A stretch of DNA of 64,000 nt from Chthoniobacterales bacterium (GTDB taxonomy: Bacteria; Verrucomicrobiota; Verrucomicrobiia; Chthoniobacterales; UBA10450): contig JBBPZW010000122.1 in NCBI GenBank assembly GCA_038198475.1, positions 1,001 to 65,000 of the forward strand. The letters run 5' to 3'. A model generated the notes under the pieces. The model was not told where the DNA came from and did no database searches. It worked only from the letters and a program-made list of their open reading frames with translations. The translations under genes and the position numbers were made by a program. This document shows positions 1 through 64,000 of this stretch, piece after piece (position 1 is the first letter of the stretch; each line of letters opens with the position of its first letter).

Positions 1-75
1 CGACTCCTTTTTCTCGTTCTCGTCATCGCCCTCTCGATCGCGATTATCTGGATCGCGACCCATCTGCATTTTTGA
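1..75 (+). CDS. 3-prime end of an upstream CDS (hydrophobic C-terminal helix), partial
   Basis: Frame 1 reads RLLFLVLVIALSIAIIWIATHLHF then TGA at 73-75. It looks like a transmembrane segment. The gene start lies outside the window. Confidence 0.3.
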   Translation, partial: RLLFLVLVIALSIAIIWIATHLHF

Positions 76-130
76 TCCGCCGGCCGCCAGCCGGGTGGCA
101 AAGTCAGCCCAAGCCTGTTAATTGCGCGTG

Positions 131-421
131 ATGTCCACGCCTTCCGACCTCGATGTCGCCCACGTCGCGCGCCTCGCCCGGCTTGAGTTGAGCAAAGAAG
201 AGACGGCCCTTTTCCAAAGCCAGCTCGCGCAAGTCCTGGAGCATGCCGAAAAGCTGCGAGAGGTGGATGTCGAGGGCGTTGAACCCGCGGCGCACGCGTC
301 GCCGCAATTTGATATCCTGCGGACCGACGAAACGCGTCCCGGTTTAACGCAGGAAGAAGCGCTGCGCAACGCGCCGCGCGCCGCGAACGGCCTCTTCATC
401 GTCACCAAAGTGATCGAATGA
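131..421 (+). CDS. gatC: Asp-tRNA(Asn)/Glu-tRNA(Gln) amidotransferase subunit C
   Basis: Translation MSTPSDLDVAHVARLARLELSKEE...GVEP is typical of GatC. The stop overlaps the gatA ATG (ATGA at 418-421). ATG at 131 is preferred over the TTG at 122. Confidence 0.9.
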   Translation: MSTPSDLDVAHVARLARLELSKEETALFQSQLAQVLEHAEKLREVDVEGVEPAAHASPQFDILRTDETRPGLTQEEALRNAPRAANGLFIVTKVIE

Positions 422-1878
422 CGCCGCGCGATCTTCCCGGCCTAACGATCGCCGAGTTGCAGAAAGTTTTGCGCGCACGCGAGGTCACGCCGCGCGAAGT
501 GCTGGTGGCGCTGGAGGAACGCATCGAACGGCTCGAGCCGAAAATCGGCGCCTATCTTTCGCGCGACCTCGATACCGCCCTCGCGGCCGCCGATACGGTC
601 GATGTGAATCTGCCGTTAGGCGGAGTTCCGCTCGCGATCAAGGACGCGATTAGCGTCGCGGGGCAGCCCTGCACCTGCGCCTCCCGCATCCTGCGCGATT
701 ACCGGGCGCTCTTCGACGCAACCGTCATTTCGAAGCTGAAGGCGGCCGGGGCGATTCCCTTCGGCAAAACAAACCTGGATGAGTTTGCGATGGGTTCCTC
801 AACCGAGAACTCGAGCGTCAAACCAACCCGCAATCCCTGGGATCCGACCCGAATTCCGGGCGGCTCAAGTGGTGGCTCGGCCGCGGCGGTCGCCGCCGGG
901 ATGGCGATTGGTTCGTTAGGCTCGGATACCGGCGGTTCCATTCGCCAACCGGCGGCGCTCTGCGGCGCGGTCGGCCTTAAGCCGAGCTACGGCCGCGTCT
1001 CGCGCTACGGTCTCGTGGCTTTTGCCTCCTCGCTCGACCAGGTCGGTCCGATCACTAAAACAGTGCGCGATTCCGCGCTTGTCCTGCAGGCGATGGCGGG
1101 CCTCGACCCTAACGATTCCACTTCCCTCGACGCGCCAGTGCCGGACTTCACCGCGGCGCTGGAAAAAGATCTTCACGGCGTCCGGCTCGGTTTGCCCCGG
1201 GAATATTTAAGCGACGGGATCGACCCCGACGTGCGATCGGCGATCGACGTCGCGATCGCGCAGTTCGGTTCGTTAGGCGCAGAGATGGTTGAAGTTTCCC
1301 TGCCGCATACCCATTACGCGATCGAGACTTACTACATCATCGCAACCGCGGAAGCGTCGGCCAACCTGGCCCGCTTTGACGGTGTGCGTTACGGCTACCG
1401 CGCGGACAATCCGCAGAACCTGCTCGACCATTACAGCCGCACGCGCGCGGAAGGATTTGGGCTGGAAGTGAAACGCCGGATTATCCTCGGGACCTACGTT
1501 CTCAGCTCCGGCTATTACGATGCGTACTATCTGCGCGCGCAGAAAGTGCGAACCCTCATCCGGCAGGACTTCGCGCGCGTTTTCGAGAGAGTGGATGCGT
1601 TAATCTCGCCGACCACGCCCGGGCCAGCCTTCAAAATCGGTGAGCGCTCGAGCGATCCGTGGCGAATGTACCTGGCCGACATTTTTACCATCGCCGCCAA
1701 TCTCGCGGGGATTTGCGCAATCAGCGTTCCCTGCGGCTTCGCCCTCAGCGCGGAAGGAACGCAATTGCCGATCGGCCTGCAAGTCCTTGGACCGTCGTTA
1801 GGCGAAGCGCGCATCCTGCAGGTCGCGCAGGCGTTCGAGCAAAGCACCGACTGGCACCAACGCCGGCCGCCCGTCTAA
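418..1878 (+). CDS. gatA: Asp-tRNA(Asn)/Glu-tRNA(Gln) amidotransferase subunit A (amidase family)
   Basis: 486 aa with the amidase signature GGSSGGSAAAVAAG and GSDTGGSIRQPAA. It is coupled to gatC. Confidence 0.95.
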   Translation: MTPRDLPGLTIAELQKVLRAREVTPREVLVALEERIERLEPKIGAYLSRDLDTALAAADTVDVNLPLGGVPLAIKDAISVAGQPCTCASRILRDYRALFDATVISKLKAAGAIPFGKTNLDEFAMGSSTENSSVKPTRNPWDPTRIPGGSSGGSAAAVAAGMAIGSLGSDTGGSIRQPAALCGAVGLKPSYGRVSRYGLVAFASSLDQVGPITKTVRDSALVLQAMAGLDPNDSTSLDAPVPDFTAALEKDLHGVRLGLPREYLSDGIDPDVRSAIDVAIAQFGSLGAEMVEVSLPHTHYAIETYYIIATAEASANLARFDGVRYGYRADNPQNLLDHYSRTRAEGFGLEVKRRIILGTYVLSSGYYDAYYLRAQKVRTLIRQDFARVFERVDALISPTTPGPAFKIGERSSDPWRMYLADIFTIAANLAGICAISVPCGFALSAEGTQLPIGLQVLGPSLGEARILQVAQAFEQSTDWHQRRPPV

Positions 1879-3227
1879 CCGGCCGCGGCGGCCAGTTGCG
1901 CGTCGCGCCGGCGCACGACGATGAGCGTGACGAACGCGGCCAGCGCGCAGATTACGGCGCCGATCGCGAGCGTCGCGGAAGTTCCCACATAGTGCGCCAG
2001 CGCGCCCGCTTCGAGAGCGCCGAAGGGAATCATGCCGCCGAAGATCAAAGCCCAGATTCCCATCACCCGTCCGCGCATTTCGTCCGGCACGATGGTCTGC
2101 ACGGTGGTGTTCGAGGTGGAAAAGAAAAGCATCATCCCGAACCCCGTGCCGGCAAGGCAGAGCATTGCGATCGTTAGGTTGCGGTTGAAGGCAAAGATCA
2201 GAAGCATCGCGCAAAAGAGCCAGACGCCGCCGAAGGCCAGTTTGCGCGCAGCAATGTTGCTGCCAAAGGTTGCGGTCGTGAGCGCGCCGACGAGTGCCCC
2301 GACGCCGCTCGCGCCTAACAAAAAGCCGTAGCCCTGCTCGCCCAGATGGAGCACGTCGCGGGCAAAGGCCGGCATCAGGACGGAATACGACCAGCCAAAA
2401 ATTCCGACGATGGTGAAGAGGGCAAAAATTGTCCGCACCCGCACGTGATTCCAAACGTAACGGAAACCCTCGAGCGATTGCGCAAGCGGTCCGCCCCGCG
2501 CGAGACTCGGGACGTGCGGCGGCAGGCGCATCATGAGCAAGCCGGCCAGAACCGCGAGGAAGCTCACACCATCGATAAAAAAGCAGAGGGCGATGCCGAC
2601 TTTCGCCATCAGGAAACCAGCGATGGCCGGGCCAATGATCCGCGCGCCATTGAACATCGCGGAATTGAGCGAGATGGCATTCATCAGATCCTCGCGGCTC
2701 GCGATTTCCACCACGAACGATTGCCGCGCCGGCATGTCGAAGGCCATCACGACGCCGCCGCAAAGGCCGAGGACGATAATTTCCCACGGCCGAATGAGCC
2801 CGGTCCAGACCAGGCCCGCAAAGACAAAGGCAAGAATCATCATCGCGACCTGGGTGCAGATGAGAACAGACCGTTTCGGGAAATGATCGGCGGCCCACCC
2901 GCCGAGGGCGGCGAAGAACAGCATCGGCGCGGTCCCCGCAGCGGCGACAATGCCTAACAATGCCTTGGAGCCAGTCAGTTGATAAACCAGCCAGCCCTGC
3001 GCGGTGGTCGTCATCCAGGTGCCGATGAGAGAAACGAGCTGCCCCCAGAAATAGAGCCGGTAGTTGCGATACTGGAAGGCCGAGAAAGTTTTTCGCCACG
3101 AAACGCCGCCTGTCGCGACCCGGCGCGGACGTCCGGTCAAATCCTCCGGGACGGAGGCGGTGCGTTGGAATTCGGGCGCTTTCATCGGCGGGCGGAATTT
3201 CCTCGCCTGCTTTGAGCGCGAATCCAA
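1875..3227 (-). CDS. MFS transporter (EntS/MFS_3-like)
   Basis: 450 aa with about 12 hydrophobic segments. The N-terminal FRNYRLYFWGQLVSLIGTWM motif is typical of this MFS subfamily. The start is uncertain (alternative MKAPEF about 40 nt downstream). Confidence 0.8.
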   Translation of the reverse strand: MDSRSKQARKFRPPMKAPEFQRTASVPEDLTGRPRRVATGGVSWRKTFSAFQYRNYRLYFWGQLVSLIGTWMTTTAQGWLVYQLTGSKALLGIVAAAGTAPMLFFAALGGWAADHFPKRSVLICTQVAMMILAFVFAGLVWTGLIRPWEIIVLGLCGGVVMAFDMPARQSFVVEIASREDLMNAISLNSAMFNGARIIGPAIAGFLMAKVGIALCFFIDGVSFLAVLAGLLMMRLPPHVPSLARGGPLAQSLEGFRYVWNHVRVRTIFALFTIVGIFGWSYSVLMPAFARDVLHLGEQGYGFLLGASGVGALVGALTTATFGSNIAARKLAFGGVWLFCAMLLIFAFNRNLTIAMLCLAGTGFGMMLFFSTSNTTVQTIVPDEMRGRVMGIWALIFGGMIPFGALEAGALAHYVGTSATLAIGAVICALAAFVTLIVVRRRDAQLAAAAG

Positions 3228-3300
3228 GTGAAGAATTTCCGCCTAACGAAAAGCCTTTCGGCGAGACCGATCGGGGGCGCATCTGCGAAACAATGGAAGG

Positions 3301-3963
3301 ATGCAATTCCTGGACCGAGCCGATGCCGGCCGATATCTCGCGCGCGAGCTGGAACCCTGGCGCGGGCAGCCCGGGCTTCTCGTGCTTGCGTTGCCGCGCG
3401 GCGGCGTGCCGGTGGCTTACGAGATTGCGCGGGCCTTGTCCGCGCCGCTCGACGTCTTCGTGGTGCGAAAGCTGGGCGTCCCGGGACGGGAGGAGCTTGC
3501 GATGGGCGCGGTCGCGTCCGGCGGTGTGCGGGTCTTGAATGAGGATGTGATCGCCGCGCTCGGGCCGCGCGCGCACGAGGCAATCGAACAGGCCATCAGG
3601 CGTGAAACCGAAGAGCTACGCCGGCGCGAGGAACGCTACCGCGGGGCGCGCGCTTTCCCCGATCTGGCGGGCCGGACGGTCATCCTGGTGGACGACGGTT
3701 TGGCGACCGGCGCCACGATGCGCGCGGCTGCCCGCGCGGTGCGTCAACGTCGGCCCGCGCGACTGATCATTGCCGTCCCGGTCGCATCGCAGACGACTTG
3801 TCGCGAGATGCAAGATGAGGCGGACGATGTCGTCTGCGGGATGATCCCCGAGGCATTTTTCGGGGTCGGCCAGTTCTACGAAAACTTCCGCCAGACGACG
3901 GACGAAGAAGTGCAATCCTACCTGGGACAAACAGGACACCAAACGACCGAGCCTAACGAATAA
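3301..3963 (+). CDS. phosphoribosyltransferase family protein
   Basis: Contains the PRPP-binding motif VILVDDGLATGATM and N-terminal FxDRxxAGxxLA, typical of type I PRTase-like proteins. Confidence 0.75.
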   Translation: MQFLDRADAGRYLARELEPWRGQPGLLVLALPRGGVPVAYEIARALSAPLDVFVVRKLGVPGREELAMGAVASGGVRVLNEDVIAALGPRAHEAIEQAIRRETEELRRREERYRGARAFPDLAGRTVILVDDGLATGATMRAAARAVRQRRPARLIIAVPVASQTTCREMQDEADDVVCGMIPEAFFGVGQFYENFRQTTDEEVQSYLGQTGHQTTEPNE

Positions 3964-4014
3964 GCGCTGGACTCACGGCCAAACCAAGGGCCTGTCGGGA
4001 AACGAATCGAGAGT

Positions 4015-5104
4015 GTGAAACGTGCGCTTTTTTATTCTCTCGGTCTACTCTCCATGGGGACGGCTTTTTCGACCCCGGCCGATCTCGCGACCTTGGAAAT
4101 GGTCGCGAGCTTCCCTAATCAGCAGGTAACCGGGATTGCCGTTTCCAAGCACGGACGGATCTTCGTCAATTTCCCGAATTGGTCCGACGATCACACTCTC
4201 TCCGTTGCGGAAATTATCGATGGAAAACCGGTCCCCTACCCGAACGAAGAATGGAATCGAGCGGGCACGCCGGACAAGCATTTCGTCTGTGTTCAAAGTG
4301 TCTTCGTCGACGAGAGCGATAGCCTTTGGATTCTCGACCCGGCGGCTCCGAAGATGAAAGAGATCGTCAAGGGCGGGCCGAAACTCGTGAAAGTCGACCT
4401 GGTAAAGAATGCGATCGTGCAGACGATCCCGTTTAGCGAACAGGTCGCGCCGAAAATGAGTTATCTGAATGACGTCCGGGTCGACACCAAAGCCCAGACC
4501 GCCTTTATCACCGATTCGGGCCTCGGCGCGATCATTGTGTTAGACCTGCGGACCGGAAAAGCGCGGCGGGTCCTGGAGGACGATCATTCCACCAAGGCGG
4601 AAAAGGACTTCAAGTTGCAGGTAAAAGGCCGCGAACTGCTGGGAGATAATGGAAAACCACCGCAGATCCATTCCGATGGCATCGCCCTGGATGCCCTGAA
4701 TGTTTCTCTACTACCACGCCCTCACCGCGCACACCCTCTACCGAATCAAGACAGCCGACCTGCAGAATAATCGCCTAACGAGCAGTCAGCTAAAGACCAA
4801 AGTCGAAACCGTGGTCGAAACCCCCGCTCCGGACGGGATGATTATGGGACCGAACGGAAAGCTCTACCTGACCGATGTGGAACATGGCGCGGTCGTGGGA
4901 TTCGATCCGAAGGAGGAAAAACTGCAGCCGATCGCAGCCGACGGTCGTCTCGTCTGGCCCGACAGCTTGGCCTGGGGACCGGACGGCGCGCTCTACGTCA
5001 CCACCTCTCAGATTCAGGAGATGCCGCGGTTCAATGGCGGCAAGGATATGCGAACACTCCCATATCACGTCTATAAGATTGTAGGCGCACTGAACGCACC
5101 GTAG
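4015..5104 (+). pseudogene. major royal jelly protein/yellow-like secreted beta-propeller protein, disrupted by a frameshift near 4695-4705
   Basis: Two overlapping ORFs (4015-4770 and 4700-5104) together read as one MRJP/yellow-type protein: signal peptide, FVDESDSLWILD, DGIALD then LYYHALTAHTLYRI. The frame changes inside ...IALDALN|FLYYHAL... Confidence 0.6.
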
Positions 5105-5291
5105 CTCAAGACAACGTCCAAGAATCTCGGTCGAATGTCCTTTCGCGGGCGAAACGATCGTTGAGTTAGCAGCAGCGCAACGCATCGAGGCCGCGAACTT
5201 TTCTCACTGACACGATGGGATGAAGATTCTGCGTGCTCACTCGAAACAGATCTGGCAAAGGTGGAAACGAATCGTGTAAGGAATCAAGAAG

Positions 5292-5666
5292 ATGAAATAT
5301 GCATTGTGGATCATTCAGGGACTGCTCGCGGCGCTCTTCCTTTTCGCCGGGGTCATGAAACTCATCATGCCAATCGAGACGATGACTCAGGAAATGCCCC
5401 TGCCCGGGCTCCTCCTCCGTTTTATCGGAGTATGCGAGGTCCTGGGTGGGATCGGCCTCGTCCTGCCCGCCTGGCTTGGCATTCGGCCGGGCTTGACCGC
5501 GCTGGCGGCAGTTGGACTTATCATCATCATGGTTGGTGCGGTCGTAATTACCGCCAGGACCGGCGCCCCGGCGAAGGCCATAATCCCGCTGGTGGTCGCC
5601 CTGCTCCTGGCGTTTGTTGTCTATGGGCGCCGGCGGCTTCGTCCAACGGCACCCGCTGATAGCTGA
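5292..5666 (+). CDS. DoxX family membrane protein
   Basis: 124 aa with four hydrophobic helices. The N-terminus ILQGLLAALFLFAGVMKL is typical of DoxX. Confidence 0.75.
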   Translation: MKYALWIIQGLLAALFLFAGVMKLIMPIETMTQEMPLPGLLLRFIGVCEVLGGIGLVLPAWLGIRPGLTALAAVGLIIIMVGAVVITARTGAPAKAIIPLVVALLLAFVVYGRRRLRPTAPADS

Positions 5667-5734
5667 GATCGTCGCTTTAATGTCCTACTCGTAGCCGAGA
5701 TTTGATTCCATCCTCGGGCTATGAGGTCAGCTTC

Positions 5735-6748
5735 ATGAGTCCCAAGACAATTGGGATCATCGGCTTCGATGGAGTCATCGCCTCCCATCTCTCGGGACCG
5801 GCGGATGCATTTACGGTCGCCGCCCTGGAAGATGGATTTGGAGGGCGCATCCCCTGCTACAACGTGCGGACGATTGGCCTGACGATAAAATCTTTCGCAG
5901 CCGAATCCGGAATGATTTTTCATCCACAGCACTCGCTCGCGACCGCGCCGCCACTGGACACAATCATCGTGGCAGGCGGTCGAGGCAGTCTCCGGCGCGA
6001 CATCTGGGAACCGCTCTCCGAATGGCTCATGAGCCGCGCTTACGAGACGCGCCGGATGGCCTCAATTTGCACTGGAATCTATGCCTTGATTCCGACCGGG
6101 TTGCTCGATGGTCGCCAAGTTACAAGCCACTGGCGCTCGGTCTCCGATCTGCGGCGGCGTTACCCCTCCCTGCGGATCGATCACAAGCGACGCCTGATAA
6201 AGGATGGGACCTTCTACACTTCGGCGGGTCTCACCGGTGGAGTCGACCTTGCCCTGGCGTTGATCGAGGAGGACTACGGCCAACAGGTGGCGCTCGCAAC
6301 TGGGCGGGAGCTCATGACTTACCTCGAATCGAAAGCAGAGCCCAACACCAACGAACCAATCGGCGATCCGGTTCGCTGGCCAATCGACCGTTTCGGGGAA
6401 CTCATCGCCTGGATCATGCGCAATCTACAGCAGGATCTCACGGTGGAAGTCATGGCAAGGCAGGCCTGCATGTGCCCAGCGCACTTTACCCGCGCCTTCA
6501 AGAGTGTTTTCGGCAATACCCCCGGAGAATTTGTTGAAAACCTACGCCTCAACGAAGCTCGGCGTCGCCTATCTTCCCGGGGCAAAACCTTGCGTAGCGT
6601 CGCCAACTCGGTCGGCTTCCGCGATGCCGATACCTTCCGTCGAGCGTTCGAGCGTCGCTTCGGATCCGGCCCGGCGAGTTACCTTGCCGGGAACGGAGCC
6701 AGGTCGATGACCACGCGGCCTGCCCCGCCGGCTACCGCGCGGCGCTAG
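5735..6748 (+). CDS. GlxA-family transcriptional regulator (DJ-1/PfpI domain plus AraC HTH)
   Basis: N-terminal IGIIGFDGV...ICTGIYAL...TSHW (DJ-1-like) and a C-terminal AraC HTH (FTRAFKSVFGNTPGEFV...GFRDADTFRRAFERRFG). ATG at 5735 is preferred over the TTG at 5702. Confidence 0.85.
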   Translation: MSPKTIGIIGFDGVIASHLSGPADAFTVAALEDGFGGRIPCYNVRTIGLTIKSFAAESGMIFHPQHSLATAPPLDTIIVAGGRGSLRRDIWEPLSEWLMSRAYETRRMASICTGIYALIPTGLLDGRQVTSHWRSVSDLRRRYPSLRIDHKRRLIKDGTFYTSAGLTGGVDLALALIEEDYGQQVALATGRELMTYLESKAEPNTNEPIGDPVRWPIDRFGELIAWIMRNLQQDLTVEVMARQACMCPAHFTRAFKSVFGNTPGEFVENLRLNEARRRLSSRGKTLRSVANSVGFRDADTFRRAFERRFGSGPASYLAGNGARSMTTRPAPPATARR

Positions 6749-6923
6749 ACGGCGCACGTCCGGGAAAAGCATATTCGTTAGGCCAGGTTGCCGACACCTG
6801 CTGCTGCTTCTTGTTCAACAGGATTCCGTCCGCGTCTCGAACTGTCGGCTTTAAGTCCTAACGCTGCCTTCCTCCTGCGCTTTATAACTTGATTGTTACC
6901 TAACCTAACGAAGCAAGAAACCA

Positions 6924-9900
6924 ATGATTCAAATACAACTCAGCAATCCAGGAAAACTCCGGGCCGCTCTCACGATCGGCCTCGGGATAACTCTATTGAC
7001 GGCGGGCAGCGCGTTTGCCCAGGACCCGACACCCGCTGCCGAAAGTCCGGCCCAAGCGTTGAATGCACCGGGTGCGACCGGTGCCGCGCCGGCTCCTGGC
7101 AGTCAACCACCGAGCAATGCCACTGGAGCCGTGGCGGAAACGGAACGTATCATCGTGACCGGTTCCAACATTCCGACCGCTCAGGAAGTAGGACCCAACC
7201 CGGTCTTGAATATTAACCGGGACTTGATCAACAAATCCGGGGAGCGTACGGCAGAAGAGTTAATCAAAAATCTGCCGGTCGCCAACGGCGGAGGCGTCCC
7301 GATTTCCAACAACGGCACCGGCTTCACTCCGGGCGCATCAGCGATCTCGCTGCGCGGCCTCGGCCCGCAATATACGCTGATCTTGATTGACGGCCGACGT
7401 CTCTCTCCTTATCCGATCGGGACTGGTGGCGTCGTCTCCTTCTTTGACTTGCGTTCGATCCCGGAAGCAGCCATCGAGAGCATCGAAATCCTGAAAGATG
7501 GCGCCTCGACCACCTATGGCGCGGACGCGGTAGCGGGAGTGGTGAACGTCAAGCTCCGCCACGATTATCGCGGGGCAGAAGCTTCTGTCGAATACGGTAA
7601 TACACTGGATAAAGACTCCGGCGAATTTCGGGCATCCTTAGTCTACGGTGTGGGCGACGACAAGACGAGCATCACCGGGACGATGAATTTCTATCATCGG
7701 AATTCCATCTTTAATCGCGACCGTGGCTTTTCGCTGAAACCCCCCTTCCTTAGCAGCAACACGACGCCCTACAACCTGCAGCTGTCGAGCGCGGCGGTCG
7801 TGGCGGCCGGCGTAGACCCAGCGACTTTGCCTGTCGACTCCAGTGGCAACCTGCTGCCGATCATCTTCGGCACGCCGCCCAACGGGTCGAATGGTTCGGC
7901 GCCGGCCACGAGTTACACCTATTCTGCGAGGCGGCCGCGGTCCTCGATCCTTCCAGGCTTTGACTATAACCTTTTCTCGGGCGCCTATCCCGATATCGAA
8001 AATTACGGCGGCTTCGCCAATTTCACGCACAAAATCTTTGGCGAGCAGATGGTCCTATTCGGCGACATTTACTACGAGAACTCGAGTTCCCACAACGAAC
8101 TTGCCCCGGTCGCGACGAACGACTTCGATACCCCAGGTGCCAAGGTCATCGCGATCCCACCAGGGACGAACCTGAACGGAGTCGCTCCGCCGAATACGCC
8201 GACCTATGAAGAGACCGGTTTGCCGGCTGATGCGGTTAACCCATTCAATCCTTTTAATCAGATCATCTCCGGCGGCAGCCGCGCTCGCTTTCTTGAGTTC
8301 GGTAACCGGCTGATCGATAGCGACACGGATAACTTCCTCGCGACAATCGGTGTGCGCGGCGACAGGTTATTTGATGGCACCTGGGGCTACGACGGCGGCT
8401 TTCGCTATAATAAGATAAAGGTAACTCAGGACCTGCAGTCCATCTCCATTACTCGCCTGACGGAAATCCTGAATCAAAATTCGCCCGTTTTTGCCGCCGG
8501 CGGTGTGCTGGCGGGGGGAACGGCCTTTAATCCGTTTGGTGATGCCCTTTTCGGTCCGCCAATTGCCAGCAACTTCGCGGACGTGGCCTACGCCACCATC
8601 CACGCAAAGGATGTGGACACCTCCGAGATCGCGACGCTTGATCTCAACATCTACACGACATCGCTCTTCAAACTGCCGGCAGGCGGAGTTGGCTTTGCTT
8701 TTGGCGGGCAGTTCCGTCGCGAGCAGCTGACACAAGAGGTGGACGAACTATCTCTCACGGGAGATGTTGCCGCCGCCTCCCCGGGCGCCAGCACTCAGGC
8801 GGGTCGAAAGGACTACGCCTTCTACGCAGAAGCAAACATTCCGATCACCAGCCCGACCTTCAATTTCCCGGGCTTTTACTCCACGGAGCTTACGGCTGCG
8901 GTGCGCTATGAAGCCTTTGAAAACAACAACACCAACGTAACGGTGCCGAAGTTCGGTCTGCGGTGGCAGCCGATTGACGAGTCGTTGACGGTTCGCGCCA
9001 CGATTGGCAAGGGATTCCTCGAGCCTTCGTTGATCGAACTTTTCGGCAGTCCCACCTCGGCTTTAGCGCCAGTCACGGATACATTACCGACTTCATTGGG
9101 CGGCCCTCCCGTTCCGATCGGCGATCCGAGCCGAACGGAAAGGGAGCAAAACATCGTCGATACCAGTAACCCGGCGCTCCAGCCGGAGGACTCCACCTCC
9201 TTTACCGCGGGCATCGTCTGGACTCCGAAGTTTATTAACGGCCTGACGATCACGGTCGATCTCTGGGATACCGAACAAACTGGACAGGTCATTTTGGACA
9301 ACATCCCTGCGATCCTCAAACGCGAGGGGGAGGGCGCATTGCTGCCAGGTGAAATTGTGCAAAGAGATTCGCGAGGGTTCATCAATCGAATCTTTGTGCC
9401 CTTTATCAATAGCGGAGCGACCACAGCCTCCGGCGTTGATTTCGGCATGCAATACGTTTATCCAACGTCTTTCGGTACCTTTACCTCGTTGACTCAGGTG
9501 TCCTATCTCGACTCTTTTGAATTCCAAGGTACCTCGGATAGTCGGACGGCGCAGTTGGCCGGCGTCGCCGTTGCGGGCATAGCCGATACAACCTCGGTCG
9601 ACGGTAATCTAAGGTGGAAGGGGATTCAGCGCCTCGACTGGGCGTGGAATGGCTGGGATCTCATCGGCACCGCCAGGTTCGTGGATGGATATCACGAATT
9701 ATTGCCCAACTCCCACAATCACTGGGTTAGCCAGACGTGGACCTTTGATGGCCAGGCGTCCTATGACTTCACTTTTGCCGCGCCGGTTGAAAAGCAACCG
9801 GTGGCCGGGTATTCAAAAGATGCCAAGGACGTCGAGCGCGACAAGGCCGGCAAACCAGCTGAAAGCTCGATGTCTCAAACTGCGAGCGCCGGTCTGCCAA

Positions 9901-10070
9901 TTTGGCAGCGGGTCCTCAATGGGACGACGATCTCGCTCGGGTGCGACAACATCTTTGGCCAGGATCCGCCCAAGGCATACGGTTTCGGCGGCAATTCCAC
10001 CAAGTATCCGGGCTTCCTTTACGACCCGACTGGTCGCTTCGTCTACATTCAATTAACGAAGAAATTTTAG
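6924..10070 (+). CDS. TonB-dependent outer membrane receptor
   Basis: 1048 aa with a signal peptide, a plug region (IIVTGSNIPTAQEVGPNPV...ISLRGLGPQYTLILIDGRR), long beta-barrel-like sequence, and a terminal aromatic residue (...IQLTKKF). Confidence 0.85.
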   Translation: MIQIQLSNPGKLRAALTIGLGITLLTAGSAFAQDPTPAAESPAQALNAPGATGAAPAPGSQPPSNATGAVAETERIIVTGSNIPTAQEVGPNPVLNINRDLINKSGERTAEELIKNLPVANGGGVPISNNGTGFTPGASAISLRGLGPQYTLILIDGRRLSPYPIGTGGVVSFFDLRSIPEAAIESIEILKDGASTTYGADAVAGVVNVKLRHDYRGAEASVEYGNTLDKDSGEFRASLVYGVGDDKTSITGTMNFYHRNSIFNRDRGFSLKPPFLSSNTTPYNLQLSSAAVVAAGVDPATLPVDSSGNLLPIIFGTPPNGSNGSAPATSYTYSARRPRSSILPGFDYNLFSGAYPDIENYGGFANFTHKIFGEQMVLFGDIYYENSSSHNELAPVATNDFDTPGAKVIAIPPGTNLNGVAPPNTPTYEETGLPADAVNPFNPFNQIISGGSRARFLEFGNRLIDSDTDNFLATIGVRGDRLFDGTWGYDGGFRYNKIKVTQDLQSISITRLTEILNQNSPVFAAGGVLAGGTAFNPFGDALFGPPIASNFADVAYATIHAKDVDTSEIATLDLNIYTTSLFKLPAGGVGFAFGGQFRREQLTQEVDELSLTGDVAAASPGASTQAGRKDYAFYAEANIPITSPTFNFPGFYSTELTAAVRYEAFENNNTNVTVPKFGLRWQPIDESLTVRATIGKGFLEPSLIELFGSPTSALAPVTDTLPTSLGGPPVPIGDPSRTEREQNIVDTSNPALQPEDSTSFTAGIVWTPKFINGLTITVDLWDTEQTGQVILDNIPAILKREGEGALLPGEIVQRDSRGFINRIFVPFINSGATTASGVDFGMQYVYPTSFGTFTSLTQVSYLDSFEFQGTSDSRTAQLAGVAVAGIADTTSVDGNLRWKGIQRLDWAWNGWDLIGTARFVDGYHELLPNSHNHWVSQTWTFDGQASYDFTFAAPVEKQPVAGYSKDAKDVERDKAGKPAESSMSQTASAGLPIWQRVLNGTTISLGCDNIFGQDPPKAYGFGGNSTKYPGFLYDPTGRFVYIQLTKKF

Positions 10071-10096
10071 CCTTGGGAATCAGGCTAATCTGCAGG

Positions 10097-10131
10097 GAGG
10101 CAGCGGGCTCGCCCGCTGCCTCTTTCTTTTT
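10097..10131 (+). terminator. rho-independent terminator after the TonB-dependent receptor
   Basis: Perfect 11-bp stem GAGGCAGCGGG / CCCGCTGCCTC with a 4-nt loop, followed by TTTCTTTTT, about 27 nt after the stop codon. Confidence 0.7.
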
Positions 10132-10297
10132 CACCGGCGAGGCGTTTCCCCCAGGCTCTTCGGGCAACGCCTTTAGACGGCTCGATACGCGCTCTTGTCT
10201 GTCGTCGCGCAAACGCCCAAGTTGGTTTAGGTTCCACAACGGGACCGAGAGAACACTTTGGGATGAAGAAGCGGTCGTCTTTATGAGGAGGCTAGAT

Positions 10298-10684
10298 ATG
10301 GATCTGTCGAGCGATGAGGAATCGTCTCCAGAGAAACCGGGCACGCTCCCGCCGTCGTCGGGTCGCCCGGAGGCGGACGCCACGACCAAGAACGCCAAGG
10401 CGCTCGACGAAATGATGCCGCAGGTCTACGAAGAATTGCGTCTGCTGGCTGCTGGCTACCTGCGGAATGAGCGGCCCGAGCACACCCTGCAACGAACGGC
10501 ACTTGTCCATGAGGCTTATCTCCGACTCGCTGCGCAAAAAAACGCGGCCTGGGAGAACCCGGAGCATCTCCTCGCCATTTTCGCCCGCCTCATGCGCCAG
10601 ACCCTGACTAACCATGCCGTTGCCCGAAGCATCGCACCCGCCATCCCGGCTTGGATGAGGTTGAGCGCGTGGTCTGCGAGGTAG
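10298..10684 (+). pseudogene. ECF sigma factor (kinase-associated ECF type), truncated after region 2
   Basis: The translation matches the N-terminal half of this ECF family: LDEMMPQVYEELRLLAAGYLRNERPEHTLQRTALVHEAYLRL...FARLMRQTLTNHAVAR. After about residue 110 it runs into out-of-frame sequence and stops. Region 4 is absent. AGGAGG lies 7 nt upstream of the ATG. Confidence 0.6.
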
Positions 10685-12669
10685 AGCCCATTTTGCCGAG
10701 CGTCGCGGCCGCGCCCGAAAATCGTCATGCCTTGCGCGGCGACCTGGACGCGATCATCACGCGGGCGATGCGTAAGGATCCCGCGCAACGTTATGCCTCT
10801 GTCGCAGACTTAGAGACTGACATTCGACACTATCTCGCGGGTGAGCCGGTCGGCGCGCGGCCAAACACTGTCCCTTATCGTCTCCTCCGCTTTGCCGGTC
10901 GTCACAAGCCTTCCAGCAAGCGCATCGTGCTAACCGCTCTTCTCCTAATCGTCGCGCTGGCGGCGGGCTTCCTTTTTTTTCGCAAGAGTGTTACATCTCA
11001 CGTCACGAGAGCGTATCGCCAGCCCGCTGCGACAATTCCCGCCAGGAGTATCGCTGTCCTTCCATTCGACGATTTTGCGGCCCCCGATGGAACCAGTTAC
11101 TTTGCCGACGGAGTCCAGGATGACATCCTGACCGATCTCGCCAAGGCTGAGGAACTCAAGGTCATTAGCCGATCAGGTGTTTCGCAGTATCGAAAGGGCG
11201 TCCGGGACGTGCGGGAGATTCGGCAAAATCTCGGCGTCGCCTACGTTCTCGAAGGCAGCGTGCGGCGAATGAAGGACCGGGTCCGGGTAAACGCCCAGTT
11301 GATCGATACCGAATCGGACGTGCAGGTTTGGGCGGAGCAATATAATCGCAAACTGGAGGATCTCTTCGCCCTTCAAAGTGATCTATCCCAGGCGATCGTT
11401 GCCCAGCTCAAAGGAAAGTTATCGGCGCGTGAGAAGGCGGCGATTGAAAGCCAGCCAACGGCTGACGTGCAGGCCTACGACTTATACCTGCGAGCGCGGA
11501 AAGCCTTCGTGCAATATGAGTACGCCACCACGATCGACCTGTTGAACCAGGCGGTGGCCCGCGATCCCAAGTTCGCCCTCGCTTACTGCCTCCTGACTAA
11601 TGCTCATCTTTATGTCTATCGGTTTGGTGGCGACATGAGTCCAGAGCGCCTGGAGAAGGCGCGGGTGGCGGCTGAGACGGCACTTCAACTCGCGCCTAAC
11701 ATGGCTGAGAGTCACCTTGCGAAGGCCCAATACTATTATAATGGCTTGAGAGATTATGAAAAGGCGCAGGCTGAGCTTGCCTCCGCGCCGCCTCCTGCGC
11801 CGGGCGGTCGTGCCCAGTTCTTCGATCTGACCGCTCTCACCGAGCGCCGCCTCGGCCATTGGAAGGAAGCTCTGCGCGATGGCGAAAAGGCCTGGGAGCT
11901 CGATCCGCATGATCCTTTTATCGCCACGGAAATTATTCAGACTCAAATGTCGCTGCGGAGATATCCCGAGGCAGCGAAAATGGCCGATGAAGCGATCAGG
12001 AACATCGCCAGCCGGTCCGCCCCCTTTTGGTCGCTGAAGGCGGAATCCATGCTCGCCCAGGGCGAGCCAGAACGCGCCCAGTCGTTTCTCAAGGGGGCGA
12101 GCAATTTGAGCGGCGAGAGTCATCTCGAATTGGCACAGGCCGCATTTTACGAGAGGGATTTCTTGGGGGCGCTGCGTGAGGTCGAGGTGGCACGCAAGTC
12201 ACCGATGGCGCCGTCACCCCAGGTTCTCGACTTGATGGAAGGGACAATTGCCCGGTCGCAGGGCGACACGCAAAAAAGCCAGCAGTCATTCGAAAAAGCT
12301 CGTCAGTATTTGGAGGCGCTACTCGAGAAACATCCACACGAGGCCTCAACTTTGATTAATCTCGCCTGGGCGTACGCCGGATTAGGCCGGGGAGATGATG
12401 CCTTGCGTAGCAGCGAGGAAGCCGTGCAACTGGTACCGACATGGCGGGACGGAGCGGAAGGTCCTGCATACGCCGGCATGCGAGCGCAGATCCTGGGTTG
12501 GCTGGGAAACAAAGACGCGGCCCTCGATCAACTCGAGGCGCTCGTGAAACAGCCGGCCAGCCCCAGCTACGGCGACCTGAAGCTAAACCCCAGTTGGGAC
12601 GATCTGCGGAGCGACCCTCGGTTCGAACAATTGCTCGTCGAGGCCAGGAAACCGATCAGACTGGAATAA
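10651..12669 (+). CDS. remnant of a Ser/Thr kinase-TPR protein: only the last ~60 aa of the kinase domain, then TM helix, periplasmic domain and TPR repeats
   Basis: The N-terminus EPILPS...LRGDLDAIITRAMRKDPAQRYASVADLETDIRHYLAGEPVGARP is the extreme C-lobe and tail of a Hanks kinase. The catalytic core (P-loop, HRD, DFG) is not present. A TM segment (LTALLLIVALAAGFLFF) and TPR-like repeats follow. Expression and the true start are uncertain. Confidence 0.6.
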   Translation: MDEVERVVCEVEPILPSVAAAPENRHALRGDLDAIITRAMRKDPAQRYASVADLETDIRHYLAGEPVGARPNTVPYRLLRFAGRHKPSSKRIVLTALLLIVALAAGFLFFRKSVTSHVTRAYRQPAATIPARSIAVLPFDDFAAPDGTSYFADGVQDDILTDLAKAEELKVISRSGVSQYRKGVRDVREIRQNLGVAYVLEGSVRRMKDRVRVNAQLIDTESDVQVWAEQYNRKLEDLFALQSDLSQAIVAQLKGKLSAREKAAIESQPTADVQAYDLYLRARKAFVQYEYATTIDLLNQAVARDPKFALAYCLLTNAHLYVYRFGGDMSPERLEKARVAAETALQLAPNMAESHLAKAQYYYNGLRDYEKAQAELASAPPPAPGGRAQFFDLTALTERRLGHWKEALRDGEKAWELDPHDPFIATEIIQTQMSLRRYPEAAKMADEAIRNIASRSAPFWSLKAESMLAQGEPERAQSFLKGASNLSGESHLELAQAAFYERDFLGALREVEVARKSPMAPSPQVLDLMEGTIARSQGDTQKSQQSFEKARQYLEALLEKHPHEASTLINLAWAYAGLGRGDDALRSSEEAVQLVPTWRDGAEGPAYAGMRAQILGWLGNKDAALDQLEALVKQPASPSYGDLKLNPSWDDLRSDPRFEQLLVEARKPIRLE

Positions 12670-12805
12670 GCGGCGCCCGCTCTGGAAAGCGGCGTCGCCA
12701 AAAAAAATTCATCCACGCGTGAGCTCTTTTCCGCGCGGTTATTGCATTGAAGGGTGTGAGACAGATTTTTTCCACTCAACTGGTCGCCCTTCCTCGCCTT
12801 GCGCC

Positions 12806-13882
12806 ATGACCTATTTCGCAAGGCTTGCCCAGGAAAGGACTCCGAAACTGATCGGCCTTCTTGGCTACGACGGTGTCGCCGCCCTCGACCTGACTGGCCC
12901 CCTGGAAGCACTGACCAGCGCTCAACATCCGGGCGAGGCATCCGCGCCACTCTGCTACAGGCCGATCATCGTCGGATTAACCAATAAGAGCTTCACCTCG
13001 GAGTCGGGGTTGCATTTCAAGGCCGACGTCGCAGCGGAAGCGACTCCGACATTCGACACCATCATTATTCCCGGCGGAAAGGGGCTGCGCCAAACCGAGA
13101 CGCGCCAACTCGCGGCGCGCTGGCTGAACTCACAAGCGGGCAAGACCCGCCGGATCGCATCCGTCTCAACGGGAGTCTACGCGCTGGCGCAAAGCGGCCT
13201 GGTCGACGGCCGGCACGTCACCACTCACTGGCGCTTCGCGCGCGATGTCGCACAGCGCTTTCCGAAAATCAGGATCAGTCGTTCGGTCGCATTTCTAAAA
13301 GATGAGGCCTTTTATAGCTCCGCCGGGGGGACCGCGGGCATCGAGATGACTCTCGCCTTGATCCAGGAGGATTACGGCGGCGAGGTCGCTCGGAACGTGG
13401 CGCGTGAGCTCGTCATGCGCCTGCGGCCCCCCGGTGTGGGCGGCGACGACTTCGAGCCATCGATCTATCAGGCCGATCCCACCGAACGGGTCGCTGAACT
13501 GCCCGCTTGGATCCTCGGTCATCTCCACGAGCGGATGACGGTCGATTCGCTCGCGGAAAGGACCTGCCTCTGCCCGCGTCATTTCAGTCGCCTCTTCAAA
13601 CAAGTCTTTGAATGCACGCCCGCTGACTTCGTTGAAGAGCTGCGTTTGAGCGAAGCGCGCCGGCGTCTACTTGGCCTGCGCACAACAGTCGAAAGCGTGG
13701 CCGAAAGTGTAGGTTTTAAAAGCTCCGATGCTTTTCGCCGGGCGTTCGAACGTCGCGTCGGTGTGACACCGACCGCTTTTCGCCGCCAGGCGAGTAACCT
13801 CGCCTCGGCCAAGGTGGTTCGCCCGCATCGCGCCCCGCTACGCTCCGCGCAGTCGCATCTGAAACACGCCGCCGCCGCTTGA
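12806..13882 (+). CDS. GlxA-family transcriptional regulator (DJ-1/PfpI plus AraC HTH), paralog of 5735-6748
   Basis: Same architecture as the first GlxA: IGLLGYDGV...VSTGVYALAQSGL...TTHW, and C-terminal FSRLFKQVFECTPADFV...GFKSSDAFRRAFERRVG. Confidence 0.85.
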   Translation: MTYFARLAQERTPKLIGLLGYDGVAALDLTGPLEALTSAQHPGEASAPLCYRPIIVGLTNKSFTSESGLHFKADVAAEATPTFDTIIIPGGKGLRQTETRQLAARWLNSQAGKTRRIASVSTGVYALAQSGLVDGRHVTTHWRFARDVAQRFPKIRISRSVAFLKDEAFYSSAGGTAGIEMTLALIQEDYGGEVARNVARELVMRLRPPGVGGDDFEPSIYQADPTERVAELPAWILGHLHERMTVDSLAERTCLCPRHFSRLFKQVFECTPADFVEELRLSEARRRLLGLRTTVESVAESVGFKSSDAFRRAFERRVGVTPTAFRRQASNLASAKVVRPHRAPLRSAQSHLKHAAAA

Positions 13883-13912
13883 GCGGACCGGCTCGGCCGT
13901 TATAAAGCGACG

Positions 13913-14461
13913 CTAGAGCGCGCGGCGCACCGCGCGGCGGACCGTCTCCGTGATCCAGCCATAAACGAGGTGCGAGGCGAGCGCATACATGTGTGTCGTT
14001 AGGGGAATTTCTTTCGCGGGCTTCGATAGACCCGCGGCGGGCACTGCCAGTTCATCGGCCAGCAGCCAGACTCCAGTGCCAAATCCGACGCCGTCCCCAA
14101 TGGTCACAATCGGCGCCACTTCCGCGAGCACTCCGTAAATCGCGGCTGAACTCGCACCCATTCCGTAATGGATCGCTTCGCCTGCAGCCGGCTTGTAGCC
14201 AGCCGGGATTTTGCGCCCGGTCACTTTTTCCGAAATCGCGTTAGCCGCTTTCACCGTAGCGGAATCCGCTTTTCTTCCACCCCGCTTCTTCGACGAACTC
14301 ATCGCCTCCGAAGCCGCGCTCCACGCCGCCTGGAATTGCTCCATCAAAAATGAAGCGAGCAATCCGCCCGCGACGCCGGCCAGCAGGCCCTTCAGAATAT
14401 CGGTCTCTCCATAGTCGGTCTCGTCAAAGCTGATCATCATGTTCCCCTCCGTTGCTCCCAA
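13913..14461 (-). CDS. DUF1440-like (YagU-like) inner membrane protein
   Basis: 182 aa with Gly/Ala-rich helices and a C-terminal HLVYGWITE motif reminiscent of DUF1440. The family assignment is from memory only. Confidence 0.5.
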   Translation of the reverse strand: MGATEGNMMISFDETDYGETDILKGLLAGVAGGLLASFLMEQFQAAWSAASEAMSSSKKRGGRKADSATVKAANAISEKVTGRKIPAGYKPAAGEAIHYGMGASSAAIYGVLAEVAPIVTIGDGVGFGTGVWLLADELAVPAAGLSKPAKEIPLTTHMYALASHLVYGWITETVRRAVRRAL

Positions 14462-14494
14462 TAGATTCGCGCGCGCTTCTCCGCCCGCGCTTGG

Positions 14495-14989
14495 TTAGCA
14501 TACCAGCTGCAGATAGACAACGTCGAGCCGGCGTCCAAACTTGCTCCCTACCTGGCGGAGCCGGCCCGCCTCCGCCAAGCCTAACGAATTCAATAATCGA
14601 ATCATCCCGACCGACTCTTCGCAGCAAGCCGCCAGGATGGTGTGATAGCCCAATGCGCGGGCGCGCTCGATCAGATCCTGCACGATGACGCGACCGTGTC
14701 CGCTGCGCTGCGCATCGTGCCGCACATAGGCTGTTAACTCGACCGTGTCCCGGTAGGCGCAACGCGAGCGAAAAGGCGAGAGCGCGCCCCAGCCCACAAT
14801 TTCACCGTCGATTTCAAGCACGGTCACCGGCTGATTGACCGGTCGCGTGTGCAGTTCCTCCGTGCGCTCTTGCGTTGTCTCATCATCAACCTGGAAGGTG
14901 GCCGCGGAGGTGCGGACGTAATGGTTGTAGATCGTGTTGATCGCCTCCGCGTCAGCCACGGTCGCGAGCCGGGTGCGGCGATTTTCCAT
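14495..14989 (-). CDS. GNAT N-acetyltransferase, phosphinothricin-acetyltransferase-like (ArsN-type context)
   Basis: MENRRTRLATVADAEAINTIYNHYV...GHGRVIVQDLIERARALGYHTI is typical of the PAT/GNAT family. Its start overlaps the arsC stop (TAATG). Confidence 0.8.
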   Translation of the reverse strand: MENRRTRLATVADAEAINTIYNHYVRTSAATFQVDDETTQERTEELHTRPVNQPVTVLEIDGEIVGWGALSPFRSRCAYRDTVELTAYVRHDAQRSGHGRVIVQDLIERARALGYHTILAACCEESVGMIRLLNSLGLAEAGRLRQVGSKFGRRLDVVYLQLVC

Positions 14990-15432
14990 TAGAGCGTCGC
15001 CGCCGGGGCGCAAATTTCGTCGCACCACGTTTCGATCCGCGCTCTAATCTGATCGCGAATCTTACGAACGGCCGTCAATCTTTCCGGATGCGTGCCGGTG
15101 ACTGTCGAAGGGTCGGGAAAACTCCAGTGCAGGCGCTGCGCTGGGCCGGGAAAGATTGGGCATTTTTCGGCGCTGCTTTCGTCGCACACGGTCACGACAT
15201 AGGCAAAAATCGGTCCGGACTTCCAGACATCGAAAACGCGCTGCGTGCCCTTGTGCGAGATATCGATCCCCACCTCGCTCATTACCTCGACGGCAAGCGG
15301 GTTGAGCGTGCCGGGCTCGAGTCCAGCGCTCTGCGCCTCGAAATGGCCGCCGCAAATTTCGTTCATCCACGCCTCCGCCATCTGGCTGCGAGCGCTGTTG
15401 TGGATGCAGATGAAGAGAACCCGTTTTTTCAT
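14989..15432 (-). CDS. arsC: arsenate reductase, LMW-PTPase (thioredoxin-coupled) type
   Basis: N-terminal VLFICIHNSARSQMAE (CX5R P-loop), downstream cysteines (VTVCDESSAEKCP), about 147 aa. Confidence 0.9.
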   Translation of the reverse strand: MKKRVLFICIHNSARSQMAEAWMNEICGGHFEAQSAGLEPGTLNPLAVEVMSEVGIDISHKGTQRVFDVWKSGPIFAYVVTVCDESSAEKCPIFPGPAQRLHWSFPDPSTVTGTHPERLTAVRKIRDQIRARIETWCDEICAPAATL

Positions 15433-15450
15433 GGAAGCTCGGCAGATGGA

Positions 15451-15804
15451 TTACTTTGCAAAAACTTCCGCTGGTTCGCAGCAATTTGATCGGAGGCGCG
15501 CCAACCTTTTCAAGTCTTTCCCAAAAATCGGATCCGACTGCGCGCAATCCTGGAGGCACTTCAAATTCATCTCCAACTCAGCGGACGGCTTCGAAGGCAG
15601 CGAGTAGATGATCCAGTTGCCGCTCCGCTTGGTCCGCACCAGCCTGCGGCTGCGCAGGTAAGCGAGATGCTTTGAGATCTTTACCTGCGGCTCGCGCAAG
15701 GCATCCTGGAAATGGCAGACACAGAGCGGCGATTGCGTGAGCAAATGCAGGATGCGCAACCGGGTCGGCTCGCAGAAGCATTGATAGATCTCGGCCAGCT
15801 TCAT
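15451..15804 (-). CDS. arsR: ArsR/SmtB family metalloregulator
   Basis: CFCEPTRLRILHLLTQSPLCVCHFQDAL is a winged HTH with the ELCVC-like metal site. ATG at 15804 overlaps the stop of the upstream gene (ATGA). Confidence 0.85.
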   Translation of the reverse strand: MKLAEIYQCFCEPTRLRILHLLTQSPLCVCHFQDALREPQVKISKHLAYLRSRRLVRTKRSGNWIIYSLPSKPSAELEMNLKCLQDCAQSDPIFGKDLKRLARLRSNCCEPAEVFAK

Positions 15805-16256
15805 TCGCCTAACGACAGCAGGCAGACGCTGTTGTCCCGGCTTCCGGCTCCGCACTTTTGCTTAGCCAGGCAATCAGTGTGCCTGGAGCCAAGTCTAAAT
15901 TCCAGGTGTTCACCGGCCGCGTGTGCCTCGGCGATCGGATACTGCGAGACCACGCAACAATCCCATTCCACTTCCACTTCCAAGTCATCGTTAGGCAGAA
16001 CCGGGCGACCAAGCTCGAGGATATCGGCGAAGCGCTGGGCTTTCAGGCGGTGCTCGAAATCTTCCGCCACATAGGTTTGCAGGACGCAAGCTTCGCGTTC
16101 ACGGAAGGTGCCGCCGCAATCGACAAATTTCTTCGCGACGTGTCCGACCTCGGTGAGGTGAAAGTGGGCCGGGATTTGTTCGCCGTCCGGCAGCACGAAA
16201 CGAGGCAACGCCTCGGGATTGGCGCGCAGAATCGACTTCAATTCATGCAATTTCAT
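15801..16256 (-). CDS. DUF6428-like protein, first gene of the ars operon
   Basis: MKLHELKSIL...LPDGEQIPAHFHLTEVG...FVDCGGTFRE...TDCLA matches my recollection of the DUF6428 family seen in ars operons. Confidence 0.7.
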   Translation of the reverse strand: MKLHELKSILRANPEALPRFVLPDGEQIPAHFHLTEVGHVAKKFVDCGGTFREREACVLQTYVAEDFEHRLKAQRFADILELGRPVLPNDDLEVEVEWDCCVVSQYPIAEAHAAGEHLEFRLGSRHTDCLAKQKCGAGSRDNSVCLLSLGE

Positions 16257-16264
16257 GCCCTACC

Positions 16265-16286
16265 TATATTCCCATAAAGGAATGTA
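16265..16286. promoter_or_regulatory. candidate operator (imperfect inverted repeat) in the ars promoter region
   Basis: TATATTCC-N6-GGAATGTA (8-bp arms, one mismatch) lies 9-30 nt upstream of the DUF6428 start codon. No known consensus was matched. Confidence 0.25.
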
Positions 16287-16310
16287 GACAAGGCGATTTT
16301 GCGCGGCCGA

Positions 16311-16502
16311 TCAGAGCTTCGTCTGACGCAGCCGTAGAGCGTTCCCGATAACCGAGACGGAACTCAAACTCATCGCCGCACCGGCGATGATCGGACTGAG
16401 GAGAATGCCAAACCAGGGATAGAGAATGCCGGCGGCGATCGGTATGCCTAACGAGTTGTAGATAAACGCAAAGAAGAGGTTTTGGCGAATGTTGCTCATC
16501 AT
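16311..16502 (-). pseudogene. orphan 3-prime fragment of a copper P-type ATPase gene (last 63 codons of copA)
   Basis: 59 of 63 residues in the translation [63 protein letters not shown] are identical to the C-terminus of the intact CopA at 31800-34268. No upstream ATPase sequence is present. Confidence 0.85.
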
Positions 16503-16508
16503 GGCGCG
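16311..16508. repeat. direct repeat copy A (copA 3-prime end), left boundary of the island
   Basis: Aligns colinearly with 31800-31997. The inner ~135 nt are nearly identical and the terminal ~60 nt more diverged. Similarity ends abruptly after ...CATCATGGCGCG. Confidence 0.85.
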
Positions 16509-16574
16509 GCTGGATTCTCTTGAAAGAAAAGCTCTTTCCGCTCTGCGCTGTTTTCTTTACCGTGGTGTGAACGA

Positions 16575-19500
16575 ATGAGCCGCCTCGAAGAAATTACCCC
16601 TGGAACGACAATTCGAGGCATCCTCCCCGATGCGCTCGTTGATGCTGTCAATGCACAGTGGTTCGGTTCTGAGGCTCTCGAACTGACCTACAAAGACCCG
16701 AGCGGGCGCGTCGGGAACCAGCTCCTTTATCGCCACGATGAGCCTCGATTCGAGGTCGTTGCGGCCGGTCGCCCCTGGAGCTTCGATGGAGATGGCGCGC
16801 TTTTTCGACTGGTTTCCGAGGCACAGCGGATTCGCCTCGCGCATCTGTTCGACCCCGTCCTCGCGGTCCACACATCTCTGGTCGATCCGCTGCCGCACCA
16901 GATCACCGCGGTTTACGAAGCAATGCTCCCTCGCCAGCCACTGCGGTTTCTGCTGGCTGACGATCCGGGCGCCGGCAAGACGATTATGGCCGGGCTGTTC
17001 ATCAAGGAACTCATTGCCCGCGGCGATCTCCAGCGGTGCCTCATTGTTTGCCCGGGCAGTCTCGCCGAACAATGGCAGGACGAACTCCATCGTCGTTTTC
17101 ATTTGCCCTTTGAAATTCTCACCAATGACAAGCTCGAAGCTGCTCGTACGGGCAATTGGTTCCTCGAGAACGACCTCATCATCGCACGTCTCGATAAGCT
17201 CGCCCGCGACGAAGACGTGCAGCAAAAGCTAAGTGCACCGGACTGCCGCTTCGATCTCGTTGTCTGCGACGAAGCCCACAAGCTCTCGGCGACCTTCTTT
17301 GGCGGTGAAGTGAAATACACCAAGCGCTATCGCCTGGGGCAGCTCTTGTCGGGGTTGACCCGCCATTTCCTTCTCATGACCGCTACCCCACACAATGGCA
17401 AGGATGCCGACTTCCAGCTCTTCATGGCCTTACTCGACGGTGATCGGTTTGAAGGGCGTTTCCGCGACGGTGTTCATCAAGTCGACGTCTCTGACCTGAT
17501 GCGGAGGATGGTGAAGGAACGACTTTTGAAGTTCGACGGCCGCCCCCTTTTCCCAGAGCGGATCGCTCATACCGTCCCCTACAAACTCTCAGATCTGGAG
17601 GCTCAGCTCTACAAAGAAGTCACGACCTACGTGCGCGATGAATTCAATCGCGCGGACGCGCTCCAGAACGACAAGCGCGCGGGGACCGTCGGATTTGCTC
17701 TCACCATCCTTCAACGCCGTCTCGCTTCTTCCCCTGACGCCATCTTTCACTCGTTAAGACGACGCCGCGAGCGTCTGCAGAAGCAAATGCGCGAACTGGA
17801 AATACTGCGGCGCGGAGGCGCGTCGATCGCGCTCCTGCCCGCAACGACCACGCTGGATAGCGAAGACCTGGAGGACCTCGACGAAGCCCCCGAGAATGAA
17901 GTCGAGGCCGCCGAAGAGGCGATTCTCGATCAGGCAACCGCAGCTAGCACCATTCAGGAACTCCAAGCGGAGATCGCTACCATCCAGCGTTTGGAAGGCC
18001 TCGCTGCCCAGGTATCGAAGAGCGGGGTTGATCGCAAGTGGCGCGAGCTGGCCAATCTTCTGTCCGTTATCTTTACACCGGCGGGCCTCGCGAGTCGTGT
18101 CGAGGAGTCGCCGCCGCCATATGGCTCTGGCGATATCGAACCCCCCACGCCTTCGCCCAATCAGAAGCTCGTCATCTTCACCGAGCATCGCGACACGCTG
18201 AATTATCTTCAGATGCAGATAGCGACTTTGATCGGACGTCCTTCGTCCATCGTCATGATGCACGGGGGAATGGGCCGTGAGGAACGCCGGAAGGCGCAAG
18301 AGACCTTCCTGCACGACCCTGAGTCGCTCGTCTTGTTAGCGACGGACGCAGCGGGTGAGGGCATCAATCTCCAACGCGCCCACCTCATGGTGAATTATGA
18401 TCTGCCTTGGAACCCCAACCGGATCGAGCAGCGTTTCGGTCGCATCCACCGAATCGGTCAAACCGAAGTCTGTCATCTCTACAATCTTGTCGCCATCGAG
18501 ACCCGGGAAGGAGACGTCTACCGCACTCTGTTGGAGAAGATCGAACAGGCGAGAAAGGCACTGGGCGGCGAGGTGTTTGACGTATTGGGCAAGCTCCAGT
18601 TTGAGGGTCGCTCATTACGCGACCTTCTCATTGAGGCGATTCGTTACGGTGAACTACCAGAAGTTCGCGCCCGGCTCGAGACCGCCATTGCGCACGCGGT
18701 CGACCGGGAGCACATCCAGGATCTCGTCGAGCAAAGCGCGCTAGCCAACGATACGATGGACGCCAGCCGAGTCGCGCGCGTCCGCGAAGAAATGGAGCGG
18801 GCCGACGCGAGACGCCTTCAGCCATTCTACATCGAGTCCTTTTTTCTAGAAGCATTCCGCAATCTCGGCGGCACACTCCGCCAGCGGGAGACACGCCGTT
18901 ACGAAGTCACCCACGTTCCCGCACCGGTGCGGAATCGCGACCGCATTATCGGGGTGGGTGATCCGGTTCTCGCCCGATACGAACGCATCGCCTTCGAGAA
19001 AAATTTAATCGCGCCGCCGGGCGAACCGATGGCCGCGTTCGTCTGTCCGGGGCATCCGTTGCTGGACGCTACGCTCGACCTCACGCTCGAACGGCATCGC
19101 GATCTCTTGCGTCGCGGCGCCGTGCTGGTCGACGAATCCGATCCTGGCACCAAACCGCGCATCCTCTTCTATCTGGAACACGCAATTCAGGATGCGAGCC
19201 TTCTCCGCTCGGGCGAACGACGGACCGTTTCAAAACAGATGCTCTATGTCGAGATCGACGCGGAAGGGCACGCCAAGCATCTCCACTACGCTCCGTATCT
19301 CGATTATCGGCCACTCGCGCCGGACGAATCATCACCCGAAGTCCTACTCCAACGCCCCGAGTGCTCTTGGATCACACGGGAGATCGAGCAGAAAGCTTTC
19401 ACCCACGCGATTGCTCACGTCGTGCCGGGACATCTCGAAGAAGTAAAGAGCCGCCGGCTGCAATGGATTGAAAAAACGCGCGCCGCCGTCAAAGAACGGC

Positions 19501-20153
19501 TCACCAAAGAGATCACTTATTGGGATCACCGCGCCGCGCAGTTGCGCGACCAGGAACAAGCCGGCAAACCCAATGCGCGAGTCAACTCGCAGGAGGCGCG
19601 GCGGCGGGCCGACGACCTGCAAGCCCGACTGGAGAAGCGACTCTCGGATCTAGACAAGGAAGCGCAGATTTCTGCGCTTCCTCCGGTCGTGCTGGGTGGT
19701 TTCATGGTCGTGCCGGCAGGCCTTCTCAACGCGATCGCCGGAACGCCTCCGCCGAAGGCGACTTCTCCCGTCGATACCCAAGCCTCTGCAGCACGGGCGC
19801 GGGCGATCGTCATGGAGATTGAGCGCGGACTGGGGTTCCAGCCGGTAGACCGCGAATTCGAAAAGCTCGGCTACGACATCGAGAGCCACGATCCTGCAAC
19901 CGGCCGACTCCGTTTTATCGAGGTGAAGGGTCGCGTCACCAAAGCCGATACCATCACCGTGACCAAAAACGAGATTATGTACAGCTTGAACAAGCCCGAT
20001 GATTTCGTTCTCGCGATGGTGGAATTTCTCGATGGAGAGAATCACCAGGTACATTACCTACGGCAGCCATTTCGCCGCGAACCCGATTTCGGTGTGACGA
20101 GCGTGAACTACGATTTCGAAGAGCTGATGGCGAGAGCAGCGCCGCCGAAGTAG
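16575..20153 (+). CDS. SNF2-family helicase with C-terminal DUF3883 (restriction-endonuclease-like) domain
   Basis: Helicase motifs LADDPGAGKT (I), VCDEAHKL (II), MTATPHNG (III), and C-lobe ATDAAGEGINLQ...QRFGRIHRIGQT. The C-terminal GYDIES...RFIEVKGR...ITVTKNE...DFVLAMVEF is typical of DUF3883. Confidence 0.85.
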   Translation: MSRLEEITPGTTIRGILPDALVDAVNAQWFGSEALELTYKDPSGRVGNQLLYRHDEPRFEVVAAGRPWSFDGDGALFRLVSEAQRIRLAHLFDPVLAVHTSLVDPLPHQITAVYEAMLPRQPLRFLLADDPGAGKTIMAGLFIKELIARGDLQRCLIVCPGSLAEQWQDELHRRFHLPFEILTNDKLEAARTGNWFLENDLIIARLDKLARDEDVQQKLSAPDCRFDLVVCDEAHKLSATFFGGEVKYTKRYRLGQLLSGLTRHFLLMTATPHNGKDADFQLFMALLDGDRFEGRFRDGVHQVDVSDLMRRMVKERLLKFDGRPLFPERIAHTVPYKLSDLEAQLYKEVTTYVRDEFNRADALQNDKRAGTVGFALTILQRRLASSPDAIFHSLRRRRERLQKQMRELEILRRGGASIALLPATTTLDSEDLEDLDEAPENEVEAAEEAILDQATAASTIQELQAEIATIQRLEGLAAQVSKSGVDRKWRELANLLSVIFTPAGLASRVEESPPPYGSGDIEPPTPSPNQKLVIFTEHRDTLNYLQMQIATLIGRPSSIVMMHGGMGREERRKAQETFLHDPESLVLLATDAAGEGINLQRAHLMVNYDLPWNPNRIEQRFGRIHRIGQTEVCHLYNLVAIETREGDVYRTLLEKIEQARKALGGEVFDVLGKLQFEGRSLRDLLIEAIRYGELPEVRARLETAIAHAVDREHIQDLVEQSALANDTMDASRVARVREEMERADARRLQPFYIESFFLEAFRNLGGTLRQRETRRYEVTHVPAPVRNRDRIIGVGDPVLARYERIAFEKNLIAPPGEPMAAFVCPGHPLLDATLDLTLERHRDLLRRGAVLVDESDPGTKPRILFYLEHAIQDASLLRSGERRTVSKQMLYVEIDAEGHAKHLHYAPYLDYRPLAPDESSPEVLLQRPECSWITREIEQKAFTHAIAHVVPGHLEEVKSRRLQWIEKTRAAVKERLTKEITYWDHRAAQLRDQEQAGKPNARVNSQEARRRADDLQARLEKRLSDLDKEAQISALPPVVLGGFMVVPAGLLNAIAGTPPPKATSPVDTQASAARARAIVMEIERGLGFQPVDREFEKLGYDIESHDPATGRLRFIEVKGRVTKADTITVTKNEIMYSLNKPDDFVLAMVEFLDGENHQVHYLRQPFRREPDFGVTSVNYDFEELMARAAPPK

Positions 20154-20165
20154 AGTTCAGAAAGA

Positions 20166-21875
20166 ATGAGCCGGGCCCATATTCTCAACACGCGGACGAT
20201 CAACTTTCTTGAGCTCATCGGGAATGGGAAGGTTTTTCGCGTTCCGCCCTATCAACGCGATTATTCCTGGTCAGAGGAGCAATGGGAGGATCTCTGGACG
20301 GACATCCTGGAGATGCGGCAACAACCCGAGAGTCGACACTACATGGGCGCGCTTGTCGCCCAAGCGGAGAGCGATCGTGAATTTGTCGTCATCGACGGCC
20401 AACAGCGGTTGGCCACACTCAGCATCTTTGCCCTCGCAGTCATTCAGAAACTTGAGCACATGGCTAACCAAGGGATCGAGCCAGAGGCGAATAAAACTCG
20501 TGCGGGGGAACTGCGTGGCCGGTTCATTGGCGAACGCGATCCAGCCTCTCTGATTGAATCCAGTCGCCTTCTCTTGAATGAGACCGACAACGCCTTTTAT
20601 CAGGACTACCTCATACAGCTCAACGAGCCCCGTAACCCGAGAGGACTTCCAAAATCTAATCGCCTCCTTTGGCAGTGTTTTCGTTATTTCGCGGCGAAGC
20701 TCGACAAGCTAGACGATGTGCAGACAGATGGCGAAAGCCTGGCTCGCATTCTTTCGGAGACAACGGCCCGGCAACTCCTTTTCATCCTCATCACAGTCGA
20801 CGACGAACTGAATGCATACACGGTTTTCGAGACTTTGAACGCTCGCGGTCTGGAACTGACCACGACTGACCTGCTCAAGAATTATCTGTTTTCAAAAATT
20901 AAAGTCTCCGCGGACTTGGCGGCATTACAAAGGCGTTGGCGCTCGCTTGTCGCGACGGTTGCACAGGAGCGTTTCCCGGAATTTCTCCGGTACCACCTCC
21001 TATGCGAGCAGCCGAAGGTGCGAAGCCAGCGCCTCTTTAAGATTGTCCGCGAACGGGTCAAGACTCCCGAAGACGTCTTCAGCCTGCTCAAGGCCTTGGA
21101 ATCCCGCTCCGAATTATTCGCTGCGCTTTCCGACCGCAATCACGGCTACTGGACTGATCGGCCTGACGCGAAGCCGTTCATTCGCGACTTAAACCTATTT
21201 CGAGTTCGGCAAATGACGCCGCTTTTTTTCGCCGCCTGGGAACGATTCGATCCCGACGACTTCGTTCGCACGCTAAAGCTAGTAAGTATTGTTTCCTTTC
21301 GCTTCACGGTAGTGAGCGCGCTTAATACCAATGCCCTCGAACCGGTCTCTCATGAGGCAGCGAAGGCTGTTCTCGATGGTGCAGCCAAAGGGCCGCAGGG
21401 CGTCTTTGAAATACTTCGACAAGTCTATGTCGATGATCAGAAATTCCGCAATGACTTCGCTCAGCTCGTCGTTGACACCCACGGGTACCGTCGCCGTCTG
21501 GCGCGCTACATTCTTTGCAAGCTAGAGGAAGACGCTTCCGGACGTGCCTGTGATCCTGAAACCGATCCGGGAACCATTGAGCACGTCCTGCCGGAAAATC
21601 CTTCAGAGGAATGGACTGATACATTTCCCCGGCAACTCTGGGACGCCGCTCTTTACCGCATGGGCAACCTAACGCTTCTAGAGCCACGCCTGAACCGTGA
21701 CGTCGGCAATGCAATTTATCCGGTGAAGCGCAAAGCCTATGTCGAAAGCGGATATGATATTTCGAAGGCAATCCCCGCGCTTGCGCCCGAAGACTGGACC
21801 TTCGAACATCTCGAAAGTCGTCAGCTAAACCTCGCGAAGCGCGCAGTTCACGTGTGGAGGTCGGATTTTGCTTGA
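20166..21875 (+). CDS. DUF262/DUF1524 protein (GmrSD-like type IV restriction enzyme family)
   Basis: N-terminal [12 protein letters not shown] and [10 protein letters not shown] (DUF262, ParB-like). C-terminal IEHVLPENP...[15 protein letters not shown] (His-Me finger, DUF1524). Confidence 0.85.
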
Positions 21876-22302
21876 TCTCGTTGGCCGTATTCCGTCTGGC
21901 AAAGATCCGTCGGGAGCTTGGACTACATTCATGGAGGACTTTCGCTCCCTCATCGAATCCACCGTACTAGCCAACCGCTTGCAGGCAAACTGGCACGACC
22001 CAATTCGTGATCCGGATGGCAAGTATGTCGTCGACTATCGGGTCAACAGTATGGCGCAACCCGTCTTGATCTTCGCCTTACCGAGCGACGATAAGGTTCG
22101 CGACGCGACGATTACCTTGTTGCAGTTGGAGAAATGGGAGCGTCCCTTCCACTCGCTTGCCGTGTTTGAAGATCAGGAAGAGGTGAATCGTAAGGTGCTC
22201 GCCCGATTCACAGATGTTTGTGAGAAACAGTTTTCCAGTCTCGGGGCAAACAAGGAGAGCATTGTGCGGTATCTCGATGAGACGATGGACCAAGGCGATT
22301 AG
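21868..22302 (+). CDS. hypothetical protein (island orphan 1)
   Basis: 144-aa ORF in operon position. The start is unclear: TTG at 21868 overlaps the upstream stop, or the internal ATG giving MEDFRS. I recognise no motif. Confidence 0.5.
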
Positions 22303-22325
22303 GTTTCATGATGTAGCGATCTGGG

Positions 22326-22967
22326 ATGCAATATCAGAAGGGAATCGCAGAGGAGTATGAGACGAAGCGCCAAATTGCGCTGCTGGCGGGTGCATCGTAC
22401 GTCGTCCGCACAATCAATGACGACGAATTGCGCCGGGTAGAGCGCCAGGACTTTGCGAAGTTGCAATGGCGACCCGAGTCACGGCTTTTCGTTATACGAG
22501 GCGCTGCTGGAAAGCTTGTCGCTCGCTTTGGCGTCCTCGACAAATCGGAGTGCTTCATGCGACTGAGGGAACCTGTGAGAAAACCCGTTTTCGCCTCACT
22601 GGCCTTGCTTCACGCGGAGGCATACGAACCGGCGGAATTTGTGTTGAAGCACCTCCAAAATCCGATAGTCAGCATCTATAAGCCCGCGAAGAGGCTTAGC
22701 TACGTGGGGCTTTCGATCGGCGACCGTGAAAAGCGCTACTCAGCAGTCTTGTCGCTCAAGGGTGATTGCTTGCTGGCTATTGACTTCGAACCAACTGTTG
22801 GTGGAGGCGGCGGAAGAGAAGCAACGACCGGTGGTCCAGTTAATCACAGCAGAGCGGAAGTAGAGCGCACCGCGCTGCGGGAGGCACTGACTGGAGCCTT
22901 CTTTTTGCCGGACCACTCAAACAGCTGTAACACCCAGGTCGCGTTCGAGCGCCGAACAGCGAACTAG
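22326..22967 (+). CDS. hypothetical protein (island orphan 2)
   Basis: 213-aa ORF, same strand, 23 nt after the previous gene. Contains a Gly-rich linker (GGGGG). I recognise no family. Confidence 0.55.
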   Translation: MQYQKGIAEEYETKRQIALLAGASYVVRTINDDELRRVERQDFAKLQWRPESRLFVIRGAAGKLVARFGVLDKSECFMRLREPVRKPVFASLALLHAEAYEPAEFVLKHLQNPIVSIYKPAKRLSYVGLSIGDREKRYSAVLSLKGDCLLAIDFEPTVGGGGGREATTGGPVNHSRAEVERTALREALTGAFFLPDHSNSCNTQVAFERRTAN

Positions 22968-22993
22968 GAATGCCTCCGACCGTTTTGTAGCAG

Positions 22994-25885
22994 ATGACTA
23001 CGCCCATCAAACTCCGCAAGAAACTCATCGAAGTCGCCCTGCCGTTGGAGGCGATCAACAGGGCGGCGGCGCGGGAGAAATCGATTCGGCACGGGCATCC
23101 GAGTACGTTGCATCTTTGGTGGGCGCGGCGGCCGCTAGCGGCGGCGCGGGCGGTGATCTTCTCTCAGATGGTGGATGACCCGTCGGCCAGTCCTGATTTG
23201 TTTCCGACGGAGAAGGCGCAGGAGAAGGAGCGCAAGCGGCTCTTCAAAATCATTGAGAAGCTGGTCCTCTGGGAGAACACGACCAACGAAGAGGTGTTGC
23301 AAGAGGCGCGCGACGAAATCTGGGAGAGCTGGCGGCGCACTTGTGCCGAAAATGCCGGCCATCCGCGGGCGAAAGAACTCTTCGATCGGCACAAGCTACC
23401 CGCGTTTCATGATCCCTTTGCCGGCGGCGGCGCGCTGCCGCTGGAGGCGCAGCGGCTCGGACTGGAGGCATATGCCAGCGACCTCAACCCCGTGGCCGTG
23501 CTCATCAACAAGGCCATGATCGAGATTCCGCCGAAGTTCGCGGGCCGGCCGCCGGTGAATCCTGACGCACGGAAAGGGAAGCTGGACATCAAGACATGGC
23601 GCGGCGCGCAGGGGCTGGCCGAGGACGTGCGCTACTATGGCCAGTGGATGCGCGACGAGGCGGAGAAGCGCATCGGGCATCTCTACCCGAAGATCGAGAT
23701 CACCGCCGCGATGGCGCAGGAGCGGCCCGACCTGAAACCGCTCGTCGGCCAAAAGCTCACCGTCATCGCGTGGCTCTGGGCGCGGACGGTGAAAAGCCCG
23801 AACCCGGCGTTTCGCCAGGTGGACGTGCCGCTCGCCTCCACCTTCATGCTCTCGACCAAGCCGGGCAAGGAAGCCTGGATCCAGCCGGTAATCGTGGACG
23901 GTGGCTACCGCTTCACGGTGAAGGTGGGCAAACCGAAGGACGCCGAAGCAGCGAAGGCCGGCACCAAGCTCGCACGCGGCGCGAACTTCGGGTGCGTGAT
24001 GTCCGGCACGCCGATGACGGGCGACTACATCAAGGCCGAGGGCAAGGCCGGGCGAATGGGCGCACGGCTCATGGCCATCGTGGCGGAGGGGCAACGCGGG
24101 CGTGTTTATCTCGCGCCCACGCCGGAGCACGAGACCACTGCGTTGAAAGGCAAACCAGAGTGGAGACCGGAGCAATCGCTCCCAGACGACCCGCGCAATT
24201 TTTGGACCGTGCAATATGGCCTGACGACCTATGGCGATCTTTTCACAACCCGGCAACTTGTAGCACTGACGACATACTGCGATCTCGTCAGCGAAGCGAT
24301 CGAGGTCATCCGTCACGACGCGCTCGCGGCTGGCCTCGCCACCGACCTCAAGCCCCTTCGAGAAGACGGAATTGGGGCGAAGGCATATGCTGAGGCGGTT
24401 GGAGTCTATCTCGCGTTCGCAGGCGATAAAGCGACCGACTATTGGTCGAGCGTTTGTTCATGGCACTCAAGCAAGGAGCTTATCCGTAATACATTTGGAC
24501 GGCAGGCAATTCCGATGACTTGGGATTACGCTGAAACGAATCCATTTTCACAATCTGCTGGCAACGTCTCCAGTGGTATAGAATGGGCGCAGAAGGCTCT
24601 GAGCGCCTTTCCGACAACAAGAGTGGAAGGATTCGCGACGCAAAGTGACGCGCAGAATCAGACTGTGAGCATCGACAAGGTCGTCTCGACCGACCCGCCC
24701 TATTACGACAATATCACCTACGCTGACCTCTCCGATTTCTTCTATGTTTGGCTCCGTCGTGCGCTGCGATCCACCTTCCCGGAAGTTTTCGCCACTCTCG
24801 TGGTTCCGAAGGCTGAGGAGTTGGTCGCGACGCCATACCGACACGGCACCAAAGAAAAGGCAGAAGCATTTTTTCTTGAGGGCATGACGAGCGCGATGCA
24901 CCGGCTTGCCGAGCAAGCGCATCCGGCATTTCCCGTCACGATCTACTACGCCTTCAAACAATCGGAGAGCGAGAGCGAGTCTGGCACCGCAAGCACGGGC
25001 TGGGAGACATTTCTCAACGCGGTGATTCGTGCTGGCTTTGGCACCAGCGGCACATGGCCGATGCGCACGGAACTTGGCAATCGTATGATCGGCAGGGACA
25101 CCAACGCCCTTGCCTCCAGCATCGTCCTTGTCTGCCGTCCGCGAGCGGCGGATGCGCCCACGGCGACGCGGCGGGAGTTCGTGGCCACGCTCCAGCGGGA
25201 GCTGCCGGAGGCGTTGCGGCATTTGCAGGCGGGCAACATCGCCCCGGTGGACCTCGCGCAGGCCGCCATCGGCCCCGGCATGGCCGTCTTCACCCGCTAC
25301 GCCCGGGTGCTCGACGCGCAGGACAAGCCGCTCGGCGTGCGCGACGCGTTGAAGGCGATCAACCAAGTCCTCGACACCGCGCTCGCCGAACAGGAAGGCG
25401 ATTTTGATTCCGACAGTCGCTGGGCCATCACCTGGTTCGAAGAGAACGGGTTTAACGAAGGCGAATACGGTCGCGCCGAGCAACTATCGAAGAGCAAGAA
25501 CACCAGCGTCACCGGCATCGAGGCCGCGGGCATCGCCAAGGCAAAGGCCGGCAAAGTGAGCCTGCTTAAGCCTAACGAGTTGCCGGCCGACTGGGATCCT
25601 GAGACAGACTCGCGCCTCACGAACTGGGAGATGGTTCATCATCTTATTCGCGCTCTGGAATCCGACGGCGAATCGGCCGCGGCCCAGATCGCGGCCAAGC
25701 TGGGCGGAAAAGCCGAAACGGCGCGCGAGCTTTGCTATCGTCTCTACACTCTCTGCGAACGGAAGAAGCGCGCTGCGGAAGCGCTTTCCTACAACGGTCT
25801 GGTGCAAAGCTGGCCGGAGATCATCCGCCTGGCGAAAGAGCAGGAGCAAGCCATCCCGAGGCAGAGCAGTTTGGCAGGATTATGA
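22994..25885 (+). CDS. DUF1156-type DNA methyltransferase (N6-adenine/N4-cytosine class, DPPY motif)
   Basis: N-terminal [37 protein letters not shown] (DUF1156 hallmark), SAM motif [15 protein letters not shown], catalytic [23 protein letters not shown]. Confidence 0.9.
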
Positions 25886-26721
25886 CCACTAATTCCCACC
25901 AGCCTCCATTTTACCGGCGGCCGCCTGTCATCGAGCGAGTGGTCGGTGTGTATGCTGAGATGAGCGACGAAGTCTTTGAAGGGCGCTTCGACGAGTGGCG
26001 CGCCATAGTGGAGAAGGAGTATCCGGTTTATGAGCCACTGACTGAATGGCTAATTCAAGTGAAGGACACAGATCATCGTGAGGAAGGAGCAATTCCTCTC
26101 TTCGACACGATGCAGCCAGAACTGCGAATCACGCCTCGCTTCTCGCGAAAGTCGTCAAAAGAGAATTTCGACTGGAGCATACGGTGCCCGCGGGGCCAGT
26201 TGACCATGAACATGCACTCCCGTCCCACTCAAGGAGCGGAGCGGCGATATGATACTCTCCGGGCCGAGTTCTCGCGCTGGCTGCCAAGATGGTTGGCGCA
26301 TTTCTCCGTGGAGTCGATGACGCGGGTCACGGCGCATTATGTAAACCTGGTAAACCGGCATACGGTGCCCGCGTTCGTGACCAAAGAGGGACGACTCCTG
26401 CTCGATCAAGTCGTCGCTGTTTTCTCGCAGATTCCCGGGGAACACGAGTGTCTTATCCCGCCTTATGACTGCAAGGCGACGCTGCTCCTGCAGGGACAGG
26501 ATGGTGCAACTTTGCGGCTGAATGTCAACGATTGGTCCAGCAAGGAATTGGGAGCAGCAGTGCGAGTGGATTTCATCGTGGACGCTCCAGCGCAAAACTT
26601 GGAGGCTTCGGGGGAGAAGATTCTGCAATTGCTCGATTGGTGTCACGAGCGTATCATCGAGCGCTTCGAAGTCGTCTTTACCGAGAAAGCCAAAAAGACA
26701 TTTGAGCCTGTAACCGAATGA
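25882..26721 (+). CDS. TIGR04255-like conserved hypothetical protein
   Basis: The ATG overlaps the methyltransferase stop (ATGA at 25882-25885). At 279 aa, its size and N-terminus ([16 protein letters not shown]) resemble what I recall of the TIGR04255 family. This needs an HMM check. Confidence 0.55.
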
Positions 26722-27341
26722 TTTTCGCTCCCGCGTTGCCACCACCTCCGGACGCAGAAGCCGCGGAATCCTACTCACCCCAGCTTCCCTCACGGCTTAT
26801 CGCCCGGATCGAGCCGACCTGGCTCAGAAGGCAGCGGTACGCCTATAAACGGTCGGTTCTGCCCATCGAAGGGGGTCGAGTTCTTTTACGCCTGACGGAG
26901 CCGCCGATGATCGAGGTCGATCCTGCATCGAAGGAATGTGAGGTCATCGGATGGGGAATCCGCATGTCGCGAGATTTCATCCATGAACTGCCAAAGAAGA
27001 TGGCACGACGTTTTCTCGATCTGTTCAGCAAGGCGGACTCCAGCCGGTTGAATGAGGAGGAGCGCCAATGCTGGATGGGGATTCTCGATCAGGTGGATTT
27101 CCCGGCGTTCTGCATCGACCGGGCAGCCCCGCATTACCTGGAGGGGAGGTTGGCTCGGCTTGATCCAGTCTGTCTAGTTGATTGGCACGATGGAGAGCGC
27201 CAGCAGATCGGGCGGGAAGCGGCGCGCTCGCTCGGATGTTTACGCCCGGGAGACGAGTTCGGCGCCTATGTGAAACTGGGGAAACAGAATTCGGTTCTTT
27301 CCATTGAGCGGATCACGCTCCTGGCGCCGGTGGAGGAATGA
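26718..27341 (+). CDS. hypothetical protein (island orphan 3)
   Basis: 207 aa with ATGA overlaps to both neighbours (26718-26721 and 27338-27341). I recognise no motif. Confidence 0.6.
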   Translation: MIFAPALPPPPDAEAAESYSPQLPSRLIARIEPTWLRRQRYAYKRSVLPIEGGRVLLRLTEPPMIEVDPASKECEVIGWGIRMSRDFIHELPKKMARRFLDLFSKADSSRLNEEERQCWMGILDQVDFPAFCIDRAAPHYLEGRLARLDPVCLVDWHDGERQQIGREAARSLGCLRPGDEFGAYVKLGKQNSVLSIERITLLAPVEE

Positions 27342-28393
27342 CCGGGGCTGAGCTCACCATTGATCTATGGGACGTAGGACAAGGTGATTGCACCGTCATT
27401 CGTCTCCCCTCTGGCGGATTGTTGATTATCGACGTAGGGCCGAAAGGAAGTCCGGTGGTGGACTGGCTGAACGAGCGAGGGCGAAGCCCCGCGCAGATTG
27501 AAGCGATTGTTCTAACCCACAATGACGCTGATCATGCAGGGTCGCTGCCCGCGATCATTGCAGAACATAAGCGGCGTATCGGAGCAATCTGGATGTTGCT
27601 CGACCGTGAGATTCACGATCCGCGCTTTCAGAAAATCTTCCGCGCTGCTCTCGAAGGAGAGGATCAGGGTTTCTACAAAATTCGCCGGGTAGAAGATGGG
27701 CAGGAGCTTTGGGCTGACCCGTCCGACCGGACCAGGATTCACGTTATTCATCCTCGCTTCTCTCAGAATATGCTCGCTGCGAACCCCAATGAATCGTCAG
27801 GCGTGATCGTCCTGGATTCGGAGGGACGGCGGCTCTTTGCGTGGCCCGGGGATTTGGAAATCCGAAAGGCAGCGTCCGTCTTGGCAGCGAATAAACCGTG
27901 GATGCTCTTTGGGCCGCACCACGGCGGCCCCTCTGATTATCCGACGAAAGCGCTTCGGAAACGGGCTCCAAGGGAGACATTGAGGAATCGGATGGCTGAA
28001 ATTCGCAATGCTGCTGCGTCACTAAACCCTGCACGGGCGTTTATCTCCGTGGGCACCAGAAACAAGCACAACCATCCTCGACCTGGTTATTTGAGGTTGC
28101 TCGCAGCGACCGGATCCCGAGTCGTTTGTTCTGAACTGACCACGTGTTGCGAGCGAGAAGCCATTCGTCATCACCGGCACGTCTTGCAGGGATCGGGCCT
28201 GCTTGGGCTTCGCCCGGCACGCTCCGGTGTTTCGTGTCGCGGCTCGATGCGGCTTTATCTAAAAGATGGCGCGTTGTTCCCGGATGAATTCGATCAAGAG
28301 CATCTACGGCGGGTTGCCACCTTACTGCGGCCCCAGTGTCTTCGCGTCGGGGATTGGCGACGCGGCAAGCAGTTACCGATTTTCCGAGATTGA
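27338..28393 (+). CDS. MBL-fold metallo-hydrolase (ComEC/Rec2 C-terminal-like)
   Basis: LWDVGQGDCTVIRLPSGGLLIIDVG and THNDADHAGSLP (HxHxDH-type metal motif variant), with a later GPHHG, typical of the ComEC-type beta-lactamase fold. Confidence 0.75.
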   Translation: MTGAELTIDLWDVGQGDCTVIRLPSGGLLIIDVGPKGSPVVDWLNERGRSPAQIEAIVLTHNDADHAGSLPAIIAEHKRRIGAIWMLLDREIHDPRFQKIFRAALEGEDQGFYKIRRVEDGQELWADPSDRTRIHVIHPRFSQNMLAANPNESSGVIVLDSEGRRLFAWPGDLEIRKAASVLAANKPWMLFGPHHGGPSDYPTKALRKRAPRETLRNRMAEIRNAAASLNPARAFISVGTRNKHNHPRPGYLRLLAATGSRVVCSELTTCCEREAIRHHRHVLQGSGLLGLRPARSGVSCRGSMRLYLKDGALFPDEFDQEHLRRVATLLRPQCLRVGDWRRGKQLPIFRD

Positions 28394-28420
28394 AAGGGAG
28401 TTGGCGACACCGGAGCGAGT

Positions 28421-31400
28421 ATGGCGATCACGAACACAGAACGCGTCGGCAAAGCGATGGAACTCTTGCGCGAAGGCTTGCGGCCCTTCGTCCAGCGCGA
28501 GCTAAAGGCGGAATACGGGGAGCAGACTTGGTTTGAAGAAACAAAGAAGATGCTCACGCAGCAGCAGCTCAACTTTGTGAAGAAGAAGGGCGAGCCGGAG
28601 TGGGATGTGGCGATGCTGCTCGGTGTCCTCTGGAACCAGTGGAATGAAGTCTTCCGGAAAACGCTCGGACACGCCGAACGCAGTCTGGTGAGTGAGCTGC
28701 GAGACTCGCGCAACAAATGGGCGCATCAGCAGCCCTTCAGCACGGATGACGCCTATCGCGTCTTCGATAGTATCGGTCGCCTGCTGGCCGCCGTGTCCGC
28801 GCCCCAAACGGCCGAACTCGACAAAATGAAGATGGAGCTCCTGCGGCTCCGCTTTGACGAACAGGCACGAGGAGAGAAACGGAAGGCGGTTGGTTCATTG
28901 ATCGAGACCGGGAGTGCGTTGCCACCGTGGCGGGAAGTCATCACGCCGCACAAGGATGTGGCGAGTGGTCGCTATCAACAGGCGGAGTTTGCCGCTGATC
29001 TCTGGCAGGTGCACCTGGGCGAAGGAACCGACGAATACAAAAAGCCCACGGAGTTCTTCCGACGCACCTACCTGACGGAGAGCTTGCGTCGATTGCTTGT
29101 CGGCGCGGTGCAACGTCTGACCTCAAACGGCGGTGATCCGGTCGTGCAACTTCAGACGAACTTCGGAGGCGGCAAGACGCACTCGATGCTGGCGCTCTAT
29201 CATCTCTTCTCCGGTGCAACGCCCGGCGAGTTGGCGGGGGTCGACGCAGTCATGGCCGAAGCCAACGTGAACAGTCTGCCGAAAGCGAAGAGAGTCGTGC
29301 TCGTGGGTACAAAGATTTCGCCGAGCACCCCAAGCACAAAGCCGGACGGAACGGTGGTGCGGACGCTGTGGGGCGAACTGGCCTGGCAGCTAGGTGGCAA
29401 GAAGGCTTTCAAGAAAATCGCCGCCGATGACGAGAAAGCGACCAGCCCCGGCGATCTGATCCGAGAGCTGCTGAACGAATACGGGCCGAGCCTGATCCTG
29501 ATTGATGAGTGGGTCGCCTACGCGCGGCAGTTGCACGATCAAAGCGACCTGCCGGCCGGCGGTTTCGAGACGCAATTCTCCTTTGCCCAAGCGCTCACGG
29601 AATCGGCCAAGCTGGCGAAGAATTGTCTGCTGGTGATTTCGTTACCGGCATCTGATACCGGCACGTCACCGCACGCGCAGGCAGACGATACGGAAGTAGG
29701 TGGCGTCCGCGGGCGAGAAGCCCTGGATCGACTGCGCAATGTGGTCGGCAGACTGGAATCATCGTGGCGACCGGCGACGGCGGAGGAAGGCTTCGAGATT
29801 GTCCGCCGGCGGCTTTTTGAGCCGCTCACGGGTGACCAATTTAAGAATCGCGATGTGGTGGCGCGGGCTTTTGCCGACTTGTATCGGGCGCAACACGCGG
29901 AATTCCCGCCCGAGTGTCGCGACAGCGAGTACGAGACGCGGCTTAAGGCTGCTTATCCGATTCACCCGGAGATCTTCGACCGACTCTACACCGACTGGTC
30001 GACGCTGCTCAAGTTCCAGCGGACGCGCGGCGTGTTGCGCCTGATGGCCTCGGTCATTCATTCGCTTTGGGAGAAAGGTGACCGCAATCCATTGATTCTG
30101 CCTTCGATGATTCCAATTGATGATCCGCGAGTCCAATTCGAGCTGACGCGGTACCTTTCCGATAACTGGGTTCCAGTGATCGAGAAGGACGTGGACGGAC
30201 CAAACTCTCTTCCGCTGCGGATTGATGGCGAGGTTGCTAACCTCGGCAAGCTGCACGCGACACGAAGGGTGGCGCGGACGATCTATCTAGGCTCCGCTCC
30301 GACTTCCGCTGCGGCGCATCGAGGAATTGAAGATCGTCGAGTGAAACTCGGGTGTGTCATGCCAGGCGAAGCGCCCGCGCACTTCGCAGACGCGCTGCGT
30401 CGGCTGACAGCAACGGCTACTTATCTTTATCAGGACGGGCCCCGTCTTTGGTATTCGACCCAGCCGACGGTCACAAAACTGGCTGAGGATCGCGCCGACC
30501 AGCTTAAGCGCGATACCGACAAGGTCGCGATGGAACTCGATCGTCGGCTTCGGAAGGATTTGGAAAAGAGAGGGAACTTCGCCCGCGTTCACCCAATGCC
30601 GCGAAACAGCGGGGATGTTCCTGACGATCTCGACGCCCGACTCGTCGTTCTCGGCATCGACCACGTCTATACAAAGGAAGCCGGGAGTCCTGCGGAAACG
30701 GCTGCGAAAACAATCCTCGAAACGAGAGGCAATACGCCTCGGATTTACAGAAACACGCTGGTGTTTCTCGCTCCAGATAAGGTTCGTCTGCAAGACTTGG
30801 ACGAAGCCACTCGCAAGTATCTCGCTTGGGAGTCGATCCTGGCGGAAAAGGAAAGTCTCGATCTTTCCCCATTCCAAGTGCGGAACGCCGAAACGCAAAA
30901 GACTGCGGCCGATAGCGCGGTGACGGCGAGATTGCCCGAGACTTATCAGTGGCTTCTCGTTCCGATCCAAAACGGTCCGCAAGGAGCGATTGAATGGCAG
31001 GCATCCCGCCTTTCTGGAAGCGACAGTCTGGCCGTCCGCGCCAGCAGGAAGATCGTTTCCGAGGAACTCTTGATTCCTAGCTTTGGTGCGAACCGCCTGC
31101 GCATGGAACTCGATCGCATCCCTCTGTGGCGGGGTGACCATGTGCCGATCAGGCAGTTAGTCGATGACTTTGCTCGCTATCTCTATCTGCCACGTCTGAC
31201 CGATTCCTCCGTCCTCGTGAATGCGATTCGCGATGGGCTTACTTTGCTAACGTGGGTGGAGGACTCCTTCGCCTATGCCGAAAGCTATGATGAAAGCGCT
31301 GGTCGATATCGTGGGTTACGCGGAGGTCAGGCCGCGGGAATTTACGACGCGAACGACCCAGGATTGTTGGTCAAGCCCGCCGTCGCCAAGCCCGTTCTGG

Positions 31401-31747
31401 ACGCGGTTTCGAAAGAGAAAAGTAAAGACGAAGATGAGGCGGGTAAAAGCACAGACGGAGATGACGGTGACGAAGGAGACGATGGCCGCGGGAAAGGGGA
31501 AGTGGCCGCCCTACCTCGTCGTTACCACGGAACGGTCGGACTAGACCCCAACCGAGTGGGGCGCGACGCGAGCAAGATCGCGGAGGAAGTCATCTCGCAC
31601 CTAACTAGTCTGTTGGGAGCAGAGGTGAAGGTGACATTGGAAATCGAGGCGACAATTCCCGGAGGCGCGAATGAACAAGTCGTTAGGGCGGTGACCGAAA
31701 ACAGCAAGACTCTGAAGTTTGAGCAACACGGCTTCGAAGTAGAATAA
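28421..31747 (+). CDS. DUF499-type ATPase with N-terminal Swt1-like HEPN domain
   Basis: HEPN motif LRDSRNKWAHQ (RxxRNxxAH) near residue 95. P-loop-like NFGGGKTHSMLALYHL and Walker-B-like LILIDEWVAY. Large C-terminal region with an acidic tail. Size 1108 aa. Confidence 0.8.
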   Translation: MAITNTERVGKAMELLREGLRPFVQRELKAEYGEQTWFEETKKMLTQQQLNFVKKKGEPEWDVAMLLGVLWNQWNEVFRKTLGHAERSLVSELRDSRNKWAHQQPFSTDDAYRVFDSIGRLLAAVSAPQTAELDKMKMELLRLRFDEQARGEKRKAVGSLIETGSALPPWREVITPHKDVASGRYQQAEFAADLWQVHLGEGTDEYKKPTEFFRRTYLTESLRRLLVGAVQRLTSNGGDPVVQLQTNFGGGKTHSMLALYHLFSGATPGELAGVDAVMAEANVNSLPKAKRVVLVGTKISPSTPSTKPDGTVVRTLWGELAWQLGGKKAFKKIAADDEKATSPGDLIRELLNEYGPSLILIDEWVAYARQLHDQSDLPAGGFETQFSFAQALTESAKLAKNCLLVISLPASDTGTSPHAQADDTEVGGVRGREALDRLRNVVGRLESSWRPATAEEGFEIVRRRLFEPLTGDQFKNRDVVARAFADLYRAQHAEFPPECRDSEYETRLKAAYPIHPEIFDRLYTDWSTLLKFQRTRGVLRLMASVIHSLWEKGDRNPLILPSMIPIDDPRVQFELTRYLSDNWVPVIEKDVDGPNSLPLRIDGEVANLGKLHATRRVARTIYLGSAPTSAAAHRGIEDRRVKLGCVMPGEAPAHFADALRRLTATATYLYQDGPRLWYSTQPTVTKLAEDRADQLKRDTDKVAMELDRRLRKDLEKRGNFARVHPMPRNSGDVPDDLDARLVVLGIDHVYTKEAGSPAETAAKTILETRGNTPRIYRNTLVFLAPDKVRLQDLDEATRKYLAWESILAEKESLDLSPFQVRNAETQKTAADSAVTARLPETYQWLLVPIQNGPQGAIEWQASRLSGSDSLAVRASRKIVSEELLIPSFGANRLRMELDRIPLWRGDHVPIRQLVDDFARYLYLPRLTDSSVLVNAIRDGLTLLTWVEDSFAYAESYDESAGRYRGLRGGQAAGIYDANDPGLLVKPAVAKPVLDAVSKEKSKDEDEAGKSTDGDDGDEGDDGRGKGEVAALPRRYHGTVGLDPNRVGRDASKIAEEVISHLTSLLGAEVKVTLEIEATIPGGANEQVVRAVTENSKTLKFEQHGFEVE

Positions 31748-31799
31748 GCGATCGTCGTGAGTCGGGATCAGAGGCGCGAGACTTCGAGCAGCGACAAGA

Positions 31800-31997
31800 T
31801 TACAGCTGCACTTTGCGCAGGCGGAGCGCGTTTGCGATGACCGAAACGGAGCTCAGGCTCATCGCCGCACCGGCGATGATCGGGCTGAGGAGAATGCCAA
31901 ACCAGGGATAGAGAATGCCGGCGGCAATCGGGATGCCTAATGAATTGTAGATGAAGGCAAAGAAGAGGTTCTGGCGAATGTTGCTCATCATGGCGCG
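31800..31997. repeat. direct repeat copy B (functional 3-prime end of copA), right boundary of the island
   Basis: Homologous to 16311-16508 with many synonymous differences. It carries GCCTAATG where copy A has the host-enriched GCCTAACG. Confidence 0.85.
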
Positions 31998-34268
31998 ACT
32001 GAGACGGACGGCCTTCTCGATGCCGCGGAGATCGCCTTTCAGGAGCGTGATACCGGCGCTTTCCATGGCCACGTCGGTGCCGGTGCCCATGGCGATACCG
32101 ACATCGGCCGCGGCGAGCGCGGGCGCGTCGTTGATTCCGTCACCGGCCATGGCGACGACTTCGTTGCGTTCGCGTAACGCGCGCACGCGATCGTTCTTGT
32201 GCTGCGGTTCGACGCCGGCTTCGATTTCGTCGATGCCGAGCCGGCCGGCGACGGCATTTGCGGTCCGCTCGTTGTCGCCGGTCAGCATAATGATTTTCAT
32301 GCCGAGTTGATGCAGCTGCTCGATCGCGGCGGGCGTCGATTCTTTGATCGGGTCGGCTACGGCAATGATGCCCATCGCCCGACCGTCCCAGGCGACGAAG
32401 ATGACGCCATCGCCCTCCGATTGCAGGTCGGCGGCGCGTTTCGCGAAGTTGTGCATCTCGTGCACGCCCTGGTCGTGGAGGAATTTCGGTTTGCCCACGA
32501 CAACATGTCGTTCGCCGACGCGACCTGTCACTCCGCCCCCAGTCGTTGATTGGAAATCAGCGACCGCGGGAATCTCGATGCCGCGATCGGTGGCGCCTTT
32601 CACCAGTGCCTGGGCTAAGGGATGCTCGCTGTTTTTCTCGACGGCAGCTGCGAGCGAGAGCAGTTCGTTCTCCGTTGTTGAATCCGCTGCGACGATACCT
32701 GTCACCGCAGGGCGACCTTCAGTCAGCGTGCCCGTCTTATCGACGACCAGTGTGCGCACTTTCTCCATCAATTCGATGGCCTCAGCTTTTTTGATCAAGA
32801 CTCCGGCTTGCGCGCCGCGACCGACTCCAACCATGACTGACATGGGCGTCGCCAAACCGAGGGCACATGGGCAGGCAATGATCAACACCGCCACGGCATT
32901 CACGATGGCATAGGCAAAGCGCGGCTCGGGTCCGAACACTGCCCAGATGACGAAGGTAAGGATCGCGCTCGCGATCACCGCGGGAACAAACCAGCCGGCT
33001 ACTTTGTCGGCGAGACCTTGAATCGGCGCGCGGCTGCGCTGCGCTTGCGCGACCATCTCGACGATTTGCGAGAGAACGGTTTCGTTTCCGACGCGCTCCG
33101 CTTCAATCACGATGCTGCCGGTTTGGTTCACCGTGCCGCCGGTGACGCGGTCGCCGGGCGCTTTCTCGACCGGCATCGACTCGCCCGTGATCATCGATTC
33201 ATCGATGTTGGTCCGGCCGTCGATGACGTGGCCGTCCACCGGAACCTTCTCACCGGGCCGGACGCGGAGGTTGTCGCCTTGCTGAATTTCGTCGAGCGGC
33301 ACCTCCTGCTCGCTGCCGTCGCGCACGCGGTGCGCGATTTTCGGTGCGAGATCGAGCAGCGCGCGAATAGCGCTGCCGGTTCGGCTGCGCGCACGCAGTT
33401 CAAGCATCTGGCCGAAGAGGACCAGAACGATAATGATGGCGGCGGACTCGAAGTAGACTCCGATTTTTCCGTGCTCCGCAAACGAGGGCGGAAAGCTCTG
33501 CGGGAAAAGCATCACGACTGCGCTATAGAAGTAGGCCGCGCCGACGCCGATCGCGATGAGGGTAAACATGTTGAGCGAGCGGTGGACAATGGACTGCCAA
33601 CCGCGCTGAAAAAACGGCCAGCCCGCCCAGAGCACCACGGGTGTGGCGAAGGCGAATTGAATCCAGCGTGACGGATCGCTCATCACCCAGCCCCCGTGGG
33701 CCAGGGCGGGAACGAGATGCGCCATGGCGAGCAGGAACACAGGCAGCGCGAGTGCGCCGCCGATCCAGAACCGGCGTGTCATGTCGCGTAGCTCGGTGTT
33801 GTCCTCTTCGTCACCGCCGACTACGCCTTTGGGCTCGAGTGTCATGCCACAGATGGGGCAATTGCCGGGATGATCCTGCTCGATCTGCGGATGCATCGGG
33901 CAGGTGTAAATAGTCTTCGCCGGCCCGCGGAACAACGGATTGCGTTCCAGCGCCATCCCGCATTTCGGGCAACTGCCCGGGGTATCGCTTTCGACGCCTT
34001 CGCACATTGGGCAGAAGTATTTCTTCGCCGGCTTGCGGGCCGTCGCGACTTTCGCCGTCTCGTTAGGCGAATGATCGCCGTCGTGACAGCAGGAGTGTTC
34101 GTGCGTTGGTTCGTCGGTGCTCTTGCCCTGAGCGATGAATGCGTCCCGGCAATGTTCGGAACAGAAATAGAATTTCCCGTCTTCTCGCTCCACGACCGCG
34201 GCGGCATTCCTGGGATCAACCGTCATGCCGCAAATCGGGTCGCGAACCGTGGAATCAATCTCCTTCAT
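31800..34268 (-). CDS. copA: copper-translocating P1B-type ATPase
   Basis: CPC transmembrane motif ([11 protein letters not shown]), DKTGTLT phosphorylation site, [10 protein letters not shown] hinge. N-terminal YHS/TRASH-like [10 protein letters not shown]...YFCSEHC plus two YxCPMHP...CPxCGM (HMBD) modules. Confidence 0.95.
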
Positions 34269-34555
34269 CGCAGAAACCTCCCCAGTGCGGTTTGCAGCTC
34301 AGCCAGGAGCTCTTTCGGTTTCATTGGTTTCGCCTTGGCGTGCTCCTTGCCGGAACCGTGGCCGATGACGCACGACTCCAAATGGTTCGTCAGCAGCTCG
34401 ACGCCGAGAGCGTCGAGCGCTGAACGAACCGCTGAGATTTGGTTCAGGATATCGACGCAGTAGCGGTCTTCTTCGATCATCCGCTGCACGCCTGCCACCT
34501 GCCCCGCGATCCGCTTGATGCGGACCTTCAGCTTGCTTCCGTTAACTTCCGCCAT
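34265..34555 (-). CDS. csoR: CsoR/RcnR-family copper-sensing repressor
   Basis: 96 aa with [36 protein letters not shown]...HLESCV (the C-H-C ligand pattern of CsoR). The stop overlaps the copA start. Confidence 0.9.
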
Positions 34556-34565
34556 GACGCAGCAT

Positions 34566-34582
34566 ATACCCTATAGGGGTAT
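34566..34582. promoter_or_regulatory. CsoR operator-like palindrome
   Basis: ATACCC-TATA-GGGGTAT lies 11 nt upstream of the csoR ATG. It resembles the known CsoR box pattern TACCC-N-GGGTA. Confidence 0.6.
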
Positions 34583-34608
34583 GTGTCAATCAGGGCGGAA
34601 ATCACGAT

Positions 34609-34749
34609 CTATTCCTTTACCATCTTCGTGTCGCAGCAACAGGTCGGCGCGTCATCGCCAGCTTCTTCTGCCGGAGCGCCTTTGGTTACTTTGACCTCGC
34701 AGCCGCACTCGGCCTCGGGACATTTATAAGTTGCACCTTCTTCTAACAT
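34609..34749 (-). CDS. 46-aa Cys-rich, desulforedoxin-like small metal-binding protein (not in the ORF track)
   Basis: My translation is MLEEGATYKCPEAECGCEVKVTKGAPAEEAGDDAPTCCCDTKMVKE. A strong SD (AAGGAGGTG) lies 7 nt upstream of the ATG. The pattern YKC..CG.EVKV...CC..D.MVK parallels desulforedoxin and the Dfx N-terminal domain. It sits between the DUF4396 gene and csoR. Confidence 0.55.
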   Translation of the reverse strand: MLEEGATYKCPEAECGCEVKVTKGAPAEEAGDDAPTCCCDTKMVKE

Positions 34750-34778
34750 AACTCTTCACCTCCTTTCCGATTTTGCCT

Positions 34779-35474
34779 TTACATCTTCTCTTTGATTCCG
34801 GCCCGGAGCAGCCACCAGTTCACCGGATATGCCGTCAGAAACCCGGCGAGCATCGCGATCTGCATCATGAACCAGAAAACCGGACTCGCTTTCTCAATCT
34901 CATGGCCGAAGATCGCGAAGGTCGCGATCGCCATCCAACCGTACATTCCCACCTGCCAGGCGGTGAGTGAAAAGAAATCGGCTTTCGCCGCTGCGACCAT
35001 GCCTTTGCCGAATGATAAGTCACGCATCGGCGCGATCGTGAAGTATTGGAAGAATATCCCGAAGAGGAGCGCCAGGAAGTAGTCCACCACCCACGAGCCA
35101 AAGATTTTCATTCCGAAAAGCGTGAGCGGAAAAAGAAAGAGCACCCATTCGCCCACGATGTCGGCAAGGGTGCAGCCGCTGCCGCAGTGCGTCGCGCCGA
35201 CGGCAACCATCTGCCAGAATGGTTTCTTTTTGCCGGGCGGATCTTCGCCGCGCGCTTTCGCTTCCATCATTGCGCGGTGGGTTGAGAGCCGTCCGGCGGT
35301 AAAATAACCCCACAGAGCGAGCGGCCCGGCATAGAGCCCGGTGATCGGCCAGACCAGATTCATGATCCACATGTGCTGCTTGTGGCCAGCGAGGAGGTCG
35401 ATGGCGATGACGAGCGCGGAGACGCCGCCGATCACCAGCGACGACATTGAAACAATGCGGACGAGATCGTTCAT
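34779..35474 (-). CDS. DUF4396 domain membrane protein
   Basis: 231 aa, polytopic, with the ATHCGSGCTLADIVGEW motif typical of DUF4396. Copper-cluster context. Confidence 0.75.
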   Translation of the reverse strand: MNDLVRIVSMSSLVIGGVSALVIAIDLLAGHKQHMWIMNLVWPITGLYAGPLALWGYFTAGRLSTHRAMMEAKARGEDPPGKKKPFWQMVAVGATHCGSGCTLADIVGEWVLFLFPLTLFGMKIFGSWVVDYFLALLFGIFFQYFTIAPMRDLSFGKGMVAAAKADFFSLTAWQVGMYGWMAIATFAIFGHEIEKASPVFWFMMQIAMLAGFLTAYPVNWWLLRAGIKEKM

Positions 35475-35551
35475 CTGTGATTTAATCGCACATCCTTAAC
35501 GGGTTCATAGAAAAGCTAGCTCCGGCGCGCTCAATTATCGTTCGGCCGGAA

Positions 35552-36007
35552 CTACCGCTTCTTCTCGAGATCCTCGATCAGTGCCTTCATCTCGCCGATC
35601 TCGCGGCGTTGTGCTTCGATGATTCCGTCGGCCAGTTTGCGGACACGCGGGTCGGTGATGTGCGCACGCTCACTGGTGAGAATGGCGATCGAGTGGTGCG
35701 GGATCATCGCCTTCATCCAGGAAACATCCTCCACCGTGGCTTGGCTGCGAACCAGCCACAGCGCAACGGCGAAGACAACGGCGCTGCCCAGGAAGATACC
35801 GGTGTTAAGCGCGCGGTTCGTATACATCATAAGCATGAAGGCGAGCATGATGATCGCCATCGTCGCCCCCATTACGAGCGCCATGTAAGCTCGCGTCTCG
35901 CTGAAATAGACGTGATCCAGCGCATAGGTGTTGAGATACATCAGGCCGAACATGACGAGGGTGGAGACGCCGATCATGGCGCCGAATTTTCCGTAGTGGT
36001 CTTTCAT
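35552..36007 (-). CDS. DUF305 domain protein with N-terminal membrane helices
   Basis: C-terminal WMKAMIPHHSIAILTSE...KLADGIIEAQRREIGEMKALIE matches the DUF305 four-helix motif. Confidence 0.75.
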   Translation of the reverse strand: MKDHYGKFGAMIGVSTLVMFGLMYLNTYALDHVYFSETRAYMALVMGATMAIIMLAFMLMMYTNRALNTGIFLGSAVVFAVALWLVRSQATVEDVSWMKAMIPHHSIAILTSERAHITDPRVRKLADGIIEAQRREIGEMKALIEDLEKKR

Positions 36008-36058
36008 AAGGAATGGTGCTTATCGACGCAGATTTTTGCGCAGCCTGGTTGAGAGTGG

Positions 36059-38419
36059 TTAAAACCGCACGCGTAGGCCGACGCCCCAACCATAAGTCGA
36101 GTGCCATTGCCCGAGGATCGAGGCGTTCTTGCTCAGCATGTAATCGAGATGGACGCGTTCTTCCCAAAGCTCATGCGTGTCGTACCGAACCTCTCCTCCT
36201 AAAATCAAACGAGGAGTGAGCGGGATATCCTTGGCAACTCTGAAACGCGCTCCGCCGTGGGTATCGACCCAGATCATCGAGTCGAAATTCAGCGGTAGCT
36301 TATACATGAGACCAAAGACGCCACGGTTACTGTCGCTCGTGTAGCCGAAAGGATCGGTTTTGATCGTCCCATTAAGGTCGGCTCCGCCGAAAAGGCGGAA
36401 GAAGCGGTTGAAATAACGCTCGTAAAGGATCGTATTCTCCACCTCCGTGTCCGGCACGTCGTGCCATCCCGCTTCCCATTCGAGGTTGAAGATGTTGAGC
36501 GCATTCGAGAGCTGAATATAACCCTGAGTCATATTGCTCAAGACGTCCGCGGTGCCCCAGAAGTAGAATGGATCTTGATAGAGCTTGTAGCGGACGGCCG
36601 CCGTGTCCGGATAAGGCTCGAAGCCTTCGTAATGGACGACCCGCGCCATGCCGCTATCGAGGTGATAAAGCAGATGGCAATGGAAGAACCAGTCACCCAC
36701 TTCTTCCGCCGCAAACTCGATCACGGTGGTCTGCATCGGCGGAACATCGACGGTATGTTTGAGCGGCGAGTAATCGCCTTGTCCGTTGATCACGCGGAAG
36801 AAGTGACCGTGCAGATGCATCGGGTGATGCATCATGGAGCGATTGATCATGATGAAACGGACGGTCTCGCCGTTGCGAATCTTGATCGAATCACTCGCGT
36901 AGATGGGCTTGCTATTAATCGACCAGACGTAACGCTCCATGTCACCTTCAAGCGTTAGGCGAACTTCGTGCAACGGTCGCTCGGGCGAAAACGCTGTGCT
37001 TTTCACCGAACGCAGATCTTGGTAGGGCGGCCCGGGCCGCGGCCCCATGCCATCCATCGCCAAGGGCTGCCGGGAAGAGACATCAGGCCCGAGCGGGCTG
37101 AAATCCCAGGAGTATTTCTTCCCAAGGTGGGGATTCACTGCCATGCCGGATTGCATGGGAGGTTCATCCATCTTCATCGCGGGCATGGTGGCGGCATCTG
37201 CCATTGCCATTCCGTGATCCATCTTCATCCCGGACGACATCGGCATCTTCTCGCCCATCTTCATCCCGGGTTTCATGCCCATCATCTCGTCCATCGTCGT
37301 CATCCCACCCATCACGCCGGGATGATCGAACTTCCCCGCATCCACCTCCCGATCCGGCATGCCCATGGTACCGCCGGGAGTGAGTGCAAAGATGTTTTCC
37401 GGCTTCAGCTTGCCCATCGCGTTGTAAAGGTTGGCGTGCGGAACATCCGGCGCGGGATGACGCTCGCCGTCGCCGACCCAGATGGAAGCCCAGGCCGAGC
37501 CATCGTGTGCCGTGGCACGCAACTCATAGGACCCGGGACCGGGCGGAGTTACCAGCACATCATAAGTCTCCGCCACCGCGATCAGGAAGCGGTCCTTCTT
37601 CAAAGGCTGCACATCCTGACCGTCGGCCGAGACGATCGTCAGCGGAGCGCCCGCGAACTGGAGATGGAAAAAAGTCGACGCCGATCCATCAACGAGTCTA
37701 ACTCGCACGGTCTGACCCGGTTTCGCGGAGATATGATGCTCCGGCTCGCCATTGGCGAGGAAGCGGTCATAGGCCACGTCGGATAAGTCCATCGGCGGCA
37801 TCCTGAGCAGCTCGCGCTTCCAGTAATCCCCTTCCTTGCCGGCGCGCAAAGCGCCCAGCACCGTCTGCGAGGTGCCGCGCTCGAGCGCCGGCCACTCACT
37901 TCCACGCTTCAGCCAGCGCAGGACCTCGTGCGCATTTTCATCTGTCCAATCCGAGAGCACGACGGTGCGATCGACGGCGCCGCTGACCCCGCCGCGCCGG
38001 GGAAGAATCCGGAGCGCGCCATAGACTCCCTTCTGTTCATGTAACTTCGTGTGGGAATGATACCAGTAAGTCCCGTGCTGCCGGATCGGAAAGACATAGT
38101 CGAAAGTCTCGCCCGGTTTGATCGGCGGATAGGTCACGTACGGCACGCCATCCATCCGGTTTGGGATGAGCATTCCATGCCAGTGGATTGAAGCGTCTTC
38201 CTGCATCGCGTTCGTGACATGGATGCGCGCGAGGTCACCTTCGTGAAACGTGAGTGTGGGCGCGGGGATGGTCCCGTTCACCGCGATAGCCGGACGTGTC
38301 TCGCCGGTAAAGTTCACCATCTTTTCTGCGATCGTGAGGTGATATTCCACTGTTGCTGCACTGGCAGAGAGAGCGCCGACCGCGAGCAAGACAAGGCATA
38401 GGATTCGGGTTCGATTCAT
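36059..38419 (-). CDS. multicopper oxidase (CopA/PcoA-like) fused to a CopB-like outer-membrane beta-barrel domain
   Basis: Signal peptide MNRTRILCLVLLAVGALSASA. Copper sites IHWHGM, HSH, HPMHLHGH, HCHLLYH. A Met-rich segment (MMGMKPGMKMGEKMPMSSGMKMDHGMAM). The C-terminal ~250 aa resemble CopB and end in ...GLRVRF. ATG at 38419 is preferred over the upstream extension. Confidence 0.85.
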   Translation of the reverse strand: MNRTRILCLVLLAVGALSASAATVEYHLTIAEKMVNFTGETRPAIAVNGTIPAPTLTFHEGDLARIHVTNAMQEDASIHWHGMLIPNRMDGVPYVTYPPIKPGETFDYVFPIRQHGTYWYHSHTKLHEQKGVYGALRILPRRGGVSGAVDRTVVLSDWTDENAHEVLRWLKRGSEWPALERGTSQTVLGALRAGKEGDYWKRELLRMPPMDLSDVAYDRFLANGEPEHHISAKPGQTVRVRLVDGSASTFFHLQFAGAPLTIVSADGQDVQPLKKDRFLIAVAETYDVLVTPPGPGSYELRATAHDGSAWASIWVGDGERHPAPDVPHANLYNAMGKLKPENIFALTPGGTMGMPDREVDAGKFDHPGVMGGMTTMDEMMGMKPGMKMGEKMPMSSGMKMDHGMAMADAATMPAMKMDEPPMQSGMAVNPHLGKKYSWDFSPLGPDVSSRQPLAMDGMGPRPGPPYQDLRSVKSTAFSPERPLHEVRLTLEGDMERYVWSINSKPIYASDSIKIRNGETVRFIMINRSMMHHPMHLHGHFFRVINGQGDYSPLKHTVDVPPMQTTVIEFAAEEVGDWFFHCHLLYHLDSGMARVVHYEGFEPYPDTAAVRYKLYQDPFYFWGTADVLSNMTQGYIQLSNALNIFNLEWEAGWHDVPDTEVENTILYERYFNRFFRLFGGADLNGTIKTDPFGYTSDSNRGVFGLMYKLPLNFDSMIWVDTHGGARFRVAKDIPLTPRLILGGEVRYDTHELWEERVHLDYMLSKNASILGQWHSTYGWGVGLRVRF

Positions 38420-38442
38420 TATGGAACGGGAAATTTCCTGAC

Positions 38443-39138
38443 CTACGGAGTCGCAGTCGGCCGTGGCGCGGCTCCACTTTCTGGTTTGGAGGCCTGGATC
38501 AGCGGCACCATCGGTTTCACCGCGGCGCCATGCATATAAACCATTTTGCCGCCGAGGTCGGCGTTCTGCAGCACCAGATAGGTCGCCAGCGCCACGACCA
38601 GGAGGTAGGCCCAATTACCGACCGGCTTGTGCGAGAAGCGCAGTGGGCCGGTCGCTGCGACTGGCGGTTCATTTACTGTCCAAAAACTCCAGAGCACGAG
38701 CAGGGTGACGATCCCCATAATGACGAAGCCCGTGTTCTTGTGCGTCTGCATGATCGCCTCGATTGCTTCGTTGCTCGGCGCGCTGCGAGCACTCAAACCG
38801 GTGTAAACGACAATGATGAGAGACAAGAATGCGAGGTAAAGCGTGGCGCGACCGGCGATCAGGAGGGAGGGCCATTTTAGCCAGGTGCCGAGGCAGTAAA
38901 AAACGAGAATCGCCGGCAAAAGGGCGATGGGGAAATGGACGAACGCCGGATGGGCGTTCATCATCTGCGTGATCCCATCGAACCCATACTGGGAAAAATC
39001 GATCCAGGGTCCCTTTTTCCCGCCTTCATGGGCGAAAGCCGTGACCGGAAGTAAGGAGGCAACGAGCAAAAAGAGGCCGACCGCAGCTGATCGAAGACCG
39101 GCAATGCGGCGGCGAATGTTCATATGATCTGGTTTCAT
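38443..39138 (-). CDS. DUF2231-like membrane protein
   Basis: Hydrophobic protein with HPAFVHFPIALL, typical of DUF2231. The start is uncertain (39138 or 39123). Confidence 0.6.
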   Translation of the reverse strand: MKPDHMNIRRRIAGLRSAAVGLFLLVASLLPVTAFAHEGGKKGPWIDFSQYGFDGITQMMNAHPAFVHFPIALLPAILVFYCLGTWLKWPSLLIAGRATLYLAFLSLIIVVYTGLSARSAPSNEAIEAIMQTHKNTGFVIMGIVTLLVLWSFWTVNEPPVAATGPLRFSHKPVGNWAYLLVVALATYLVLQNADLGGKMVYMHGAAVKPMVPLIQASKPESGAAPRPTATP

Positions 39139-39279
39139 GCGATGGAGTTTACGGTTCATAATGACACTAAGGGCTTTATTGAAAATCGCGCCCGCGAGCC
39201 CATCTGGATATACAAAAATATCCGCGTCTATGACGCCCATCATAGACGAGACATCCCCCTGAATTGGAAGTGACTCCCA

Positions 39280-39969
39280 TTAGCGATTCGTTTTATCGAC
39301 GAAGTTCTCCAGACCAGCTCGGGCCGTTATTTGCATTCTGCGTCGCGCCGTCCTTAAAAATCCTTCATCGCTAAGCAACTTCGTGGTTCTAATTGCGGAT
39401 TCGACAGTCGTGCCTGCGAGCTCCGCCAGCGTCGCCCGCGTGAGGGGAATGTCGTCTCCAAACTTCTCTTCCAGGTAGAGTAATGCGCAGACTATCCGCC
39501 CAGCGACATTCTCAATGGAAAGACTGTGCATGTGCCGGGCATGACGAAGCCGAAGACACGCGTCCTGGAGCAGCGCCCGCAGAAGCGGAGCGTTGGAGTC
39601 CGCATGTTTGCGCAGTTCTGCAGCCGGAAATTTTAGAACGATCGCGGCTTCCATGGTGGAGGCAGAGAAGCTGAGCGAGGCATTCGCAGGATCGTAAACT
39701 GCTCCGCAGATTTCTCCGGGACCAATGATATCAATCAGCAAGCGCTGGCGGCTCGCTGGGCTGCACTTAAAGATCTTTGCCCGCCCAGTGACGACGGTCC
39801 AAGCCCACTCGGCTTTGTCGCCCTCCCGCAAAAGCGCTTCCTCTTTCTCGCAACGCCACAAGGACGCATGCGCGGCGAACTGTTGTCGCCGAAGAGGACT
39901 CAGGAGGGCAAACAACGCGCTTTCCGCAATTGCGGCCTCGACCTGGTGATTAAACCTTATCTGCTTCAA
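39280..39969 (-). CDS. Crp/Fnr family transcriptional regulator
   Basis: N-terminal cyclic-nucleotide-binding-like beta-roll and a C-terminal HTH (TRATLAELAGTTVESAIRTTKLL). Confidence 0.8.
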   Translation of the reverse strand: MKQIRFNHQVEAAIAESALFALLSPLRRQQFAAHASLWRCEKEEALLREGDKAEWAWTVVTGRAKIFKCSPASRQRLLIDIIGPGEICGAVYDPANASLSFSASTMEAAIVLKFPAAELRKHADSNAPLLRALLQDACLRLRHARHMHSLSIENVAGRIVCALLYLEEKFGDDIPLTRATLAELAGTTVESAIRTTKLLSDEGFLRTARRRMQITARAGLENFVDKTNR

Positions 39970-39977
39970 GAGTCGTC

Positions 39978-40409
39978 TTAAGGATACTGGGCTTCGATTT
40001 CCTTTAGGACAGTTTGAAGTTTCTTGAAGTTTGCCTCCGTGCCGGTTTGGTCGTTGGCGTCGCCAGTCTTATCCAGCCGTTCGGCGAGAGAATCGACAAA
40101 CTTGGCGTCGGTTTTGACTTTGCTGACTTTGTCGGCCGCCAGGCCATTCGATTTTTCCGGCAGCGCGTTCACCAAATCGCGGATTTCAAAGGCGACTTCA
40201 TGGACTTTGTTGAGCTGCTTCTCGGCGATGATTTTGCCTAGCTCCGCCTCGTGTTCTTTGACTTCGGCCACAATCGCGGCGGCGTTATCGGGGATTTTGA
40301 CTTTGCCTTCATGGGCTTCGTGTTCCTCGGCGGCGAACCTAGTAGGTATGAGCCAGACGCTCAGCGCGACGGCGAGCAGGGATGTGATCAATGCGTGTTG
40401 TTTGTTCAT
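39978..40409 (-). CDS. secreted helical hypothetical protein, last gene of the cus operon
   Basis: Has a signal peptide followed by Lys/Glu/Ala-rich helical sequence with an HEAHEG stretch. I recognise no family. Confidence 0.6.
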   Translation of the reverse strand: MNKQHALITSLLAVALSVWLIPTRFAAEEHEAHEGKVKIPDNAAAIVAEVKEHEAELGKIIAEKQLNKVHEVAFEIRDLVNALPEKSNGLAADKVSKVKTDAKFVDSLAERLDKTGDANDQTGTEANFKKLQTVLKEIEAQYP

Positions 40410-40416
40410 GTTGATT

Positions 40417-43400
40417 TTAGTTAGCCGGTTGGTGGTTATTTGTTGTTGTTATTGGAACCGGAGACCCAACCCTCTTTTCTCCAGCTTCAAATTTTGCGGA
40501 GCCGTGGCCCTTCTTCCTCCGTCGTTCGCGAATTTCTTCGATCTTGTTATACAAGGTCGGGATCAGGACCATGTTTAGGAAAGTGGACGTGACCAGGCCG
40601 CCTAAGATGACGTGCGCCAGCGGGCGCTCCAGTTCCTTGCCGGTCGGGCTGCCCCAGAGCAATGGCACGAGGCCCAGCGCGGCGGTCGCCGCGGTCATCA
40701 AGACCGGGTTGAGACGATCGAGGGAGCCTTCGACGACGGTTTCGCGGGTCGATTTGCCTTCCGCGCGAAGCTGGTTGTAGTGACTAACGAGAATAACGCC
40801 GTTGCGTGAAGCGATGCCGAATAAGCTGATGAAGCCGATGATGGCGGGCACGCTCAAATCCCCGCCGGTGAGATAGACTGCGATAACGCCGCCGATGAGC
40901 GCGAGCGGCAGGTTGATCATAACGAGAAGCGCTTCTCGGGTTGTGCCGAAGGCTTGGTACAACATCAGGAAAATGCCGACGACTGCGCCGACGCCGAAGA
41001 TGGTCAGAATGCGCTGGGCTTCCTGCTGACTTTCGAATTGGCCACCGTATTGGATAAAATAGCCGGCGGGCAGTTTTACCTGATCAGCGATCTTCTTCTG
41101 TGCTTCGACAATGAGACCGTTGAGATCGCGCCCGGCGACGTTGCATTGCACGACGATGCGGCGCTGCACATCTTCGCGGTTAATGAAATAGGGGCGCTCC
41201 TCGAACCGAACGTCTGCAACCTCGCGCAAGGGAACTTTTCCTCCGTCCTTACCCAGGGCCGGAGCGTCCACGAGGATGTTGCGAATTGAATCGACGTCTT
41301 GTCGGGCCGGTTCGTTCAAGCGCACGAAGAGATCAAAGGTCTTGCGGCCTTCGAGCACTTGCGAGACGACGGTGCCGTTCAGCAAGGTCTCGATGGTCTC
41401 GGAAAGAGCCCCCACGTTCAGGCCATAGCGGCTCGCCTTCTCCCGATCCATTTTGATGATGAGTTGGGGAACATTGATTTGCTGTTCCAAGGCAAGGTCA
41501 GCAACGCCCGGAATCGATTGCATGACTTTCAGAACCTCCTGGCCTTTCTGGCGCAATACATTGAGGTCTTCTCCGTAAATCTTGATCGCGACCTGAGCGC
41601 GAACGCCCGATTGCACTTCGTCCATGCGGTGCGCGATGAACTGGCCGACGTTGAAGACGGTTCCTGGGATATCAGCGAGGTCGGCGCGAATCCGGCGCAG
41701 TAACTCATCGGGCGACATATTTTTGTCCCGCGCGTAGTCCAATTTCACGTCGAACTCGCTGAAGTTTGGTGGCTGTGCATCCTCATCGAGCTCACTTCGT
41801 CCCGCGCGCTGCGAGATGGAGACGGTTTGGGGATATTTAAGCAACTTCTGTCGCACGAGCTGACCGAGACGCATCGATTCGTTGAGCGATGTGCCGGGAA
41901 GCGTCCCCATGGCGACGATGAAATTGCCTTCGTGAAACTCCGGCAAAAACGAGCGGCCAAAATAAGGCACAATGGCAGCGGCGATGCCGGCGAGCACAAT
42001 TGCGGCGATGACTACCGGCCAAACATGCCGCAAGGTAAAATGCAGCAGTCTGGCATAGACCCCCTTCAAAGCGTGCGCGACGAAACTTTCGCGCAAATCC
42101 TTCTTGGTATTCGCGAGCAGGATATAGCAAAGCGCCGGTGTTACCGTCACCGCCACAAGGAGCGAGCAGAAGAGCGCGCCTAAGTAGGCGATGCCTAACG
42201 GGGCAAAGATGCGGCCTTCCAGCCCGGAGAGAAAGAAGATGGGCAGAAAGACGATGCCCACAATCCAAGTCGCATAGACAACGGAGTTTCGGACTTCGCT
42301 CGTCGCTTGGAAGACCACTTCCAGAGCCGGCGCGGGATTAGCCGACTCACGGTTGAGTCGCAAACGGCGAAAGACATTTTCCACGCCGATGATGGCGTCA
42401 TCCACGACTTCGCCGACCGCGATCGCGAGACCACCAATGGTCATGGAGTTAAGACTTACTCCGAACCATTTCAGCACCATCACGCCCGCCAGGAGCGAGG
42501 CCGGCATGGAAATAAAACTGATGAACGAGGCGCGAAAGTTCATCAGGAAGATCACCAGGACGATGGTCACGATGATGCCACCTTCGATCAGCGCTGCCTT
42601 GAGATTGCGGATCGAGCCTTCGATGAAATCGGCCTGGCGAAAGACGTGAAGGTTGAGCTTCACGTCGGGCGGCAATTGTTTCTGGATGTCACCCAACGCC
42701 TGCTCGACCTTGTAAGTCGTGGTCAGTGTGTCGGCGCCATAGGCTTTGGAGATCGTGCCGATGACGGCGTCCTTGAGATTGAGCGCGCCGTCGCCGCGCT
42801 TGATTTCAGCGCCGAATTTCACCTCCGCCACGTTGCGTACATAGATGGGCGTGCCCTTGACGTATTTGATGATGGTGTTGCGCACGTCGTCGAGGGACTC
42901 GATGCGCCCGACCCCGGTGACGATGTATTCCCGGCCGGGCGCTTGTAGAAACGCGCCGGGAACATTCAGGTTGGCTTTGGCGAGCGCGTCGCGGACCTCG
43001 GAAGTGCTGATCCGGTAAGCCCGTAAGCGATCGGGATCGAGCAGCACCTGGTACTGTTTCACTTCCCCGCCGATGCTGACGACAGAGGCAACGCCGCCGA
43101 GCGCAAGAATGCGCGGACGGATTTGCCAGTCGGAGATGGTGCGTAGTTCCATCGGCGATCGTGTGTCGCTCTCCAGGCTGTACTTGACCATCCACCCAAC
43201 GGCGGAGGTGATGGGCAGCATCACGGGCGCTTGCGTGCCGGCGGGGAAACGGTCGCGCACCGATTGAATGCGTTCGTTCACTAACTGTCGCGCGACATAG
43301 ACATCCGTGCCCCAGTGAAAAACAATGACTACTGTGGATAGGCCGACGGAGGAAGAGGAGCGCACATTCTCGACACCCGGCGTGCCGTTAACCGCGCTCT

Positions 43401-43608
43401 CGATTGGAAAGGTGATCAAAGATTCGGTGTCCTCAGGCGCAAGGCCGGGCGATTCGGTCTGGATGACGACCTGAGGCGGCGCGAACTCGGGGAACACATC
43501 CACCGGCATATGCAGCGTCGTGTAGCTCGCCGCGACGAGAAATACCACCAGCCCTACCACGACAAGGAGGCGGTTTTTCAGCGACCAGCGGATCAGTTTG
43601 TCAAACAT
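40417..43608 (-). CDS. cusA: heavy-metal efflux RND pump, CusA/CzcA family
   Basis: About 1060 aa starting MFDKLIRWSLKNRLLVV. The 12-TM RND architecture is typical of the HME family. ATG at 43608 is preferred. Confidence 0.9.
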   Translation of the reverse strand: MFDKLIRWSLKNRLLVVVGLVVFLVAASYTTLHMPVDVFPEFAPPQVVIQTESPGLAPEDTESLITFPIESAVNGTPGVENVRSSSSVGLSTVVIVFHWGTDVYVARQLVNERIQSVRDRFPAGTQAPVMLPITSAVGWMVKYSLESDTRSPMELRTISDWQIRPRILALGGVASVVSIGGEVKQYQVLLDPDRLRAYRISTSEVRDALAKANLNVPGAFLQAPGREYIVTGVGRIESLDDVRNTIIKYVKGTPIYVRNVAEVKFGAEIKRGDGALNLKDAVIGTISKAYGADTLTTTYKVEQALGDIQKQLPPDVKLNLHVFRQADFIEGSIRNLKAALIEGGIIVTIVLVIFLMNFRASFISFISMPASLLAGVMVLKWFGVSLNSMTIGGLAIAVGEVVDDAIIGVENVFRRLRLNRESANPAPALEVVFQATSEVRNSVVYATWIVGIVFLPIFFLSGLEGRIFAPLGIAYLGALFCSLLVAVTVTPALCYILLANTKKDLRESFVAHALKGVYARLLHFTLRHVWPVVIAAIVLAGIAAAIVPYFGRSFLPEFHEGNFIVAMGTLPGTSLNESMRLGQLVRQKLLKYPQTVSISQRAGRSELDEDAQPPNFSEFDVKLDYARDKNMSPDELLRRIRADLADIPGTVFNVGQFIAHRMDEVQSGVRAQVAIKIYGEDLNVLRQKGQEVLKVMQSIPGVADLALEQQINVPQLIIKMDREKASRYGLNVGALSETIETLLNGTVVSQVLEGRKTFDLFVRLNEPARQDVDSIRNILVDAPALGKDGGKVPLREVADVRFEERPYFINREDVQRRIVVQCNVAGRDLNGLIVEAQKKIADQVKLPAGYFIQYGGQFESQQEAQRILTIFGVGAVVGIFLMLYQAFGTTREALLVMINLPLALIGGVIAVYLTGGDLSVPAIIGFISLFGIASRNGVILVSHYNQLRAEGKSTRETVVEGSLDRLNPVLMTAATAALGLVPLLWGSPTGKELERPLAHVILGGLVTSTFLNMVLIPTLYNKIEEIRERRRKKGHGSAKFEAGEKRVGSPVPITTTNNHQPAN

Positions 43609-43624
43609 GGGATTTCTCGCGCGG

Positions 43625-44593
43625 CTATTCCTTTGCGCCCATGTCCTTGTCCGGCTTTTTCCCACCGATCAGCCAGGCAGTGAAGATTTCCCGTTGCCCT
43701 TGAGTGACGACCTCGTCCCCGGGCACGAGGCCGTCTTTTACTTCCACGTAACGGTCATCCTCCGCGCCGGTTTGGATGTCGACGCGGTCAAAGGTATTGC
43801 CGGTCCGCACAAAGACGAATTTCTCTCCGCCCTCGGTCAGTACGGCGGTTTTCGGGACGGCCAGCGCCTCGGGATTTTTGGCCAGCAAAACGGCGACTTT
43901 GACGAACATGTCGGAGCGGAGTTTGCCGTCGGGGTTATCTACCGCGAGCCAGACCGGGAGGGTGCGGGTGTCTGGATCGAGTTCCAGTCCCATGAAGGTA
44001 ACCTTGCCCGTGAATTCGTCCTTCGGATAACCTAGCGCCACGATTCGCGCGGTCTCCCCCAGTTTTACTTTGCTCACATCCTCTTCGTAAACCTGGGCGA
44101 CAATGATGACCTTCGACAGATCAACGATGTCGAAGAGTTCCGTGTTTGGCTCGACCGCGTCCCCCAAACTGACGCTGCGTGCGTTAACGACTCCACTGGT
44201 AGGTGCGTCGACTTCGACGGTGGGCGGAGGGTCGCCCAATTGACGGGATTGAATCGCACCTAGCTTCTGGCCCTTCTCGACCCGGTCGCCGACGCGGACG
44301 AGCAACTCTTGGATACGGCCGGAGATTCTCGTGGTCACATGCGCCCGCCGGTCGGGATCGACTTTGACGCTGCCGTTCAGGAGCAGTTCGGTGTTGATCG
44401 ATCGCGAATCGGCCTTGGCTGTTTGCAGGCCGATTGATTCCTCCTGCACGTTGGTCAAGGTAACGGGGCCGCTGGCTCCTTCGCCGGCTTCGATCTTACC
44501 GCCGTGGGCCAAGAGCGGTTGTGCTCCTCCCAGCAAGAGAAAAGCTCCGGCGCCGAGGAGAGCTGCCAGCCTAACGAACAAAGGTCTTTTCAT
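43625..44593 (-). CDS. cusB: efflux RND periplasmic adaptor (CusB-like)
   Basis: Signal peptide plus lipoyl/beta-barrel motifs (GRIQELLVRVGDRVEKGQKLGAI...). It sits between the OMF and RND genes. Confidence 0.85.
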   Translation of the reverse strand: MKRPLFVRLAALLGAGAFLLLGGAQPLLAHGGKIEAGEGASGPVTLTNVQEESIGLQTAKADSRSINTELLLNGSVKVDPDRRAHVTTRISGRIQELLVRVGDRVEKGQKLGAIQSRQLGDPPPTVEVDAPTSGVVNARSVSLGDAVEPNTELFDIVDLSKVIIVAQVYEEDVSKVKLGETARIVALGYPKDEFTGKVTFMGLELDPDTRTLPVWLAVDNPDGKLRSDMFVKVAVLLAKNPEALAVPKTAVLTEGGEKFVFVRTGNTFDRVDIQTGAEDDRYVEVKDGLVPGDEVVTQGQREIFTAWLIGGKKPDKDMGAKE

Positions 44594-44597
44594 AATC

Positions 44598-45920
44598 TTA
44601 CTTTCTATAACTCGATTTCCTTGAAACACCGTGCGGAGCCGGCTGGAGGAAATCCTTCTGCAAAAAAGGGCTGCTCGCCGTAGCCGTCTCCAGAGCAATC
44701 AAGGCCTGGATATAAGTGGTGTTGGCAGCGACGACGGAACTGAGGAGGGTCGCGCGTTGCTGTTGCGCCTGGATGATCTGGGTGGGCGCGACCAATCCTT
44801 GGCCGTAGCCTTTATGCAGGAGGTCAGTCGTCCGGGTAAGCGACGGCAGCAGATCGCGGTGATAGGTTCTGACCACCTCGCGCAGCTTGAAAGCTTGGGC
44901 CAGCCCGGTCGCAATTTCCGAACGAATCGAGAGCGTGAGCGCTTCGACGCGCTGGCGCGCCTGGCCGGCGGTTGCCTTTTGTTCGTAAACGCGTCCTTGG
45001 TTGCGGTTCCAGAGCGCAAGCGGAATCGAGATTTTGAAGCCTAACGACGGATCCGTTCTTAAACCGGTCGGCTCGTCCACTCGTCGGTCGGTTTGGTAGT
45101 CGGCGCCCAAGGTCCAATCGGCCCACGCTTCCGCGCGGGCCAGCCGCACTTCTGCGTTCGCCCGGTCGATCTCCAGTTCTGTCTCGCGCAAGTCTGGCCG
45201 GTTGACGACCATCGAAAGGTCATAATTCTCTGGGCGAAATCTTGCCGTTAGGGCCTCCAGGTCTCCCTTCACTGCCAAAGGCTGCTCCGCTGGCAACCCG
45301 AGCTGCAATTTGAGCGCCAACTCCCGCGTCCGCAGATCCGTTTCGAGCACGGTCGTGTCCAGCTCCAGCCGTTGCAGCTCGACCCGAGCCAAATTCACAT
45401 CCACTTCCGAGAGCTCCGCGTGTTTCAAACGCTGCTCGAAGACATCGACAAACTCACGGTTCGCACCGATGAATTCGTGGTTCGCTTTAATCTGCTGCCG
45501 CAAGAGCAGCACCGTGAGAAAGTCCCGTTCGACCTCGCCGATGAGAAGCCGCTCGCGGTTGCGAATCTCAGCCATCGCCTGTGCCACATCCACGCGCGAA
45601 GCTTGCTTCGCGAAATGAAGCCGGCCGGAGATTGGGAACGCCTGTAGAAAACCCGCCGCGCTCGCGCGTTCGCCTTCGTTCTTGAAAGTCCGATCCGTGG
45701 TCGTGCTGAACTCCAGCTCCGGGTTTGGCCAAAGCCCGGCCTGAATCAAACGACCGCGCGCTTTCTCCACTTCAAAATACGCAGCGCGGAGCTCGAGATT
45801 GTTACGCAGCGCGCCCGTCACAGCCTGATCCAGCGTCAAGGCGCGAGTGCTCTGCGCGCTCATTGCTGTGGCGGTAATAAGCGTTGCCAGGAAAATTAGA
45901 ATTCGAGATTTAATGTGCAT
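44598..45920 (-). CDS. cusC: TolC-family outer membrane efflux protein (CusC-like)
   Basis: Signal peptide, LTLDQAV start and duplicated coiled-coil OEP repeats. First structural gene of the OMF-MFP-RND trio. Confidence 0.85.
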   Translation of the reverse strand: MHIKSRILIFLATLITATAMSAQSTRALTLDQAVTGALRNNLELRAAYFEVEKARGRLIQAGLWPNPELEFSTTTDRTFKNEGERASAAGFLQAFPISGRLHFAKQASRVDVAQAMAEIRNRERLLIGEVERDFLTVLLLRQQIKANHEFIGANREFVDVFEQRLKHAELSEVDVNLARVELQRLELDTTVLETDLRTRELALKLQLGLPAEQPLAVKGDLEALTARFRPENYDLSMVVNRPDLRETELEIDRANAEVRLARAEAWADWTLGADYQTDRRVDEPTGLRTDPSLGFKISIPLALWNRNQGRVYEQKATAGQARQRVEALTLSIRSEIATGLAQAFKLREVVRTYHRDLLPSLTRTTDLLHKGYGQGLVAPTQIIQAQQQRATLLSSVVAANTTYIQALIALETATASSPFLQKDFLQPAPHGVSRKSSYRK

Positions 45921-46022
45921 GAAAAGACAAGCCGCGAGGGATGGGCACGCAGACGCGACAACGCGTTTGCGCAGGCGCAAAAAAGAAGCTGGAACGACCT
46001 GCGAATGCAGGCTTTTCAGCTT

Positions 46023-46541
46023 CTAGCCAAGGACGGGCGGAGCGTGCGCAAGCACACTCCGCTGCAGGACAGATTCCGCGAAGGACGCGGGAGGTCCGCT
46101 ATCGAGATAGTGCGGATTGAGGTCAGCCTTCGGCGCAACCGGGAGAAGGTGCACACCGCTAAAAAACGTTACCAGCTTGACGACAACGTTCTTAAATTGA
46201 GGAGAGGCGTTGTCGCTTTGCGCTGCTTTCGAAAAATCCTGACAACAAACGTTAGAATCGTCCCCTTGCCTGTCTTTATCATGGCTCGGGCCGCGGCTAT
46301 GTGAATGTGAGGCGGGAGCTGTCGCCGTGGCGTGAGTTTCGTGCGGCGGCTCGGCGCCTTCAACCATCTCGACTGCACAATGGTTCACGGCCAAAAACCA
46401 TGCAAATATGGCTATGAGCGAGACGCTCAGGTTGAATGCGTTTGGATGAGAACGGACGAGCAAAGTAAGATAGCGCCTAAGCTGATTTCTTCGAAATGTC
46501 AACGACGGCCGGAGGCAGCCTATCGATCTCTTCGTTTTCAT
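46023..46541 (-). CDS. small membrane-anchored Cys/His protein, uncharacterised family (paralog of 50776-51195)
   Basis: One TM helix ending in NHCAVE, a His-rich linker, a VCC motif, and the C-terminal FAESVLQRSVLAHAPP shared with the paralog. It leads the cusCBA genes. Confidence 0.55.
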   Translation of the reverse strand: MKTKRSIGCLRPSLTFRRNQLRRYLTLLVRSHPNAFNLSVSLIAIFAWFLAVNHCAVEMVEGAEPPHETHATATAPASHSHSRGPSHDKDRQGDDSNVCCQDFSKAAQSDNASPQFKNVVVKLVTFFSGVHLLPVAPKADLNPHYLDSGPPASFAESVLQRSVLAHAPPVLG

Positions 46542-46581
46542 TTCATTGGCCAGGTTGAGTCAACGGGTTTAATGAAACCGA

Positions 46582-47055
46582 TTATTCTTTGGCCGCTTTC
46601 TGACTCGACCAATGGATCGTGCGAATCTTCCAACCGTCCGAGCTTTTGGTGAGGATGACCGTCTCGGCGCTGACGCTATCGATGAGCTTGTTGTGAAATT
46701 CACCAACGACGCGGGACGTAGAGGTCACCCAGGCCATGTTGCCTTCCTGGCGCACGATCTTGTTGCGCGATGTCACCGGCACGGCACGTGCAAAGGCAAT
46801 GTCTTGGTTCAAGTGTTCTCGTTGATAGTCAGCGCGGGTCTGGACGGTCCCACCTTCGATAATCAAGGCATCGGGCGCGAGCAGCGACATCACTTTGTCG
46901 GGCTCACCAGCCCCGAGCGCTTTGTGAAAGGATTCCACCGTGGACTCGATCGCCGCCGCGTCGGGTGCGACTGGTTCGCCACGGGAAACGCTGAGTGTGA
47001 GGAGGCTCACGACGGTCAGGAGAGTTATTAAACAGGTCTTCGGGTCTGTTTTCAT
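46582..47055 (-). CDS. SnoaL-like/DUF4440 (NTF2 fold) secreted protein
   Basis: Signal peptide, IESTVESFHKALGAGEPDKVMSLLAPDALIIEGG..., and a C-terminal GWKIRTIHWS typical of DUF4440. Confidence 0.7.
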   Translation of the reverse strand: MKTDPKTCLITLLTVVSLLTLSVSRGEPVAPDAAAIESTVESFHKALGAGEPDKVMSLLAPDALIIEGGTVQTRADYQREHLNQDIAFARAVPVTSRNKIVRQEGNMAWVTSTSRVVGEFHNKLIDSVSAETVILTKSSDGWKIRTIHWSSQKAAKE

Positions 47056-48371
47056 GAGTGGTCGTGGTCCATTGGTTCTTTTGGTTTTTCGTTCGGTGAA
47101 TCAGCCCCCGAGATGGTGGAGGCGACGGTGCCGGGCGGGTTTTTGTACCAGCCCGGATCGTCATAGGTAGTAATGCCTTCGCGCACTTTGAAGATGGTAA
47201 ACATGCCACCCATCTCGATCGGACCGAACTGGCCGGTGCCGACCATCATGGGAAGCGTGTTGCGCGGGCCGGGCATCATATCGGCCATCTCCGACATCCC
47301 ATACATGCCGGTCTCGCCCATGGCCATGTAACCCGGAACGAGTTTGCCGATCTTTTGCGCCACCCCTTTTTGATTCATGCCAATGACGTTGGGAACGTTA
47401 TGGCTCATCGCGTTCATAGCGTGATGATTCTTATGGCAATGCATCGGCCAGTCTCCCGGGTTATCCGCGATAAATTCAACGGTGCGGGTGGTGCCCGGCG
47501 GAACGTTAATGGTCGTCTCCGGGACCCACGCGCTCTTTTGAATCTCGCCGCCGTCGGTCCCGGCCAGATACCAGCGGTGCCCGTGGAAATGGATCGGATG
47601 ACTGTCCATGCTCAGGTTGGCGAAGCTAATCCTGACCCGGTCGCCTAACTTCACGACTAATGGGTCAGTCCCGGGCCAAACCCGGCTGTTGAAAGTGAAG
47701 ATATTGAAATCCGTCATCACGTTAGGATCGGGCGTAAAGGTGCCCGGGTGGATCGCCCATTCCTGGAGAAAGGTGAGGAAGTGTCGATCGACTGGCTCGG
47801 GATACCCGCCGCGTGGATGGATGATAAAGAAGCCTTCCATCCCCATCGCCATTTGGATCATTTCATCCGAATGCGGATGATACATCTGCGCGCCGTGCTG
47901 GCGGAGGGTGAACTCATAAAGATAAGTCTCGCCGGGAGGAATGTGTTTTTGGGTGACGCCGCCGACACCATCCATTCCGTTGGCCGCGATGACACCGTGC
48001 CAATGGACCGTGGTCGGTTCGGCCAGCTTGTTTGTGACCAGGATGCGGACGCGATCGCCTTCGACCGCTTCGATGGTGGGTCCGGGAGATTGACCGTTAT
48101 AACCCCAGCAGTTGACGATCATGCCCGGCGCGAACTCCCGCTTCACCGGCTCGGCGATAAGATGAAACTCCTTGACGCCATCTTTCATAACCCAGGGCAG
48201 GCTGGACCCGTTAGGCGTAACGACTGGCCTGTAGTTCACCCTGGCGCCGGGTGCCGGCGTCGGAGTTGCCTGGGCGGCGAGAAGATTTGATCCGGCCGCG
48301 ATGCGTTGTGCGAGCGTGGAAGCGCCCACCAGCGCCGCTGCTCCCGAGAAAAATCTGCGTCGTGTAATCAT
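47052..48371 (-). CDS. Tat-exported multicopper oxidase
   Basis: Twin-arginine signal MITRRRFFSGAAALVGAS. Copper motifs VHWHGV, YHPHSD, HPIHFHGH, MHCHKNHH. Met-rich C-terminus. ATG at 48371 is preferred over the TTG at 48392. Confidence 0.85.
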   Translation of the reverse strand: MITRRRFFSGAAALVGASTLAQRIAAGSNLLAAQATPTPAPGARVNYRPVVTPNGSSLPWVMKDGVKEFHLIAEPVKREFAPGMIVNCWGYNGQSPGPTIEAVEGDRVRILVTNKLAEPTTVHWHGVIAANGMDGVGGVTQKHIPPGETYLYEFTLRQHGAQMYHPHSDEMIQMAMGMEGFFIIHPRGGYPEPVDRHFLTFLQEWAIHPGTFTPDPNVMTDFNIFTFNSRVWPGTDPLVVKLGDRVRISFANLSMDSHPIHFHGHRWYLAGTDGGEIQKSAWVPETTINVPPGTTRTVEFIADNPGDWPMHCHKNHHAMNAMSHNVPNVIGMNQKGVAQKIGKLVPGYMAMGETGMYGMSEMADMMPGPRNTLPMMVGTGQFGPIEMGGMFTIFKVREGITTYDDPGWYKNPPGTVASTISGADSPNEKPKEPMDHDHS

Positions 48372-48379
48372 GGTTTGGA

Positions 48380-48393
48380 AAATTCGAAGCAAT
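48380..48393. repeat. left arm of a perfect 14-bp inverted repeat flanking the four-helix-bundle gene
   Basis: AAATTCGAAGCAAT is the exact reverse complement of 48828-48841. Confidence 0.8.
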
Positions 48394-48412
48394 AGGATGT
48401 TGAACTGCAGGA

Positions 48413-48781
48413 ATGGAGGAAAAAGGGAAACCGGGACGGCCTTACGATCTGGAAGAGCGGACCTTCCTGTTTGCGAAGGAGACGCGCGAGTTTGTGAAGA
48501 AACTCCCGAAGACTGCTGGGAATCTTGAAGATGTTCGGCAGTTGATCCGTGCTTCGGGATCGGTCGGGGCGAATTACATCGAGGCCAACGAGTCGGTCAG
48601 TAAGAAAGATTTCCTGCTTCGAATTAAGACCTGCCGCAAGGAGTCGAAAGAATCCGCTTACTGGCTCCGGCTGCTCGACATGGGAGGGAGCGCAGAATTG
48701 GATTCGATTCGCGTACGATTGCTTTCCGAAGCACGAGAACTGATGAACATCTTCGCCGCCATCCTGCGGAAAAGCGCGTAG
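48413..48781 (+). CDS. four-helix-bundle protein (23S rRNA intervening-sequence protein family)
   Basis: YDLEERTFLFAKETREFVKKLPKT...QLIRASGSVGANYIEANESVSKKDFLLRIKTCRKESKESAYWLRLL is the classic signature of this family. It is the only plus-strand gene inside a minus-strand operon block. Confidence 0.85.
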   Translation: MEEKGKPGRPYDLEERTFLFAKETREFVKKLPKTAGNLEDVRQLIRASGSVGANYIEANESVSKKDFLLRIKTCRKESKESAYWLRLLDMGGSAELDSIRVRLLSEARELMNIFAAILRKSA

Positions 48782-48825
48782 TCGAGATTTCCGTTTCCTC
48801 GGTTCTCTATCTCCTCTTTTTGTCT

Positions 48826-50211
48826 TCATTGCTTCGAATTTCGATATTCGGATTTCGAATTTTTCCCGCTTAGGGAACCTCCGACTGCACGTTCCAGCTC
48901 AGCTCTTGCGATCCAGTAATCGCGCCAGGCTTCGATGTAACTCCGCTCGGCCGCGACTTCATTTTGCTTGGCGAGGAGGAGGTCATAGGCACCTTTGAGC
49001 ATGTAGTTGTATTGTTGGAGGGTGAGGTTGAGCGCTTGTTGTTGCGTCGGGAGGAGGCGTTTCCCGATGTAGGAGGTGAGATCGCGCGCCGCGCTTAACT
49101 GGTCGCGTGACTCGCGCACTTCCGAGCGAATGTTAATCGCCATCGCTTCCAGCTCGCGCTGCGCCTGGCGATATTGGGCGGTGAGCTTTGCGATCTCTCC
49201 CTGGCCTTGATTAAAGATTGGCAGCTCGAGATCAAGCGTCGGCCCGGTCACGCGCTGGCCGTCGGGTTCCTTCTCCGTGTCGACCCCAATCTTGATCTCC
49301 GCCGGAACATAACGAGTCCTGGTACGCAGGGCGAGTGATTGCCCGATGAGATCGAGTTGCATGCGGGCGGCTTGCAGGTCGAGTCGCTGAGCGATGGCGC
49401 GCGACTCGAGGTGTTGCAATGAGACTTCGCTCCCTGGCAGTTCCGGCAAGTGATCGCCCATCGTCCAGTTGGTGTTTCCGCCCCATACTCCCATTAAGCG
49501 ATTGAGGCGCTCGCGGTCGCGCCGGACCTGCAACTCCGTCTGCGCGACTTCGAGGCGCGATTGCTCGTAGCTGCCTTGTTGATTGGCCAGTTCGAGGTCG
49601 CTCGTATTCCCGGCGTCGTGCAAACGCTTGGTGAATTCCGCTGCCGTTTCGTTCGTCTCGGTGATGACGCGCAACCGATCGAGCAACTGCCGCCGGGCCT
49701 GCGCAGTGTAAAAGGCAACCTTCACCTCGGCCGCGAGCTTCAGCACTTCCTCGGCGACACGAATCTCGGTCTGCGCCAGCTGTGCGTTCGCAATTCGTTT
49801 GCGCAACGGCAGCACGAGCAGCTCGAGAAAATTCTGCGCGATCGCGTATTCAATGTTCGTCCCGGAGGGCGGCCGATTCGGGAACCGGAAGCTGGCCGAG
49901 AAATTCGGGTTACTAATCAGTCCCGCCTGAATGACCTCGGACTGCGCGATCCCGATTTCCTCGAACCGCGCCTGCAGCTCGCGATTGTTGAGGAGTGCGA
50001 TCTGCACTGCGCTCCCAGCTGTTAATTGCCGACGCAAATGCGCCTGCACACCCTGCTCGATCTGCGCGTCTTCCGGGCCGCCGCGATTCCACTGCACGCG
50101 TTTGCCGGTGCGCGCGCCGACCGTGTCCTGAACGCGGTCGAGCGAAGCGCTGGGAGTCGCGCAGCCGGTCGCGAGGGAGGCGACGAGGGTTAAGAGGAAA
50201 GGTCTCTTCAT
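48826..50211 (-). CDS. TolC-family outer membrane efflux lipoprotein
   Basis: Lipobox LVASLATGCA and two OEP repeats. No adjacent adaptor or pump genes. Confidence 0.85.
   Translation of the reverse strand: MKRPFLLTLVASLATGCATPSASLDRVQDTVGARTGKRVQWNRGGPEDAQIEQGVQAHLRRQLTAGSAVQIALLNNRELQARFEEIGIAQSEVIQAGLISNPNFSASFRFPNRPPSGTNIEYAIAQNFLELLVLPLRKRIANAQLAQTEIRVAEEVLKLAAEVKVAFYTAQARRQLLDRLRVITETNETAAEFTKRLHDAGNTSDLELANQQGSYEQSRLEVAQTELQVRRDRERLNRLMGVWGGNTNWTMGDHLPELPGSEVSLQHLESRAIAQRLDLQAARMQLDLIGQSLALRTRTRYVPAEIKIGVDTEKEPDGQRVTGPTLDLELPIFNQGQGEIAKLTAQYRQAQRELEAMAINIRSEVRESRDQLSAARDLTSYIGKRLLPTQQQALNLTLQQYNYMLKGAYDLLLAKQNEVAAERSYIEAWRDYWIARAELERAVGGSLSGKNSKSEYRNSKQ
48828..48841. repeat. right arm of the 14-bp inverted repeat
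   Basis: ATTGCTTCGAATTT overlaps the last codons of the TolC-family gene. Further TTCGAA-containing repeats follow it (ATTTCGATATTCGGATTTCGAATTT). Confidence 0.8.
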
Positions 50212-50663
50212 GGTTTTGCTCCTTCCGGCGCAACGGACTTCTTGACCAACGTCATGCCGCACTTCGGACATTGACCCGGGCCGGCTTCGTGGATTTCGGG
50301 ATGCATCGGGCAGGTGAAATAGGTTCCCGCGGCCGGGATCGGCTTTTGGTTAGGCGCCATCCCACTCATGTCGTGGCCTTGATGCGACATGCCCGACATG
50401 TCGTGGTCCATGGCGCCGTCCTTCATCTTGCTCATGTCCATCTGCTTGGCTTTCTGTTCGCGATCGTCGGCCTTCGGCGAAACAAAGGTGCGAGAAGTGG
50501 CGAGCAGCTTTGGTCGCAAAGGCGCGGTGGCCGCTTCGGCAGCGTGCGGATCGGCTGGATCGGAAGCCGGCGCGGGCGGCAGATGGACGGCGCACCCGCC
50601 CAAGGCGACCACACCGGCCGCAGCAAGGACCCGGATTTTTTGAAATGGAAATTTGTCAGGCAT
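50208..50663 (-). CDS. lipoprotein with a Met/His-rich region and a C-terminal heavy-metal-binding domain (HMBD)
   Basis: Lipobox VALGGCA, MDMSKMKDGAMDHDMSGMSHQGHDMSGM, then YFTCPMHPEIHEAGPGQCPKCGMTLV. Confidence 0.7.
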   Translation of the reverse strand: MPDKFPFQKIRVLAAAGVVALGGCAVHLPPAPASDPADPHAAEAATAPLRPKLLATSRTFVSPKADDREQKAKQMDMSKMKDGAMDHDMSGMSHQGHDMSGMAPNQKPIPAAGTYFTCPMHPEIHEAGPGQCPKCGMTLVKKSVAPEGAKP

Positions 50664-50775
50664 AAAAGGTTCTGGTTGAGCGAAGAGAGTGCGCGTGCAG
50701 ACCAAGAGCAGGAAGCCCTTGGGGCACCGGACGAAACGACCTGCGAGGCTCGCGAAGGGCGAGCGCGTCAGGTCG

Positions 50776-51195
50776 TTAGCTCAAGCGGGGCGGAGCGTGC
50801 GCGAGAATGCTCCGCTGCAAAACAGATTCCGCGAAAGTGTCCGCCTCTGGCGGGCCGGTATCGATCTCGTCGATGCGCGGCTCGGAGTTCCCCCTCAGCA
50901 GGAGAGAGTCAGCCGGGAAAAAGAGCTGCACGACAAACGAAGTCGTGTCGTAGCCGGCGGAAATCTTGAGCGGGGCGATGGTGGCGGCGAGCGATTTGCA
51001 GCAGGGCAACTCGCTTTGGTTTTGCTGCTTCTCCGGCTGCGAATGCCCGGGACAGCTTTCCTGGACCGCGGTAGTGGCGACGGGCTGGATCAGGATCCCG
51101 GCGAGCGCGCAATGATCGAACGCCACCAGCCAAGCGGCCATCGTCAGCAGGGCGATGAGCGCCCGGGCGAACTGCGATGAGAGGCGGAATTTCAC
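50776..51195 (-). CDS. small membrane-anchored Cys/His protein, paralog of 46023-46541
   Basis: TM helix ending in DHCALAG, a PCC motif, and the C-terminal FAESVLQRSILAHAPP. First gene of the HMBD-OMF block. Confidence 0.55.
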   Translation of the reverse strand: MKFRLSSQFARALIALLTMAAWLVAFDHCALAGILIQPVATTAVQESCPGHSQPEKQQNQSELPCCKSLAATIAPLKISAGYDTTSFVVQLFFPADSLLLRGNSEPRIDEIDTGPPEADTFAESVLQRSILAHAPPRLS

Positions 51196-51463
51196 GGTCT
51201 ATTAGTCTCACAATAGCCGATTTCGTTCAAACAGGGTTCGCGTCAGTCGAGGAGAAGCGCTCTGGAGACGCCCTTGGCGGTTTCGAACCGCCGCTCCTTG
51301 GGCCCGGCTCCTGCCTTTAAAATCTTGCGATCCGGCGTCCTTTCCCGTATGCCGAGCGTAGTAAAATGCACGCCAGATGTTTCTTGCCAGCCGATGAAAT
51401 TATCCGGCCGGGAAGTCCCTCTCACTCATTCGATCCGATTATTCAGGACTCCACTTCAACCAC

Positions 51464-52621
51464 ATGAGCACGATCAACGCCGAAACCGCCGTCAGGGAAC
51501 GTTACGCCGCGGGAGCCAAAGCCGCCGAGGCCAAGCTTTGCTGCCCGGTCGATTACAACCCCGAATATCTCAAAGTCATCCCGCAGGAAGTGATCGAGCG
51601 CGACTACGGCTGCGGCGACCCGAGCAAGTATCTCCGCGCCGGCGAGACGGTGCTCGATCTCGGGAGCGGCACGGGCAAGATCTGTTTCATCGCCGCGCAG
51701 GTCGTTGGGCCTAACGGAAAGGTGATCGGGATCGACATGACCGACGAAATGCTCGAGGTCGCTCGGACAAACGCCCCGATCGTGGCCGAGCGGATCGGTT
51801 ACAACAACGTCGAGTTCCGCAAAGGCCGCATCCAGGATCTGGCGCTCGATCTGGAAAAGCTCGACGCGGAATTGCAGGCACGCCCGATCACCGACGGCGC
51901 CTCCTTCCTCCGCGCCGATGAGCTCGCCCAGGACTTGCGGGTCAAACACCCGCTTGTCGCGACCGACTCAATCGACGTCGTGGTTTCCAATTGCGTCCTC
52001 AACCTGGTGGAGCCGAAGTCGAAACGGCAGTTGTTCGAGGAGATCTTTCGCGTCCTGAAAAAAGGCGGGCGTGCCGTCATCTCCGACATCGTGTCCGATG
52101 AAGAAGTGCCGGAACATTTGCAGACCGACCCGGAACTCTGGAGCGGCTGCATCTCGGGCGCGCTGACCGAGGAAGGATTCCTCCAGGCCTTCAGCGAGGC
52201 CGGCTTCTACGGGATCCAGATTCTGAAACGAGACGAGCAGCCGTGGCAGACGGTCGAAGGCTTCGAGTTCCGCAGCCTCACGATTGAGGCTTTCAAGGGG
52301 AAACAAGGCCCCTGCTTCGAGCGCAACCAGGCGGTGATTTATCGCGGGCCCTTCCGCGAAGTGCTCGACGACGACAGCCACCGGATGGAGCGCGGCGTGC
52401 GCTACGCGGTGTGCGACAAGACCTACAACCTGTATCGCAAAGCGCCCTACGCCGAGTTCTTCGAATTCGTCGAACCGCGCATCGACACCCCGTTAGGCGA
52501 GGCGAAGCCCTTCGACTGCTCGCGCACCACGCGACGGCACCCGAAAGAAACCAAAGGCCAGGACTACAACGTCACAACCGAAGCCAGCAGCTCCTGCTGC
52601 GACGGCGGCAGCTGCTGTTAG
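51464..52621 (+). CDS. arsM: arsenite S-adenosylmethionine methyltransferase
   Basis: Conserved cysteines (LCCPVDY, YGCGDP, SGCISG), SAM motif VLDLGSGTG, and a Cys-rich tail [11 protein letters not shown]. Confidence 0.85.
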
Positions 52622-52696
52622 GTAGCGCAAGCTTCCAGCTTGCAGAATCTATCGCGTCCCGCGCCTGCGGGAGAAAGTCGCGCCGCCGAAAGACTC

Positions 52697-55297
52697 TCAG
52701 GCTTTCCGCACCCGACAGGCGAAACATTTGTAGGCTTGCTGCCCGGAGAGATTATCGAAATAGCGATCGTCGAGGAGCAGATTCGCCGGCTCGTAACGAG
52801 GGTCGCCGAACTCATCTCCCATCACTTGCGCAGGCCCGAAAGTGTTAGGGACAAAGATGGTGTCCTCGCGAATTCCATCCCAAAGAAGCGCGGTGCCCGT
52901 GACCGACCCGCGCGGACTCTCGACCACAATCTTATCCCCCTGCTCGACGCCGGCCTTTTTGGCGGAGTTGGGATGGATCTGCACCAGGCGAATGCCGTTC
53001 ATTTGTTTGCCGTCGTAAGTCCATTGCGTCACGCCCGCGAAGTGGACCACACTCGGGCGTCCGACCATTCCCATGAGCGGGAATTTCTCGTGCACCGCGC
53101 CGTTGCTCAGCGCCCCCAGCTTTACGTTAGGCGTGACATTCCGGGGATTGATCGGATTTTGCACCAGCTCAGTCGAATACTCGATCGAGGCGTTTTTTCC
53201 GGTCACTTCCGGATGGGTGTAAAAGATGGGCAGCGCGTGATGGCCTGCGGTGGCCAGTTTCGCGTCCAGCTCCGGAGTGAAAATTTCGATCTTGCCGCTC
53301 GCGGTTAGGAAACGCTTGCCTTTGTTCTTCGGATCGAGCGACTCGGCCGCTTCGTACCAGGAGGGATGATCGAGATAGAGTGTGCTCACGCCCGGATGCT
53401 TTTCGTAAGGGCAGGGCCAGCGCAGCGGTTCCGCCCGCTTTTCCATCCGCGCCTGGGTCATCCCACCGACGCCCGGCGTACGGGCAACAAATTCTGCCCA
53501 AAGTTTCGAATACGATTTCCATCCCGCACGCAGGTTATCGGTCCAGTATTCCGGCGGATTCTTCCGGTCGAGCTTCGCCATCGCGGCGGCGAGATCGATC
53601 CAGATTTCGATATCGGTTTTCACTTCGCCGAGGCGCGGAACGGCAGCGTGTTGCCAGCGAATCGAGCGATCATCGCGCCGCATATAAACGCCATCCATCT
53701 CGAAGCCGCTCGGGACCGGCAGAATGACATCGGCAAAATAGGCCGCCTCTTCCATGAAGAGCCCGGTGAAGACGTAAAACTCGAGTTGCTTGAACGCTTC
53801 CCGCACCTTGCTCGTGTTGGCCGAACCGAGGATCGGATTGCCTTCGGTGACGATGGCTTTGAGCTGGTAGGGGCGTTTGTGCAGGATCGACTCCGCAAAC
53901 CAATCCGGCCCCACCGGGAGCGCTTCTCCTTTCTGCGGCGTAACGACGGGCGCTGCGCGGTTTACCGGCGCCATGGCATCGGCGCGCCCCCCCGCGGCGT
54001 TATCCGCCGGCTGGTCGACCGCGCCGGCCGGCCGGCTGACCAGTTCCGGCAGATTTAGTCCGCCCGGCCATGTGTTGTGCATGAAGTTACAACCGCCGCC
54101 GTTCACTCCGATGTTGCCGGTGATCGCGGCGAGAAACGCCAGCGTGCGATAGGTGTCAAACGCGCTCAGTTGATGTGAAATGCCGGCATTGCAGAAGATC
54201 GCAGCTGGTTTCGCCCTGGCGTAGCCCTCGGCGATGGCGCGAATCTTTGCCGCCGGAATCGTCGTCACGCTCTCGGCCCATTCCGGAGTGTAATTTTTCT
54301 CCGCGAGATGCTTCTTCAGTTCGTCGAAACCGAGGACCCATTTCGCGACGAACGCCTTGTCATAAAGATCTTGCCTAACGATGTGCCCGAGCATCCCGAG
54401 GACGAGCGCCATGTCGGTGTGCGGCTTGGGCGCAATCCATTCGTCCGCCTGCGCGCCGGTCGGGGTGAGCCGCGGATCGATCACGACCAGCTCCGCCTTC
54501 GTCTTCGCGCGCTCGCGCAGGAGATAGGCAAAGGTGACCGGATGCGTCTCGGCCTGATTCGTCCCGAGGAAAAGAAAATATTTCGCCGCCCCCAGATCTT
54601 CCCGGCCGGTGTTTTCGTCTTTGCCGTAGCCGTTGGTGAAGTTGCCCATCCCGAACGTGGCGGCGAGGGCATTTCCGCCGGCGTCGTTGCAGACCGGGCC
54701 GACATCGGTGTCGTTAGGCGAACCGAGTAGGGTGAAGAAGCGGCCGATGATCGAGCCGGTCCCGCGTTGGAGCCGGCCGCTCGTTTTGTTCGCGATGGCG
54801 TGCGCTTCACCCGCGTCACGCAAAGCGAGAAACTTTTTCGCGACCGTCTCGAGCGCTTCGTCCCACGAGCAGGGCTCGAATTTCGAATCGGGCGACCCCT
54901 TTTCGCCGCCGACGCGCTTCATCGGCTTGGTCAGGCGAAACCGGTTGTAGTAGAGCTGGGTCATCATCGGCCCCTTCACGCAAAGGCCGCCGTCCTGCAC
55001 CGGGTCCGCCGTCTCGCCGAGGACATCGATGATGCGGCCGTCTTTTAGGTGCACCTTGAGCCGGCAATTCGAATTGCAAAACTGGCAGGCGCTGTCGACG
55101 ATCGTGTCGGGCTGGAGTGCGCTGGAGGATTTGGTGAAATCGAAGCCGGCGGGCGGTGGCACGTTTTGCGGGAACAGCCCCTCCGCACCGGCTTGTGCGC
55201 TGCGGTTGAGCAGCGGCGCCGCGCCGACCGCGAGCGAGCCGATGAGACCGCCTCGCAAAAATTTCCGGCGCGAAAAAGAGGATGGATCTTCAGACAT
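52697..55297 (-). CDS. Tat-exported molybdopterin oxidoreductase (DMSO reductase superfamily), substrate unknown
   Basis: Twin-arginine signal SRRKFLRGG. An N-terminal 4Fe-4S motif CQFCNSNC...C. 866 aa with a C-terminal molydopterin_dinuc_bdg-like region. Confidence 0.85.
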   Translation of the reverse strand: MSEDPSSFSRRKFLRGGLIGSLAVGAAPLLNRSAQAGAEGLFPQNVPPPAGFDFTKSSSALQPDTIVDSACQFCNSNCRLKVHLKDGRIIDVLGETADPVQDGGLCVKGPMMTQLYYNRFRLTKPMKRVGGEKGSPDSKFEPCSWDEALETVAKKFLALRDAGEAHAIANKTSGRLQRGTGSIIGRFFTLLGSPNDTDVGPVCNDAGGNALAATFGMGNFTNGYGKDENTGREDLGAAKYFLFLGTNQAETHPVTFAYLLRERAKTKAELVVIDPRLTPTGAQADEWIAPKPHTDMALVLGMLGHIVRQDLYDKAFVAKWVLGFDELKKHLAEKNYTPEWAESVTTIPAAKIRAIAEGYARAKPAAIFCNAGISHQLSAFDTYRTLAFLAAITGNIGVNGGGCNFMHNTWPGGLNLPELVSRPAGAVDQPADNAAGGRADAMAPVNRAAPVVTPQKGEALPVGPDWFAESILHKRPYQLKAIVTEGNPILGSANTSKVREAFKQLEFYVFTGLFMEEAAYFADVILPVPSGFEMDGVYMRRDDRSIRWQHAAVPRLGEVKTDIEIWIDLAAAMAKLDRKNPPEYWTDNLRAGWKSYSKLWAEFVARTPGVGGMTQARMEKRAEPLRWPCPYEKHPGVSTLYLDHPSWYEAAESLDPKNKGKRFLTASGKIEIFTPELDAKLATAGHHALPIFYTHPEVTGKNASIEYSTELVQNPINPRNVTPNVKLGALSNGAVHEKFPLMGMVGRPSVVHFAGVTQWTYDGKQMNGIRLVQIHPNSAKKAGVEQGDKIVVESPRGSVTGTALLWDGIREDTIFVPNTFGPAQVMGDEFGDPRYEPANLLLDDRYFDNLSGQQAYKCFACRVRKA

Positions 55298-55299
55298 AA

Positions 55300-56094
55300 T
55301 TAAAATGGAATGACGATGTCGGCTTTCAAGGTGACGGACGGGCTCGATCCGTTGCTCGGAAAATTTCCCCAGGTTTCGAAAACAAGGTATTTGCAGATGG
55401 GCACGAGGACGCCGGCGGAATAGAGCCAGTCGTCCCGGTTGTGTTGCTTCACCGCATCGGCTCGCAGGGTAAATAGGTCACGCGTCACCAGCGACGAATT
55501 GGGGTCGCCCGAGCCCGGCCCCTGCCCTTCTCCGGCTACCGTCGATTCCCGGGTCGTGACCGATTTTCCATCGCTCACGGCAACGAGCTTCCTGCGCGTC
55601 AGCTTGAAGGTCTTGTCCAGTCCCACGAAAGGCAGGGCGTCGCCATCCTGGATCCCGCAACCCGCGGTCACACGAAGGAATCCGAAGTCTTCGGTCAGCA
55701 CGCCATAGCCAAACGGCTGCCCCGATCGATCGCGCTGATGATCGGTGAAGGCGAGATTGGCTATGCCGCCGGCGATCGTGGGCAGATGGTCGCCTAACGG
55801 ATAGGCAACCTTCGTCTGCACGACCGCCGGGCCGCCCAGGCCGGGATAAACATGGCTGTCCGCGCCGAACTCGAAACGGAGCGGATTAATTTCGAGCCCG
55901 GTCTTAAAACCAAAATTCAGATCATCGCGGGCGTCGCCCCCCACGGTGCTGAAGGTTTGCAGAACGAGCGTCCCTTGCGGCGCGGTGTCGGCAGTGGGGA
56001 TGTTGTTGAGGCCGCTCGGGGTCGCGAGCGCCAGTTGTGGCAGAGCGGAGAGCAGGAGAGTGAAAGCAAGCGGACGAAAGAGAGATTTTGACAT
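55300..56094 (-). CDS. putative outer-membrane beta-barrel protein
   Basis: Signal peptide, alternating beta-strand-like pattern, C-terminal ...ADIVIPF. The stop lies 3 nt before the molybdoenzyme start. Confidence 0.55.
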   Translation of the reverse strand: MSKSLFRPLAFTLLLSALPQLALATPSGLNNIPTADTAPQGTLVLQTFSTVGGDARDDLNFGFKTGLEINPLRFEFGADSHVYPGLGGPAVVQTKVAYPLGDHLPTIAGGIANLAFTDHQRDRSGQPFGYGVLTEDFGFLRVTAGCGIQDGDALPFVGLDKTFKLTRRKLVAVSDGKSVTTRESTVAGEGQGPGSGDPNSSLVTRDLFTLRADAVKQHNRDDWLYSAGVLVPICKYLVFETWGNFPSNGSSPSVTLKADIVIPF

Positions 56095-56183
56095 CGGTGG
56101 ATTCTGATTCTATGCGCAGATAGGCATATTTAAATTTGAATTTTCTTGTCGAGTCAAAATTAAAATCACTTTACGCTGCCGTG

Positions 56184-56489
56184 ATGCGGCGGACCGATTG
56201 CACCGAAATCCTAAAAGCCCTGGCGGATCCAAATCGGCTTCGCTTGGTCGACGCTCTGGTCACCCGCGAGTCGAGCGTGAACGATTTGGCAAAGAAGCTG
56301 GCTCTCACGCAATACAACGTCTCCAAGCATCTCCGCGTTCTGCGCCACGCCGGCATCGTCAGTGTTAGCGCCAAGGGCACACAGCGGCGCTACGCGATTG
56401 CGCCCAAGCTCGAGGTCCGCGTCGACGAGAACGGCAAAATCCTGAATTTCGGATGCTGTTCGTTCGACTTCAATCGCCTCGCCTCCTGA
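56184..56489 (+). CDS. ArsR/SmtB family transcriptional regulator
   Basis: ILKALADPNRLRLVDAL...VNDLAKKLALTQYNVSKHLRVLRHAGIV is a winged HTH. ATG at 56184 is preferred over the TTG at 56136. Confidence 0.8.
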   Translation: MRRTDCTEILKALADPNRLRLVDALVTRESSVNDLAKKLALTQYNVSKHLRVLRHAGIVSVSAKGTQRRYAIAPKLEVRVDENGKILNFGCCSFDFNRLAS

Positions 56490-56587
56490 AGGCCGCCTCT
56501 GAATATTTTGCGTCCAACGCCTTTCTCACCTCGTAGTTTCACAAGCCGACGCTCCAACATCTGCCCATCAATTATCAGCCTAACGAA

Positions 56588-57436
56588 ATGAAAATATTCG
56601 CTTCCGTCTTCGCATTCCTCGTCATCGCCTCTTTCGCACAGGCCGACGTCTTGAAAATCAACGGTTCCACGACCGTGAACCTGCCGGCCGCGGAAGGCGC
56701 GGAAATCCTGCGTGCGGAAAAGAAGATGGACATCCAGGTCGATACGCAGGGCGGCAGCTCGGGCGGCATTTCCGCGCTCGGCGACGGCCAGGTGCAGGTC
56801 GGGATGTCGTCGAAGCCGGTGAGTGACGACGATCGAGCGAAGTATCCGAACGTGAAGTTTAACCCGGTCCACATCGGCGAAGACGCGGTCGCGATGATCG
56901 TCTCGAAAGATGTCTGGGACCGCGGGGTCAAAGCCCTGACGAAGCAGCAGATTCAGGATCTGTACGAAAGCAAAATCAAGAACTGGAACGAAGTCGGCGG
57001 CCCGGACGAGCGGGTCGTGTTTTTCAACAAGGAACCGGGTCGCGGCACCTGGGAAGTCTTCGCGCACTGGGCTTACGGCGATCCGAAGAAAGCTCCGCAG
57101 GTGAGCCTGCCGGAAGTCGGCGGCAACGAGGAAACGCGCAACAAGGTCGGCTCGACCCGCGGGGCGATCTCGCAGCTCTCCTCTTCCTGGGCAGACGGAA
57201 AGAAAGTTTTCGCGCTCGGGATCAAGACGGAGAGCGGCGAGGTGCTGCAACCGACGCCGGACAATATCGCAACGCACAAATATCCCATGAGCCGGCCTCT
57301 TTTCCTCATCACCAACGGCGAGCCGCAGGGCGAGGCGAAAGTCTTTGTCGACTTCATGCTCTCGCCGCAGGGGCAGGAGCTGGTCAAAAAGCACGGTTAT
57401 CTCGCGCTCGATCAGCTAAAGACGACGGCTCCGTGA
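56588..57436 (+). CDS. pstS: PstS-family (PBP_like_2) phosphate/oxyanion-binding protein
   Basis: Signal peptide, INGSTTV, and GGSSGGISAL motifs. At 282 aa it is shorter than E. coli PstS. Confidence 0.8.
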   Translation: MKIFASVFAFLVIASFAQADVLKINGSTTVNLPAAEGAEILRAEKKMDIQVDTQGGSSGGISALGDGQVQVGMSSKPVSDDDRAKYPNVKFNPVHIGEDAVAMIVSKDVWDRGVKALTKQQIQDLYESKIKNWNEVGGPDERVVFFNKEPGRGTWEVFAHWAYGDPKKAPQVSLPEVGGNEETRNKVGSTRGAISQLSSSWADGKKVFALGIKTESGEVLQPTPDNIATHKYPMSRPLFLITNGEPQGEAKVFVDFMLSPQGQELVKKHGYLALDQLKTTAP

Positions 57437-58371
57437 GTTCGGCATCGGCGCGACCTGTGCTGCCGCTGGCCACCCGCGGACGCGCTCCCAGCCTAACGAA
57501 AAGCGCGAGCTTCGCCTTCAGCGCTCTCGCGCTGCTGACCCTGGCGACGCTCGTCCTGATCTTCCTCGTGCAAAGCCTGCCGGTATGGCGGCAGGAAGGG
57601 CTCGGCTACATCACAGGCACGAAGTGGTTTTATCGCGCCAACATTTTTGGAGCGCTCCCGATGATCTACGGCACGATCGTGGTCGCCTTCATCGCGCTGC
57701 TCCTGGCCGCGCCGATTGGGATCGGAGCCGCCGTTTTCACCTCCGAATTTCTCCCGCAACGAATGCGCCTCGCGGTCAAAATCACGATCGAGCTCCTCGC
57801 TGGCGTGCCCTCGGTCGTTTACGGGCTGCTCGGGATCCTGTTTCTGCGCAACTGGATTTACGATCTCTTCGCTCGTTTCGAGCCGCTCAGCGGCGACACG
57901 CTCCTGACCGCCGGCGTCTTGTTAGGCGTGATGATTCTCCCCACCGTCATGACCCTGGCCGACGATGCCCTGCGCGGGGTGCCGGCCGACCAACGGCGGG
58001 CCGCGCGCAGTCTCGGACTCAACGCGACCGAGACAGTGCTCGGGGTTGCGCTGCCGCAGGCAAAACGCGGTTTGATCGCCGCGCTCTTGCTCGGGCTGGG
58101 CCGTGCGCTCGGCGAGACGATCGCGGTCTTTCTCGTCGTTGGGCGGCAGGATAATAATCTTCCGGAAAATATTTTCTCGGTCCACGCCTGGCTCGAAGCC
58201 GGGCAAACTCTTTCGACGAAACTGGGCGGCTCGGAGACCAACATCGCCTACGGCGGGTCGCTGCATTGGGCGGCGATGGTCGGGCTTGCCTTGATCCTGA
58301 TGGCGATGGTGCTCGCGGTCACCATGGCCGGCGCATGGCAACGGAGGACGAACGATGCGGCGAGTCTCTAA
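57433..58371 (+). CDS. pstC: phosphate ABC transporter permease PstC
   Basis: Six TM segments and an EAA-like loop. The GTG start overlaps the pstS stop. Confidence 0.85.
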   Translation: MSSASARPVLPLATRGRAPSLTKSASFAFSALALLTLATLVLIFLVQSLPVWRQEGLGYITGTKWFYRANIFGALPMIYGTIVVAFIALLLAAPIGIGAAVFTSEFLPQRMRLAVKITIELLAGVPSVVYGLLGILFLRNWIYDLFARFEPLSGDTLLTAGVLLGVMILPTVMTLADDALRGVPADQRRAARSLGLNATETVLGVALPQAKRGLIAALLLGLGRALGETIAVFLVVGRQDNNLPENIFSVHAWLEAGQTLSTKLGGSETNIAYGGSLHWAAMVGLALILMAMVLAVTMAGAWQRRTNDAASL

Positions 58372-59203
58372 TTTTCTTTTCCCCGCGCTTGGCGGCCTCT
58401 GCACGTTGCTCGCCTGCGCCGTTTTTCTCGGGCTCGTCTTCGTCATTGCGCAACGCGGCCTGCCTGCGATGAGCTGGACATTTATCACCGAACAAATCCG
58501 CCAGGTCGGCGCCGAGGGAGGGATTTTCTACAATCTGGTTGGTACTTTGATCCTGATCACAGCCGCCCTTTTGGTCAGCGCGCCGGTCGCGGTCGGCCTC
58601 GCGCTCACGCATACGGTTTATCTGCGTAATGCGGCCGCGAAGTCGCGTCTCGGTCTCTTTCTTTACACGCTCAACGGCATCCCCTCGATCGTCTTCGGCA
58701 TCTTTGGCTTGATTGTTTTCGTCAACTATTTCGGCTGGGGAAAATCCTGGCTGACCGGCGGTATCCTGCTCGCCATCATGATTCTGCCAACTGTCACGGT
58801 CGCCTTGATCGAGCGCATCAAAGCGCTCCCAGCAAAATATGTCGAAGCGGCCACCGGGCTCGGGCTGCGCCGGTCGCAGGTCATCTGGTCGGTCATCCTG
58901 CCGCAATCGTGGGGCGGGCTGGTTACCGGCTCGCTCCTCGGCCTCGCGCGGGCTGCGGGCGAGACCGCGCCGATCATGTTTACCGCCACAATTTTTGCCG
59001 GCGCCACTCTGCCGCACGGCATTCGGGAAAGTCCGGTCCTCTCGCTGCCGTATCACATTTTCATTCTCGCGCAGGACTCGTTCGATCCGGCGGTCGGGGC
59101 CAAACTCTGGGGCTCCGCGCTCGTCTTGCTCGCGCTTGTCTTTGCGCTCAGTATTGTGGCTCTGCCTTTCCGGCTGCGATTACACGACGAAGCTCATGGA
59201 TAA
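58355..59203 (+). CDS. pstA: phosphate ABC transporter permease PstA
   Basis: Permease with LGLARAAGETAPIMFTA, typical of PstA. Confidence 0.85.
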   Translation: MRRVSNFLFPALGGLCTLLACAVFLGLVFVIAQRGLPAMSWTFITEQIRQVGAEGGIFYNLVGTLILITAALLVSAPVAVGLALTHTVYLRNAAAKSRLGLFLYTLNGIPSIVFGIFGLIVFVNYFGWGKSWLTGGILLAIMILPTVTVALIERIKALPAKYVEAATGLGLRRSQVIWSVILPQSWGGLVTGSLLGLARAAGETAPIMFTATIFAGATLPHGIRESPVLSLPYHIFILAQDSFDPAVGAKLWGSALVLLALVFALSIVALPFRLRLHDEAHG

Positions 59204-60014
59204 TCCCCGCACCAGTCGCACGCCGGACGCTGTCGCTGCGCAGGACGTTTTTCGTGTCGAAAATCTCAGCGTCACCGCGCGCGGCAAAACCATCCTGACC
59301 CAGGTCAACGTGACGATCGAAGCGAACCAGGTCTTCGGGATCATCGGACCTTCCGGCGCCGGGAAGAGCACGTTTCTGCGCTGCCTGAATCGTCTCTCCG
59401 ATCTCACGCCCGAACTGAAAGTGGAGGGGCGGATCGAATATCACGGCCGCTCGATCAACGATCCCGCGATCGACCCCGACGATCTACGCGCGCGGATCGG
59501 GTTTCTTTTTCAACAACCGGTCGTGTTCCCGAAAAGCGTGCAGGAAAACGTCACCTTCGGGTTGCGCCATCTGCGCCGGCTCTCGCGCGCCGCGCTCGCG
59601 GAAGCGGCCGAGCGCGCTCTGATCGAGGCCGCGCTCTGGAACGAAGTGAAAGATCGGCTCCACGACTCCGCGCTCACCCTTTCCGTCGGCCAACAACAGC
59701 GGCTCTGCCTGGCGCGCGCGCTGGCGAGCGAGCCGGAAGTGATCCTGATGGACGAACCAACGAGCGCGCTCGACCCGAAATCGACTCAGGCGATCGAAGA
59801 GTTGATTTTGAAACTGAAAGAACGCCACACCATCGTGCTCGTGACCCACAACCTCGGCCAGGCGCGGCGGGTGACTGACTGGCTGGCCTGCCTTTGCCTG
59901 CGCGAGGGCGGCGGGACGATCGCCGAGACCGCTTGTTGTGACGCGCTCCTGGAGAACCCGCAATGCCAGGAAGTCGTGGAATATCTGGGCACCGGAGATA
60001 CTCTTTCGTCGTGA
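59196..60014 (+). CDS. pstB: phosphate ABC transporter ATP-binding protein PstB
   Basis: Walker A GPSGAGKST, signature LSVGQQQRL, Walker B ILMDEPTSALD. ATG at 59196 was chosen; the longer ORF from 58839 overlaps pstA out of frame. Confidence 0.9.
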   Translation: MDNPRTSRTPDAVAAQDVFRVENLSVTARGKTILTQVNVTIEANQVFGIIGPSGAGKSTFLRCLNRLSDLTPELKVEGRIEYHGRSINDPAIDPDDLRARIGFLFQQPVVFPKSVQENVTFGLRHLRRLSRAALAEAAERALIEAALWNEVKDRLHDSALTLSVGQQQRLCLARALASEPEVILMDEPTSALDPKSTQAIEELILKLKERHTIVLVTHNLGQARRVTDWLACLCLREGGGTIAETACCDALLENPQCQEVVEYLGTGDTLSS

Positions 60015-60970
60015 ACCGTTTTGCTGCCAAGCTCGTCGAGCACTCGTTGCCCTTGCGGCACACGAAGACGGAGATCCTACAGATCAACGTCGGCAAACTC
60101 TGCAACCTGACCTGCATTCATTGCCACGTGAACGCCGGGCCGAAACGGAAAGAGATCATGACCCGCGAAACGATCGATCGGCTGATCGATTGGCTCGCCA
60201 AAACCGACATCCCGACCGTCGACCTGACCGGCGGCGCGCCGGAGATGATTCCCGACTTCAAGTATTTCGTCGAACGCCTGAAAGCGCTTACTCCACCGCG
60301 GCACATCATCGACCGCTGCAACCTCACGATCCTGCTCGAGCCCGGCTTTGAGGATTATGCCGAATTCCTCGCGCGGCACCAGATCGAGATCATCGCTTCG
60401 ATGCCCTGTTACACGCCGGAAAACGTCAACGAACAACGCGGGAACGGCGTCTTCGACGCCAGCATCAAGGGGCTGCAACTTTTGAATTCGTTAGGCTATG
60501 GGATCGATCCCGCGCTTCCGCTCCATCTCGTTTACAATCCGAACGGCGCCTTTCTCCCCGGCCCGCAGGCGGAACTGGAAGCGGATTACAAACGCGAATT
60601 GAAAGATCATTTCGGGATTGTCTTCAACAAACTCTTCACCATCACTAATCTCCCGATCGCACGCTTCGCCTCCTGGTTAAAAAACAACAACCAGCTCGGC
60701 GATTACATGCTCCTCCTAAACGACGCCTTTAACCCGGGCACCGTGAACGGCCTGATGTGCCGGAACACGATCAACGTCAGCTGGCAGGGCGAAGTCTTCG
60801 ACTGCGACTTTAACCAGATGCTCAAGATGCAATGGCGCGAAGGCGCTGGCGGCCTGCATCTCTGGGACGTCGACCCTGGTCAAGTCGAGCACCGCGAAAT
60901 CCAGACCGGCGAACACTGCTTCGGCTGCACCGCAGGCTCGGGCTCGAGCTGCGGCGGCGCGCTCCTCTAG
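60011..60970 (+). CDS. arsS: arsenosugar biosynthesis radical SAM protein ArsS-like
   Basis: CNLTCIHCHVNAGP (CX3CX2C radical SAM) and a Cys-rich C-terminus HCFGCTAGSGSSCGG. The GTG at 60011 overlaps the pstB stop; an alternative ATG lies at 59963. Confidence 0.8.
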   Translation: MNRFAAKLVEHSLPLRHTKTEILQINVGKLCNLTCIHCHVNAGPKRKEIMTRETIDRLIDWLAKTDIPTVDLTGGAPEMIPDFKYFVERLKALTPPRHIIDRCNLTILLEPGFEDYAEFLARHQIEIIASMPCYTPENVNEQRGNGVFDASIKGLQLLNSLGYGIDPALPLHLVYNPNGAFLPGPQAELEADYKRELKDHFGIVFNKLFTITNLPIARFASWLKNNNQLGDYMLLLNDAFNPGTVNGLMCRNTINVSWQGEVFDCDFNQMLKMQWREGAGGLHLWDVDPGQVEHREIQTGEHCFGCTAGSGSSCGGALL

Positions 60971-60980
60971 CGGAAACGCC

Positions 60981-61955
60981 CTAAGGCGTCAGCTCCCAGG
61001 TGTCGCCTAACGGAACTTCCCTGTTCTGTCCGCCGAAGAGGACGATGCGGCCAAGCGCCTTGTCGTAAGCCATTCCGGCGCCTTCGCGCGCCGGCGGCGA
61101 AAGGGAAGGAAATAGTTCGACCCAATTCGAACCGGTCCATGACCAGGTCCGGTCTTGATCAACTCCCCCGTCCCCGCCGCCGAAGAGGATAACGCTATTC
61201 AGGTTCGGCTCGAATGCAGCGGAAGCGGCGTAGACAGTGAGGGGTTGCATGGCGGGCGATTCCATCGTCCAGGTCGTCCCGTCATATGTCCACGTGTTGA
61301 GAGGATTCACGTCGCCCAGACCGCCGTAAAGGACGACCTGCTTCGAGACGTTGTCTACACCGACCGCGGATGACGAGCGCGCATACGGGAGCATGGAGGC
61401 GTGCACCTGTCTCCAATCCGAACCGTTCCACTCCCACATGGTGTTTTCGTAAAGGTTGCCGGAGAAGCCACCGAACTCATCGACCCGGCCGCGCAGCCCG
61501 GTGAAAACCATCGGACCCGTTACCGCTTTTGGTGAATGAGCGGGAGTGGCCTGGGTCCAGGTGGAATTACGTCCGTCCCAGAGCCAGGTGTCGCCCAGGT
61601 CGGAGTGGCCGTCGTAGCCACCGAAGAGGACCACCTTTTGAGTGCGACGGTCATAAGCCATTTGCGCATTCGTCCGTTTAGGCGGAGCCACGGCCGTATC
61701 CACTTTCGTCCAAGTGTTACCGTCGTAGGTCCAGGTATCGTTGAGGTAACCCGTGTCGCTATAGCCGCCGAAAACGAGAATCTTACCGCTCGCTTCATCG
61801 TAGGTCATGGCGACATAGGAACGCGCTCCCGGAGAAGTGGCCGGCGAAACCTGAGTCCAGGTAAGAGTTGCAGGGTTAGCGATTGCCGAACCAGCGAACA
61901 AAAGGGGGACCAGACAGGTCGGCGCAAGAAGAGACAAGATTCGGTTCAGTTTCAT
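60981..61955 (-). CDS. secreted Kelch-repeat protein
   Basis: Signal peptide and six repeats of the (V/L)FGG...ND(T/L)W..(D/N) type. Confidence 0.75.
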   Translation of the reverse strand: MKLNRILSLLAPTCLVPLLFAGSAIANPATLTWTQVSPATSPGARSYVAMTYDEASGKILVFGGYSDTGYLNDTWTYDGNTWTKVDTAVAPPKRTNAQMAYDRRTQKVVLFGGYDGHSDLGDTWLWDGRNSTWTQATPAHSPKAVTGPMVFTGLRGRVDEFGGFSGNLYENTMWEWNGSDWRQVHASMLPYARSSSAVGVDNVSKQVVLYGGLGDVNPLNTWTYDGTTWTMESPAMQPLTVYAASAAFEPNLNSVILFGGGDGGVDQDRTWSWTGSNWVELFPSLSPPAREGAGMAYDKALGRIVLFGGQNREVPLGDTWELTP

Positions 61956-62077
61956 GTGCGATCTTCGTATCGTGTCAACCCTCTGGTGTCAAGATCGACG
62001 AACGGACAACTAGCCGGCTATTTCAGCCATCCCGATGATCACTGGTTTGCTCCACCGGGTGACTGCGTTATGCTGCG

Positions 62078-62145
62078 AGAGGGTAATGGAGTTTGCCTTC
62101 CTCGCGGGTGCGGGGAAAACCGCCTGAGCTGATGACTCCTACTGC
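62078..62145 (+). ncRNA. fluoride riboswitch (crcB motif)
   Basis: AGGGUAAUGGAGUUUGCCU ... AAAACCGCCUGAGCUGAUGACUCCUACUG matches the conserved crcB-motif blocks (AUGGAGUU, AACCGCC, GCUGAUGACUCCUAC). GGAGU/ACUCC can form the pseudoknot. It lies about 40 nt upstream of crcB. Confidence 0.8.
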
Positions 62146-62181
62146 TGCTTCAGATATGGGAAGCGACGGTTGGAGGTTTTC

Positions 62182-62571
62182 ATGCTCACATATTTTTGGA
62201 TCATGTTTGGAGGCGCGCTTGGAACTGGCGCCCGTTTTTGGGCCTCGGGCCTGGTGGCGGAGCGCTTCGGTGAAGTCTTTCCGCTTGGCACCTTGCTGGT
62301 CAACGTCACTGGCTCGTTCATTATCGGCTTTTTCGCCGGGCTGACAGATCCGGGGGGGCCATATCTGGTCAGCCCACGCATCCGACAGTTTGTCATGATC
62401 GGAATTTGCGGCGGCTACACCACTTTCTCCTCCTTTAGTCTGCAGACCCTGGAGCTGGCACGAGAAGGCGATTGGTTCCGGGCTGGCTTGAACAGTGTCC
62501 TCTCGCTGGTTTGCTGCCTGCTCGCGGTCTGGCTTGGACGCGCTCTCGCGCTTATCCTGCTTCCTCGTTAG
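62182..62571 (+). CDS. crcB: fluoride channel CrcB/FEX
   Basis: GGALGTGARF, TLLVNVTGSFIIG and GGYTTFSSF motifs. About 129 aa. Confidence 0.9.
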   Translation: MLTYFWIMFGGALGTGARFWASGLVAERFGEVFPLGTLLVNVTGSFIIGFFAGLTDPGGPYLVSPRIRQFVMIGICGGYTTFSSFSLQTLELAREGDWFRAGLNSVLSLVCCLLAVWLGRALALILLPR

Positions 62572-62581
62572 GCTAACCCTT

Positions 62582-62938
62582 ATGCAACTTCCCGAAGACG
62601 CCATGCTCCTGCGGGTCTTTGTCGGCGAAAGCGATCGCTGGCAACACCAGCCGCTCTACGAAGCGATCGTGCTCAAAGCCCGCGCCCTCCAACTCGCCGG
62701 CGCAACCGTCCTGCGCGGGCCGATGGGTTTCGGCGCACATAGCCGAATTCACACCGCAAAGATTCTGCGGCTCTCGATGGACCTGCCAATCGTGATCGAG
62801 ATCGTCGACACGGAAGAAAAAGTGAAATCACTCCTCCCGTTTCTCGACGAAATGATGAATGGTGGTCTCGTCACCCTGGAGAAGGTAAAGGTCATCCACT
62901 ATAACGAGGGATCGAAAGGCAAGGCCGGCCCGGCCTAA
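62582..62938 (+). CDS. DUF190 domain protein (crcB-associated)
   Basis: LLRVFVGESDRWQHQPLYEAIV...GATVLRGPMGFG...LPIVIEIVD is typical of DUF190. Confidence 0.8.
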   Translation: MQLPEDAMLLRVFVGESDRWQHQPLYEAIVLKARALQLAGATVLRGPMGFGAHSRIHTAKILRLSMDLPIVIEIVDTEEKVKSLLPFLDEMMNGGLVTLEKVKVIHYNEGSKGKAGPA

Positions 62939-63031
62939 CGATTACAACGATCGGCCAGTGCTCGGCGACGCACAGCCGATCTGCCTTGCGCCGTGCGCGA
63001 CTTTCCGCCGGGATGGGCTAAAAAGATAAAG

Positions 63032-63550
63032 ATGAAACAAACTGCCGTTGTCTGCCTAGTGATCGCGCTGCTTAGCGTCGCGTGCAGCAAACACGAAACC
63101 CCGCCTCCGGCCGTAAGCCCTGCTCCGGCGGTCACAGAGAAACCGCCTGGTGACGGAACGTTGCACTGGCGGACCGATTTCGAGTCCGCGAAAGGCCAGG
63201 CGCACTCAGAGAAAAAGCTGCTGCTGATGCTGTTTACCGGCTCGGATTGGTGTCCGCCCTGCATGATGCTGCAAAAAGAAGTCTTCTCTAAACCGGAATT
63301 CGCCCAATACGCGGCCGAGCACCTCGTCCTGCTTGAAGTGGATTTCCCGCGCCGAAAAAACCTGTCGAACGAGCAGCGGGCGGCCAACGCAAAAGTCGCG
63401 CAACAGTACGGGATCGAAGGTTTCCCGACGGTCATCGTCCTCGATCCGAAGAGCAACCCGCTCGGCAAATTCGGTTACGTCCCGGGCCTGGGGCCGGAGA
63501 AGGTGATCGAAGTCCTGGAAAAAGCGCGGAAGGAGAACGTGGATAAATGA
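63032..63550 (+). CDS. thioredoxin-fold lipoprotein (CPPC active site)
   Basis: Lipobox LLSVACS and FTGSDWCPPCMMLQKEVF. Resembles thioredoxin-like/DUF255-like proteins. Confidence 0.75.
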   Translation: MKQTAVVCLVIALLSVACSKHETPPPAVSPAPAVTEKPPGDGTLHWRTDFESAKGQAHSEKKLLLMLFTGSDWCPPCMMLQKEVFSKPEFAQYAAEHLVLLEVDFPRRKNLSNEQRAANAKVAQQYGIEGFPTVIVLDPKSNPLGKFGYVPGLGPEKVIEVLEKARKENVDK

Positions 63551-63631
63551 TTCGACTTTCTCCGCGCCCGCTCGCGGTGCTGATGGCGAGGGCGCCAAAA
63601 CCGGAAAACTCATTGAGCGTGGCGGCGTAGA

Positions 63632-64000
63632 ATGAAGACAATCGCAGTCCTCGGTGGAGGGTCGGCTGGCTTGACCGCAGCTCGCCTCGCCTCGCAAAAT
63701 GGGGCGCGCGTCCTGTTCTTCATGGGGGACAATGCCGATCACGCCTCGCTCTGCATCAACGCCGGATGCATGCCGTCGAAGGCGCTTTTCGAACCGATCG
63801 ACGCGATGCACCACGCCAAACTGCACGGTTGGCTGGAAGTAAAACCGAAGCAGCCTAACAAGTATCTTGGCCAGATCATGCGCTGGAAAGACAACCAGAT
63901 AGAGAAGTTTCGCGCCTACCGGCAGAAGGAAATTCGCGACCTCGCGAGCGAAACCTTCTCCATCGTCCGTTCGAATGCCTGCTTTGTTGGCGATCACGAA
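63632..64000 (+). CDS. FAD-dependent pyridine nucleotide-disulfide oxidoreductase (class I, CxxxxC), partial
   Basis: My translation is MKTIAVLGGGSAGLTAARLA... (GxGxxG) and CINAGCMPSK (redox-active disulfide). It runs off the window end. Confidence 0.75.
   Translation, partial: MKTIAVLGGGSAGLTAARLASQNGARVLFFMGDNADHASLCINAGCMPSKALFEPIDAMHHAKLHGWLEVKPKQPNKYLGQIMRWKDNQIEKFRAYRQKEIRDLASETFSIVRSNACFVGDHE

Follow-up and report, generated by a model that had tools for sequence, protein, structure and literature searches.

One clade of Chthoniobacterales (Verrucomicrobiota) has the 9-mer GCCTAACGA as a genomic word specific to its lineage. The word stands about 20–70 times above expectation in the genome represented by our window, the whole 64,000-nt stretch of DNA that was analysed, and in its relatives. 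With a probability of about 45%, it is an uptake word like the DNA uptake sequences (DUS) and uptake signal sequences (USS), accumulated by biased uptake and recombination; here we infer the uptake bias, its receptor and the transformation drive from the genomic pattern.

The octamer GCCTAACG, which position 9 extends to the full word, has 32 exact copies in the window, 18 on the plus and 14 on the minus strand (Table 1). The initial annotation had every coordinate and orientation right, and the strong over-representation it reported stands, with 1.2–2.5 copies expected under all the dinucleotide, Markov order 0–3 and synonymous-codon nulls. In 100 dinucleotide-preserving shuffles of the window the expectation is 1.36 copies (sd 1.1, maximum 4), and the Markov orders 0, 1, 2 and 3 give 2.46, 1.33, 1.30 and 1.65, respectively. 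Within genes, 27 copies are observed versus 1.20 ± 1.09 (maximum 5) in 500 synonymous-codon shuffles performed per gene. By the order-1 and order-3 models, no other 8-mer of the window is as over-represented as GCCTAACG and its shifted form CCTAACGA (z of 21–27). The density had been put too high at about one per kb, as exact copies amount to 0.64 per kb outside the defence island.

Codon or dinucleotide bias, a single repeated protein motif, or dispersed repeat or MITE copies could make such an excess as a by-product with no DNA-level cause. The Markov orders 5–6 predict 20–30 copies in the window, but only because their sub-words consist of the same GCCTAACG copies. We reject the by-product reading, whose chance is practically negligible, on the codon and dinucleotide nulls (1.2 versus 27, and 1.4), the presence of copies in four frames, on either strand, between genes and on stop codons, and the uninformative flanks. 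A true coding repeat, ACNGCTAC of locus L096, is clustered and confined to one strand. REP, MITE and other dispersed repeats are rejected as well, with about zero information beyond positions 1–9 and 70% of the copies lying wholly within genes.

Position 9 is A in 23 of the 32 window copies and in 83% of 135 pooled sites. Outside positions 1–9 the flanks are unconserved in both sets, so the consensus as first extended, with A at position 9, is right and ends there. The word is non-palindromic, with TCGTTAGGC as the reverse complement, and has no palindromic sub-site. One-mismatch variants had been added to the exact copies; they do exist, 47 in the window, but chance gives 43 and so they are not evidence as a class. 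When the window and five relatives are pooled, enrichment is confined to GCCTAACA (9.7-fold), A/CCCTAACG (about 4.5-fold), GACTAACG (3.4-fold) and GCCTGACG (2.2-fold); the interior variants show none.

Table 1. Copies of the word and the defence island in the window. The 9th base is given where it departs from the full word.
Feature	Position	Strand	Reading or remark
GCCTAACG(A), gatA	440-447	+	sense, GGC CTA ACG = Gly-Leu-Thr, rare CTA
Copy, 9th base G, gatA	614-621	-	antisense, CCG TTA GGC = Pro-Leu-Gly
GCCTAACGA, gatA	914-921	-	antisense, TCG TTA GGC = Ser-Leu-Gly
GCCTAACGA, gatA	1271-1278	-	antisense, TCG TTA GGC
GCCTAACGA, gatA	1796-1803	-	antisense, Ser-Leu-Gly
GCCTAACGA, intergenic, between divergent MFS and phosphoribosyltransferase genes	3241-3248	+	
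GCCTAACGA, phosphoribosyltransferase gene 3′ end	3951-3958	+	GAG CCT AAC GAA
GCCTAACGA, intergenic, 3 nt past stop of gene 4015-4770	4773-4780	+	
GCCTAACGA, intergenic, past AraC/DJ-1 gene	6776-6783	-	
GCCTAACGA, GNAT acetyltransferase gene (- strand)	14579-14586	+	antisense, TCG TTA GGC
GCCTAACGA, ArsR-like/DUF6428 gene overlap (- strand)	15807-15814	+	antisense, GTT AGG
GCCTAACGA, DUF6428 gene	15989-15996	-	sense, CCT AAC = Pro-Asn
GCCTAACGA, non-coding, immediately upstream of defence island	16446-16453	+	
Defence island, word-poor	16575-31747	+	1 copy in 15.2 kb
HmaA, defence island	16575-20153		
GmrSD/HEC-06, defence island	20166-21875		
HmaB methylase, defence island	22994-25885		
Copy, hmaB, sole one within Hma/GmrSD island	25570-25577	+	sense, CCT AAC
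HmaC, defence island	28421-31747		
GCCTAACGA, copA-type ATPase gene	34061-34068	-	sense, CCT AAC
Copy, 9th base C, multicopper oxidase gene	36953-36960	-	sense, CTA ACG
Copy, 9th base G, cusA-type RND pump gene	42193-42200	+	antisense, TTA GGC
GCCTAACGA, cusB-type gene	44569-44576	+	antisense, GTT AGG
GCCTAACGA, outer-membrane efflux gene	45039-45046	+	antisense, TTA GGC
Copy, 9th base G, second multicopper oxidase gene	48209-48216	-	sense, CCT AAC
Copy, 9th base G, SAM methyltransferase gene	51709-51716	+	sense, CCT AAC
Copy, 9th base G, SAM methyltransferase gene	52491-52498	-	antisense, TTA GGC
Copy, 9th base T, molybdopterin oxidoreductase gene	53125-53132	-	sense, CCT AAC
GCCTAACGA, molybdopterin oxidoreductase gene	54373-54380	+	antisense, GTT AGG
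GCCTAACGA, molybdopterin oxidoreductase gene	54712-54719	-	sense, CCT AAC
Copy, 9th base G, gene 55300-56094 (- strand)	55792-55799	+	antisense, TTA GGC
GCCTAACGA, intergenic, 3 nt upstream of phosphate-binding protein gene start	56578-56585	+	
GCCTAACGA, ABC permease gene	57491-57498	+	sense, CTA ACG
GCCTAACGA, radical SAM/DUF3641 gene	60489-60496	-	antisense, TTA GGC
Copy, 9th base G, Kelch-repeat gene (- strand)	61005-61012	+	antisense, TTA GGC
GCCTAACGA, crcB/DUF190 overlap	62566-62573	-	provides crcB TAG stop (62569-62571)
GCCTAACGA, DUF190 gene	62933-62940	+	provides TAA stop (62936-62938)

The word is found in all four stop-free reading frames, in intergenic DNA and on stop codons, in both strands, and it uses the rare codons TTA, CTA and AGG. 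The window and six relatives together have 95 copies in the four frames, another 21 on stop codons and 19 between genes, while the non-coding part is only 10% of this DNA. TTA makes up 3.8% of the Leu codons, and yet 20 of 143 Leu-Gly pairs are TTA-GGC versus 2.8 expected. Among 111 synonymously compatible peptide contexts, 27 contain the word. The four TTA-GGC pairs of gatA and the two stop codons supplied by the word had been read correctly. Selection at the DNA level rather than the protein level, as first proposed, agrees with this placement and with the codon-aware null.

The orientation is balanced, as had been noted, at 18:14 in the window and 63:71 in the pool (p = 0.55), the polarity being judged within loci only. 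Sense and antisense copies inside genes are 49:46 in the pool, gatA itself holds both orientations, and the orientations of neighbouring pairs are random. The balance bears on a Chi-like marker of self, in which a RecBCD/AddAB-type or defence nuclease would be modulated by the word, own DNA being repaired and word-less foreign DNA degraded. Such a marker would likewise be short, non-palindromic, over-represented, lineage-specific and depleted in foreign DNA, and Chi sequences vary among bacterial groups (PMC5861425). However, Chi and AIMS/KOPS words as known elsewhere have a strand bias, and one of 75% would give 18 or fewer with a probability of only 0.016. E. coli Chi occurs about once per 4.5 kb, and the present density of 0.5–1.35 per kb is several times that. 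With single genes holding both orientations, we regard the Chi-like marker as improbable.

A still weaker candidate, very improbable to us, is a recognition word for a DNA translocase in conjugation-like transfer, such as the 8-bp TraB sequences of Streptomyces or the FtsK/SpoIIIE words. The TraB/clt repeats of Streptomyces are the basis of this analogy, and an 8–9-mer dispersed over the chromosome in a lineage-specific manner suits it. It is disfavoured by the lack of orientation polarity, by the lack of any conjugation gene within the 64-kb window and by a density far above that of the TraB recognition sequences.

Six independent related metagenomic genomes, whose GatA is 77–86% identical, have this word, too, as their top 8-mer, at 0.5–1.35 per kb. 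It occurs in L081–L085, L088 and L089. Copies are partly conserved at orthologous sites, above background, which is a property of HIP words too. The codon alignment of gatA shows both shared sites and gains and losses from one relative to another, brought about by synonymous changes that introduce rare codons and, for two sites, by amino-acid replacement. Four of the five gatA sites are shared with L082, at nucleotide and third-position identities of 78% and 52%.

Individual gatA sites illustrate this. Site 440 is also in L082, L085, L088 and L089, and the outgroups encode the identical peptide with CTG or CTC. Site 614 is common to L082 and L084, with CTC or CTG in the others, and site 914 to L082, L084 and L085. 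At site 1796, Ser-Leu-Gly here replaces Ala-Leu-Glu/Asp of the relatives, and the replacement made the word. Common Leu codons in the outgroups, TTA or CTA in the word-bearing genomes, and the two amino-acid changes argue further for selection at the DNA level. Site 1271 is kept in all compared genomes including the outgroups L086 and L002, except L001 with one mismatch.

The sister lineage L086/L087 (GatA 75%) carries another word instead, AAGATCGACA, at 1.7 per kb. Its form is WAGATCGACAW, with 36 copies in 21 kb (19:17), and GCCTAACGA is present there in only three copies. The two words are unrelated in sequence, and the sister's contains GATC and TCGA. Other relatives have only traces of GCCTAACGA, with about 0.06 per kb in the Udaeobacter-like ones, and unrelated bacteria have 0.006–0.013 per kb. 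Among about 140 unrelated bacterial loci, the only comparable word is the cyanobacterial HIP1, which the identical script recovers as a control at 0.5–4.7 per kb.

The defence island of the window is poor in the word. It holds one copy in 15.2 kb versus 31 in 48.8 kb elsewhere (binomial p = 0.002, one island). The Hma/GmrSD island is mobile horizontally, which is supported by the closest HmaB homologues, 75–79% identical, being in several other phyla. The initial annotation thought the word more like DNA uptake sequences than Chi or KOPS, and this resemblance is strengthened by the orientation symmetry, the sharing by relatives, the island depletion and the word replacement in the sister lineage.

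HIP1 suggests an alternative that we rate as rather unlikely. The word would be the target, inside the cell, of a sequence-specific protein that is abundant and either binds or modifies DNA, for instance a nucleoid protein or a repair-coupled orphan methyltransferase, and selection or biased repair would keep the word frequent independently of uptake. Hyperabundance, use of all frames, orthologous conservation and lineage variants are HIP1 properties as well (PMC5861425, PMC4390886). An intracellular recognition process would equally fit every property found, as is debated for HIP1; the gatA site kept even in outgroups with no enrichment and the GATC and TCGA of the sister's word are in its favour.

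Several features of the word count against this alternative. HIP1 and its variants are palindromic whereas GCCTAACGA is asymmetric. The spacing is irregular (CV 1.29, with gaps of 8–9 kb). This is expected of a drive that tolerance limits, and not of a structural role, which needs even coverage. The known repair biases have few-fold effects, exceeded by the 20–70-fold effect and the amino-acid replacements in the essential gene gatA. Moreover, selection per site would probably be tiny, and a drive process requires none.

In the preferred uptake reading, a surface DNA-uptake component, perhaps a minor type IV pilin like that of Neisseria, would bind double-stranded DNA with the 9-mer in either orientation. 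Word-bearing fragments would be preferentially taken up and recombined into the chromosome, so mutations creating the word would spread by molecular drive and decayed copies would be replaced. Copies would accumulate where the protein code permits, at synonymous rare codons, stop codons and spacers, with Pro-Asn, Leu-Gly, Leu-Thr and Val-Arg as the tolerant contexts. They would be absent from DNA recently arrived from other lineages. A change of receptor specificity in the sister lineage may have led to the different word AAGATCGACA, leaving only relics of GCCTAACGA.

Against the uptake reading, no competence, type IV pilus or pseudopilus genes, including those for ComEA, ComEC and DprA, are within the 64-kb window, nor any for a word-specific receptor. 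We likewise know of no published case of natural transformation in Verrucomicrobiota, and the searchable literature yielded none. Nor did we find there any description of GCCTAACGA, in line with what the initial annotation had said. According to a 2025 paper (PMC12616744), Neisseriaceae and Pasteurellaceae are the only groups with known uptake-sequence-type words and the self-preferring transformation that such words imply.

The less exotic meaning, to which we give somewhat under an even chance, is a third and the first non-proteobacterial origin of uptake sequences. An unlikely but farther-reaching one is a genome-wide self-identity word of Chthoniobacterales, with an origin separate from that of DUS and USS in Proteobacteria and wholly swappable between sisters (GCCTAACGA versus AAGATCGACA). 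Its reader may then be an intracellular system, a component of recombination, repair or defence, that separates own from foreign DNA. The hosts are uncultivated soil Verrucomicrobiota that are globally abundant.

If GCCTAACGA is an uptake word, DNA exchange biased by sequence would seem to be more widely distributed than assumed so far. Motif versus scrambled DNA would give a testable handle on natural transformation in Verrucomicrobiota, and the sister lineages with different words or none would be a natural experiment on word replacement. If it is not an uptake signal, it is a second unexplained hyperabundant word beside HIP1, and its asymmetry constrains the hypotheses. Practically, the word would serve as a marker to bin contigs and to recognise foreign DNA in these genomes, and may help to design DNA acceptable to these bacteria.

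Chi and the KOPS/AIMS polar octamers are likewise over-represented, lineage-specific and non-palindromic 5–8-mers of the native chromosome, but they are rarer and strongly co-oriented with replication, unlike GCCTAACGA, which is unskewed in the window and six relatives. HIP1 (GCGATCGC) of cyanobacteria and the HIP variants are also hyperabundant words of octamer scale, at 0.2–2.7 per kb and 16–300-fold enrichment, present in all frames, conserved between genomes beyond background and with variant words in some lineages. HIP is a palindromic octamer containing methyltransferase target sites (PMC5861425) such as GATC and CGATCG, whereas the asymmetric GCCTAACGA has no such sub-site and belongs to a different phylum.

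The closest known systems are DUS of Neisseriaceae, e.g. ATGCCGTCTGAA, and USS of Pasteurellaceae, AAGTGCGGT and ACAAGCGGT. Receptors of this kind are ComP-like or ComN/PpdA-like. What defines these systems functionally is that word-bearing DNA is preferred by competent cells in binding and uptake (PMC12616744). GCCTAACGA differs from them in its Verrucomicrobiota host and unrelated sequence, and is compared with them by its genomic signature. Inverted-repeat terminator pairs, common for DUS and USS as a typical but not defining trait, are not formed by GCCTAACGA, whose nearest opposite-orientation pair in the window is at least 174 bp apart. The Neisseriaceae dialects are 1–2 bases apart, whereas the sister-lineage word is unrelated. 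Otherwise, the density, length and genomic properties match the published descriptions of DUS and USS (PMC12616744, PMC3630211, PMC2397512, PMC1939737). All are non-palindromic words of 9–12 nt that occur in either orientation with a density near one per kb. Within coding DNA they take the frames that are tolerated, they are enriched at gene ends and in spacers, and they influence codon and amino-acid choice. They are common to related species in lineage-specific versions and scarce in horizontally acquired DNA.

The 8-mer GCCTAACG occurs 32 times in the window by pattern search, 18 times on the plus and 14 times on the minus strand, and every position and orientation listed in the initial annotation is exact. 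The expected number is 1.36 by 100 dinucleotide-preserving shuffles, with a maximum of 4, and 1.3-2.5 by Markov models of orders 0-3. At this window scale, z is 21-27 under the order-1 and order-3 models for GCCTAACG and for CCTAACGA, the same word shifted by one base, and no other 8-mer is as over-represented. Orders 5-6 predict 20-30 copies, but only because their 6- and 7-mer sub-word counts come from the same copies.

Inside genes, 27 copies are observed against 1.20 +/- 1.09 expected, with a maximum of 5 in 500 synonymous-codon shuffles, which were done per gene and leave all proteins and the codon usage of each gene unchanged. The dinucleotide, Markov and synonymous-codon nulls together rule out a composition or codon-bias artefact.

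The ninth position is A in 23 of the 32 window copies and G in 7, and the other aligned positions carry no information. When the window and six relatives are pooled (135 sites), A takes 83% of the ninth positions and G 13%; positions -3 to -1 weakly favour pyrimidines, and further out there is no signal. Therefore, the word is a sharply bounded 9-mer, GCCTAACGA, and no part of a longer repeat. A dispersed repeat as the source is likewise ruled out by the uninformative flanks.

The one-mismatch variants had also been offered as support, but as a class they number 47 in the window against 43 expected, so they are discarded. Pooled over 171 kb of the window and five relatives, a few are enriched, namely GCCTAACA (9.7x), A/CCCTAACG (about 4.5x), GACTAACG (3.4x) and GCCTGACG (2.2x). 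This enrichment is limited to end-position and transition variants, and the interior variants stay at or below expectation.

On the window gene map, which was built from ORFs, codon scores and Pfam, 26 of the 32 copies are genic and spread over all four stop-free frames. They read as Pro-Asn in xxG CCT AAC Gxx (8 copies), Leu-Thr in xGC CTA ACG (3), and, on the opposite strand, Leu-Gly in xCG TTA GGC (11) and Val-Arg in xxC GTT AGG Cxx (4). Both stop-bearing frames are used as well, the word supplying the crcB TAG at 62569 and the DUF190 TAA at 62936 as had been noticed, and the copies neither in a gene nor on a stop codon are intergenic.

Features of the window and their positions
Feature	Position	Content
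gatC and gatA	122-1878	
MFS transporter to small arsenic-related genes	1.9-16.3 kb	MFS transporter, phosphoribosyltransferase, AraC/DJ-1 regulators, TonB-dependent receptor, ECF sigma factor, TPR protein, small arsenic-related genes
TonB-receptor/ECF-sigma/TPR stretch	6924-13882	
Arsenic-related genes	14989-16256 and 51464-60970	LMW phosphatase/ArsC-type, two ArsR-type regulators, DUF6428, SAM methyltransferase (ArsM-like), molybdopterin oxidoreductase, phosphate-type ABC transporter, radical SAM/DUF3641 protein (a domain pair found in the arsenosugar enzyme ArsS)
Defence island	16575-31747	HmaA SNF2 helicase with NOV_C domain, HmaB DUF1156 adenine methylase, HmaC HEPN-DUF499 ATPase; inserted GmrSD/HEC-06 type IV restriction gene; four small unannotated or metallo-beta-lactamase-fold genes
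Large copper-resistance block	31800-50271 (31.8-50.3 kb)	CopA-type ATPase with HMBD/YHS domains, CsoR repressor, DUF4396, DUF305, two multicopper oxidases, CusA/CusB/outer-membrane factor (CusCBA), second outer-membrane factor; low word density (3 copies) across the first 12 kb
Arsenic/phosphate block	51.4-61 kb	
Fluoride riboswitch	62073-62148 (+)	Rfam RF01734, 43 bits; directly 5' of crcB
crcB	62170-62571	
crcB and DUF190	62170-62938	DUF190 gene overlaps crcB

The word was said to force the rare Leu codon TTA, and indeed TTA-GGC encodes 20 of 143 Leu-Gly pairs against 2.8 expected, while TTA makes up 3.8% of Leu codons. Wherever synonymous choice permits the word, it is spelled in 27 of 111 peptide contexts. 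Among the 135 pooled copies, 95 are in frame, 21 on a stop codon and 19 intergenic, with only 10% of the pooled DNA being non-coding. The in-frame copies divide 30/27/22/16 over the four frames, and 49 are sense and 46 antisense to transcription.

The word thus builds up where the protein code permits, in either orientation to transcription, which points to a DNA-level cause. The initial annotation had argued for such a cause rather than a protein-level one, and the codon shuffle (1.20 against 27), the use of all frames, the stop codons, the intergenic copies and the equality of sense and antisense sustain it. A repeated protein motif is ruled out by the use of several frames and both strands, and an RNA-level signal by the same sense-antisense equality. 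Hence, none of codon or dinucleotide bias, a repeated protein motif and a repeated element accounts for the enrichment.

The nearest GatA proteins belong to Chthoniobacterales MAGs, and we compared loci around gatA from relatives at graded GatA distance. Each over about 21.4 kb, L081 and L082 (GatA 86% and 84%) carry 13 copies of GCCTAACG, L083 and L084 (both 80%) carry 11, L085 (78%) carries 26 and L089 (77%) carries 29. In all six, the most over-represented 8-mer is GCCTAACG or its one-base shift, with z up to 51, the ninth base is almost always A and the orientations are balanced. The word is therefore shared with related genomes, and some orthologous gatA sites are conserved.

L088 (GCA_051003415.1), a locus in the window's own 90% protein cluster, carries 16 copies in 18.1 kb at 96% nucleotide identity to the window, and 9 of 9 alignable word sites are in common. 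The sole word polymorphism between the two, GCCTGACG at window 5877 and GCCTAACG at L088 11337, could polarise gain versus loss, given more strains.

More distant loci are poor in the 9-mer, with 4 copies in L090 and 1 in L091 (both GatA 75%), 3 in L001 and 2 in L002 (both 73%). In 18 Udaeobacter-like metagenome loci (GatA 71-74%), 9 copies occur in 142 kb, four of them within one 8.5-kb contig, so these relatives are largely word-free and form an outgroup. A genome-contig scan yielded no relative above 73% GatA identity, a metagenome-contig scan yielded only the Udaeobacter-like ones at 71-74%, and unrelated bacteria carry 0.006-0.013 copies per kb.

Single sites were followed in a gatA codon alignment that comprised the window, L081-L086, L001 and L002. 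At window 440, 614 and 914, the peptides Gly-Leu-Thr, Pro-Leu-Gly and Ser-Leu-Gly are conserved, and the Leu codon is CTA or TTA in the word-bearing genomes and CTC, CTG or TTG in the others including the outgroups. The 1271 site is identical in all the aligned genomes save L001 (one mismatch), while third-position identity is just 43-57%. Two sites are made by amino-acid replacement, window 1796 with Ser-Leu-Gly versus Ala-Leu-Glu/Asp in relatives and one in L085 with Val-Val-Arg-Leu versus Ile-Ser-Lys-Leu.

At 78% nucleotide identity, L082 has 4 of the 5 window gatA sites in common, against about 10-14% of intact 8-mers expected as estimated from that identity. Beyond gatA, the majority of word sites are absent from L082. 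Copies are thus kept as well as continually gained and lost, in some cases to the detriment of the protein.

A sister lineage, L086/L087 (GatA 75%; JGI 3300044827, GCA_041167045.1), has only three GCCTAACGA but a different hyperabundant word, WAGATCGACAW (AAGATCGACA). Its core GATCGACA counts 36 per 21 kb against 1.3 expected, with an orientation of 19:17 and unconserved flanks. The window, with 2 copies where 3.6 are expected, shows no enrichment of it. This word contains GATC and TCGA and often lies at gene starts and ends, examples in L086 being at 1003, 1865, 6492, 7404, 8621 and 11592.

In a glycoside hydrolase 77 gene, GCCTAACGA stands at the same orthologous position in the word-poor L086 (5066), L090 (1226) and L091 (661), and the few copies in these outgroup genomes are nearly all the full 9-mer. 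This suggests that the word predates the clade of its hyperabundance.

For a positive control, about 140 unrelated gatA loci were put through the same script, and only the cyanobacterial iterated palindrome HIP1 (GCGATCGC) and CGATCGCG were comparable in density and z-score. The latter is a close HIP-like variant, with 30 copies against 1.9 expected in L031, an 18-kb locus of an uncultured bacterium not labelled cyanobacterial. An apparent third genomic word, ACNGCTAC in L096, was rejected as a clustered single-strand coding repeat.

Three long word gaps occur in the window. The defence island, which PADLOC models match as an Hma system with an inserted GmrSD-type enzyme, has one copy in 15.2 kb versus 31 in the remaining 48.8 kb (binomial p = 0.002). 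The closest homologues of HmaB, 75-79% identical, are in Betaproteobacteria, Gammaproteobacteria, Acidobacteria, Planctomycetia and Opitutaceae, while GatA identity does not exceed 61% beyond the order. By its function and this cross-phylum identity, the island is horizontally mobile DNA; its GC of 58.3% is similar to the rest of the window, so compositional foreignness is not seen. The TonB-receptor/ECF-sigma/TPR stretch has zero copies as well (p = 0.025), so word density varies also in native DNA.

Neighbour spacing is roughly exponential and over-dispersed (CV 1.29), and neighbour orientations pair randomly (++ 32, -- 39, +- 27, -+ 30); closely spaced inverted pairs such as form terminators were not seen in this analysis. 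The claimed lack of strand skew is upheld by 18:14 in the window and 63:71 in the pool (p = 0.55); GC skew in the window is too weak for assigning replication direction. A polar word of the Chi/KOPS/AIMS type is ruled out, as neither the window nor the six syntenic loci show internal skew, and this balance agrees with the earlier likening to DNA uptake sequences over Chi or KOPS. We consider an unskewed Chi-like word marking self DNA improbable, and a recognition word for a translocase very improbable.

What remains is a process that works on native double-stranded DNA and favours precisely this 9-mer, whichever way it is oriented. It is strong enough for rare codons and occasional amino-acid changes, leaves DNA of recent arrival alone, and has a different specificity in different sister lineages. 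All of this follows from one known mechanism, that of the Neisseriaceae DNA uptake sequences (DUS) and the Pasteurellaceae uptake signal sequences (USS), for which molecular drive has been modelled as the route of accumulation and in which the word differs between lineages (PMC12616744, PMC3630211, PMC2397512, PMC1939737). For this reason, we infer biased uptake and recombination of the DUS/USS kind as the best explanation, with a probability of roughly 45%. Competent cells would preferentially take up word-bearing DNA, and homologous recombination would then incorporate it. No competence genes lie in the 64-kb window.

The main rival, an intracellular recognition site as debated for HIP1, is rather unlikely. 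HIP1 is also hyperabundant, frame-independent and conserved at orthologous positions (PMC5861425), but the word here is asymmetric and irregularly spaced, and the effect size speaks against it too. According to the same 2018 paper, HIP1-level abundance had not been observed outside cyanobacteria.

The word was thought to be undescribed, and we found no paper naming it as a genomic motif; in the papers searched, its string and complement occur in primers and unrelated sequences only. Papers on competence or on uptake sequences were likewise not found for either Chthoniobacterales or Verrucomicrobiota, most subscription journals being outside both searches, and a ComEC survey paper leaves Verrucomicrobiota unmentioned. 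This would thus be a hyperabundant, lineage-specific word of the uptake-sequence type in a phylum new to such words, and its replacement by another word is documented in the sister lineage. The enrichment itself is well established and was not to be expected in this phylum, its mechanism being the part that we infer. Transformation in uncultivated soil Verrucomicrobiota becomes directly testable.

As to the uptake reading, GCCTAACGA differs from DUS and USS in two respects. It is without inverted terminator pairs, and the word of the sister lineage is an unrelated one rather than a near dialect.

Follow-up and report, generated by a model that had tools for sequence, protein, structure and literature searches.

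A compact Hma defence island between diverged copies of the copA 3′ end in a Chthoniobacterales bacterium, a candidate cis-mobilizable element

Introduction

Cis-mobilizable elements (CIMEs) at the 3′ end of fda in Streptococcus thermophilus and ccr-less pseudo-SCC elements at the 3′ end of rlmH/orfX in staphylococci occupy the ends of conserved protein genes. In Escherichia coli, e14 and phage 21 undergo prophage-type integration into icd and provide a replacement gene end. Minimal mobile elements and integrase-free defence hotspots lie between conserved core genes in Neisseria, E. coli and Pseudomonas. At copA, we know of no corresponding element with an integrase. By definition, CIMEs have kept attL and attR and lost their integration and transfer genes (PMC5704250). 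In the accessible parts of the sources on Hma systems with embedded genes (PADLOC, PMC8565338; bioRxiv 10.1101/2024.01.29.577857), the gene order is hmaA-hmaB-hmaC, the embedded genes are co-oriented and include a HEC-06 GmrSD-like enzyme, and the distribution is patchy, indicating horizontal transfer; mobility-associated proteins are found in only 3.1% of the embedded genes, and the mode of Hma insertion is not described in those parts. Antiphage activity of HEC-06 has been reported (bioRxiv 10.1101/2024.01.29.577857).

Here, we analysed a 15.3-kb island at the 3′ end of copA in a Chthoniobacterales bacterium, using a 64-kb stretch of its DNA (hereafter the window). Like the CIMEs and pseudo-SCC elements, the island occupies the 3′ end of a conserved protein-coding gene between direct repeats that contain that end, leaves its target intact, has no integrase or transfer genes and carries cargo of adaptive value. 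It differs from them in lacking remnants of decayed mobility genes, in its repeats, which at ~204 nt are long and have diverged, where those elements have short, identical ones, in its host, a soil Verrucomicrobium, and in the att function of its ends, which is putative. The arrangement also resembles that of e14 and phage 21 in icd (an alternative copy of the last ~50 codons of the target, the native end left as a fragment, mainly synonymous differences), but those elements encode an integrase beside the att site and the copA island has none. It shares the gene order, the co-oriented embedded genes and the patchy distribution of the Hma systems; unlike the 26 other complete Hma loci sampled, it is flanked by a duplicated gene end. 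With minimal mobile elements and hotspots it has in common differing cassettes in one interval (after copA), the absence of mobility genes and a mosaic flanking gene. However, exchange through flanking homology normally leaves the gene end single, whereas the copA island has a 204-nt diverged duplication and a fixed junction.

Two diverged copA ends flank the island

A repeat search reported a single long direct-repeat family in the window, with two copies of 204 nt that are 87% identical and spaced 15489 nt apart (Table 1). The right copy is the end of an intact copA, and the left copy is an orphan fragment of the same gene end. Alignment without gaps revealed 28 mismatches in 203 nt (86% identity), and the tail peptides have 59 of 63 residues in common, in agreement with the first-pass annotation of this DNA, which had reported that the last 63 copA codons occur twice in the same orientation. 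The differences fell mostly at third codon positions (4, 3 and 20 at positions one, two and three; chi-square against an even spread, p = 4e-5), and residue changes were restricted to the last 8 codons and one A/G change at codon -11. The synonymous divergence between the working and orphan tails of the window (dS 0.54-0.67, dN/dS <0.1) fits the earlier view that the copies are alleles of different lineages and not a recent duplication. Similarity ends sharply inside the gene at ...GCTCATCATGGCGCG, followed by 1 mismatch and then CTG, and a 26-nt identical block precedes this edge; the outer edge lies ~2 nt or less from the stop codon.

The host ars operon begins 55 nt beyond the stop codon of the orphan. 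The copA body is 89-93% identical at the nucleotide level to those of L161-L165, and the working tail RKVQL resembles the island-side tail RKVEL of L081 (L numbers denote comparison sequences). No further copA fragment was detected by tblastn in the window.

Table 1. Positions of the features in the window.
Feature	Position	Strand	Evidence or remark
Host left flank, DUF6428-arsR-arsC(LMWP)-GNAT operon	14495..16256	-	Pfam; syntenic with L013, L002 and L024
Left direct repeat, orphan copA 3′ end (attL-like)	16309..16512	-	Probably the host-native tail; groups with ends of nearest copA relatives
Orphan copA fragment, 63 codons, open	16311..16502	-	Host-type flank starts just past its stop codon
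26-nt identical block CGCGCCATGATGAGCAACATTCGCCA (gene orientation)	16483..16508	.	Adjoins inner edge; probable crossover region; twin at 31972-31997
Island left end, non-coding, 62 nt upstream of hmaA	16513..16574	+	Presumed promoter location
hmaA, SNF2-type helicase with C-terminal NOV_C/DUF3883	16575..20153	+	PADLOC HmaA 1678 bits, full length; Pfam
Embedded GmrSD-like type IV restriction enzyme, HEC-06 family	20166..21875	+	PADLOC HEC-06 695 bits; Pfam GmrSD_N, GmrSD_C
Unknown 144-aa ORF	21868..22302	+	Conserved in other island copy (90% identical in L166)
Unknown 213-aa ORF, recurrent Hma accessory gene	22326..22967	+	45%-identical homologue directly after hmaA in L169
hmaB, DUF1156 DNA methyltransferase	22994..25885	+	PADLOC HmaB 1592 bits; Pfam DUF1156, MethyltransfD12
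Embedded three-gene module: ORF 25732-26721, ORF 26718-27341, MBL-fold protein 27338-28393	25732..28393	+	
hmaC, HEPN_Swt1 and DUF499 ATPase	28421..31747	+	PADLOC HmaC 1154 bits; Pfam
Island right-end spacer, hmaC stop to copA stop	31748..31797	.	81% to L081 spacer
Right direct repeat, working copA 3′ end (attR-like)	31798..32001	-	Probably imported with the island; outside the end cluster of nearest relatives
copA, P1B-type Cu+ ATPase, intact, 822 aa	31800..34268	-	Pfam E1-E2_ATPase, HMBD, YHS, Hydrolase
csoR	34265..34555		Next after copA

The island is one Hma operon without mobility genes

The 15.3 kb between the repeats is a single plus-strand operon encoding the PADLOC Hma defence system (HmaA, HmaB and HmaC). 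Embedded in this system are a type IV restriction gene (GmrSD/HEC-06), a metallo-beta-lactamase (MBL) module of three genes and two unknown ORFs. Non-coding DNA at the island ends amounts to only 62 nt and 50 nt. The left end contains no match to the sigma-70 consensus, and the right spacer has no homology to anything downstream of copA in any relative. Neither the 144-aa nor the 213-aa ORF matched a family in Pfam, NCBIfam or PADLOC; the 213-aa ORF is swapped for an unrelated 346-aa ORF in L166 and L170. In the MBL module, Pfam Lactamase_B was found in the third gene only, with weak similarity to the ComEC nuclease domain, and the true start of the first ORF is probably located after the hmaB stop codon. 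The module is absent from L166 and L081, and a homologous trio (37-45% amino acid identity) sits upstream of hmaA in L169. The first-pass annotation did not recognise the island as a single Hma defence operon.

Pfam domains of recombinases, integrases and transposases were absent from the island ORFs, the antisense island ORFs and the other ORFs scanned across the 64 kb, and no tRNA was found in the window. The earlier statement that the 15.3 kb lacks integrase, recombinase, transposase and tRNA genes was thus borne out and extended to the ORFs scanned across the whole window, including the DNA just outside the island, where a recombinase would have altered the interpretation. None of the three recovered island copies encodes a recombinase, indicating that the island is non-autonomous. 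That it is one Hma operon, with very little non-coding DNA at either end, argues against its being merely a decayed prophage or integrative conjugative element (ICE). There is hardly any spare DNA in it, nor any trace of decayed mobility genes, which is unusual for an ICE- or prophage-derived CIME and counts against a CIME-like origin.

The island meets a different copA end in a second host

A second copy of the island was found at the same point of copA in another host, represented by contigs L166 and L081; L170 is an additional source. All the comparison sequences were metagenome contigs or metagenome-assembled genomes (MAGs), in which inter-strain chimeras are possible. In L166, HmaA is 99% identical; its neighbours are another 63-codon orphan, distinct from that of the window, and a TMEM175-like flank of the type that follows copA in L013 and L002. 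L081 and L166 overlap over 1202 nt at 99.9%, and L081 extends from there across hmaC and the spacer to a complete copA. Both junctions were recovered from independent assemblies (orphan-HmaA in L166 and L170, HmaC-copA in L081), indicating that the structure is not an assembly artefact of the contig analysed here.

In this second host, the island meets the different orphan tail at the identical nucleotide, and the downstream flank differs. L166 matched the window at 161 of 202 positions in the orphan and at 383 of 400 in the first 400 nt of the island (Fisher p = 2e-9), and L170 matched it at 51 of 60 and 160 of 160 positions respectively (p = 5e-6). From the boundary at 16508 (GGCTGG...), the island side is conserved (160/160 in L170 and 150/160 in L166) whereas the adjacent orphan DNA differs, the closest differing base being 8-13 nt away from the junction. 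The first-pass annotation had proposed an element that enters a gene 3′ end and brings a replacement end, and had suggested a search beside other copA genes; both the search and the junction in the second host agree with this proposal. At the right junction, no similarity drop was visible between L081 and the window. Compared with one another, the island copies are mosaic, made up of alternative segments of 100-300 nt.

An orphan end could also be what remains of a second copA that has decayed, or the product of a tandem duplication or a long target-site duplication, unrelated to the arrival of the island, and two copA paralogues lie close together in some genomes (L065, L068 and L079). However, such pairs are just 50% identical, the almost purely synonymous divergence of the two ends excludes duplication followed by neutral decay, and two hosts whose flanks are unrelated have the fragment cut at an identical nucleotide. 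Moreover, no island-free relative has an orphan copA fragment, and the window has no other copA remnant. We consider this origin very improbable.

The island is younger than the divergence of its hosts

The dS between island copies was 0.01 in GmrSD, 0.17 in HmaA and 0.36 in HmaC, compared to 0.85-1.07 in host copA, demonstrating that the island genes are much younger than the divergence of the hosts. The orphans of the window and L166 differ at 9, 4 and 28 first, second and third codon positions (p = 8e-6; dN/dS ~0.06), that is, they diverged under purifying selection, indicating that each was a working gene end for most of this divergence. Working and orphan tails show a dS of 0.35-0.67 within one genome and 0.69-0.98 between genomes. 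The presumably imported ends of the window and L081 (dS 0.69-0.79) are not clearly closer to each other than host sequences are.

One ancient insertion in the common ancestor of both hosts, with vertical inheritance, would explain the identical position of the junction, and the 204-nt repeats would make precise loss by recombination easy. The mosaic island copies, near-identical in the hmaA-gmrSD part only, would also be compatible with it, if the insertion had been followed by a rearrangement of the left flank, repeated precise losses, gene conversion from the working to the orphan end and recent patching of hmaA-gmrSD between lineages. However, even hmaC, which lies by the junction and is the most diverged of the stable island genes, has a dS of 0.36 against ~0.9-1.07 in host copA. 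The low dN/dS of the orphans also argues against an ancient insertion, as does the depletion of a host word in the island (see below), and, with at least nine relatives without the island nested between the two hosts, many independent precise losses would be needed. This scenario is unlikely; the present data point to island-bearing lineages that are not sister, with island genes coalescing well after the host split.

Origin of the two ends and a possible integration mechanism

The synonymous distance of the orphan to the ends of L161, L164 and L165, the nearest copA relatives, was 0.31-0.44 (pS), inside their cluster, while that of the working end was 0.46-0.59, outside it. The diagnostic sites 31, 49, 58 and 146 agree with the orphan as the native end, and site 4 shows the opposite arrangement, the result to be expected of a reciprocal exchange: the allele of the relatives is in the working copy at site 4 and in the orphan from site 31 onwards. 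From this switch, the exchange can be mapped to repeat positions 5-30, and the L166 and L081 copies narrow it towards positions 5-10. It is moderately supported that the orphan is the host-native copA end and that the working end was imported, and the crossover would have fallen in the region of the 26-nt identical block.

The explanation that we prefer, albeit tentatively, is a non-autonomous, CIME-like (cis-mobilizable) defence island put into a fixed copA point by one reciprocal exchange. An Hma anti-phage operon (HmaA helicase, HmaB methyltransferase and HmaC HEPN-ATPase) would have gained the embedded HEC-06/GmrSD gene, the MBL trio and two ORFs. The site of a single reciprocal (Campbell-type) exchange would have been ~203 nt from the stop codon, immediately 5′ of the conserved MMSNIRQN codons. 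A separate copy of the last 66 copA codons would have come in with the island, so that the copper pump would have stayed intact with the imported tail and the host tail would have been orphaned. We infer the involvement of a site-specific recombinase, which most likely acted at an att-like core and may have been supplied in trans by a helper, or have been present once and then lost.

The footprint is specific, as none of the 26 other complete Hma loci has flanking repeats and island-free relatives lack the orphan, which counts in favour of the CIME-like reading. Counting against it, neither a recombinase nor a helper element using copA as attachment site was found, and the reconstructed attP has no palindrome and no dif-like core. 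Also counting against it, the presumably imported ends of L081 and the window are not clearly closer to each other than host sequences are, copies are more alike within than between genomes, and the right junction shows no similarity drop. A second copA fragment was found in just one of the 80 copA loci examined (L051), with cargo that is likewise recombinase-free and lies between duplicated gene ends.

A variable copA-ars interval and the recombinase-free alternative

The copA-ars interval is a variable hotspot with different cargo in each relative (RND efflux; TMEM175 and a fatty-acid hydroxylase; type I R-M; ArsP), and neither an orphan tail nor an integrase was in view with these cargoes. 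No relative has copA directly adjoining the ars operon, and the empty site of this form predicted by the first-pass annotation was therefore not recovered. The copA 3′ ends of all close relatives are recombination mosaics, with higher synonymous divergence in the ends than in the bodies (for example, 0.56 and 0.17 respectively between L161 and L162), implying frequent tail crossovers. Together with the mosaic island copies, this indicates that homologous recombination is frequent here and could also put gene-conversion end points at the island boundary, making a recombinase-free route a serious rival to site-specific integration.

By this route, the main rival, the island would have been acquired without a recombinase and have spread via the copA-ars hotspot by homologous or illegitimate recombination, the cassettes being exchanged by homologous recombination in conserved flanking genes, in the manner of the minimal mobile elements known from bacteria capable of natural transformation. 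On this view, the Hma operon would first have come from a relative carrying it downstream of its own copA; one arm would have crossed homologously in copA and the other end would have been joined illegitimately inside the copA tail of the recipient, leaving the orphan. Later, the working copA and the orphan would have served as portable homology arms into any host with a similar copA, and gene conversion would keep the orphan similar to the working tail. The absence of mobility genes and spare DNA from the three island copies, their patchwork structure, the lower dS within than between genomes, the right junction, the L051 locus and a putative uptake signal in the copA tail (see below) are all consistent with this route.

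However, an orphan acting as the left arm should pass on its junction-proximal part with the island, whereas a 17% difference between the two orphans persists to within 8-13 nt of the junction and the island side is 94-100% identical. In addition, the window shows no switch between native-type and foreign-type alleles across the two long stretches of identity in the middle of the repeat (41 and 28 nt), although RecA crossovers would be expected there, and RecA acts poorly on a 203-nt arm with 80-87% identity. An illegitimate join would have had to coincide by chance with the edge of the region's most conserved motif, exactly where the junction lies, and natural competence is putative in this lineage. 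Overall, the recombinase-free route is a real possibility, if a somewhat doubtful one.

Distribution of the host word GCCTAACG

The word GCCTAACG is the most abundant 8-mer of the host (~24-fold over-represented). The first-pass annotation had used its presence in the orphan as an argument that the orphan is native. The grouping of the orphan with the tails of the nearest relatives, and of the working end outside them, moderately supports that polarity, but the argument from the word does not stand: although enriched, it is present at this tail position in every copA relative, including the island-side end in L081, and the working copy of the window has a private G-to-A change within it. GCCTAACG(A) is clade-specific, ~24-fold enriched and found on both strands, with one copy inside the copA tail, the pattern that would be expected of a DNA-uptake signal. 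Outside the island, GCCTAACG was counted 31 times, and within it once; this 10-fold depletion (binomial p = 0.002) counts in favour of a foreign origin of the island.

An Hma operon is bounded by two copies of the copA 3-prime end

The sole long direct repeat of the window (204 nt, 87% identical) consists of two copies of the copA 3-prime end (Table). The right copy is the working tail of an intact copA, and the left copy, the orphan, is an open 63-codon fragment with nothing upstream. Aligned without gaps, the two differ at 28 of 203 nt and share 59 of 63 residues; mismatches cluster at third codon positions, and nearly all of the residue changes fall in the final eight codons. Inside the gene, similarity ends sharply at ...CATCATGGCGCG(G/A)CTG, preceded by a 26-nt identical block, and the outer limit lies about 2 nt or less from the copA stop codon. 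The first-pass annotation had described the repeats in this way (approximate length, shared residues, synonymous differences and sharp inner limit), and its description was accurate. The right repeat restores the 3-prime end of copA, and the pair bounds the island as attL and attR would. In a circular form, the joined island ends would read ...CATCATGGCGCG followed directly by GCTGGATTCTC...

The 15.3 kb between the repeats is a single operon on the plus strand, with 62 nt between the orphan and the hmaA start and 50 nt between the hmaC and copA stop codons. HmaA (1678 bits), HmaB (1592 bits) and HmaC (1154 bits) matched their PADLOC profiles at near full length. An Hma locus was taken to have co-oriented HmaA (SNF2 helicase), HmaB (DUF1156 methyltransferase) and HmaC (DUF499 ATPase) genes with no more than about three embedded genes between neighbours; here, three genes lie between hmaA and hmaB and three between hmaB and hmaC. 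The operon is, as predicted from its sequence, an Hma candidate defence system. Hma was named as a candidate system in the PADLOC paper (PMC8565338). According to a preprint, embedded genes occur in 63% of Hma systems, and one such enzyme, HEC-06, defends against phage on its own (10.1101/2024.01.29.577857).

An HEC-06-like gene of the GmrSD type IV class lies between hmaA and hmaB (695 bits in PADLOC, residues 1-567); its product has an N-terminal DUF262 (GmrSD_N, E-value 6.5e-37) and a C-terminal DUF1524 (GmrSD_C, 1.3e-23). Pfam domains agreed with the PADLOC assignments of the island genes. Also embedded are two unknown ORFs (144 and 213 aa) and a module of three genes, the last of which encodes an MBL-fold protein with weak similarity to the nuclease domain of ComEC. 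The unknown ORFs matched no Pfam, NCBIfam or PADLOC family; only one of them, of 144 aa, is common to all island copies, and it is too small for a tyrosine or serine recombinase. The MBL module and the 213-aa ORF have homologues (37-45% amino acid identity) adjoining hmaA in an unrelated Hma locus, L169, at different operon positions than in the window. This recurrence argues that they are Hma accessories and not mobility genes, and they look like mobile Hma accessory modules.

Table. Features of the copA-Hma region and of comparison contigs (positions are those of the window unless a contig is given)
Feature	Position	Strand	Details
Left direct repeat, orphan copA end	16309-16512		repeat search
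Right direct repeat, working copA end	31798-32001		repeat search
copA	31800-34268	minus	822 aa; E1-E2 ATPase, HMBD and YHS domains; intact
213-aa ORF	22326-22967	plus	
hmaB	22994-25885	plus	963 aa
Three-gene MBL module	25732-28393	plus	
hmaB, second island copy	L166:7919-11002		1027 aa
Homologues of the MBL module and 213-aa ORF	L169:6533-8995 and 13608-14246		
Cargo after copA	L013		two membrane-protein genes
Cargo after copA	L002, L024, L161		RND efflux system
Cargo after copA	L162		ArsP and others
Cargo after copA	L164:3371-6671		DUF4396 and type I restriction subunit
Sucrose-synthesis operon with duplicated gene ends	L051:12202-18987		6.4 kb
copA direct repeats of L051	L051:12202-12317 / 18596-18711		73% identical
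truA direct repeats of L051	L051:12368-12462 / 18893-18987		71% identical
Second direct repeat of the window	46024-46082 / 50777-50835		59 nt, 81% identical
Small ORFs ending in the second repeat	46023-46541, 50776-51195	minus	

The interval after copA is variable among relatives

Exact look-ups of the window CopA and HmaA returned no match, and relatives were reached by homology searches; every sequence used for comparison is a metagenome contig or comes from a MAG. By its copA relatives, the window is placed in the Chthoniobacterales (phylum Verrucomicrobiota). Both flanks are syntenic with the relatives, on the right through csoR, DUF4396, a multicopper oxidase and cusABC, and on the left through DUF6428-arsR-arsC-GNAT, DUF1440, AraC and TPR genes. 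Gene content after copA was different in every relative. A copA fragment in a relative without the island, which the first-pass annotation had named as the observation that would speak against an insertion, was looked for, and none was seen in the island-free relatives examined (L002, L013, L024, L161, L162 and L164). The variable cargo and the lack of orphans in the relatives indicate that the site is a cargo hotspot and that the duplicated tail belongs to the Hma island in particular.

The locus shares the features of a flank-recombination hotspot or minimal mobile element: conserved neighbours that enclose different cassettes, a lack of mobility genes, and flanks that are mosaic. A minimal mobile element would have single-copy flanking genes; here, the copA end is duplicated over 204 nt. 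Among the closest copA relatives (L161-L165), synonymous divergence was higher in the last 57 copA codons (0.31-0.57) than in the preceding 300 (0.17-0.38), which makes the tail beside the variable interval a recombination hotspot. In L164, whose CopA is 93% identical, copA is directly followed by the DUF4396 gene and then by a type I restriction R subunit (HsdR), inside which the contig ends; other defence cargo thus uses the same interval.

The same junction occurs in a second host

The nearest homologue of the window HmaA (99% amino acid identity) is on contig L166, where a different 63-codon copA fragment lies directly upstream of hmaA, and next to it a degraded TMEM175-like gene, the same gene that follows copA in L013 and L002. 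A further contig reached via HmaC, L081, overlaps L166 by 1202 nt (99.9% identical) and covers hmaC, a homologous spacer and then a copA extending beyond the junction. L166 and L081 combined make up a second complete island, in another host context, and L170 is a third source of the left junction. The junction is at the identical nucleotide in all three; orphans and flanks differ. At this point the similarity between copies shifts abruptly. L166 matches the window at 161 of 202 positions in the orphan and at 383 of 400 in the first 400 nt of the island. The corresponding matches of L170 are 51 of 60 on the orphan side and 160 of 160 on the island side; it was set aside as independent proof of site-specific insertion, as a gene-conversion tract ending at the boundary or an inter-strain assembly chimera could give the same pattern.

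L166 (GCA_013811815.1, JACCUN010000422.1) is binned as Blastocatellia, and a near-identical copy is present in a Pyrinomonadaceae MAG. Its copA fragment and its TMEM175-like flank gene, which is truncated and fused, match Chthoniobacterales (86-88% amino acid identity to L013 and L002), and the bin label is probably a binning error. Three other loci, L167, L168 and L169 (HmaA 89% identical), were considered as further copA insertions and ruled out, since they are not at copA. Flanking direct repeats were present in 0 of 26 other complete Hma loci, and in no relative did the match to the spacer and working tail extend into the sequence downstream of copA.

Synonymous divergence between the two island copies was low (dS 0.01 in GmrSD, 0.17 in HmaA and 0.36 in HmaC) compared to that of the host copA (0.85-0.98 between the two orphans, 1.07 over the 29 available copA-body codons), the host estimates being based on only 29-66 codons. 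The two orphans differ mainly at third codon positions (9, 4 and 28 differences by position, p=8e-6), with a dN/dS of about 0.06, a pattern that marks sequences which functioned as gene ends during most of the time they diverged. Word content also sets the island apart. The commonest 8-mer of the window, GCCTAACG, occurs 32 times (1.4 expected), about equally on both strands and usually within the longer word GCCTAACGA (for example at 440, 3241, 14579, 16446, 34061 and 62933). One copy lies in the 15.3 kb of the island, a ten-fold depletion, and the other 31 lie outside it. In Chthoniobacterales relatives the word occurs at 0.3-0.8 per kb; loci of other phyla have none. The searchable literature holds no description of GCCTAACG as a bacterial genome word; its pattern resembles that of a DNA-uptake signal or another genome-wide functional word. 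From the dS contrast, the dN/dS of the orphans and the 8-mer depletion, we conclude that the island is foreign, is younger than the host split and reached the same copA point in two lineages. The insertion point is shared by independent hosts, the independence of the two events being deduced from dS and dN/dS.

A single ancient insertion with vertical descent conflicts with the dS contrast, with the dN/dS of the orphans and with the many island-free relatives, and we regard it as unlikely. Two further origins of the repeats were rejected. A decayed second copA and a long target-site duplication are both contradicted by the lack of orphans in island-free relatives, the same junction in two hosts, the synonymous divergence and the absence of any other copA remnant in the window.

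Window positions 16575-22256, compared with L166 and L170, form a series of 100-300-nt segments in which varying pairs are identical and the third copy is 10-20% different. Either island alleles undergo homologous exchange very often, or strains were joined into chimeras during metagenome assembly; such chimeras could account in part for both the fine mosaics and the L170 pattern. The hmaB genes of the window and L166 are highly diverged (dS 0.78, dN 0.14) next to a GmrSD gene with a dS of 0.01, which suggests that another allele took the place of the original methyltransferase, possibly with a switch in specificity.

The orphan resembles the native copA end

The first-pass annotation had taken the orphan for the native end, and the comparison with relatives gives this moderate support. 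Over 57 codons, the synonymous distance from the orphan to the tails of L161, L164 and L165 was 0.31-0.44, and those tails differ from each other by 0.31-0.38; the working tail falls outside this cluster (0.46-0.59). Among the sites that distinguish the two clades, the orphan has the allele of the near relatives and the working copy has the other at repeat positions 31, 49, 58 and 146 (numbered along the copA-tail repeat); position 4 shows the opposite assignment. This allele pattern is exactly what a reciprocal exchange between positions 5 and 30, in the 26-nt identical block, would give, and the L166 and L081 sequences narrow the exchange interval towards positions 5-10. The support is moderate because informative sites are few. 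The argument from GCCTAACG, which had been read as a native word retained by the orphan, fails: the word is present at that position in every relative, including the island-side tail of L081, and the window working copy has a private change there.

Comparison with the first 80 copA loci did not link either 203-nt copy to a lineage, both being 83-88% identical to everything. Sliding identity between the window copA and its five closest relatives gave no sharp break at the junction. An apparent excess of synonymous divergence in the working tail was dropped as a signal, since in every close relative the copA end is more diverged than the body.

Mobility genes and the route of insertion

No integrase, recombinase or transposase domain was found in the island ORFs, in its antisense ORFs (which had no Pfam match) or in the other ORFs scanned across the 64 kb, and no tRNA in the window, in line with the initial reading of the island; no recombinase was thus detected beside the putative att sites. 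Nor was a recombinase found in the scanned L166 ORF or in the precomputed annotations of L166 and L170 genes. The island ends have no terminal inverted repeats, and this, the lack of a transposase and a duplication that is 204 nt long and diverged do not fit a transposon. No promoter or terminator consensus was found at the junctions. An Xer-dependent IMEX would have a dif-like core at its junctions; the joined ends have no palindromic core, and no E. coli dif match within 3 mismatches occurs anywhere in the window, a weak test since the dif of this phylum may differ from the E. coli query.

A replacement-end topology of this kind is classically left by site-specific integration at a gene 3-prime end. 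A Campbell-type insertion of DNA bearing a replacement copA end would produce it, and since none of the three island copies encodes a recombinase, the element would depend on one supplied in trans. Such a recombinase-less element would fit the definition of a cis-mobilizable element, or CIME, which keeps attL and attR and lacks integration and transfer genes (PMC5704250): here, repeats that may act as att sites are present, and mobility genes are absent. We hold the CIME-like reading with a recombinase in trans tentatively, at close to an even chance. Several observations count against it. No helper element was found at copA: the stretch after copA showed no integrase-bearing element in any of the 80 copA loci or in L161-L165, and viral contigs lack the exact island-end motifs. 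No decayed mobility genes lie in the island. The imported tails of the window and L081 (dS 0.69-0.79) are not clearly closer than host sequences, tails within one genome differing by 0.35-0.67. The right junction shows no visible break in similarity, each island copy is pieced together from alternative segments of 100-300 nt, and the diverged copA tails of the closest relatives point to frequent crossovers there.

These weak points make a recombinase-free route a serious rival. A homology-facilitated illegitimate join would have come first, and the island would then have spread by homologous recombination in which copA and the orphan acted as arms. The chief problem for this route is that the orphans of the two hosts differ up to 8-13 nt from the junction, where an inherited arm should be shared; we consider the route quite possible, with somewhat less confidence than site-specific integration in trans.

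A bolder form of the recombinase-free route, which we think rather unlikely, is that the duplicated copA tail acts as a portable homology handle. With the working copA, it would let host recombination insert the operon, after natural transformation, into any genome that has a similar copper pump. This handle carries the over-represented GCCTAACGA of the clade, which, if an uptake signal, would be an entry ticket for signal-poor foreign defence DNA; a locus described below hints that such handles may be general.

Defence systems move fast between bacteria, and many defence islands have no visible moving machinery. The present locus is an unusually clean case: a complete Hma operon and nothing more, which in two diverged hosts sits at one and the same base of a conserved, housekeeping-type gene and leaves that gene repaired. 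If a helper recombinase is real, copA would be a new attachment site in Verrucomicrobia and the island a CIME-type defence 'hitch-hiker'; if there is none, the locus would be a natural test case for the spread of defence cargo by homology handles. Under either mechanism the finding is incremental and not surprising. Hma with embedded genes, replacement-end integration, integrase-less att-bounded islands and defence hotspots are already known; what the locus adds is copA as attachment point, a Verrucomicrobial host, an 'operon-only' island that is very compact, and evidence that two diverged hosts share one junction.

L051, from a Gammaproteobacteria MAG (NCGK01000014.1), has another insertion at a copA tail, unrelated to the Hma island but again with gene ends in duplicate and no integrase. 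A sucrose-synthesis operon (amylosucrase, PfkB kinase, SPP and SPS), with no recombinase, lies between copA and truA and is flanked by diverged direct repeats of the ends of both genes. This hints that self-targeting handles may be a general, overlooked route for cargo operons without mobility genes. The window itself has a second, shorter direct repeat, formed by the 3-prime ends of two small ORFs and flanking a DUF4440, multicopper oxidase and OEP block; these ORF ends are probably paralogous.

Follow-up and report, generated by a model that had tools for sequence, protein, structure and literature searches.

The window analysed here, a stretch of 64,000 nucleotides from a Chthoniobacterales contig, carries a run of nine tightly spaced genes on the forward strand (16575-31747; Table 1). 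A preliminary description of the sequence had reported this packed same-strand run, and the open reading frames of the window agree with it. The intergenic spacings are 12, 23, 26 and 27 nt, together with three 4-nt ATGA overlaps. Genes 2 and 3 either overlap by 8 nt, if gene 3 starts at the TTG at 21868, or lie 55 nt apart, if it starts at the ATG at 21931 chosen by the gene caller. All nine genes show a coding-type composition (GC1>GC2 with raised GC3), and by motif inspection the catalytic motifs are intact in all enzymes of the operon. This 15-kb stretch is a real island of predicted anti-phage function, and it is of a known kind.

Table 1. Features of the operon and of its boundaries
Feature	Position	Strand	Description
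Left boundary	16327-16512	-	Orphan duplicate of the final ~186 bp of copA
hmaA (gene 1)	16575-20153	+	Swi2/Snf2 helicase with predicted C-terminal PD-(D/E)xK (NOV_C/DUF3883) nuclease
Gene 2	20166-21875	+	HEC-06-type GmrSD-like (DUF262 + DUF1524 His-Me) restriction enzyme; embedded module 1
Gene 3	21931-22302 (21868 with TTG start)	+	3' remnant of a ~259-aa DUF1828-family (PDC-M24B-like) gene
Gene 4	22326-22967	+	Rare ~210-aa family
hmaB (gene 5)	22994-25885	+	DUF1156 N6-adenine-type DNA methyltransferase
Gene 6 (trio gene A)	25882-26721	+	TIGR04255-like, 279 aa, two-lobed alpha/beta fold (model)
Gene 7 (trio gene B)	26718-27341	+	207 aa, two predicted OB-fold-like beta-barrels
Gene 8 (trio gene C)	27338-28393	+	Predicted soluble ComEC-type MBL-fold nuclease with conserved Cys-rich C-terminal region
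hmaC (gene 9)	28421-31747	+	AAA+ ATPase (DUF499, STAND/ORC-like), fused at its N-terminus to a Swt1-like HEPN RNase domain
Right boundary	31816-32001	-	3' end of the functional copA gene (P-type ATPase)

Genes 1, 5 and 9 correspond to the core of a system that was first noted by Anantharaman et al. in 2013, together with its HEPN-DUF499 fusion, was named Hma by Payne in 2021 (PADLOC), and since the 2026 renaming is the Type-1 DUF499-centred BREX-related (BR) system (PMC12839542). The PADLOC HmaA profile matches gene 1 with 1678 bits over residues 1-1190, the HmaB profile matches gene 5 with 1592 bits over residues 1-958, and the HmaC profile matches gene 9 with 1154 bits over residues 166-1106 only. 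Gene 1 has the Pfam domains SNF2-rel_dom, Helicase_C and NOV_C (=DUF3883), with DEAH at residue 232 and an FIEVKG (ExK) nuclease motif. In gene 5, DUF1156 (PF06634, 107 bits) and a MethyltransfD12 signal were found, with the methyltransferase motifs I (FAGGG, residue 142) and IV (DPPY, residue 567). Gene 9 contains HEPN_Swt1 (PF18731) at residues 11-126, with the Rx4H motif RNKWAH at residue 97, and DUF499 (PF04465). The three core genes are co-directional at a single locus in the order A-B-C, with three further genes in each of the two slots between them; the PADLOC Hma model tolerates up to three embedded genes per slot, and thus the window fits it. HmaA is the main effector of Hma (Type-1 BR) systems, and it protects against phage T4 by itself through its nickase activity (PMC11232893). 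The hmaB product is presumably the self-marking component; overexpression of HmaB left the sensitivity to T4 unchanged (PMC11232893), and methylation-dependent discrimination of self from non-self is putative for Hma.

The preliminary description had seen in these genes a methyltransferase-containing defence operon built on a DUF3883-helicase, DUF1156 and DUF499 triad, which PADLOC and Pfam support. When HMM searches and PADLOC were applied to the nine proteins, nearly all of its domain calls held: Pfam matches were obtained for SNF2 and DUF3883 in gene 1 and for DUF262/DUF1524 in gene 2, and HMM matches for DUF1156 in gene 5, the ComEC-type MBL domain in gene 8 and HEPN-DUF499 in gene 9, so that the extra effectors it had listed (GmrSD His-Me finger, MBL fold and HEPN domain) are present; only TIGR04255 failed for gene 6 itself. 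It had also pointed to the splitting of the triad, which is not unusual: genes are inserted between hma genes in 62.7% of Hma loci in one published survey and in about 66.5% in another (PMC11232893). Most Type-1 BR taxa (1370 of 2446) have the HEPN-DUF499 form (PMC12839542).

Gene 1 also matches DrmD profiles with 350-399 bits, and genes 5 and 9 match the NCBIfam families DUF1156_antiphage and DUF499_antiphage with E values of 1e-29 to 1e-50, as would be expected if the locus were DISARM, or Type-2 BR (the 'RM-like' set of Gao with a PLD helicase), rather than Hma. This is extremely improbable, since the scores lie far under the curated cut-offs (350 vs 610 bits for DrmD; 102 vs 1000, 173 vs 1200 and 150 vs 1100 for the Type-2 BR/NCBIfam anti-phage set) and also far under the Hma scores. 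Furthermore, DrmA, DrmB (DUF1998), DrmC and a PLD domain are absent according to Pfam, and the helicase tail is of the PD-(D/E)xK type, not HKD. Both identities were rejected. The overlap with MADS suggested in the preliminary description was not borne out either, the core being Hma. PADLOC-DB 2.0.0 includes mad models (mad2, mad3, mad8), and no protein of the window matches a mad profile among the families listed, which for genes 1 and 2 were the best 25 matches. MAD6, MAD7 and MAD8, mandatory in the model of the MADS authors, have no matches among these families, and neither a kinase nor an HsdS-like domain was found in the nine proteins with Pfam, PADLOC and NCBIfam.

In the slot between hmaA and hmaB, gene 2 matches the PADLOC HEC-06 profile with 695 bits over residues 1-567 (the profile has 569 positions) and contains the Pfam domains GmrSD_N and GmrSD_C. 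HEC-06 is an experimentally validated, stand-alone GmrSD-like defence gene embedded in Hma (Payne et al. 2024 preprint), and mutation of its DGQQR or EHVLP motif abolishes defence (same preprint); in gene 2 both are intact (residues 77 and 472). Gene 3 had been taken as one of four unassigned genes. Its homologues, of which there are at least 94 in metagenome contigs, align with it only through residues 135-256 of the full-length proteins. The full-length form carries DUF1828 (PF08861) and matches PDC-M24B, and related Hma and BREX type 3 loci contain the DUF1828 gene pair intact, as an embedded module, while no trace of the N-terminal DUF1828 half or of the ~160-aa upstream partner was found anywhere in the window. 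Gene 3 is thus a truncated gene and not an orphan. Each of the other three unassigned genes (4, 6 and 7) is a member of a genuine, if small, family. For gene 4, a word-indexed search returned only the gene itself, whereas a full HMMER search found 21 other clusters, which are 20-49% identical to it; searches of Pfam, PADLOC and PHROG gave no match, and the PDB none that was meaningful. The contexts recovered for its homologues (loci L096, L097, L098 and L100-L102) are all helicase/methylase defence loci or have a DUF1828 neighbour, and in three loci, namely the window, L097 and L098, the homologue lies directly upstream of the methylase.

The slot between hmaB and hmaC holds genes 6, 7 and 8. 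Gene 6 in fact starts at an ATG overlapping the stop codon of hmaB, and its family comprises 47 clusters. Gene 6 had been called TIGR04255-like. At the family level this stands, as 21 of 36 members match the TIGR04255 HMM, weakly (best E 2e-8), while gene 6 itself has no match at E<10; on these profile comparisons the family appears to be a distant sister of TIGR04255 rather than a member. The AF2 model of gene 6 (pLDDT 91.4) has no significant match in the PDB, and a single unnamed viral protein is the one structural relative of note; the gene 6 protein might be a sensor or regulator. Gene 7 has a family of 60 clusters, and in all trio loci it is flanked by the homologues of genes 6 and 8. 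Foldseek searches with its AF2 model (pLDDT 84.9) gave domain-level matches to IF1, the OB domain of proteasome Rpt and SSB (probability up to 1.0, but weak E values, >= 4.5e-3), in line with the predicted OB folds, and the protein may bind nucleic acid. Neither gene 6 nor gene 7 has a PADLOC or PHROG match. Gene 8 (351 aa) matches Pfam Lactamase_B and NCBIfam ComEC_Rec2 (E 2e-8), and its nearest solved structure is the MBL domain of ComEC (30bt_A, E 3.4e-6). It has the H-x-D-x-D-H motif, the downstream Asp/His ligands and the best similarity expected of a ComEC-type MBL nuclease; residues H61, D65, H66, D172, H194, H195 and H246, as well as cysteines C264, C271, C300 and C334, are invariant across 12 trio homologues. 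The membrane competence channel of ComEC is absent from gene 8, which aligns with positions 534-743 of the 801-aa 30bt_A and with 442-610 of the 663 positions of TIGR00361, the MBL region only.

The order of genes 6, 7 and 8 recurs in about 15 distinct loci, with 45-70% protein identity, and the identified loci all belong to Verrucomicrobiota MAGs. No hma genes were found near the other copies within the DNA examined (up to 10 kb per side, and much less on short contigs). Among the larger loci the neighbours vary from locus to locus. In most other genomes they are housekeeping or metabolic genes and not defence islands; one copy is preceded by a phage-type integrase and a series of small genes, and an N6/N4 methylase gene is close by. 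A scan relying on two peptide patterns found the trio in 9 of 185,579 species-representative genomes; its surroundings differ among all nine, and it is therefore sporadic and mobile. Genes 6-8 appear to be an autonomous cassette, translationally coupled throughout.

The whole operon is bracketed by a direct repeat, the segment 16327-16512 being 90% identical over 186 bp to 31816-32001 in the copA gene (31800-34268, minus strand). The in-frame translation of the left copy is the C-terminus of CopA, ending in RLRQTKL*. The operon therefore arrived as one insertion. The slots differ among related loci, and the nearest Hma relatives hold different cassettes or none at the same two positions. In the locus L068, whose HmaA is 75% identical, slot 1 is occupied by a complete DUF1828 gene pair and slot 2 by HEC-03; in L098, slot 1 contains other genes with a gene 4 homologue directly 5' of hmaB, and slot 2 is empty. 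In L016 the DNA running from HEC-06 through the gene 3 remnant is 97.5% identical to that of the window, but beyond the remnant there is an unrelated 346-aa gene, and the hmaB DNA is only 82-87% identical. Most probably, then, the locus is a horizontally acquired, HEPN-fused Hma operon (canonical order hmaA-hmaB-hmaC) in which both slots serve as landing pads for other defence modules. Within this explanation it is very likely a co-transcribed, layered stack of three to four mechanistically independent defences and not a single machine of nine subunits.

The preliminary description had treated the genes as one nine-gene defence operon with an unusual accessory set, and one could suppose that they form a single integrated multi-subunit system, a new Hma- or MADS-like subtype in which GmrSD, MBL and the small proteins are obligate subunits. 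The genes do form a single operon with spacings of 0-27 nt and three start/stop overlaps, inserted as one block; the tight translational coupling of hmaB with gene 6 and the position of gene 4 homologues directly 5' of the methylase could equally reflect genes that function together with the core, and nucleases nested in BREX/BR loci have been argued to be coupled 'backup effectors' (PMC12839542). However, the exact nine-gene composition was recovered only in one identical contig, while the nearest Hma relatives have other genes, or none, in the same slots. HEC-06 defends alone, the trio occurs apart from hma genes in the surroundings examined, gene 3 is truncated, and mad-family matches are lacking among the families listed. 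We consider such an integrated system quite improbable; the genes lying between those of the core are modules in their own right, or what is left of them.

The trio itself is open to a different reading. The MBL domain of ComEC works in DNA uptake during transformation, and the combination of a ComEC-like nuclease with an OB-fold protein suggested that the trio might be a cassette particular to Verrucomicrobiota, with a role in DNA processing (uptake or repair, for example) or housekeeping, which came to lie in the operon by chance. Its restriction to Verrucomicrobiota among the identified copies, its mostly metabolic neighbours elsewhere and the absence of PADLOC and PHROG matches for genes 6 and 7 are consistent with this. 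On the other hand, it is rare among the species-representative genomes, one copy adjoins the integrase and small-gene run, the catalytic residues are strictly conserved, and in the window it was inserted precisely, with no promoter of its own, into a slot enriched for defence genes in published surveys. We consider this reading unlikely. We propose, tentatively and as something quite possible if rather short of probable, that the trio is an undescribed autonomous system against mobile elements, a soluble ComEC-like DNA shredder, and that gene 4 may represent a new small accessory family travelling with the methyltransferases of SNF2-based modification systems. The proposed defence role of the trio is based on its embedding, its patchy distribution and the integrase-linked copy. 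While the Hma core and HEC-06 were known already, no description of the three-gene MBL cassette was found in any library searched: PADLOC-DB 2.0.0 has no models for the trio or for gene 4, and no lactamase or MBL term occurs in the accessible part of the supplementary tables of the Hma-embedding paper.

For the layered Hma operon, a mechanism can be outlined in which the steps of the core are taken from the literature (PMC11232893, PMC12839542), not from data on the window. HmaB would N6-methylate the host DNA at its own recognition sites, HmaC would scan DNA and recognise invaders, and HmaA would translocate on DNA, where its C-terminal PD-(D/E)xK domain would nick or cleave unmodified DNA; the HEPN RNase fused to HmaC may be an abortive effector of last resort. 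In slot 1, HEC-06 would act independently, presumably against modified phage DNA, beside gene 3, the dead 3' stump of an earlier PDC-M24B-like DUF1828 tenant, and gene 4, a small protein whose rare family seems so far to be confined to helicase/methylase defence loci. Slot 2 would add a self-contained three-gene cassette acting as a soluble ComEC-like DNA-degrading effector, in which the OB protein (gene 7) may hold single-stranded or end-containing DNA, the MBL nuclease (gene 8) may digest the DNA so held, and gene 6 may gate the nuclease activity.

Compared with known systems, the locus resembles MADS (mad1-8 of Pseudomonas aeruginosa SMC4386) in being a large methyltransferase-containing defence operon, but MADS has a build of its own, with a kinase, a type I-like specificity subunit and methylase, and MAD6-8, and PADLOC made no Hma call in it. 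With Hma the locus shares the HmaA, HmaB and HmaC profile matches in A-B-C order, the PD-(D/E)xK helicase tail, the DUF1156 N6-type methyltransferase, the HEPN-DUF499 fusion and embedded genes in both slots, so that only the slot tenants differ. Among these tenants, gene 2 resembles HEC-06 in its full-length profile match, its DGQQR and E-H His-Me motifs and its embedding in an Hma operon; it differs in overlapping or abutting the stump of a displaced gene. Gene 3 shares homology with the DUF1828-family protein of PDC-M24, a candidate defence pair, over the C-terminal half of that protein, but the window keeps only residues ~135-256, and has lost both the DUF1828 domain and the ~160-aa partner. 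ComEC, a channel for DNA uptake, has its OB fold at the N-terminus and its MBL nuclease at the C-terminus. The trio differs from it in having no membrane 'competence' domain, in having OB and MBL on separate proteins, and in its extra TIGR04255-like partner and Cys-rich tail, and gene 7 has no sequence similarity to the ComEC OB domain (DUF4131). Gene 8 has an MBL domain with an H-x-D-x-D-H-type motif and, as its obligate neighbour, the predicted OB protein of gene 7; genes 7 and 8 together echo the two soluble modules of ComEC.

The core of the operon (hmaA, hmaB and hmaC, genes 1, 5 and 9) corresponds to the helicase-methylase-ATPase defence system Hma. Near-full-length matches to the PADLOC profiles HmaA (1678 bits), HmaB (1592 bits) and HmaC (1154 bits) were obtained, that to HmaC beginning at residue 166. 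In Pfam, gene 1 matched SNF2, Helicase_C and NOV_C (=DUF3883), gene 5 matched DUF1156 with a D12-class methyltransferase signal, and gene 9 matched HEPN_Swt1 and DUF499; all of the domain calls made earlier by eye (SNF2/DUF3883, GmrSD, DUF1156, MBL and HEPN-DUF499) were matched by Pfam HMMs. Hma was defined in 2021 as an operon of helicase, methylase and ATPase, found in 26 phyla (Payne 2021). As early as 2013, Anantharaman et al. had drawn attention to a HEPN-DUF499 ATPase that occurs with an N6-methylase and a DUF3883 helicase. In 2026 the whole group was renamed "Type-1 DUF499-centred BREX-related systems"; the HEPN fusion was reported for 1370 of the 2446 taxa, and a fusion of helicase and REase for 79% (PMC12839542). 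HmaA alone protects E. coli against T4 via its nickase domain, and no methylation phenotype was seen for HmaB (PMC11232893). By analogy with these reports, the locus may perform methylation-gated restriction, and the HEPN domain might have an abortive role.

ORF calling recovered the nine tightly packed same-strand genes of the preliminary description, all with a coding-type codon-position GC pattern. For gene 6, the start is the ATG that overlaps the stop codon of hmaB rather than a TTG further upstream; 4-nt overlaps also occur at the gene 6/7 and gene 7/8 junctions. Genes 2 and 3 either overlap by 8 nt or lie 55 nt apart, according to the start chosen for gene 3, and the remaining gaps are 12-27 nt. 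A Logan contig (L001) carries the same genes, with identical proteins. Scans of 15.5-32.5 kb gave no sigma-70 promoter and terminators only at chance level; an Rfam search gave no match in the operon locus, and a tRNA scan found none.

Features of the window and of the comparison loci
Feature	Sequence	Position	Strand	Remark
Paralogous DJ-1/PfpI-AraC-type regulators	window	5702-6748 and 12719-13882		5' of the island; TonB-dependent receptor and TPR protein between them
Copy of copA 3' end	window	16327-16512		~186 bp
Nine-gene operon	window	16575-31747	+	
Region compared with L016	window	20522-24137		
End of homology with L016	window	22256		within gene 3
Gene 6 start codon	window	25882	+	ATG
Copper and metal resistance cluster	window	31800-50271	-	adjoins the island; CopA P-type ATPase, DUF4396, DUF305, two multicopper oxidases; Cus-like RND efflux set (AcrB-family pump, HlyD_D23 adaptor, two outer-membrane factors)
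copA segment matching the upstream copy	window	31816-32001		90% identical
Fluoride riboswitch (Rfam RF01734)	window	62073-62148	+	43.3 bits, above the gathering score
Compared Hma segment, L016	MWWA01002041.1	1-4634		
HEC-03B and HEC-03A (ABC-type ATPase and partner)	L068	9682-11558		in the hmaB|hmaC slot, the trio's place in the window
Stand-alone HEPN_Swt1 gene, 147 aa	L014 (Akkermansiaceae MAG JACKQE010000001.1)	12434-12877		directly after a stand-alone trio
Closest relative of the MBL trio, with the integrase and small genes upstream of it	L106 (ENA scaffold WILH17-1...scaffold_1135)	172-7639		69% identity

The borders of the island are marked by copA, the P-type ATPase gene. The genuine copA end adjoins hmaC, and the 318-nt region 5' of hmaA holds a second copy of the 3' end, which is still in frame as a CopA C-terminus. 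Because these direct repeats lie on either side, the operon is a ~15.3-kb insertion into copA that regenerated the gene end. No integrase was found inside the island. The genes on both flanks are ordinary ones. The upstream flank contains AraC/DJ-1 regulators, a TonB-dependent receptor, a GNAT acetyltransferase and DUF6428, and the downstream flank a copper-resistance cluster. The only plasmid match in a megablast search was a stretch of ~1 kb of hmaB, which is 75% identical in plasmids of Thermus and Meiothermus.

In the preliminary description the triad was noted as split, with six further genes interleaved. Of the 1,485 Hma systems surveyed by Payne et al., 62.7% contained embedded genes, for which they coined the term Hma-embedded candidates (HEC), and Liu et al. 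(PMC11232893) reported insertions in about 66.5% of Hma loci; embedding is therefore the rule. The first slot, between hmaA and hmaB, opens with such a tenant. Gene 2 matches GmrSD_N and GmrSD_C in Pfam and the HEC-06 profile of PADLOC end to end (695 bits), and it retains the DGQQR and E-H motifs. Payne et al. showed that HEC-06 is protective on its own and that mutation of these motifs abolishes its defence.

Genes 3 and 4 of the same slot had both been called orphans. Gene 3 did not keep this status, as it has at least 94 homologues in metagenome contigs. There it corresponds to the last ~120 residues of a protein of ~259 aa with a DUF1828 domain at the N-terminus, and a conserved gene of ~160 aa usually lies upstream. 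The full-length protein matches PDC-M24B. Since gene 3 keeps only residues ~135-256 and no trace of the remainder was found elsewhere in the window, it is what is left of a tenant that was displaced. The intact pair lies between hmaA and hmaB in L068, a related Hma operon whose HmaA is 75% identical to that of the window, and has the same placement and spacing in L051. A pair of this kind (~160-aa and PDC-M24B-like DUF1828 genes) is also embedded between brxC and pglXI in a BREX type 3 locus, L035, with BrxF, BrxC, PglXI and a SNF2 BrxHII-like helicase; L042, L045 and L079 resemble L035, on which the gene annotation was checked. Thus, one tenant uses the slots of both systems.

Turnover in this slot can be followed in the comparison with L016. 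From inside HEC-06 to a point within gene 3, the two sequences are 97.5% identical at the DNA level; there the homology stops abruptly, an unrelated 346-aa ORF with a PD-(D/E)xK-like C-terminus takes the place of gene 4, and homology returns at 82-87% within hmaB. This pattern points directly to an exchange of cassettes between Hma operons that have diverged. As for gene 4 itself, the orphan label holds for a word-indexed search, which gave no relative, but not for exhaustive HMMER, which found 21 other clusters at 20-49% identity. Structural and sequence searches of the PDB gave no significant match, and PHROGs no match. The contexts recovered for this family were all helicase/methylase loci or DUF1828 neighbours. 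The homologue lies between a 551-aa gene and hmaB in L098 (hmaA, 1381-aa gene, 551-aa gene, gene 4 homologue, hmaB, HEPN-hmaC), between a SNF2 helicase and a 1601-aa Eco57I-like protein in L097, and between two DUF1016 genes in L100-L102, where a SNF2 helicase and a 200-aa gene precede them; in L096 it follows a DUF1828 gene. A fixed partnership with the DUF1828 gene was rejected, as a gene 4 profile, run on the loci retrieved, showed the two side by side only in L096 and the window. The near absence of invariant residues in the family suggests a non-enzymatic role.

The second slot, between hmaB and hmaC, holds the MBL trio (genes 6-8). The description of gene 6 as TIGR04255-like applies to its family, of which 21 of 36 members match (best E 2e-8), and not to gene 6 alone, which gave no match; a literature search on TIGR04255 found nothing. 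The predicted model of gene 6 (pLDDT 91.4) had no significant structural or sequence match in the PDB, and its sole structural match was one unnamed viral protein. For gene 7, the model (pLDDT 84.9) has two beta-barrels. Fold and sequence searches of the PDB gave no significant match to gene 7, and at the domain level OB folds of IF1, the proteasome Rpt OB domain and SSB were matched with probabilities of up to ~1.0 and weak E-values. Gene 8 matches Lactamase_B in Pfam; its best match in NCBIfam is the ComEC MBL domain, which is also the closest among solved structures. Across 12 homologues, four cysteines and the metal ligands of the MBL fold are invariant. In PADLOC, PHROG and Pfam, genes 6 and 7 had no family match and gene 8 only generic MBL-type entries. 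The terms Lactamase, MBL and ComEC are absent from the examined supplements of the Hma-embedding paper. ComEC combines an OB fold and an MBL nuclease in one protein; thus, genes 7 and 8 may form a soluble ComEC-like nuclease pair, which would be regulated by the TIGR04255-like gene 6, and the trio may act in defence.

In about 5.8 billion sequences, the gene 6 family comprised 47 clusters and the gene 7 family 60. A scan that depended on two peptide patterns found the trio in only 9 of 185,579 species-representative genomes. The order 6-7-8 is kept in every other retrieved locus, at 45-70% protein identity, and no hma genes were present in the flanks examined (up to 10 kb per side, much less on short contigs), where the neighbours vary, most of them being metabolic genes. 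Every genome with a name is a Verrucomicrobiota MAG (Chthoniobacterales, Spartobacteria, Chthoniobacter, Prosthecobacter, Brevifollis and Akkermansiaceae). Upstream of the closest relative lie a phage-type integrase and a tight cluster of eight small, overlapping genes, one with a weak match to the small terminase subunit, which suggests a prophage-like or satellite-like carrier; an IMG/VR scan gave no relative of gene 6. The HEPN_Swt1 gene that follows the trio in L014 shares 43% identity with the HEPN domain at the N-terminus of HmaC in the window, and may be an hmaC stump carried along with the trio or a fourth gene of the cassette. That the trio cassette donated the HEPN of gene 9 was rejected as a general explanation, because HEPN-DUF499 is the majority form of Hma (PMC12839542) and is present in the trio-less L068 and L098.

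Our best reading of the locus is a mosaic, in which independent modules have filled, and in part overwritten, both slots of a known three-gene RM-like system: the validated HEC-06, the dead remnant gene 3, and gene 4 and the MBL trio as candidates. The identities, the synteny, the gene 3 truncation, the exchange of cassettes, the flanking repeats and the conservation of motifs were shown in the present analysis; the activities of HEC-06 and HmaA and the BR model are taken from the literature (Payne et al.; PMC11232893; PMC12839542). Guilt-by-embedding nominates the trio and gene 4, the latter from a rare family; with the trio, the catalogue of defence systems would gain a nuclease architecture of the MBL/OB-fold kind, from a phylum, Verrucomicrobiota, barely sampled by defence screens. 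Any tractable Hma locus stays useful for work on the mechanism of Hma, including the possible gating of HmaA by HmaB methylation.

The operon had been linked in the preliminary description to MADS. MAD6-8 are mandatory in MADS, and no mad profile is among the PADLOC-DB 2.0.0 families listed for the window proteins, although this release includes mad profiles; this identity was rejected. DISARM and Type-2 BR (PLD-helicase) were also rejected, with scores below the curated cut-offs. Since the Hma core and its embedding have already been published, the locus as a whole leaves the picture unchanged; its value is that of a clear case in which the turnover of slots in one Hma operon can be followed, with the HEC-06 tenant, the gene 3 stump, the L016 swap at nucleotide resolution and exact copA borders.
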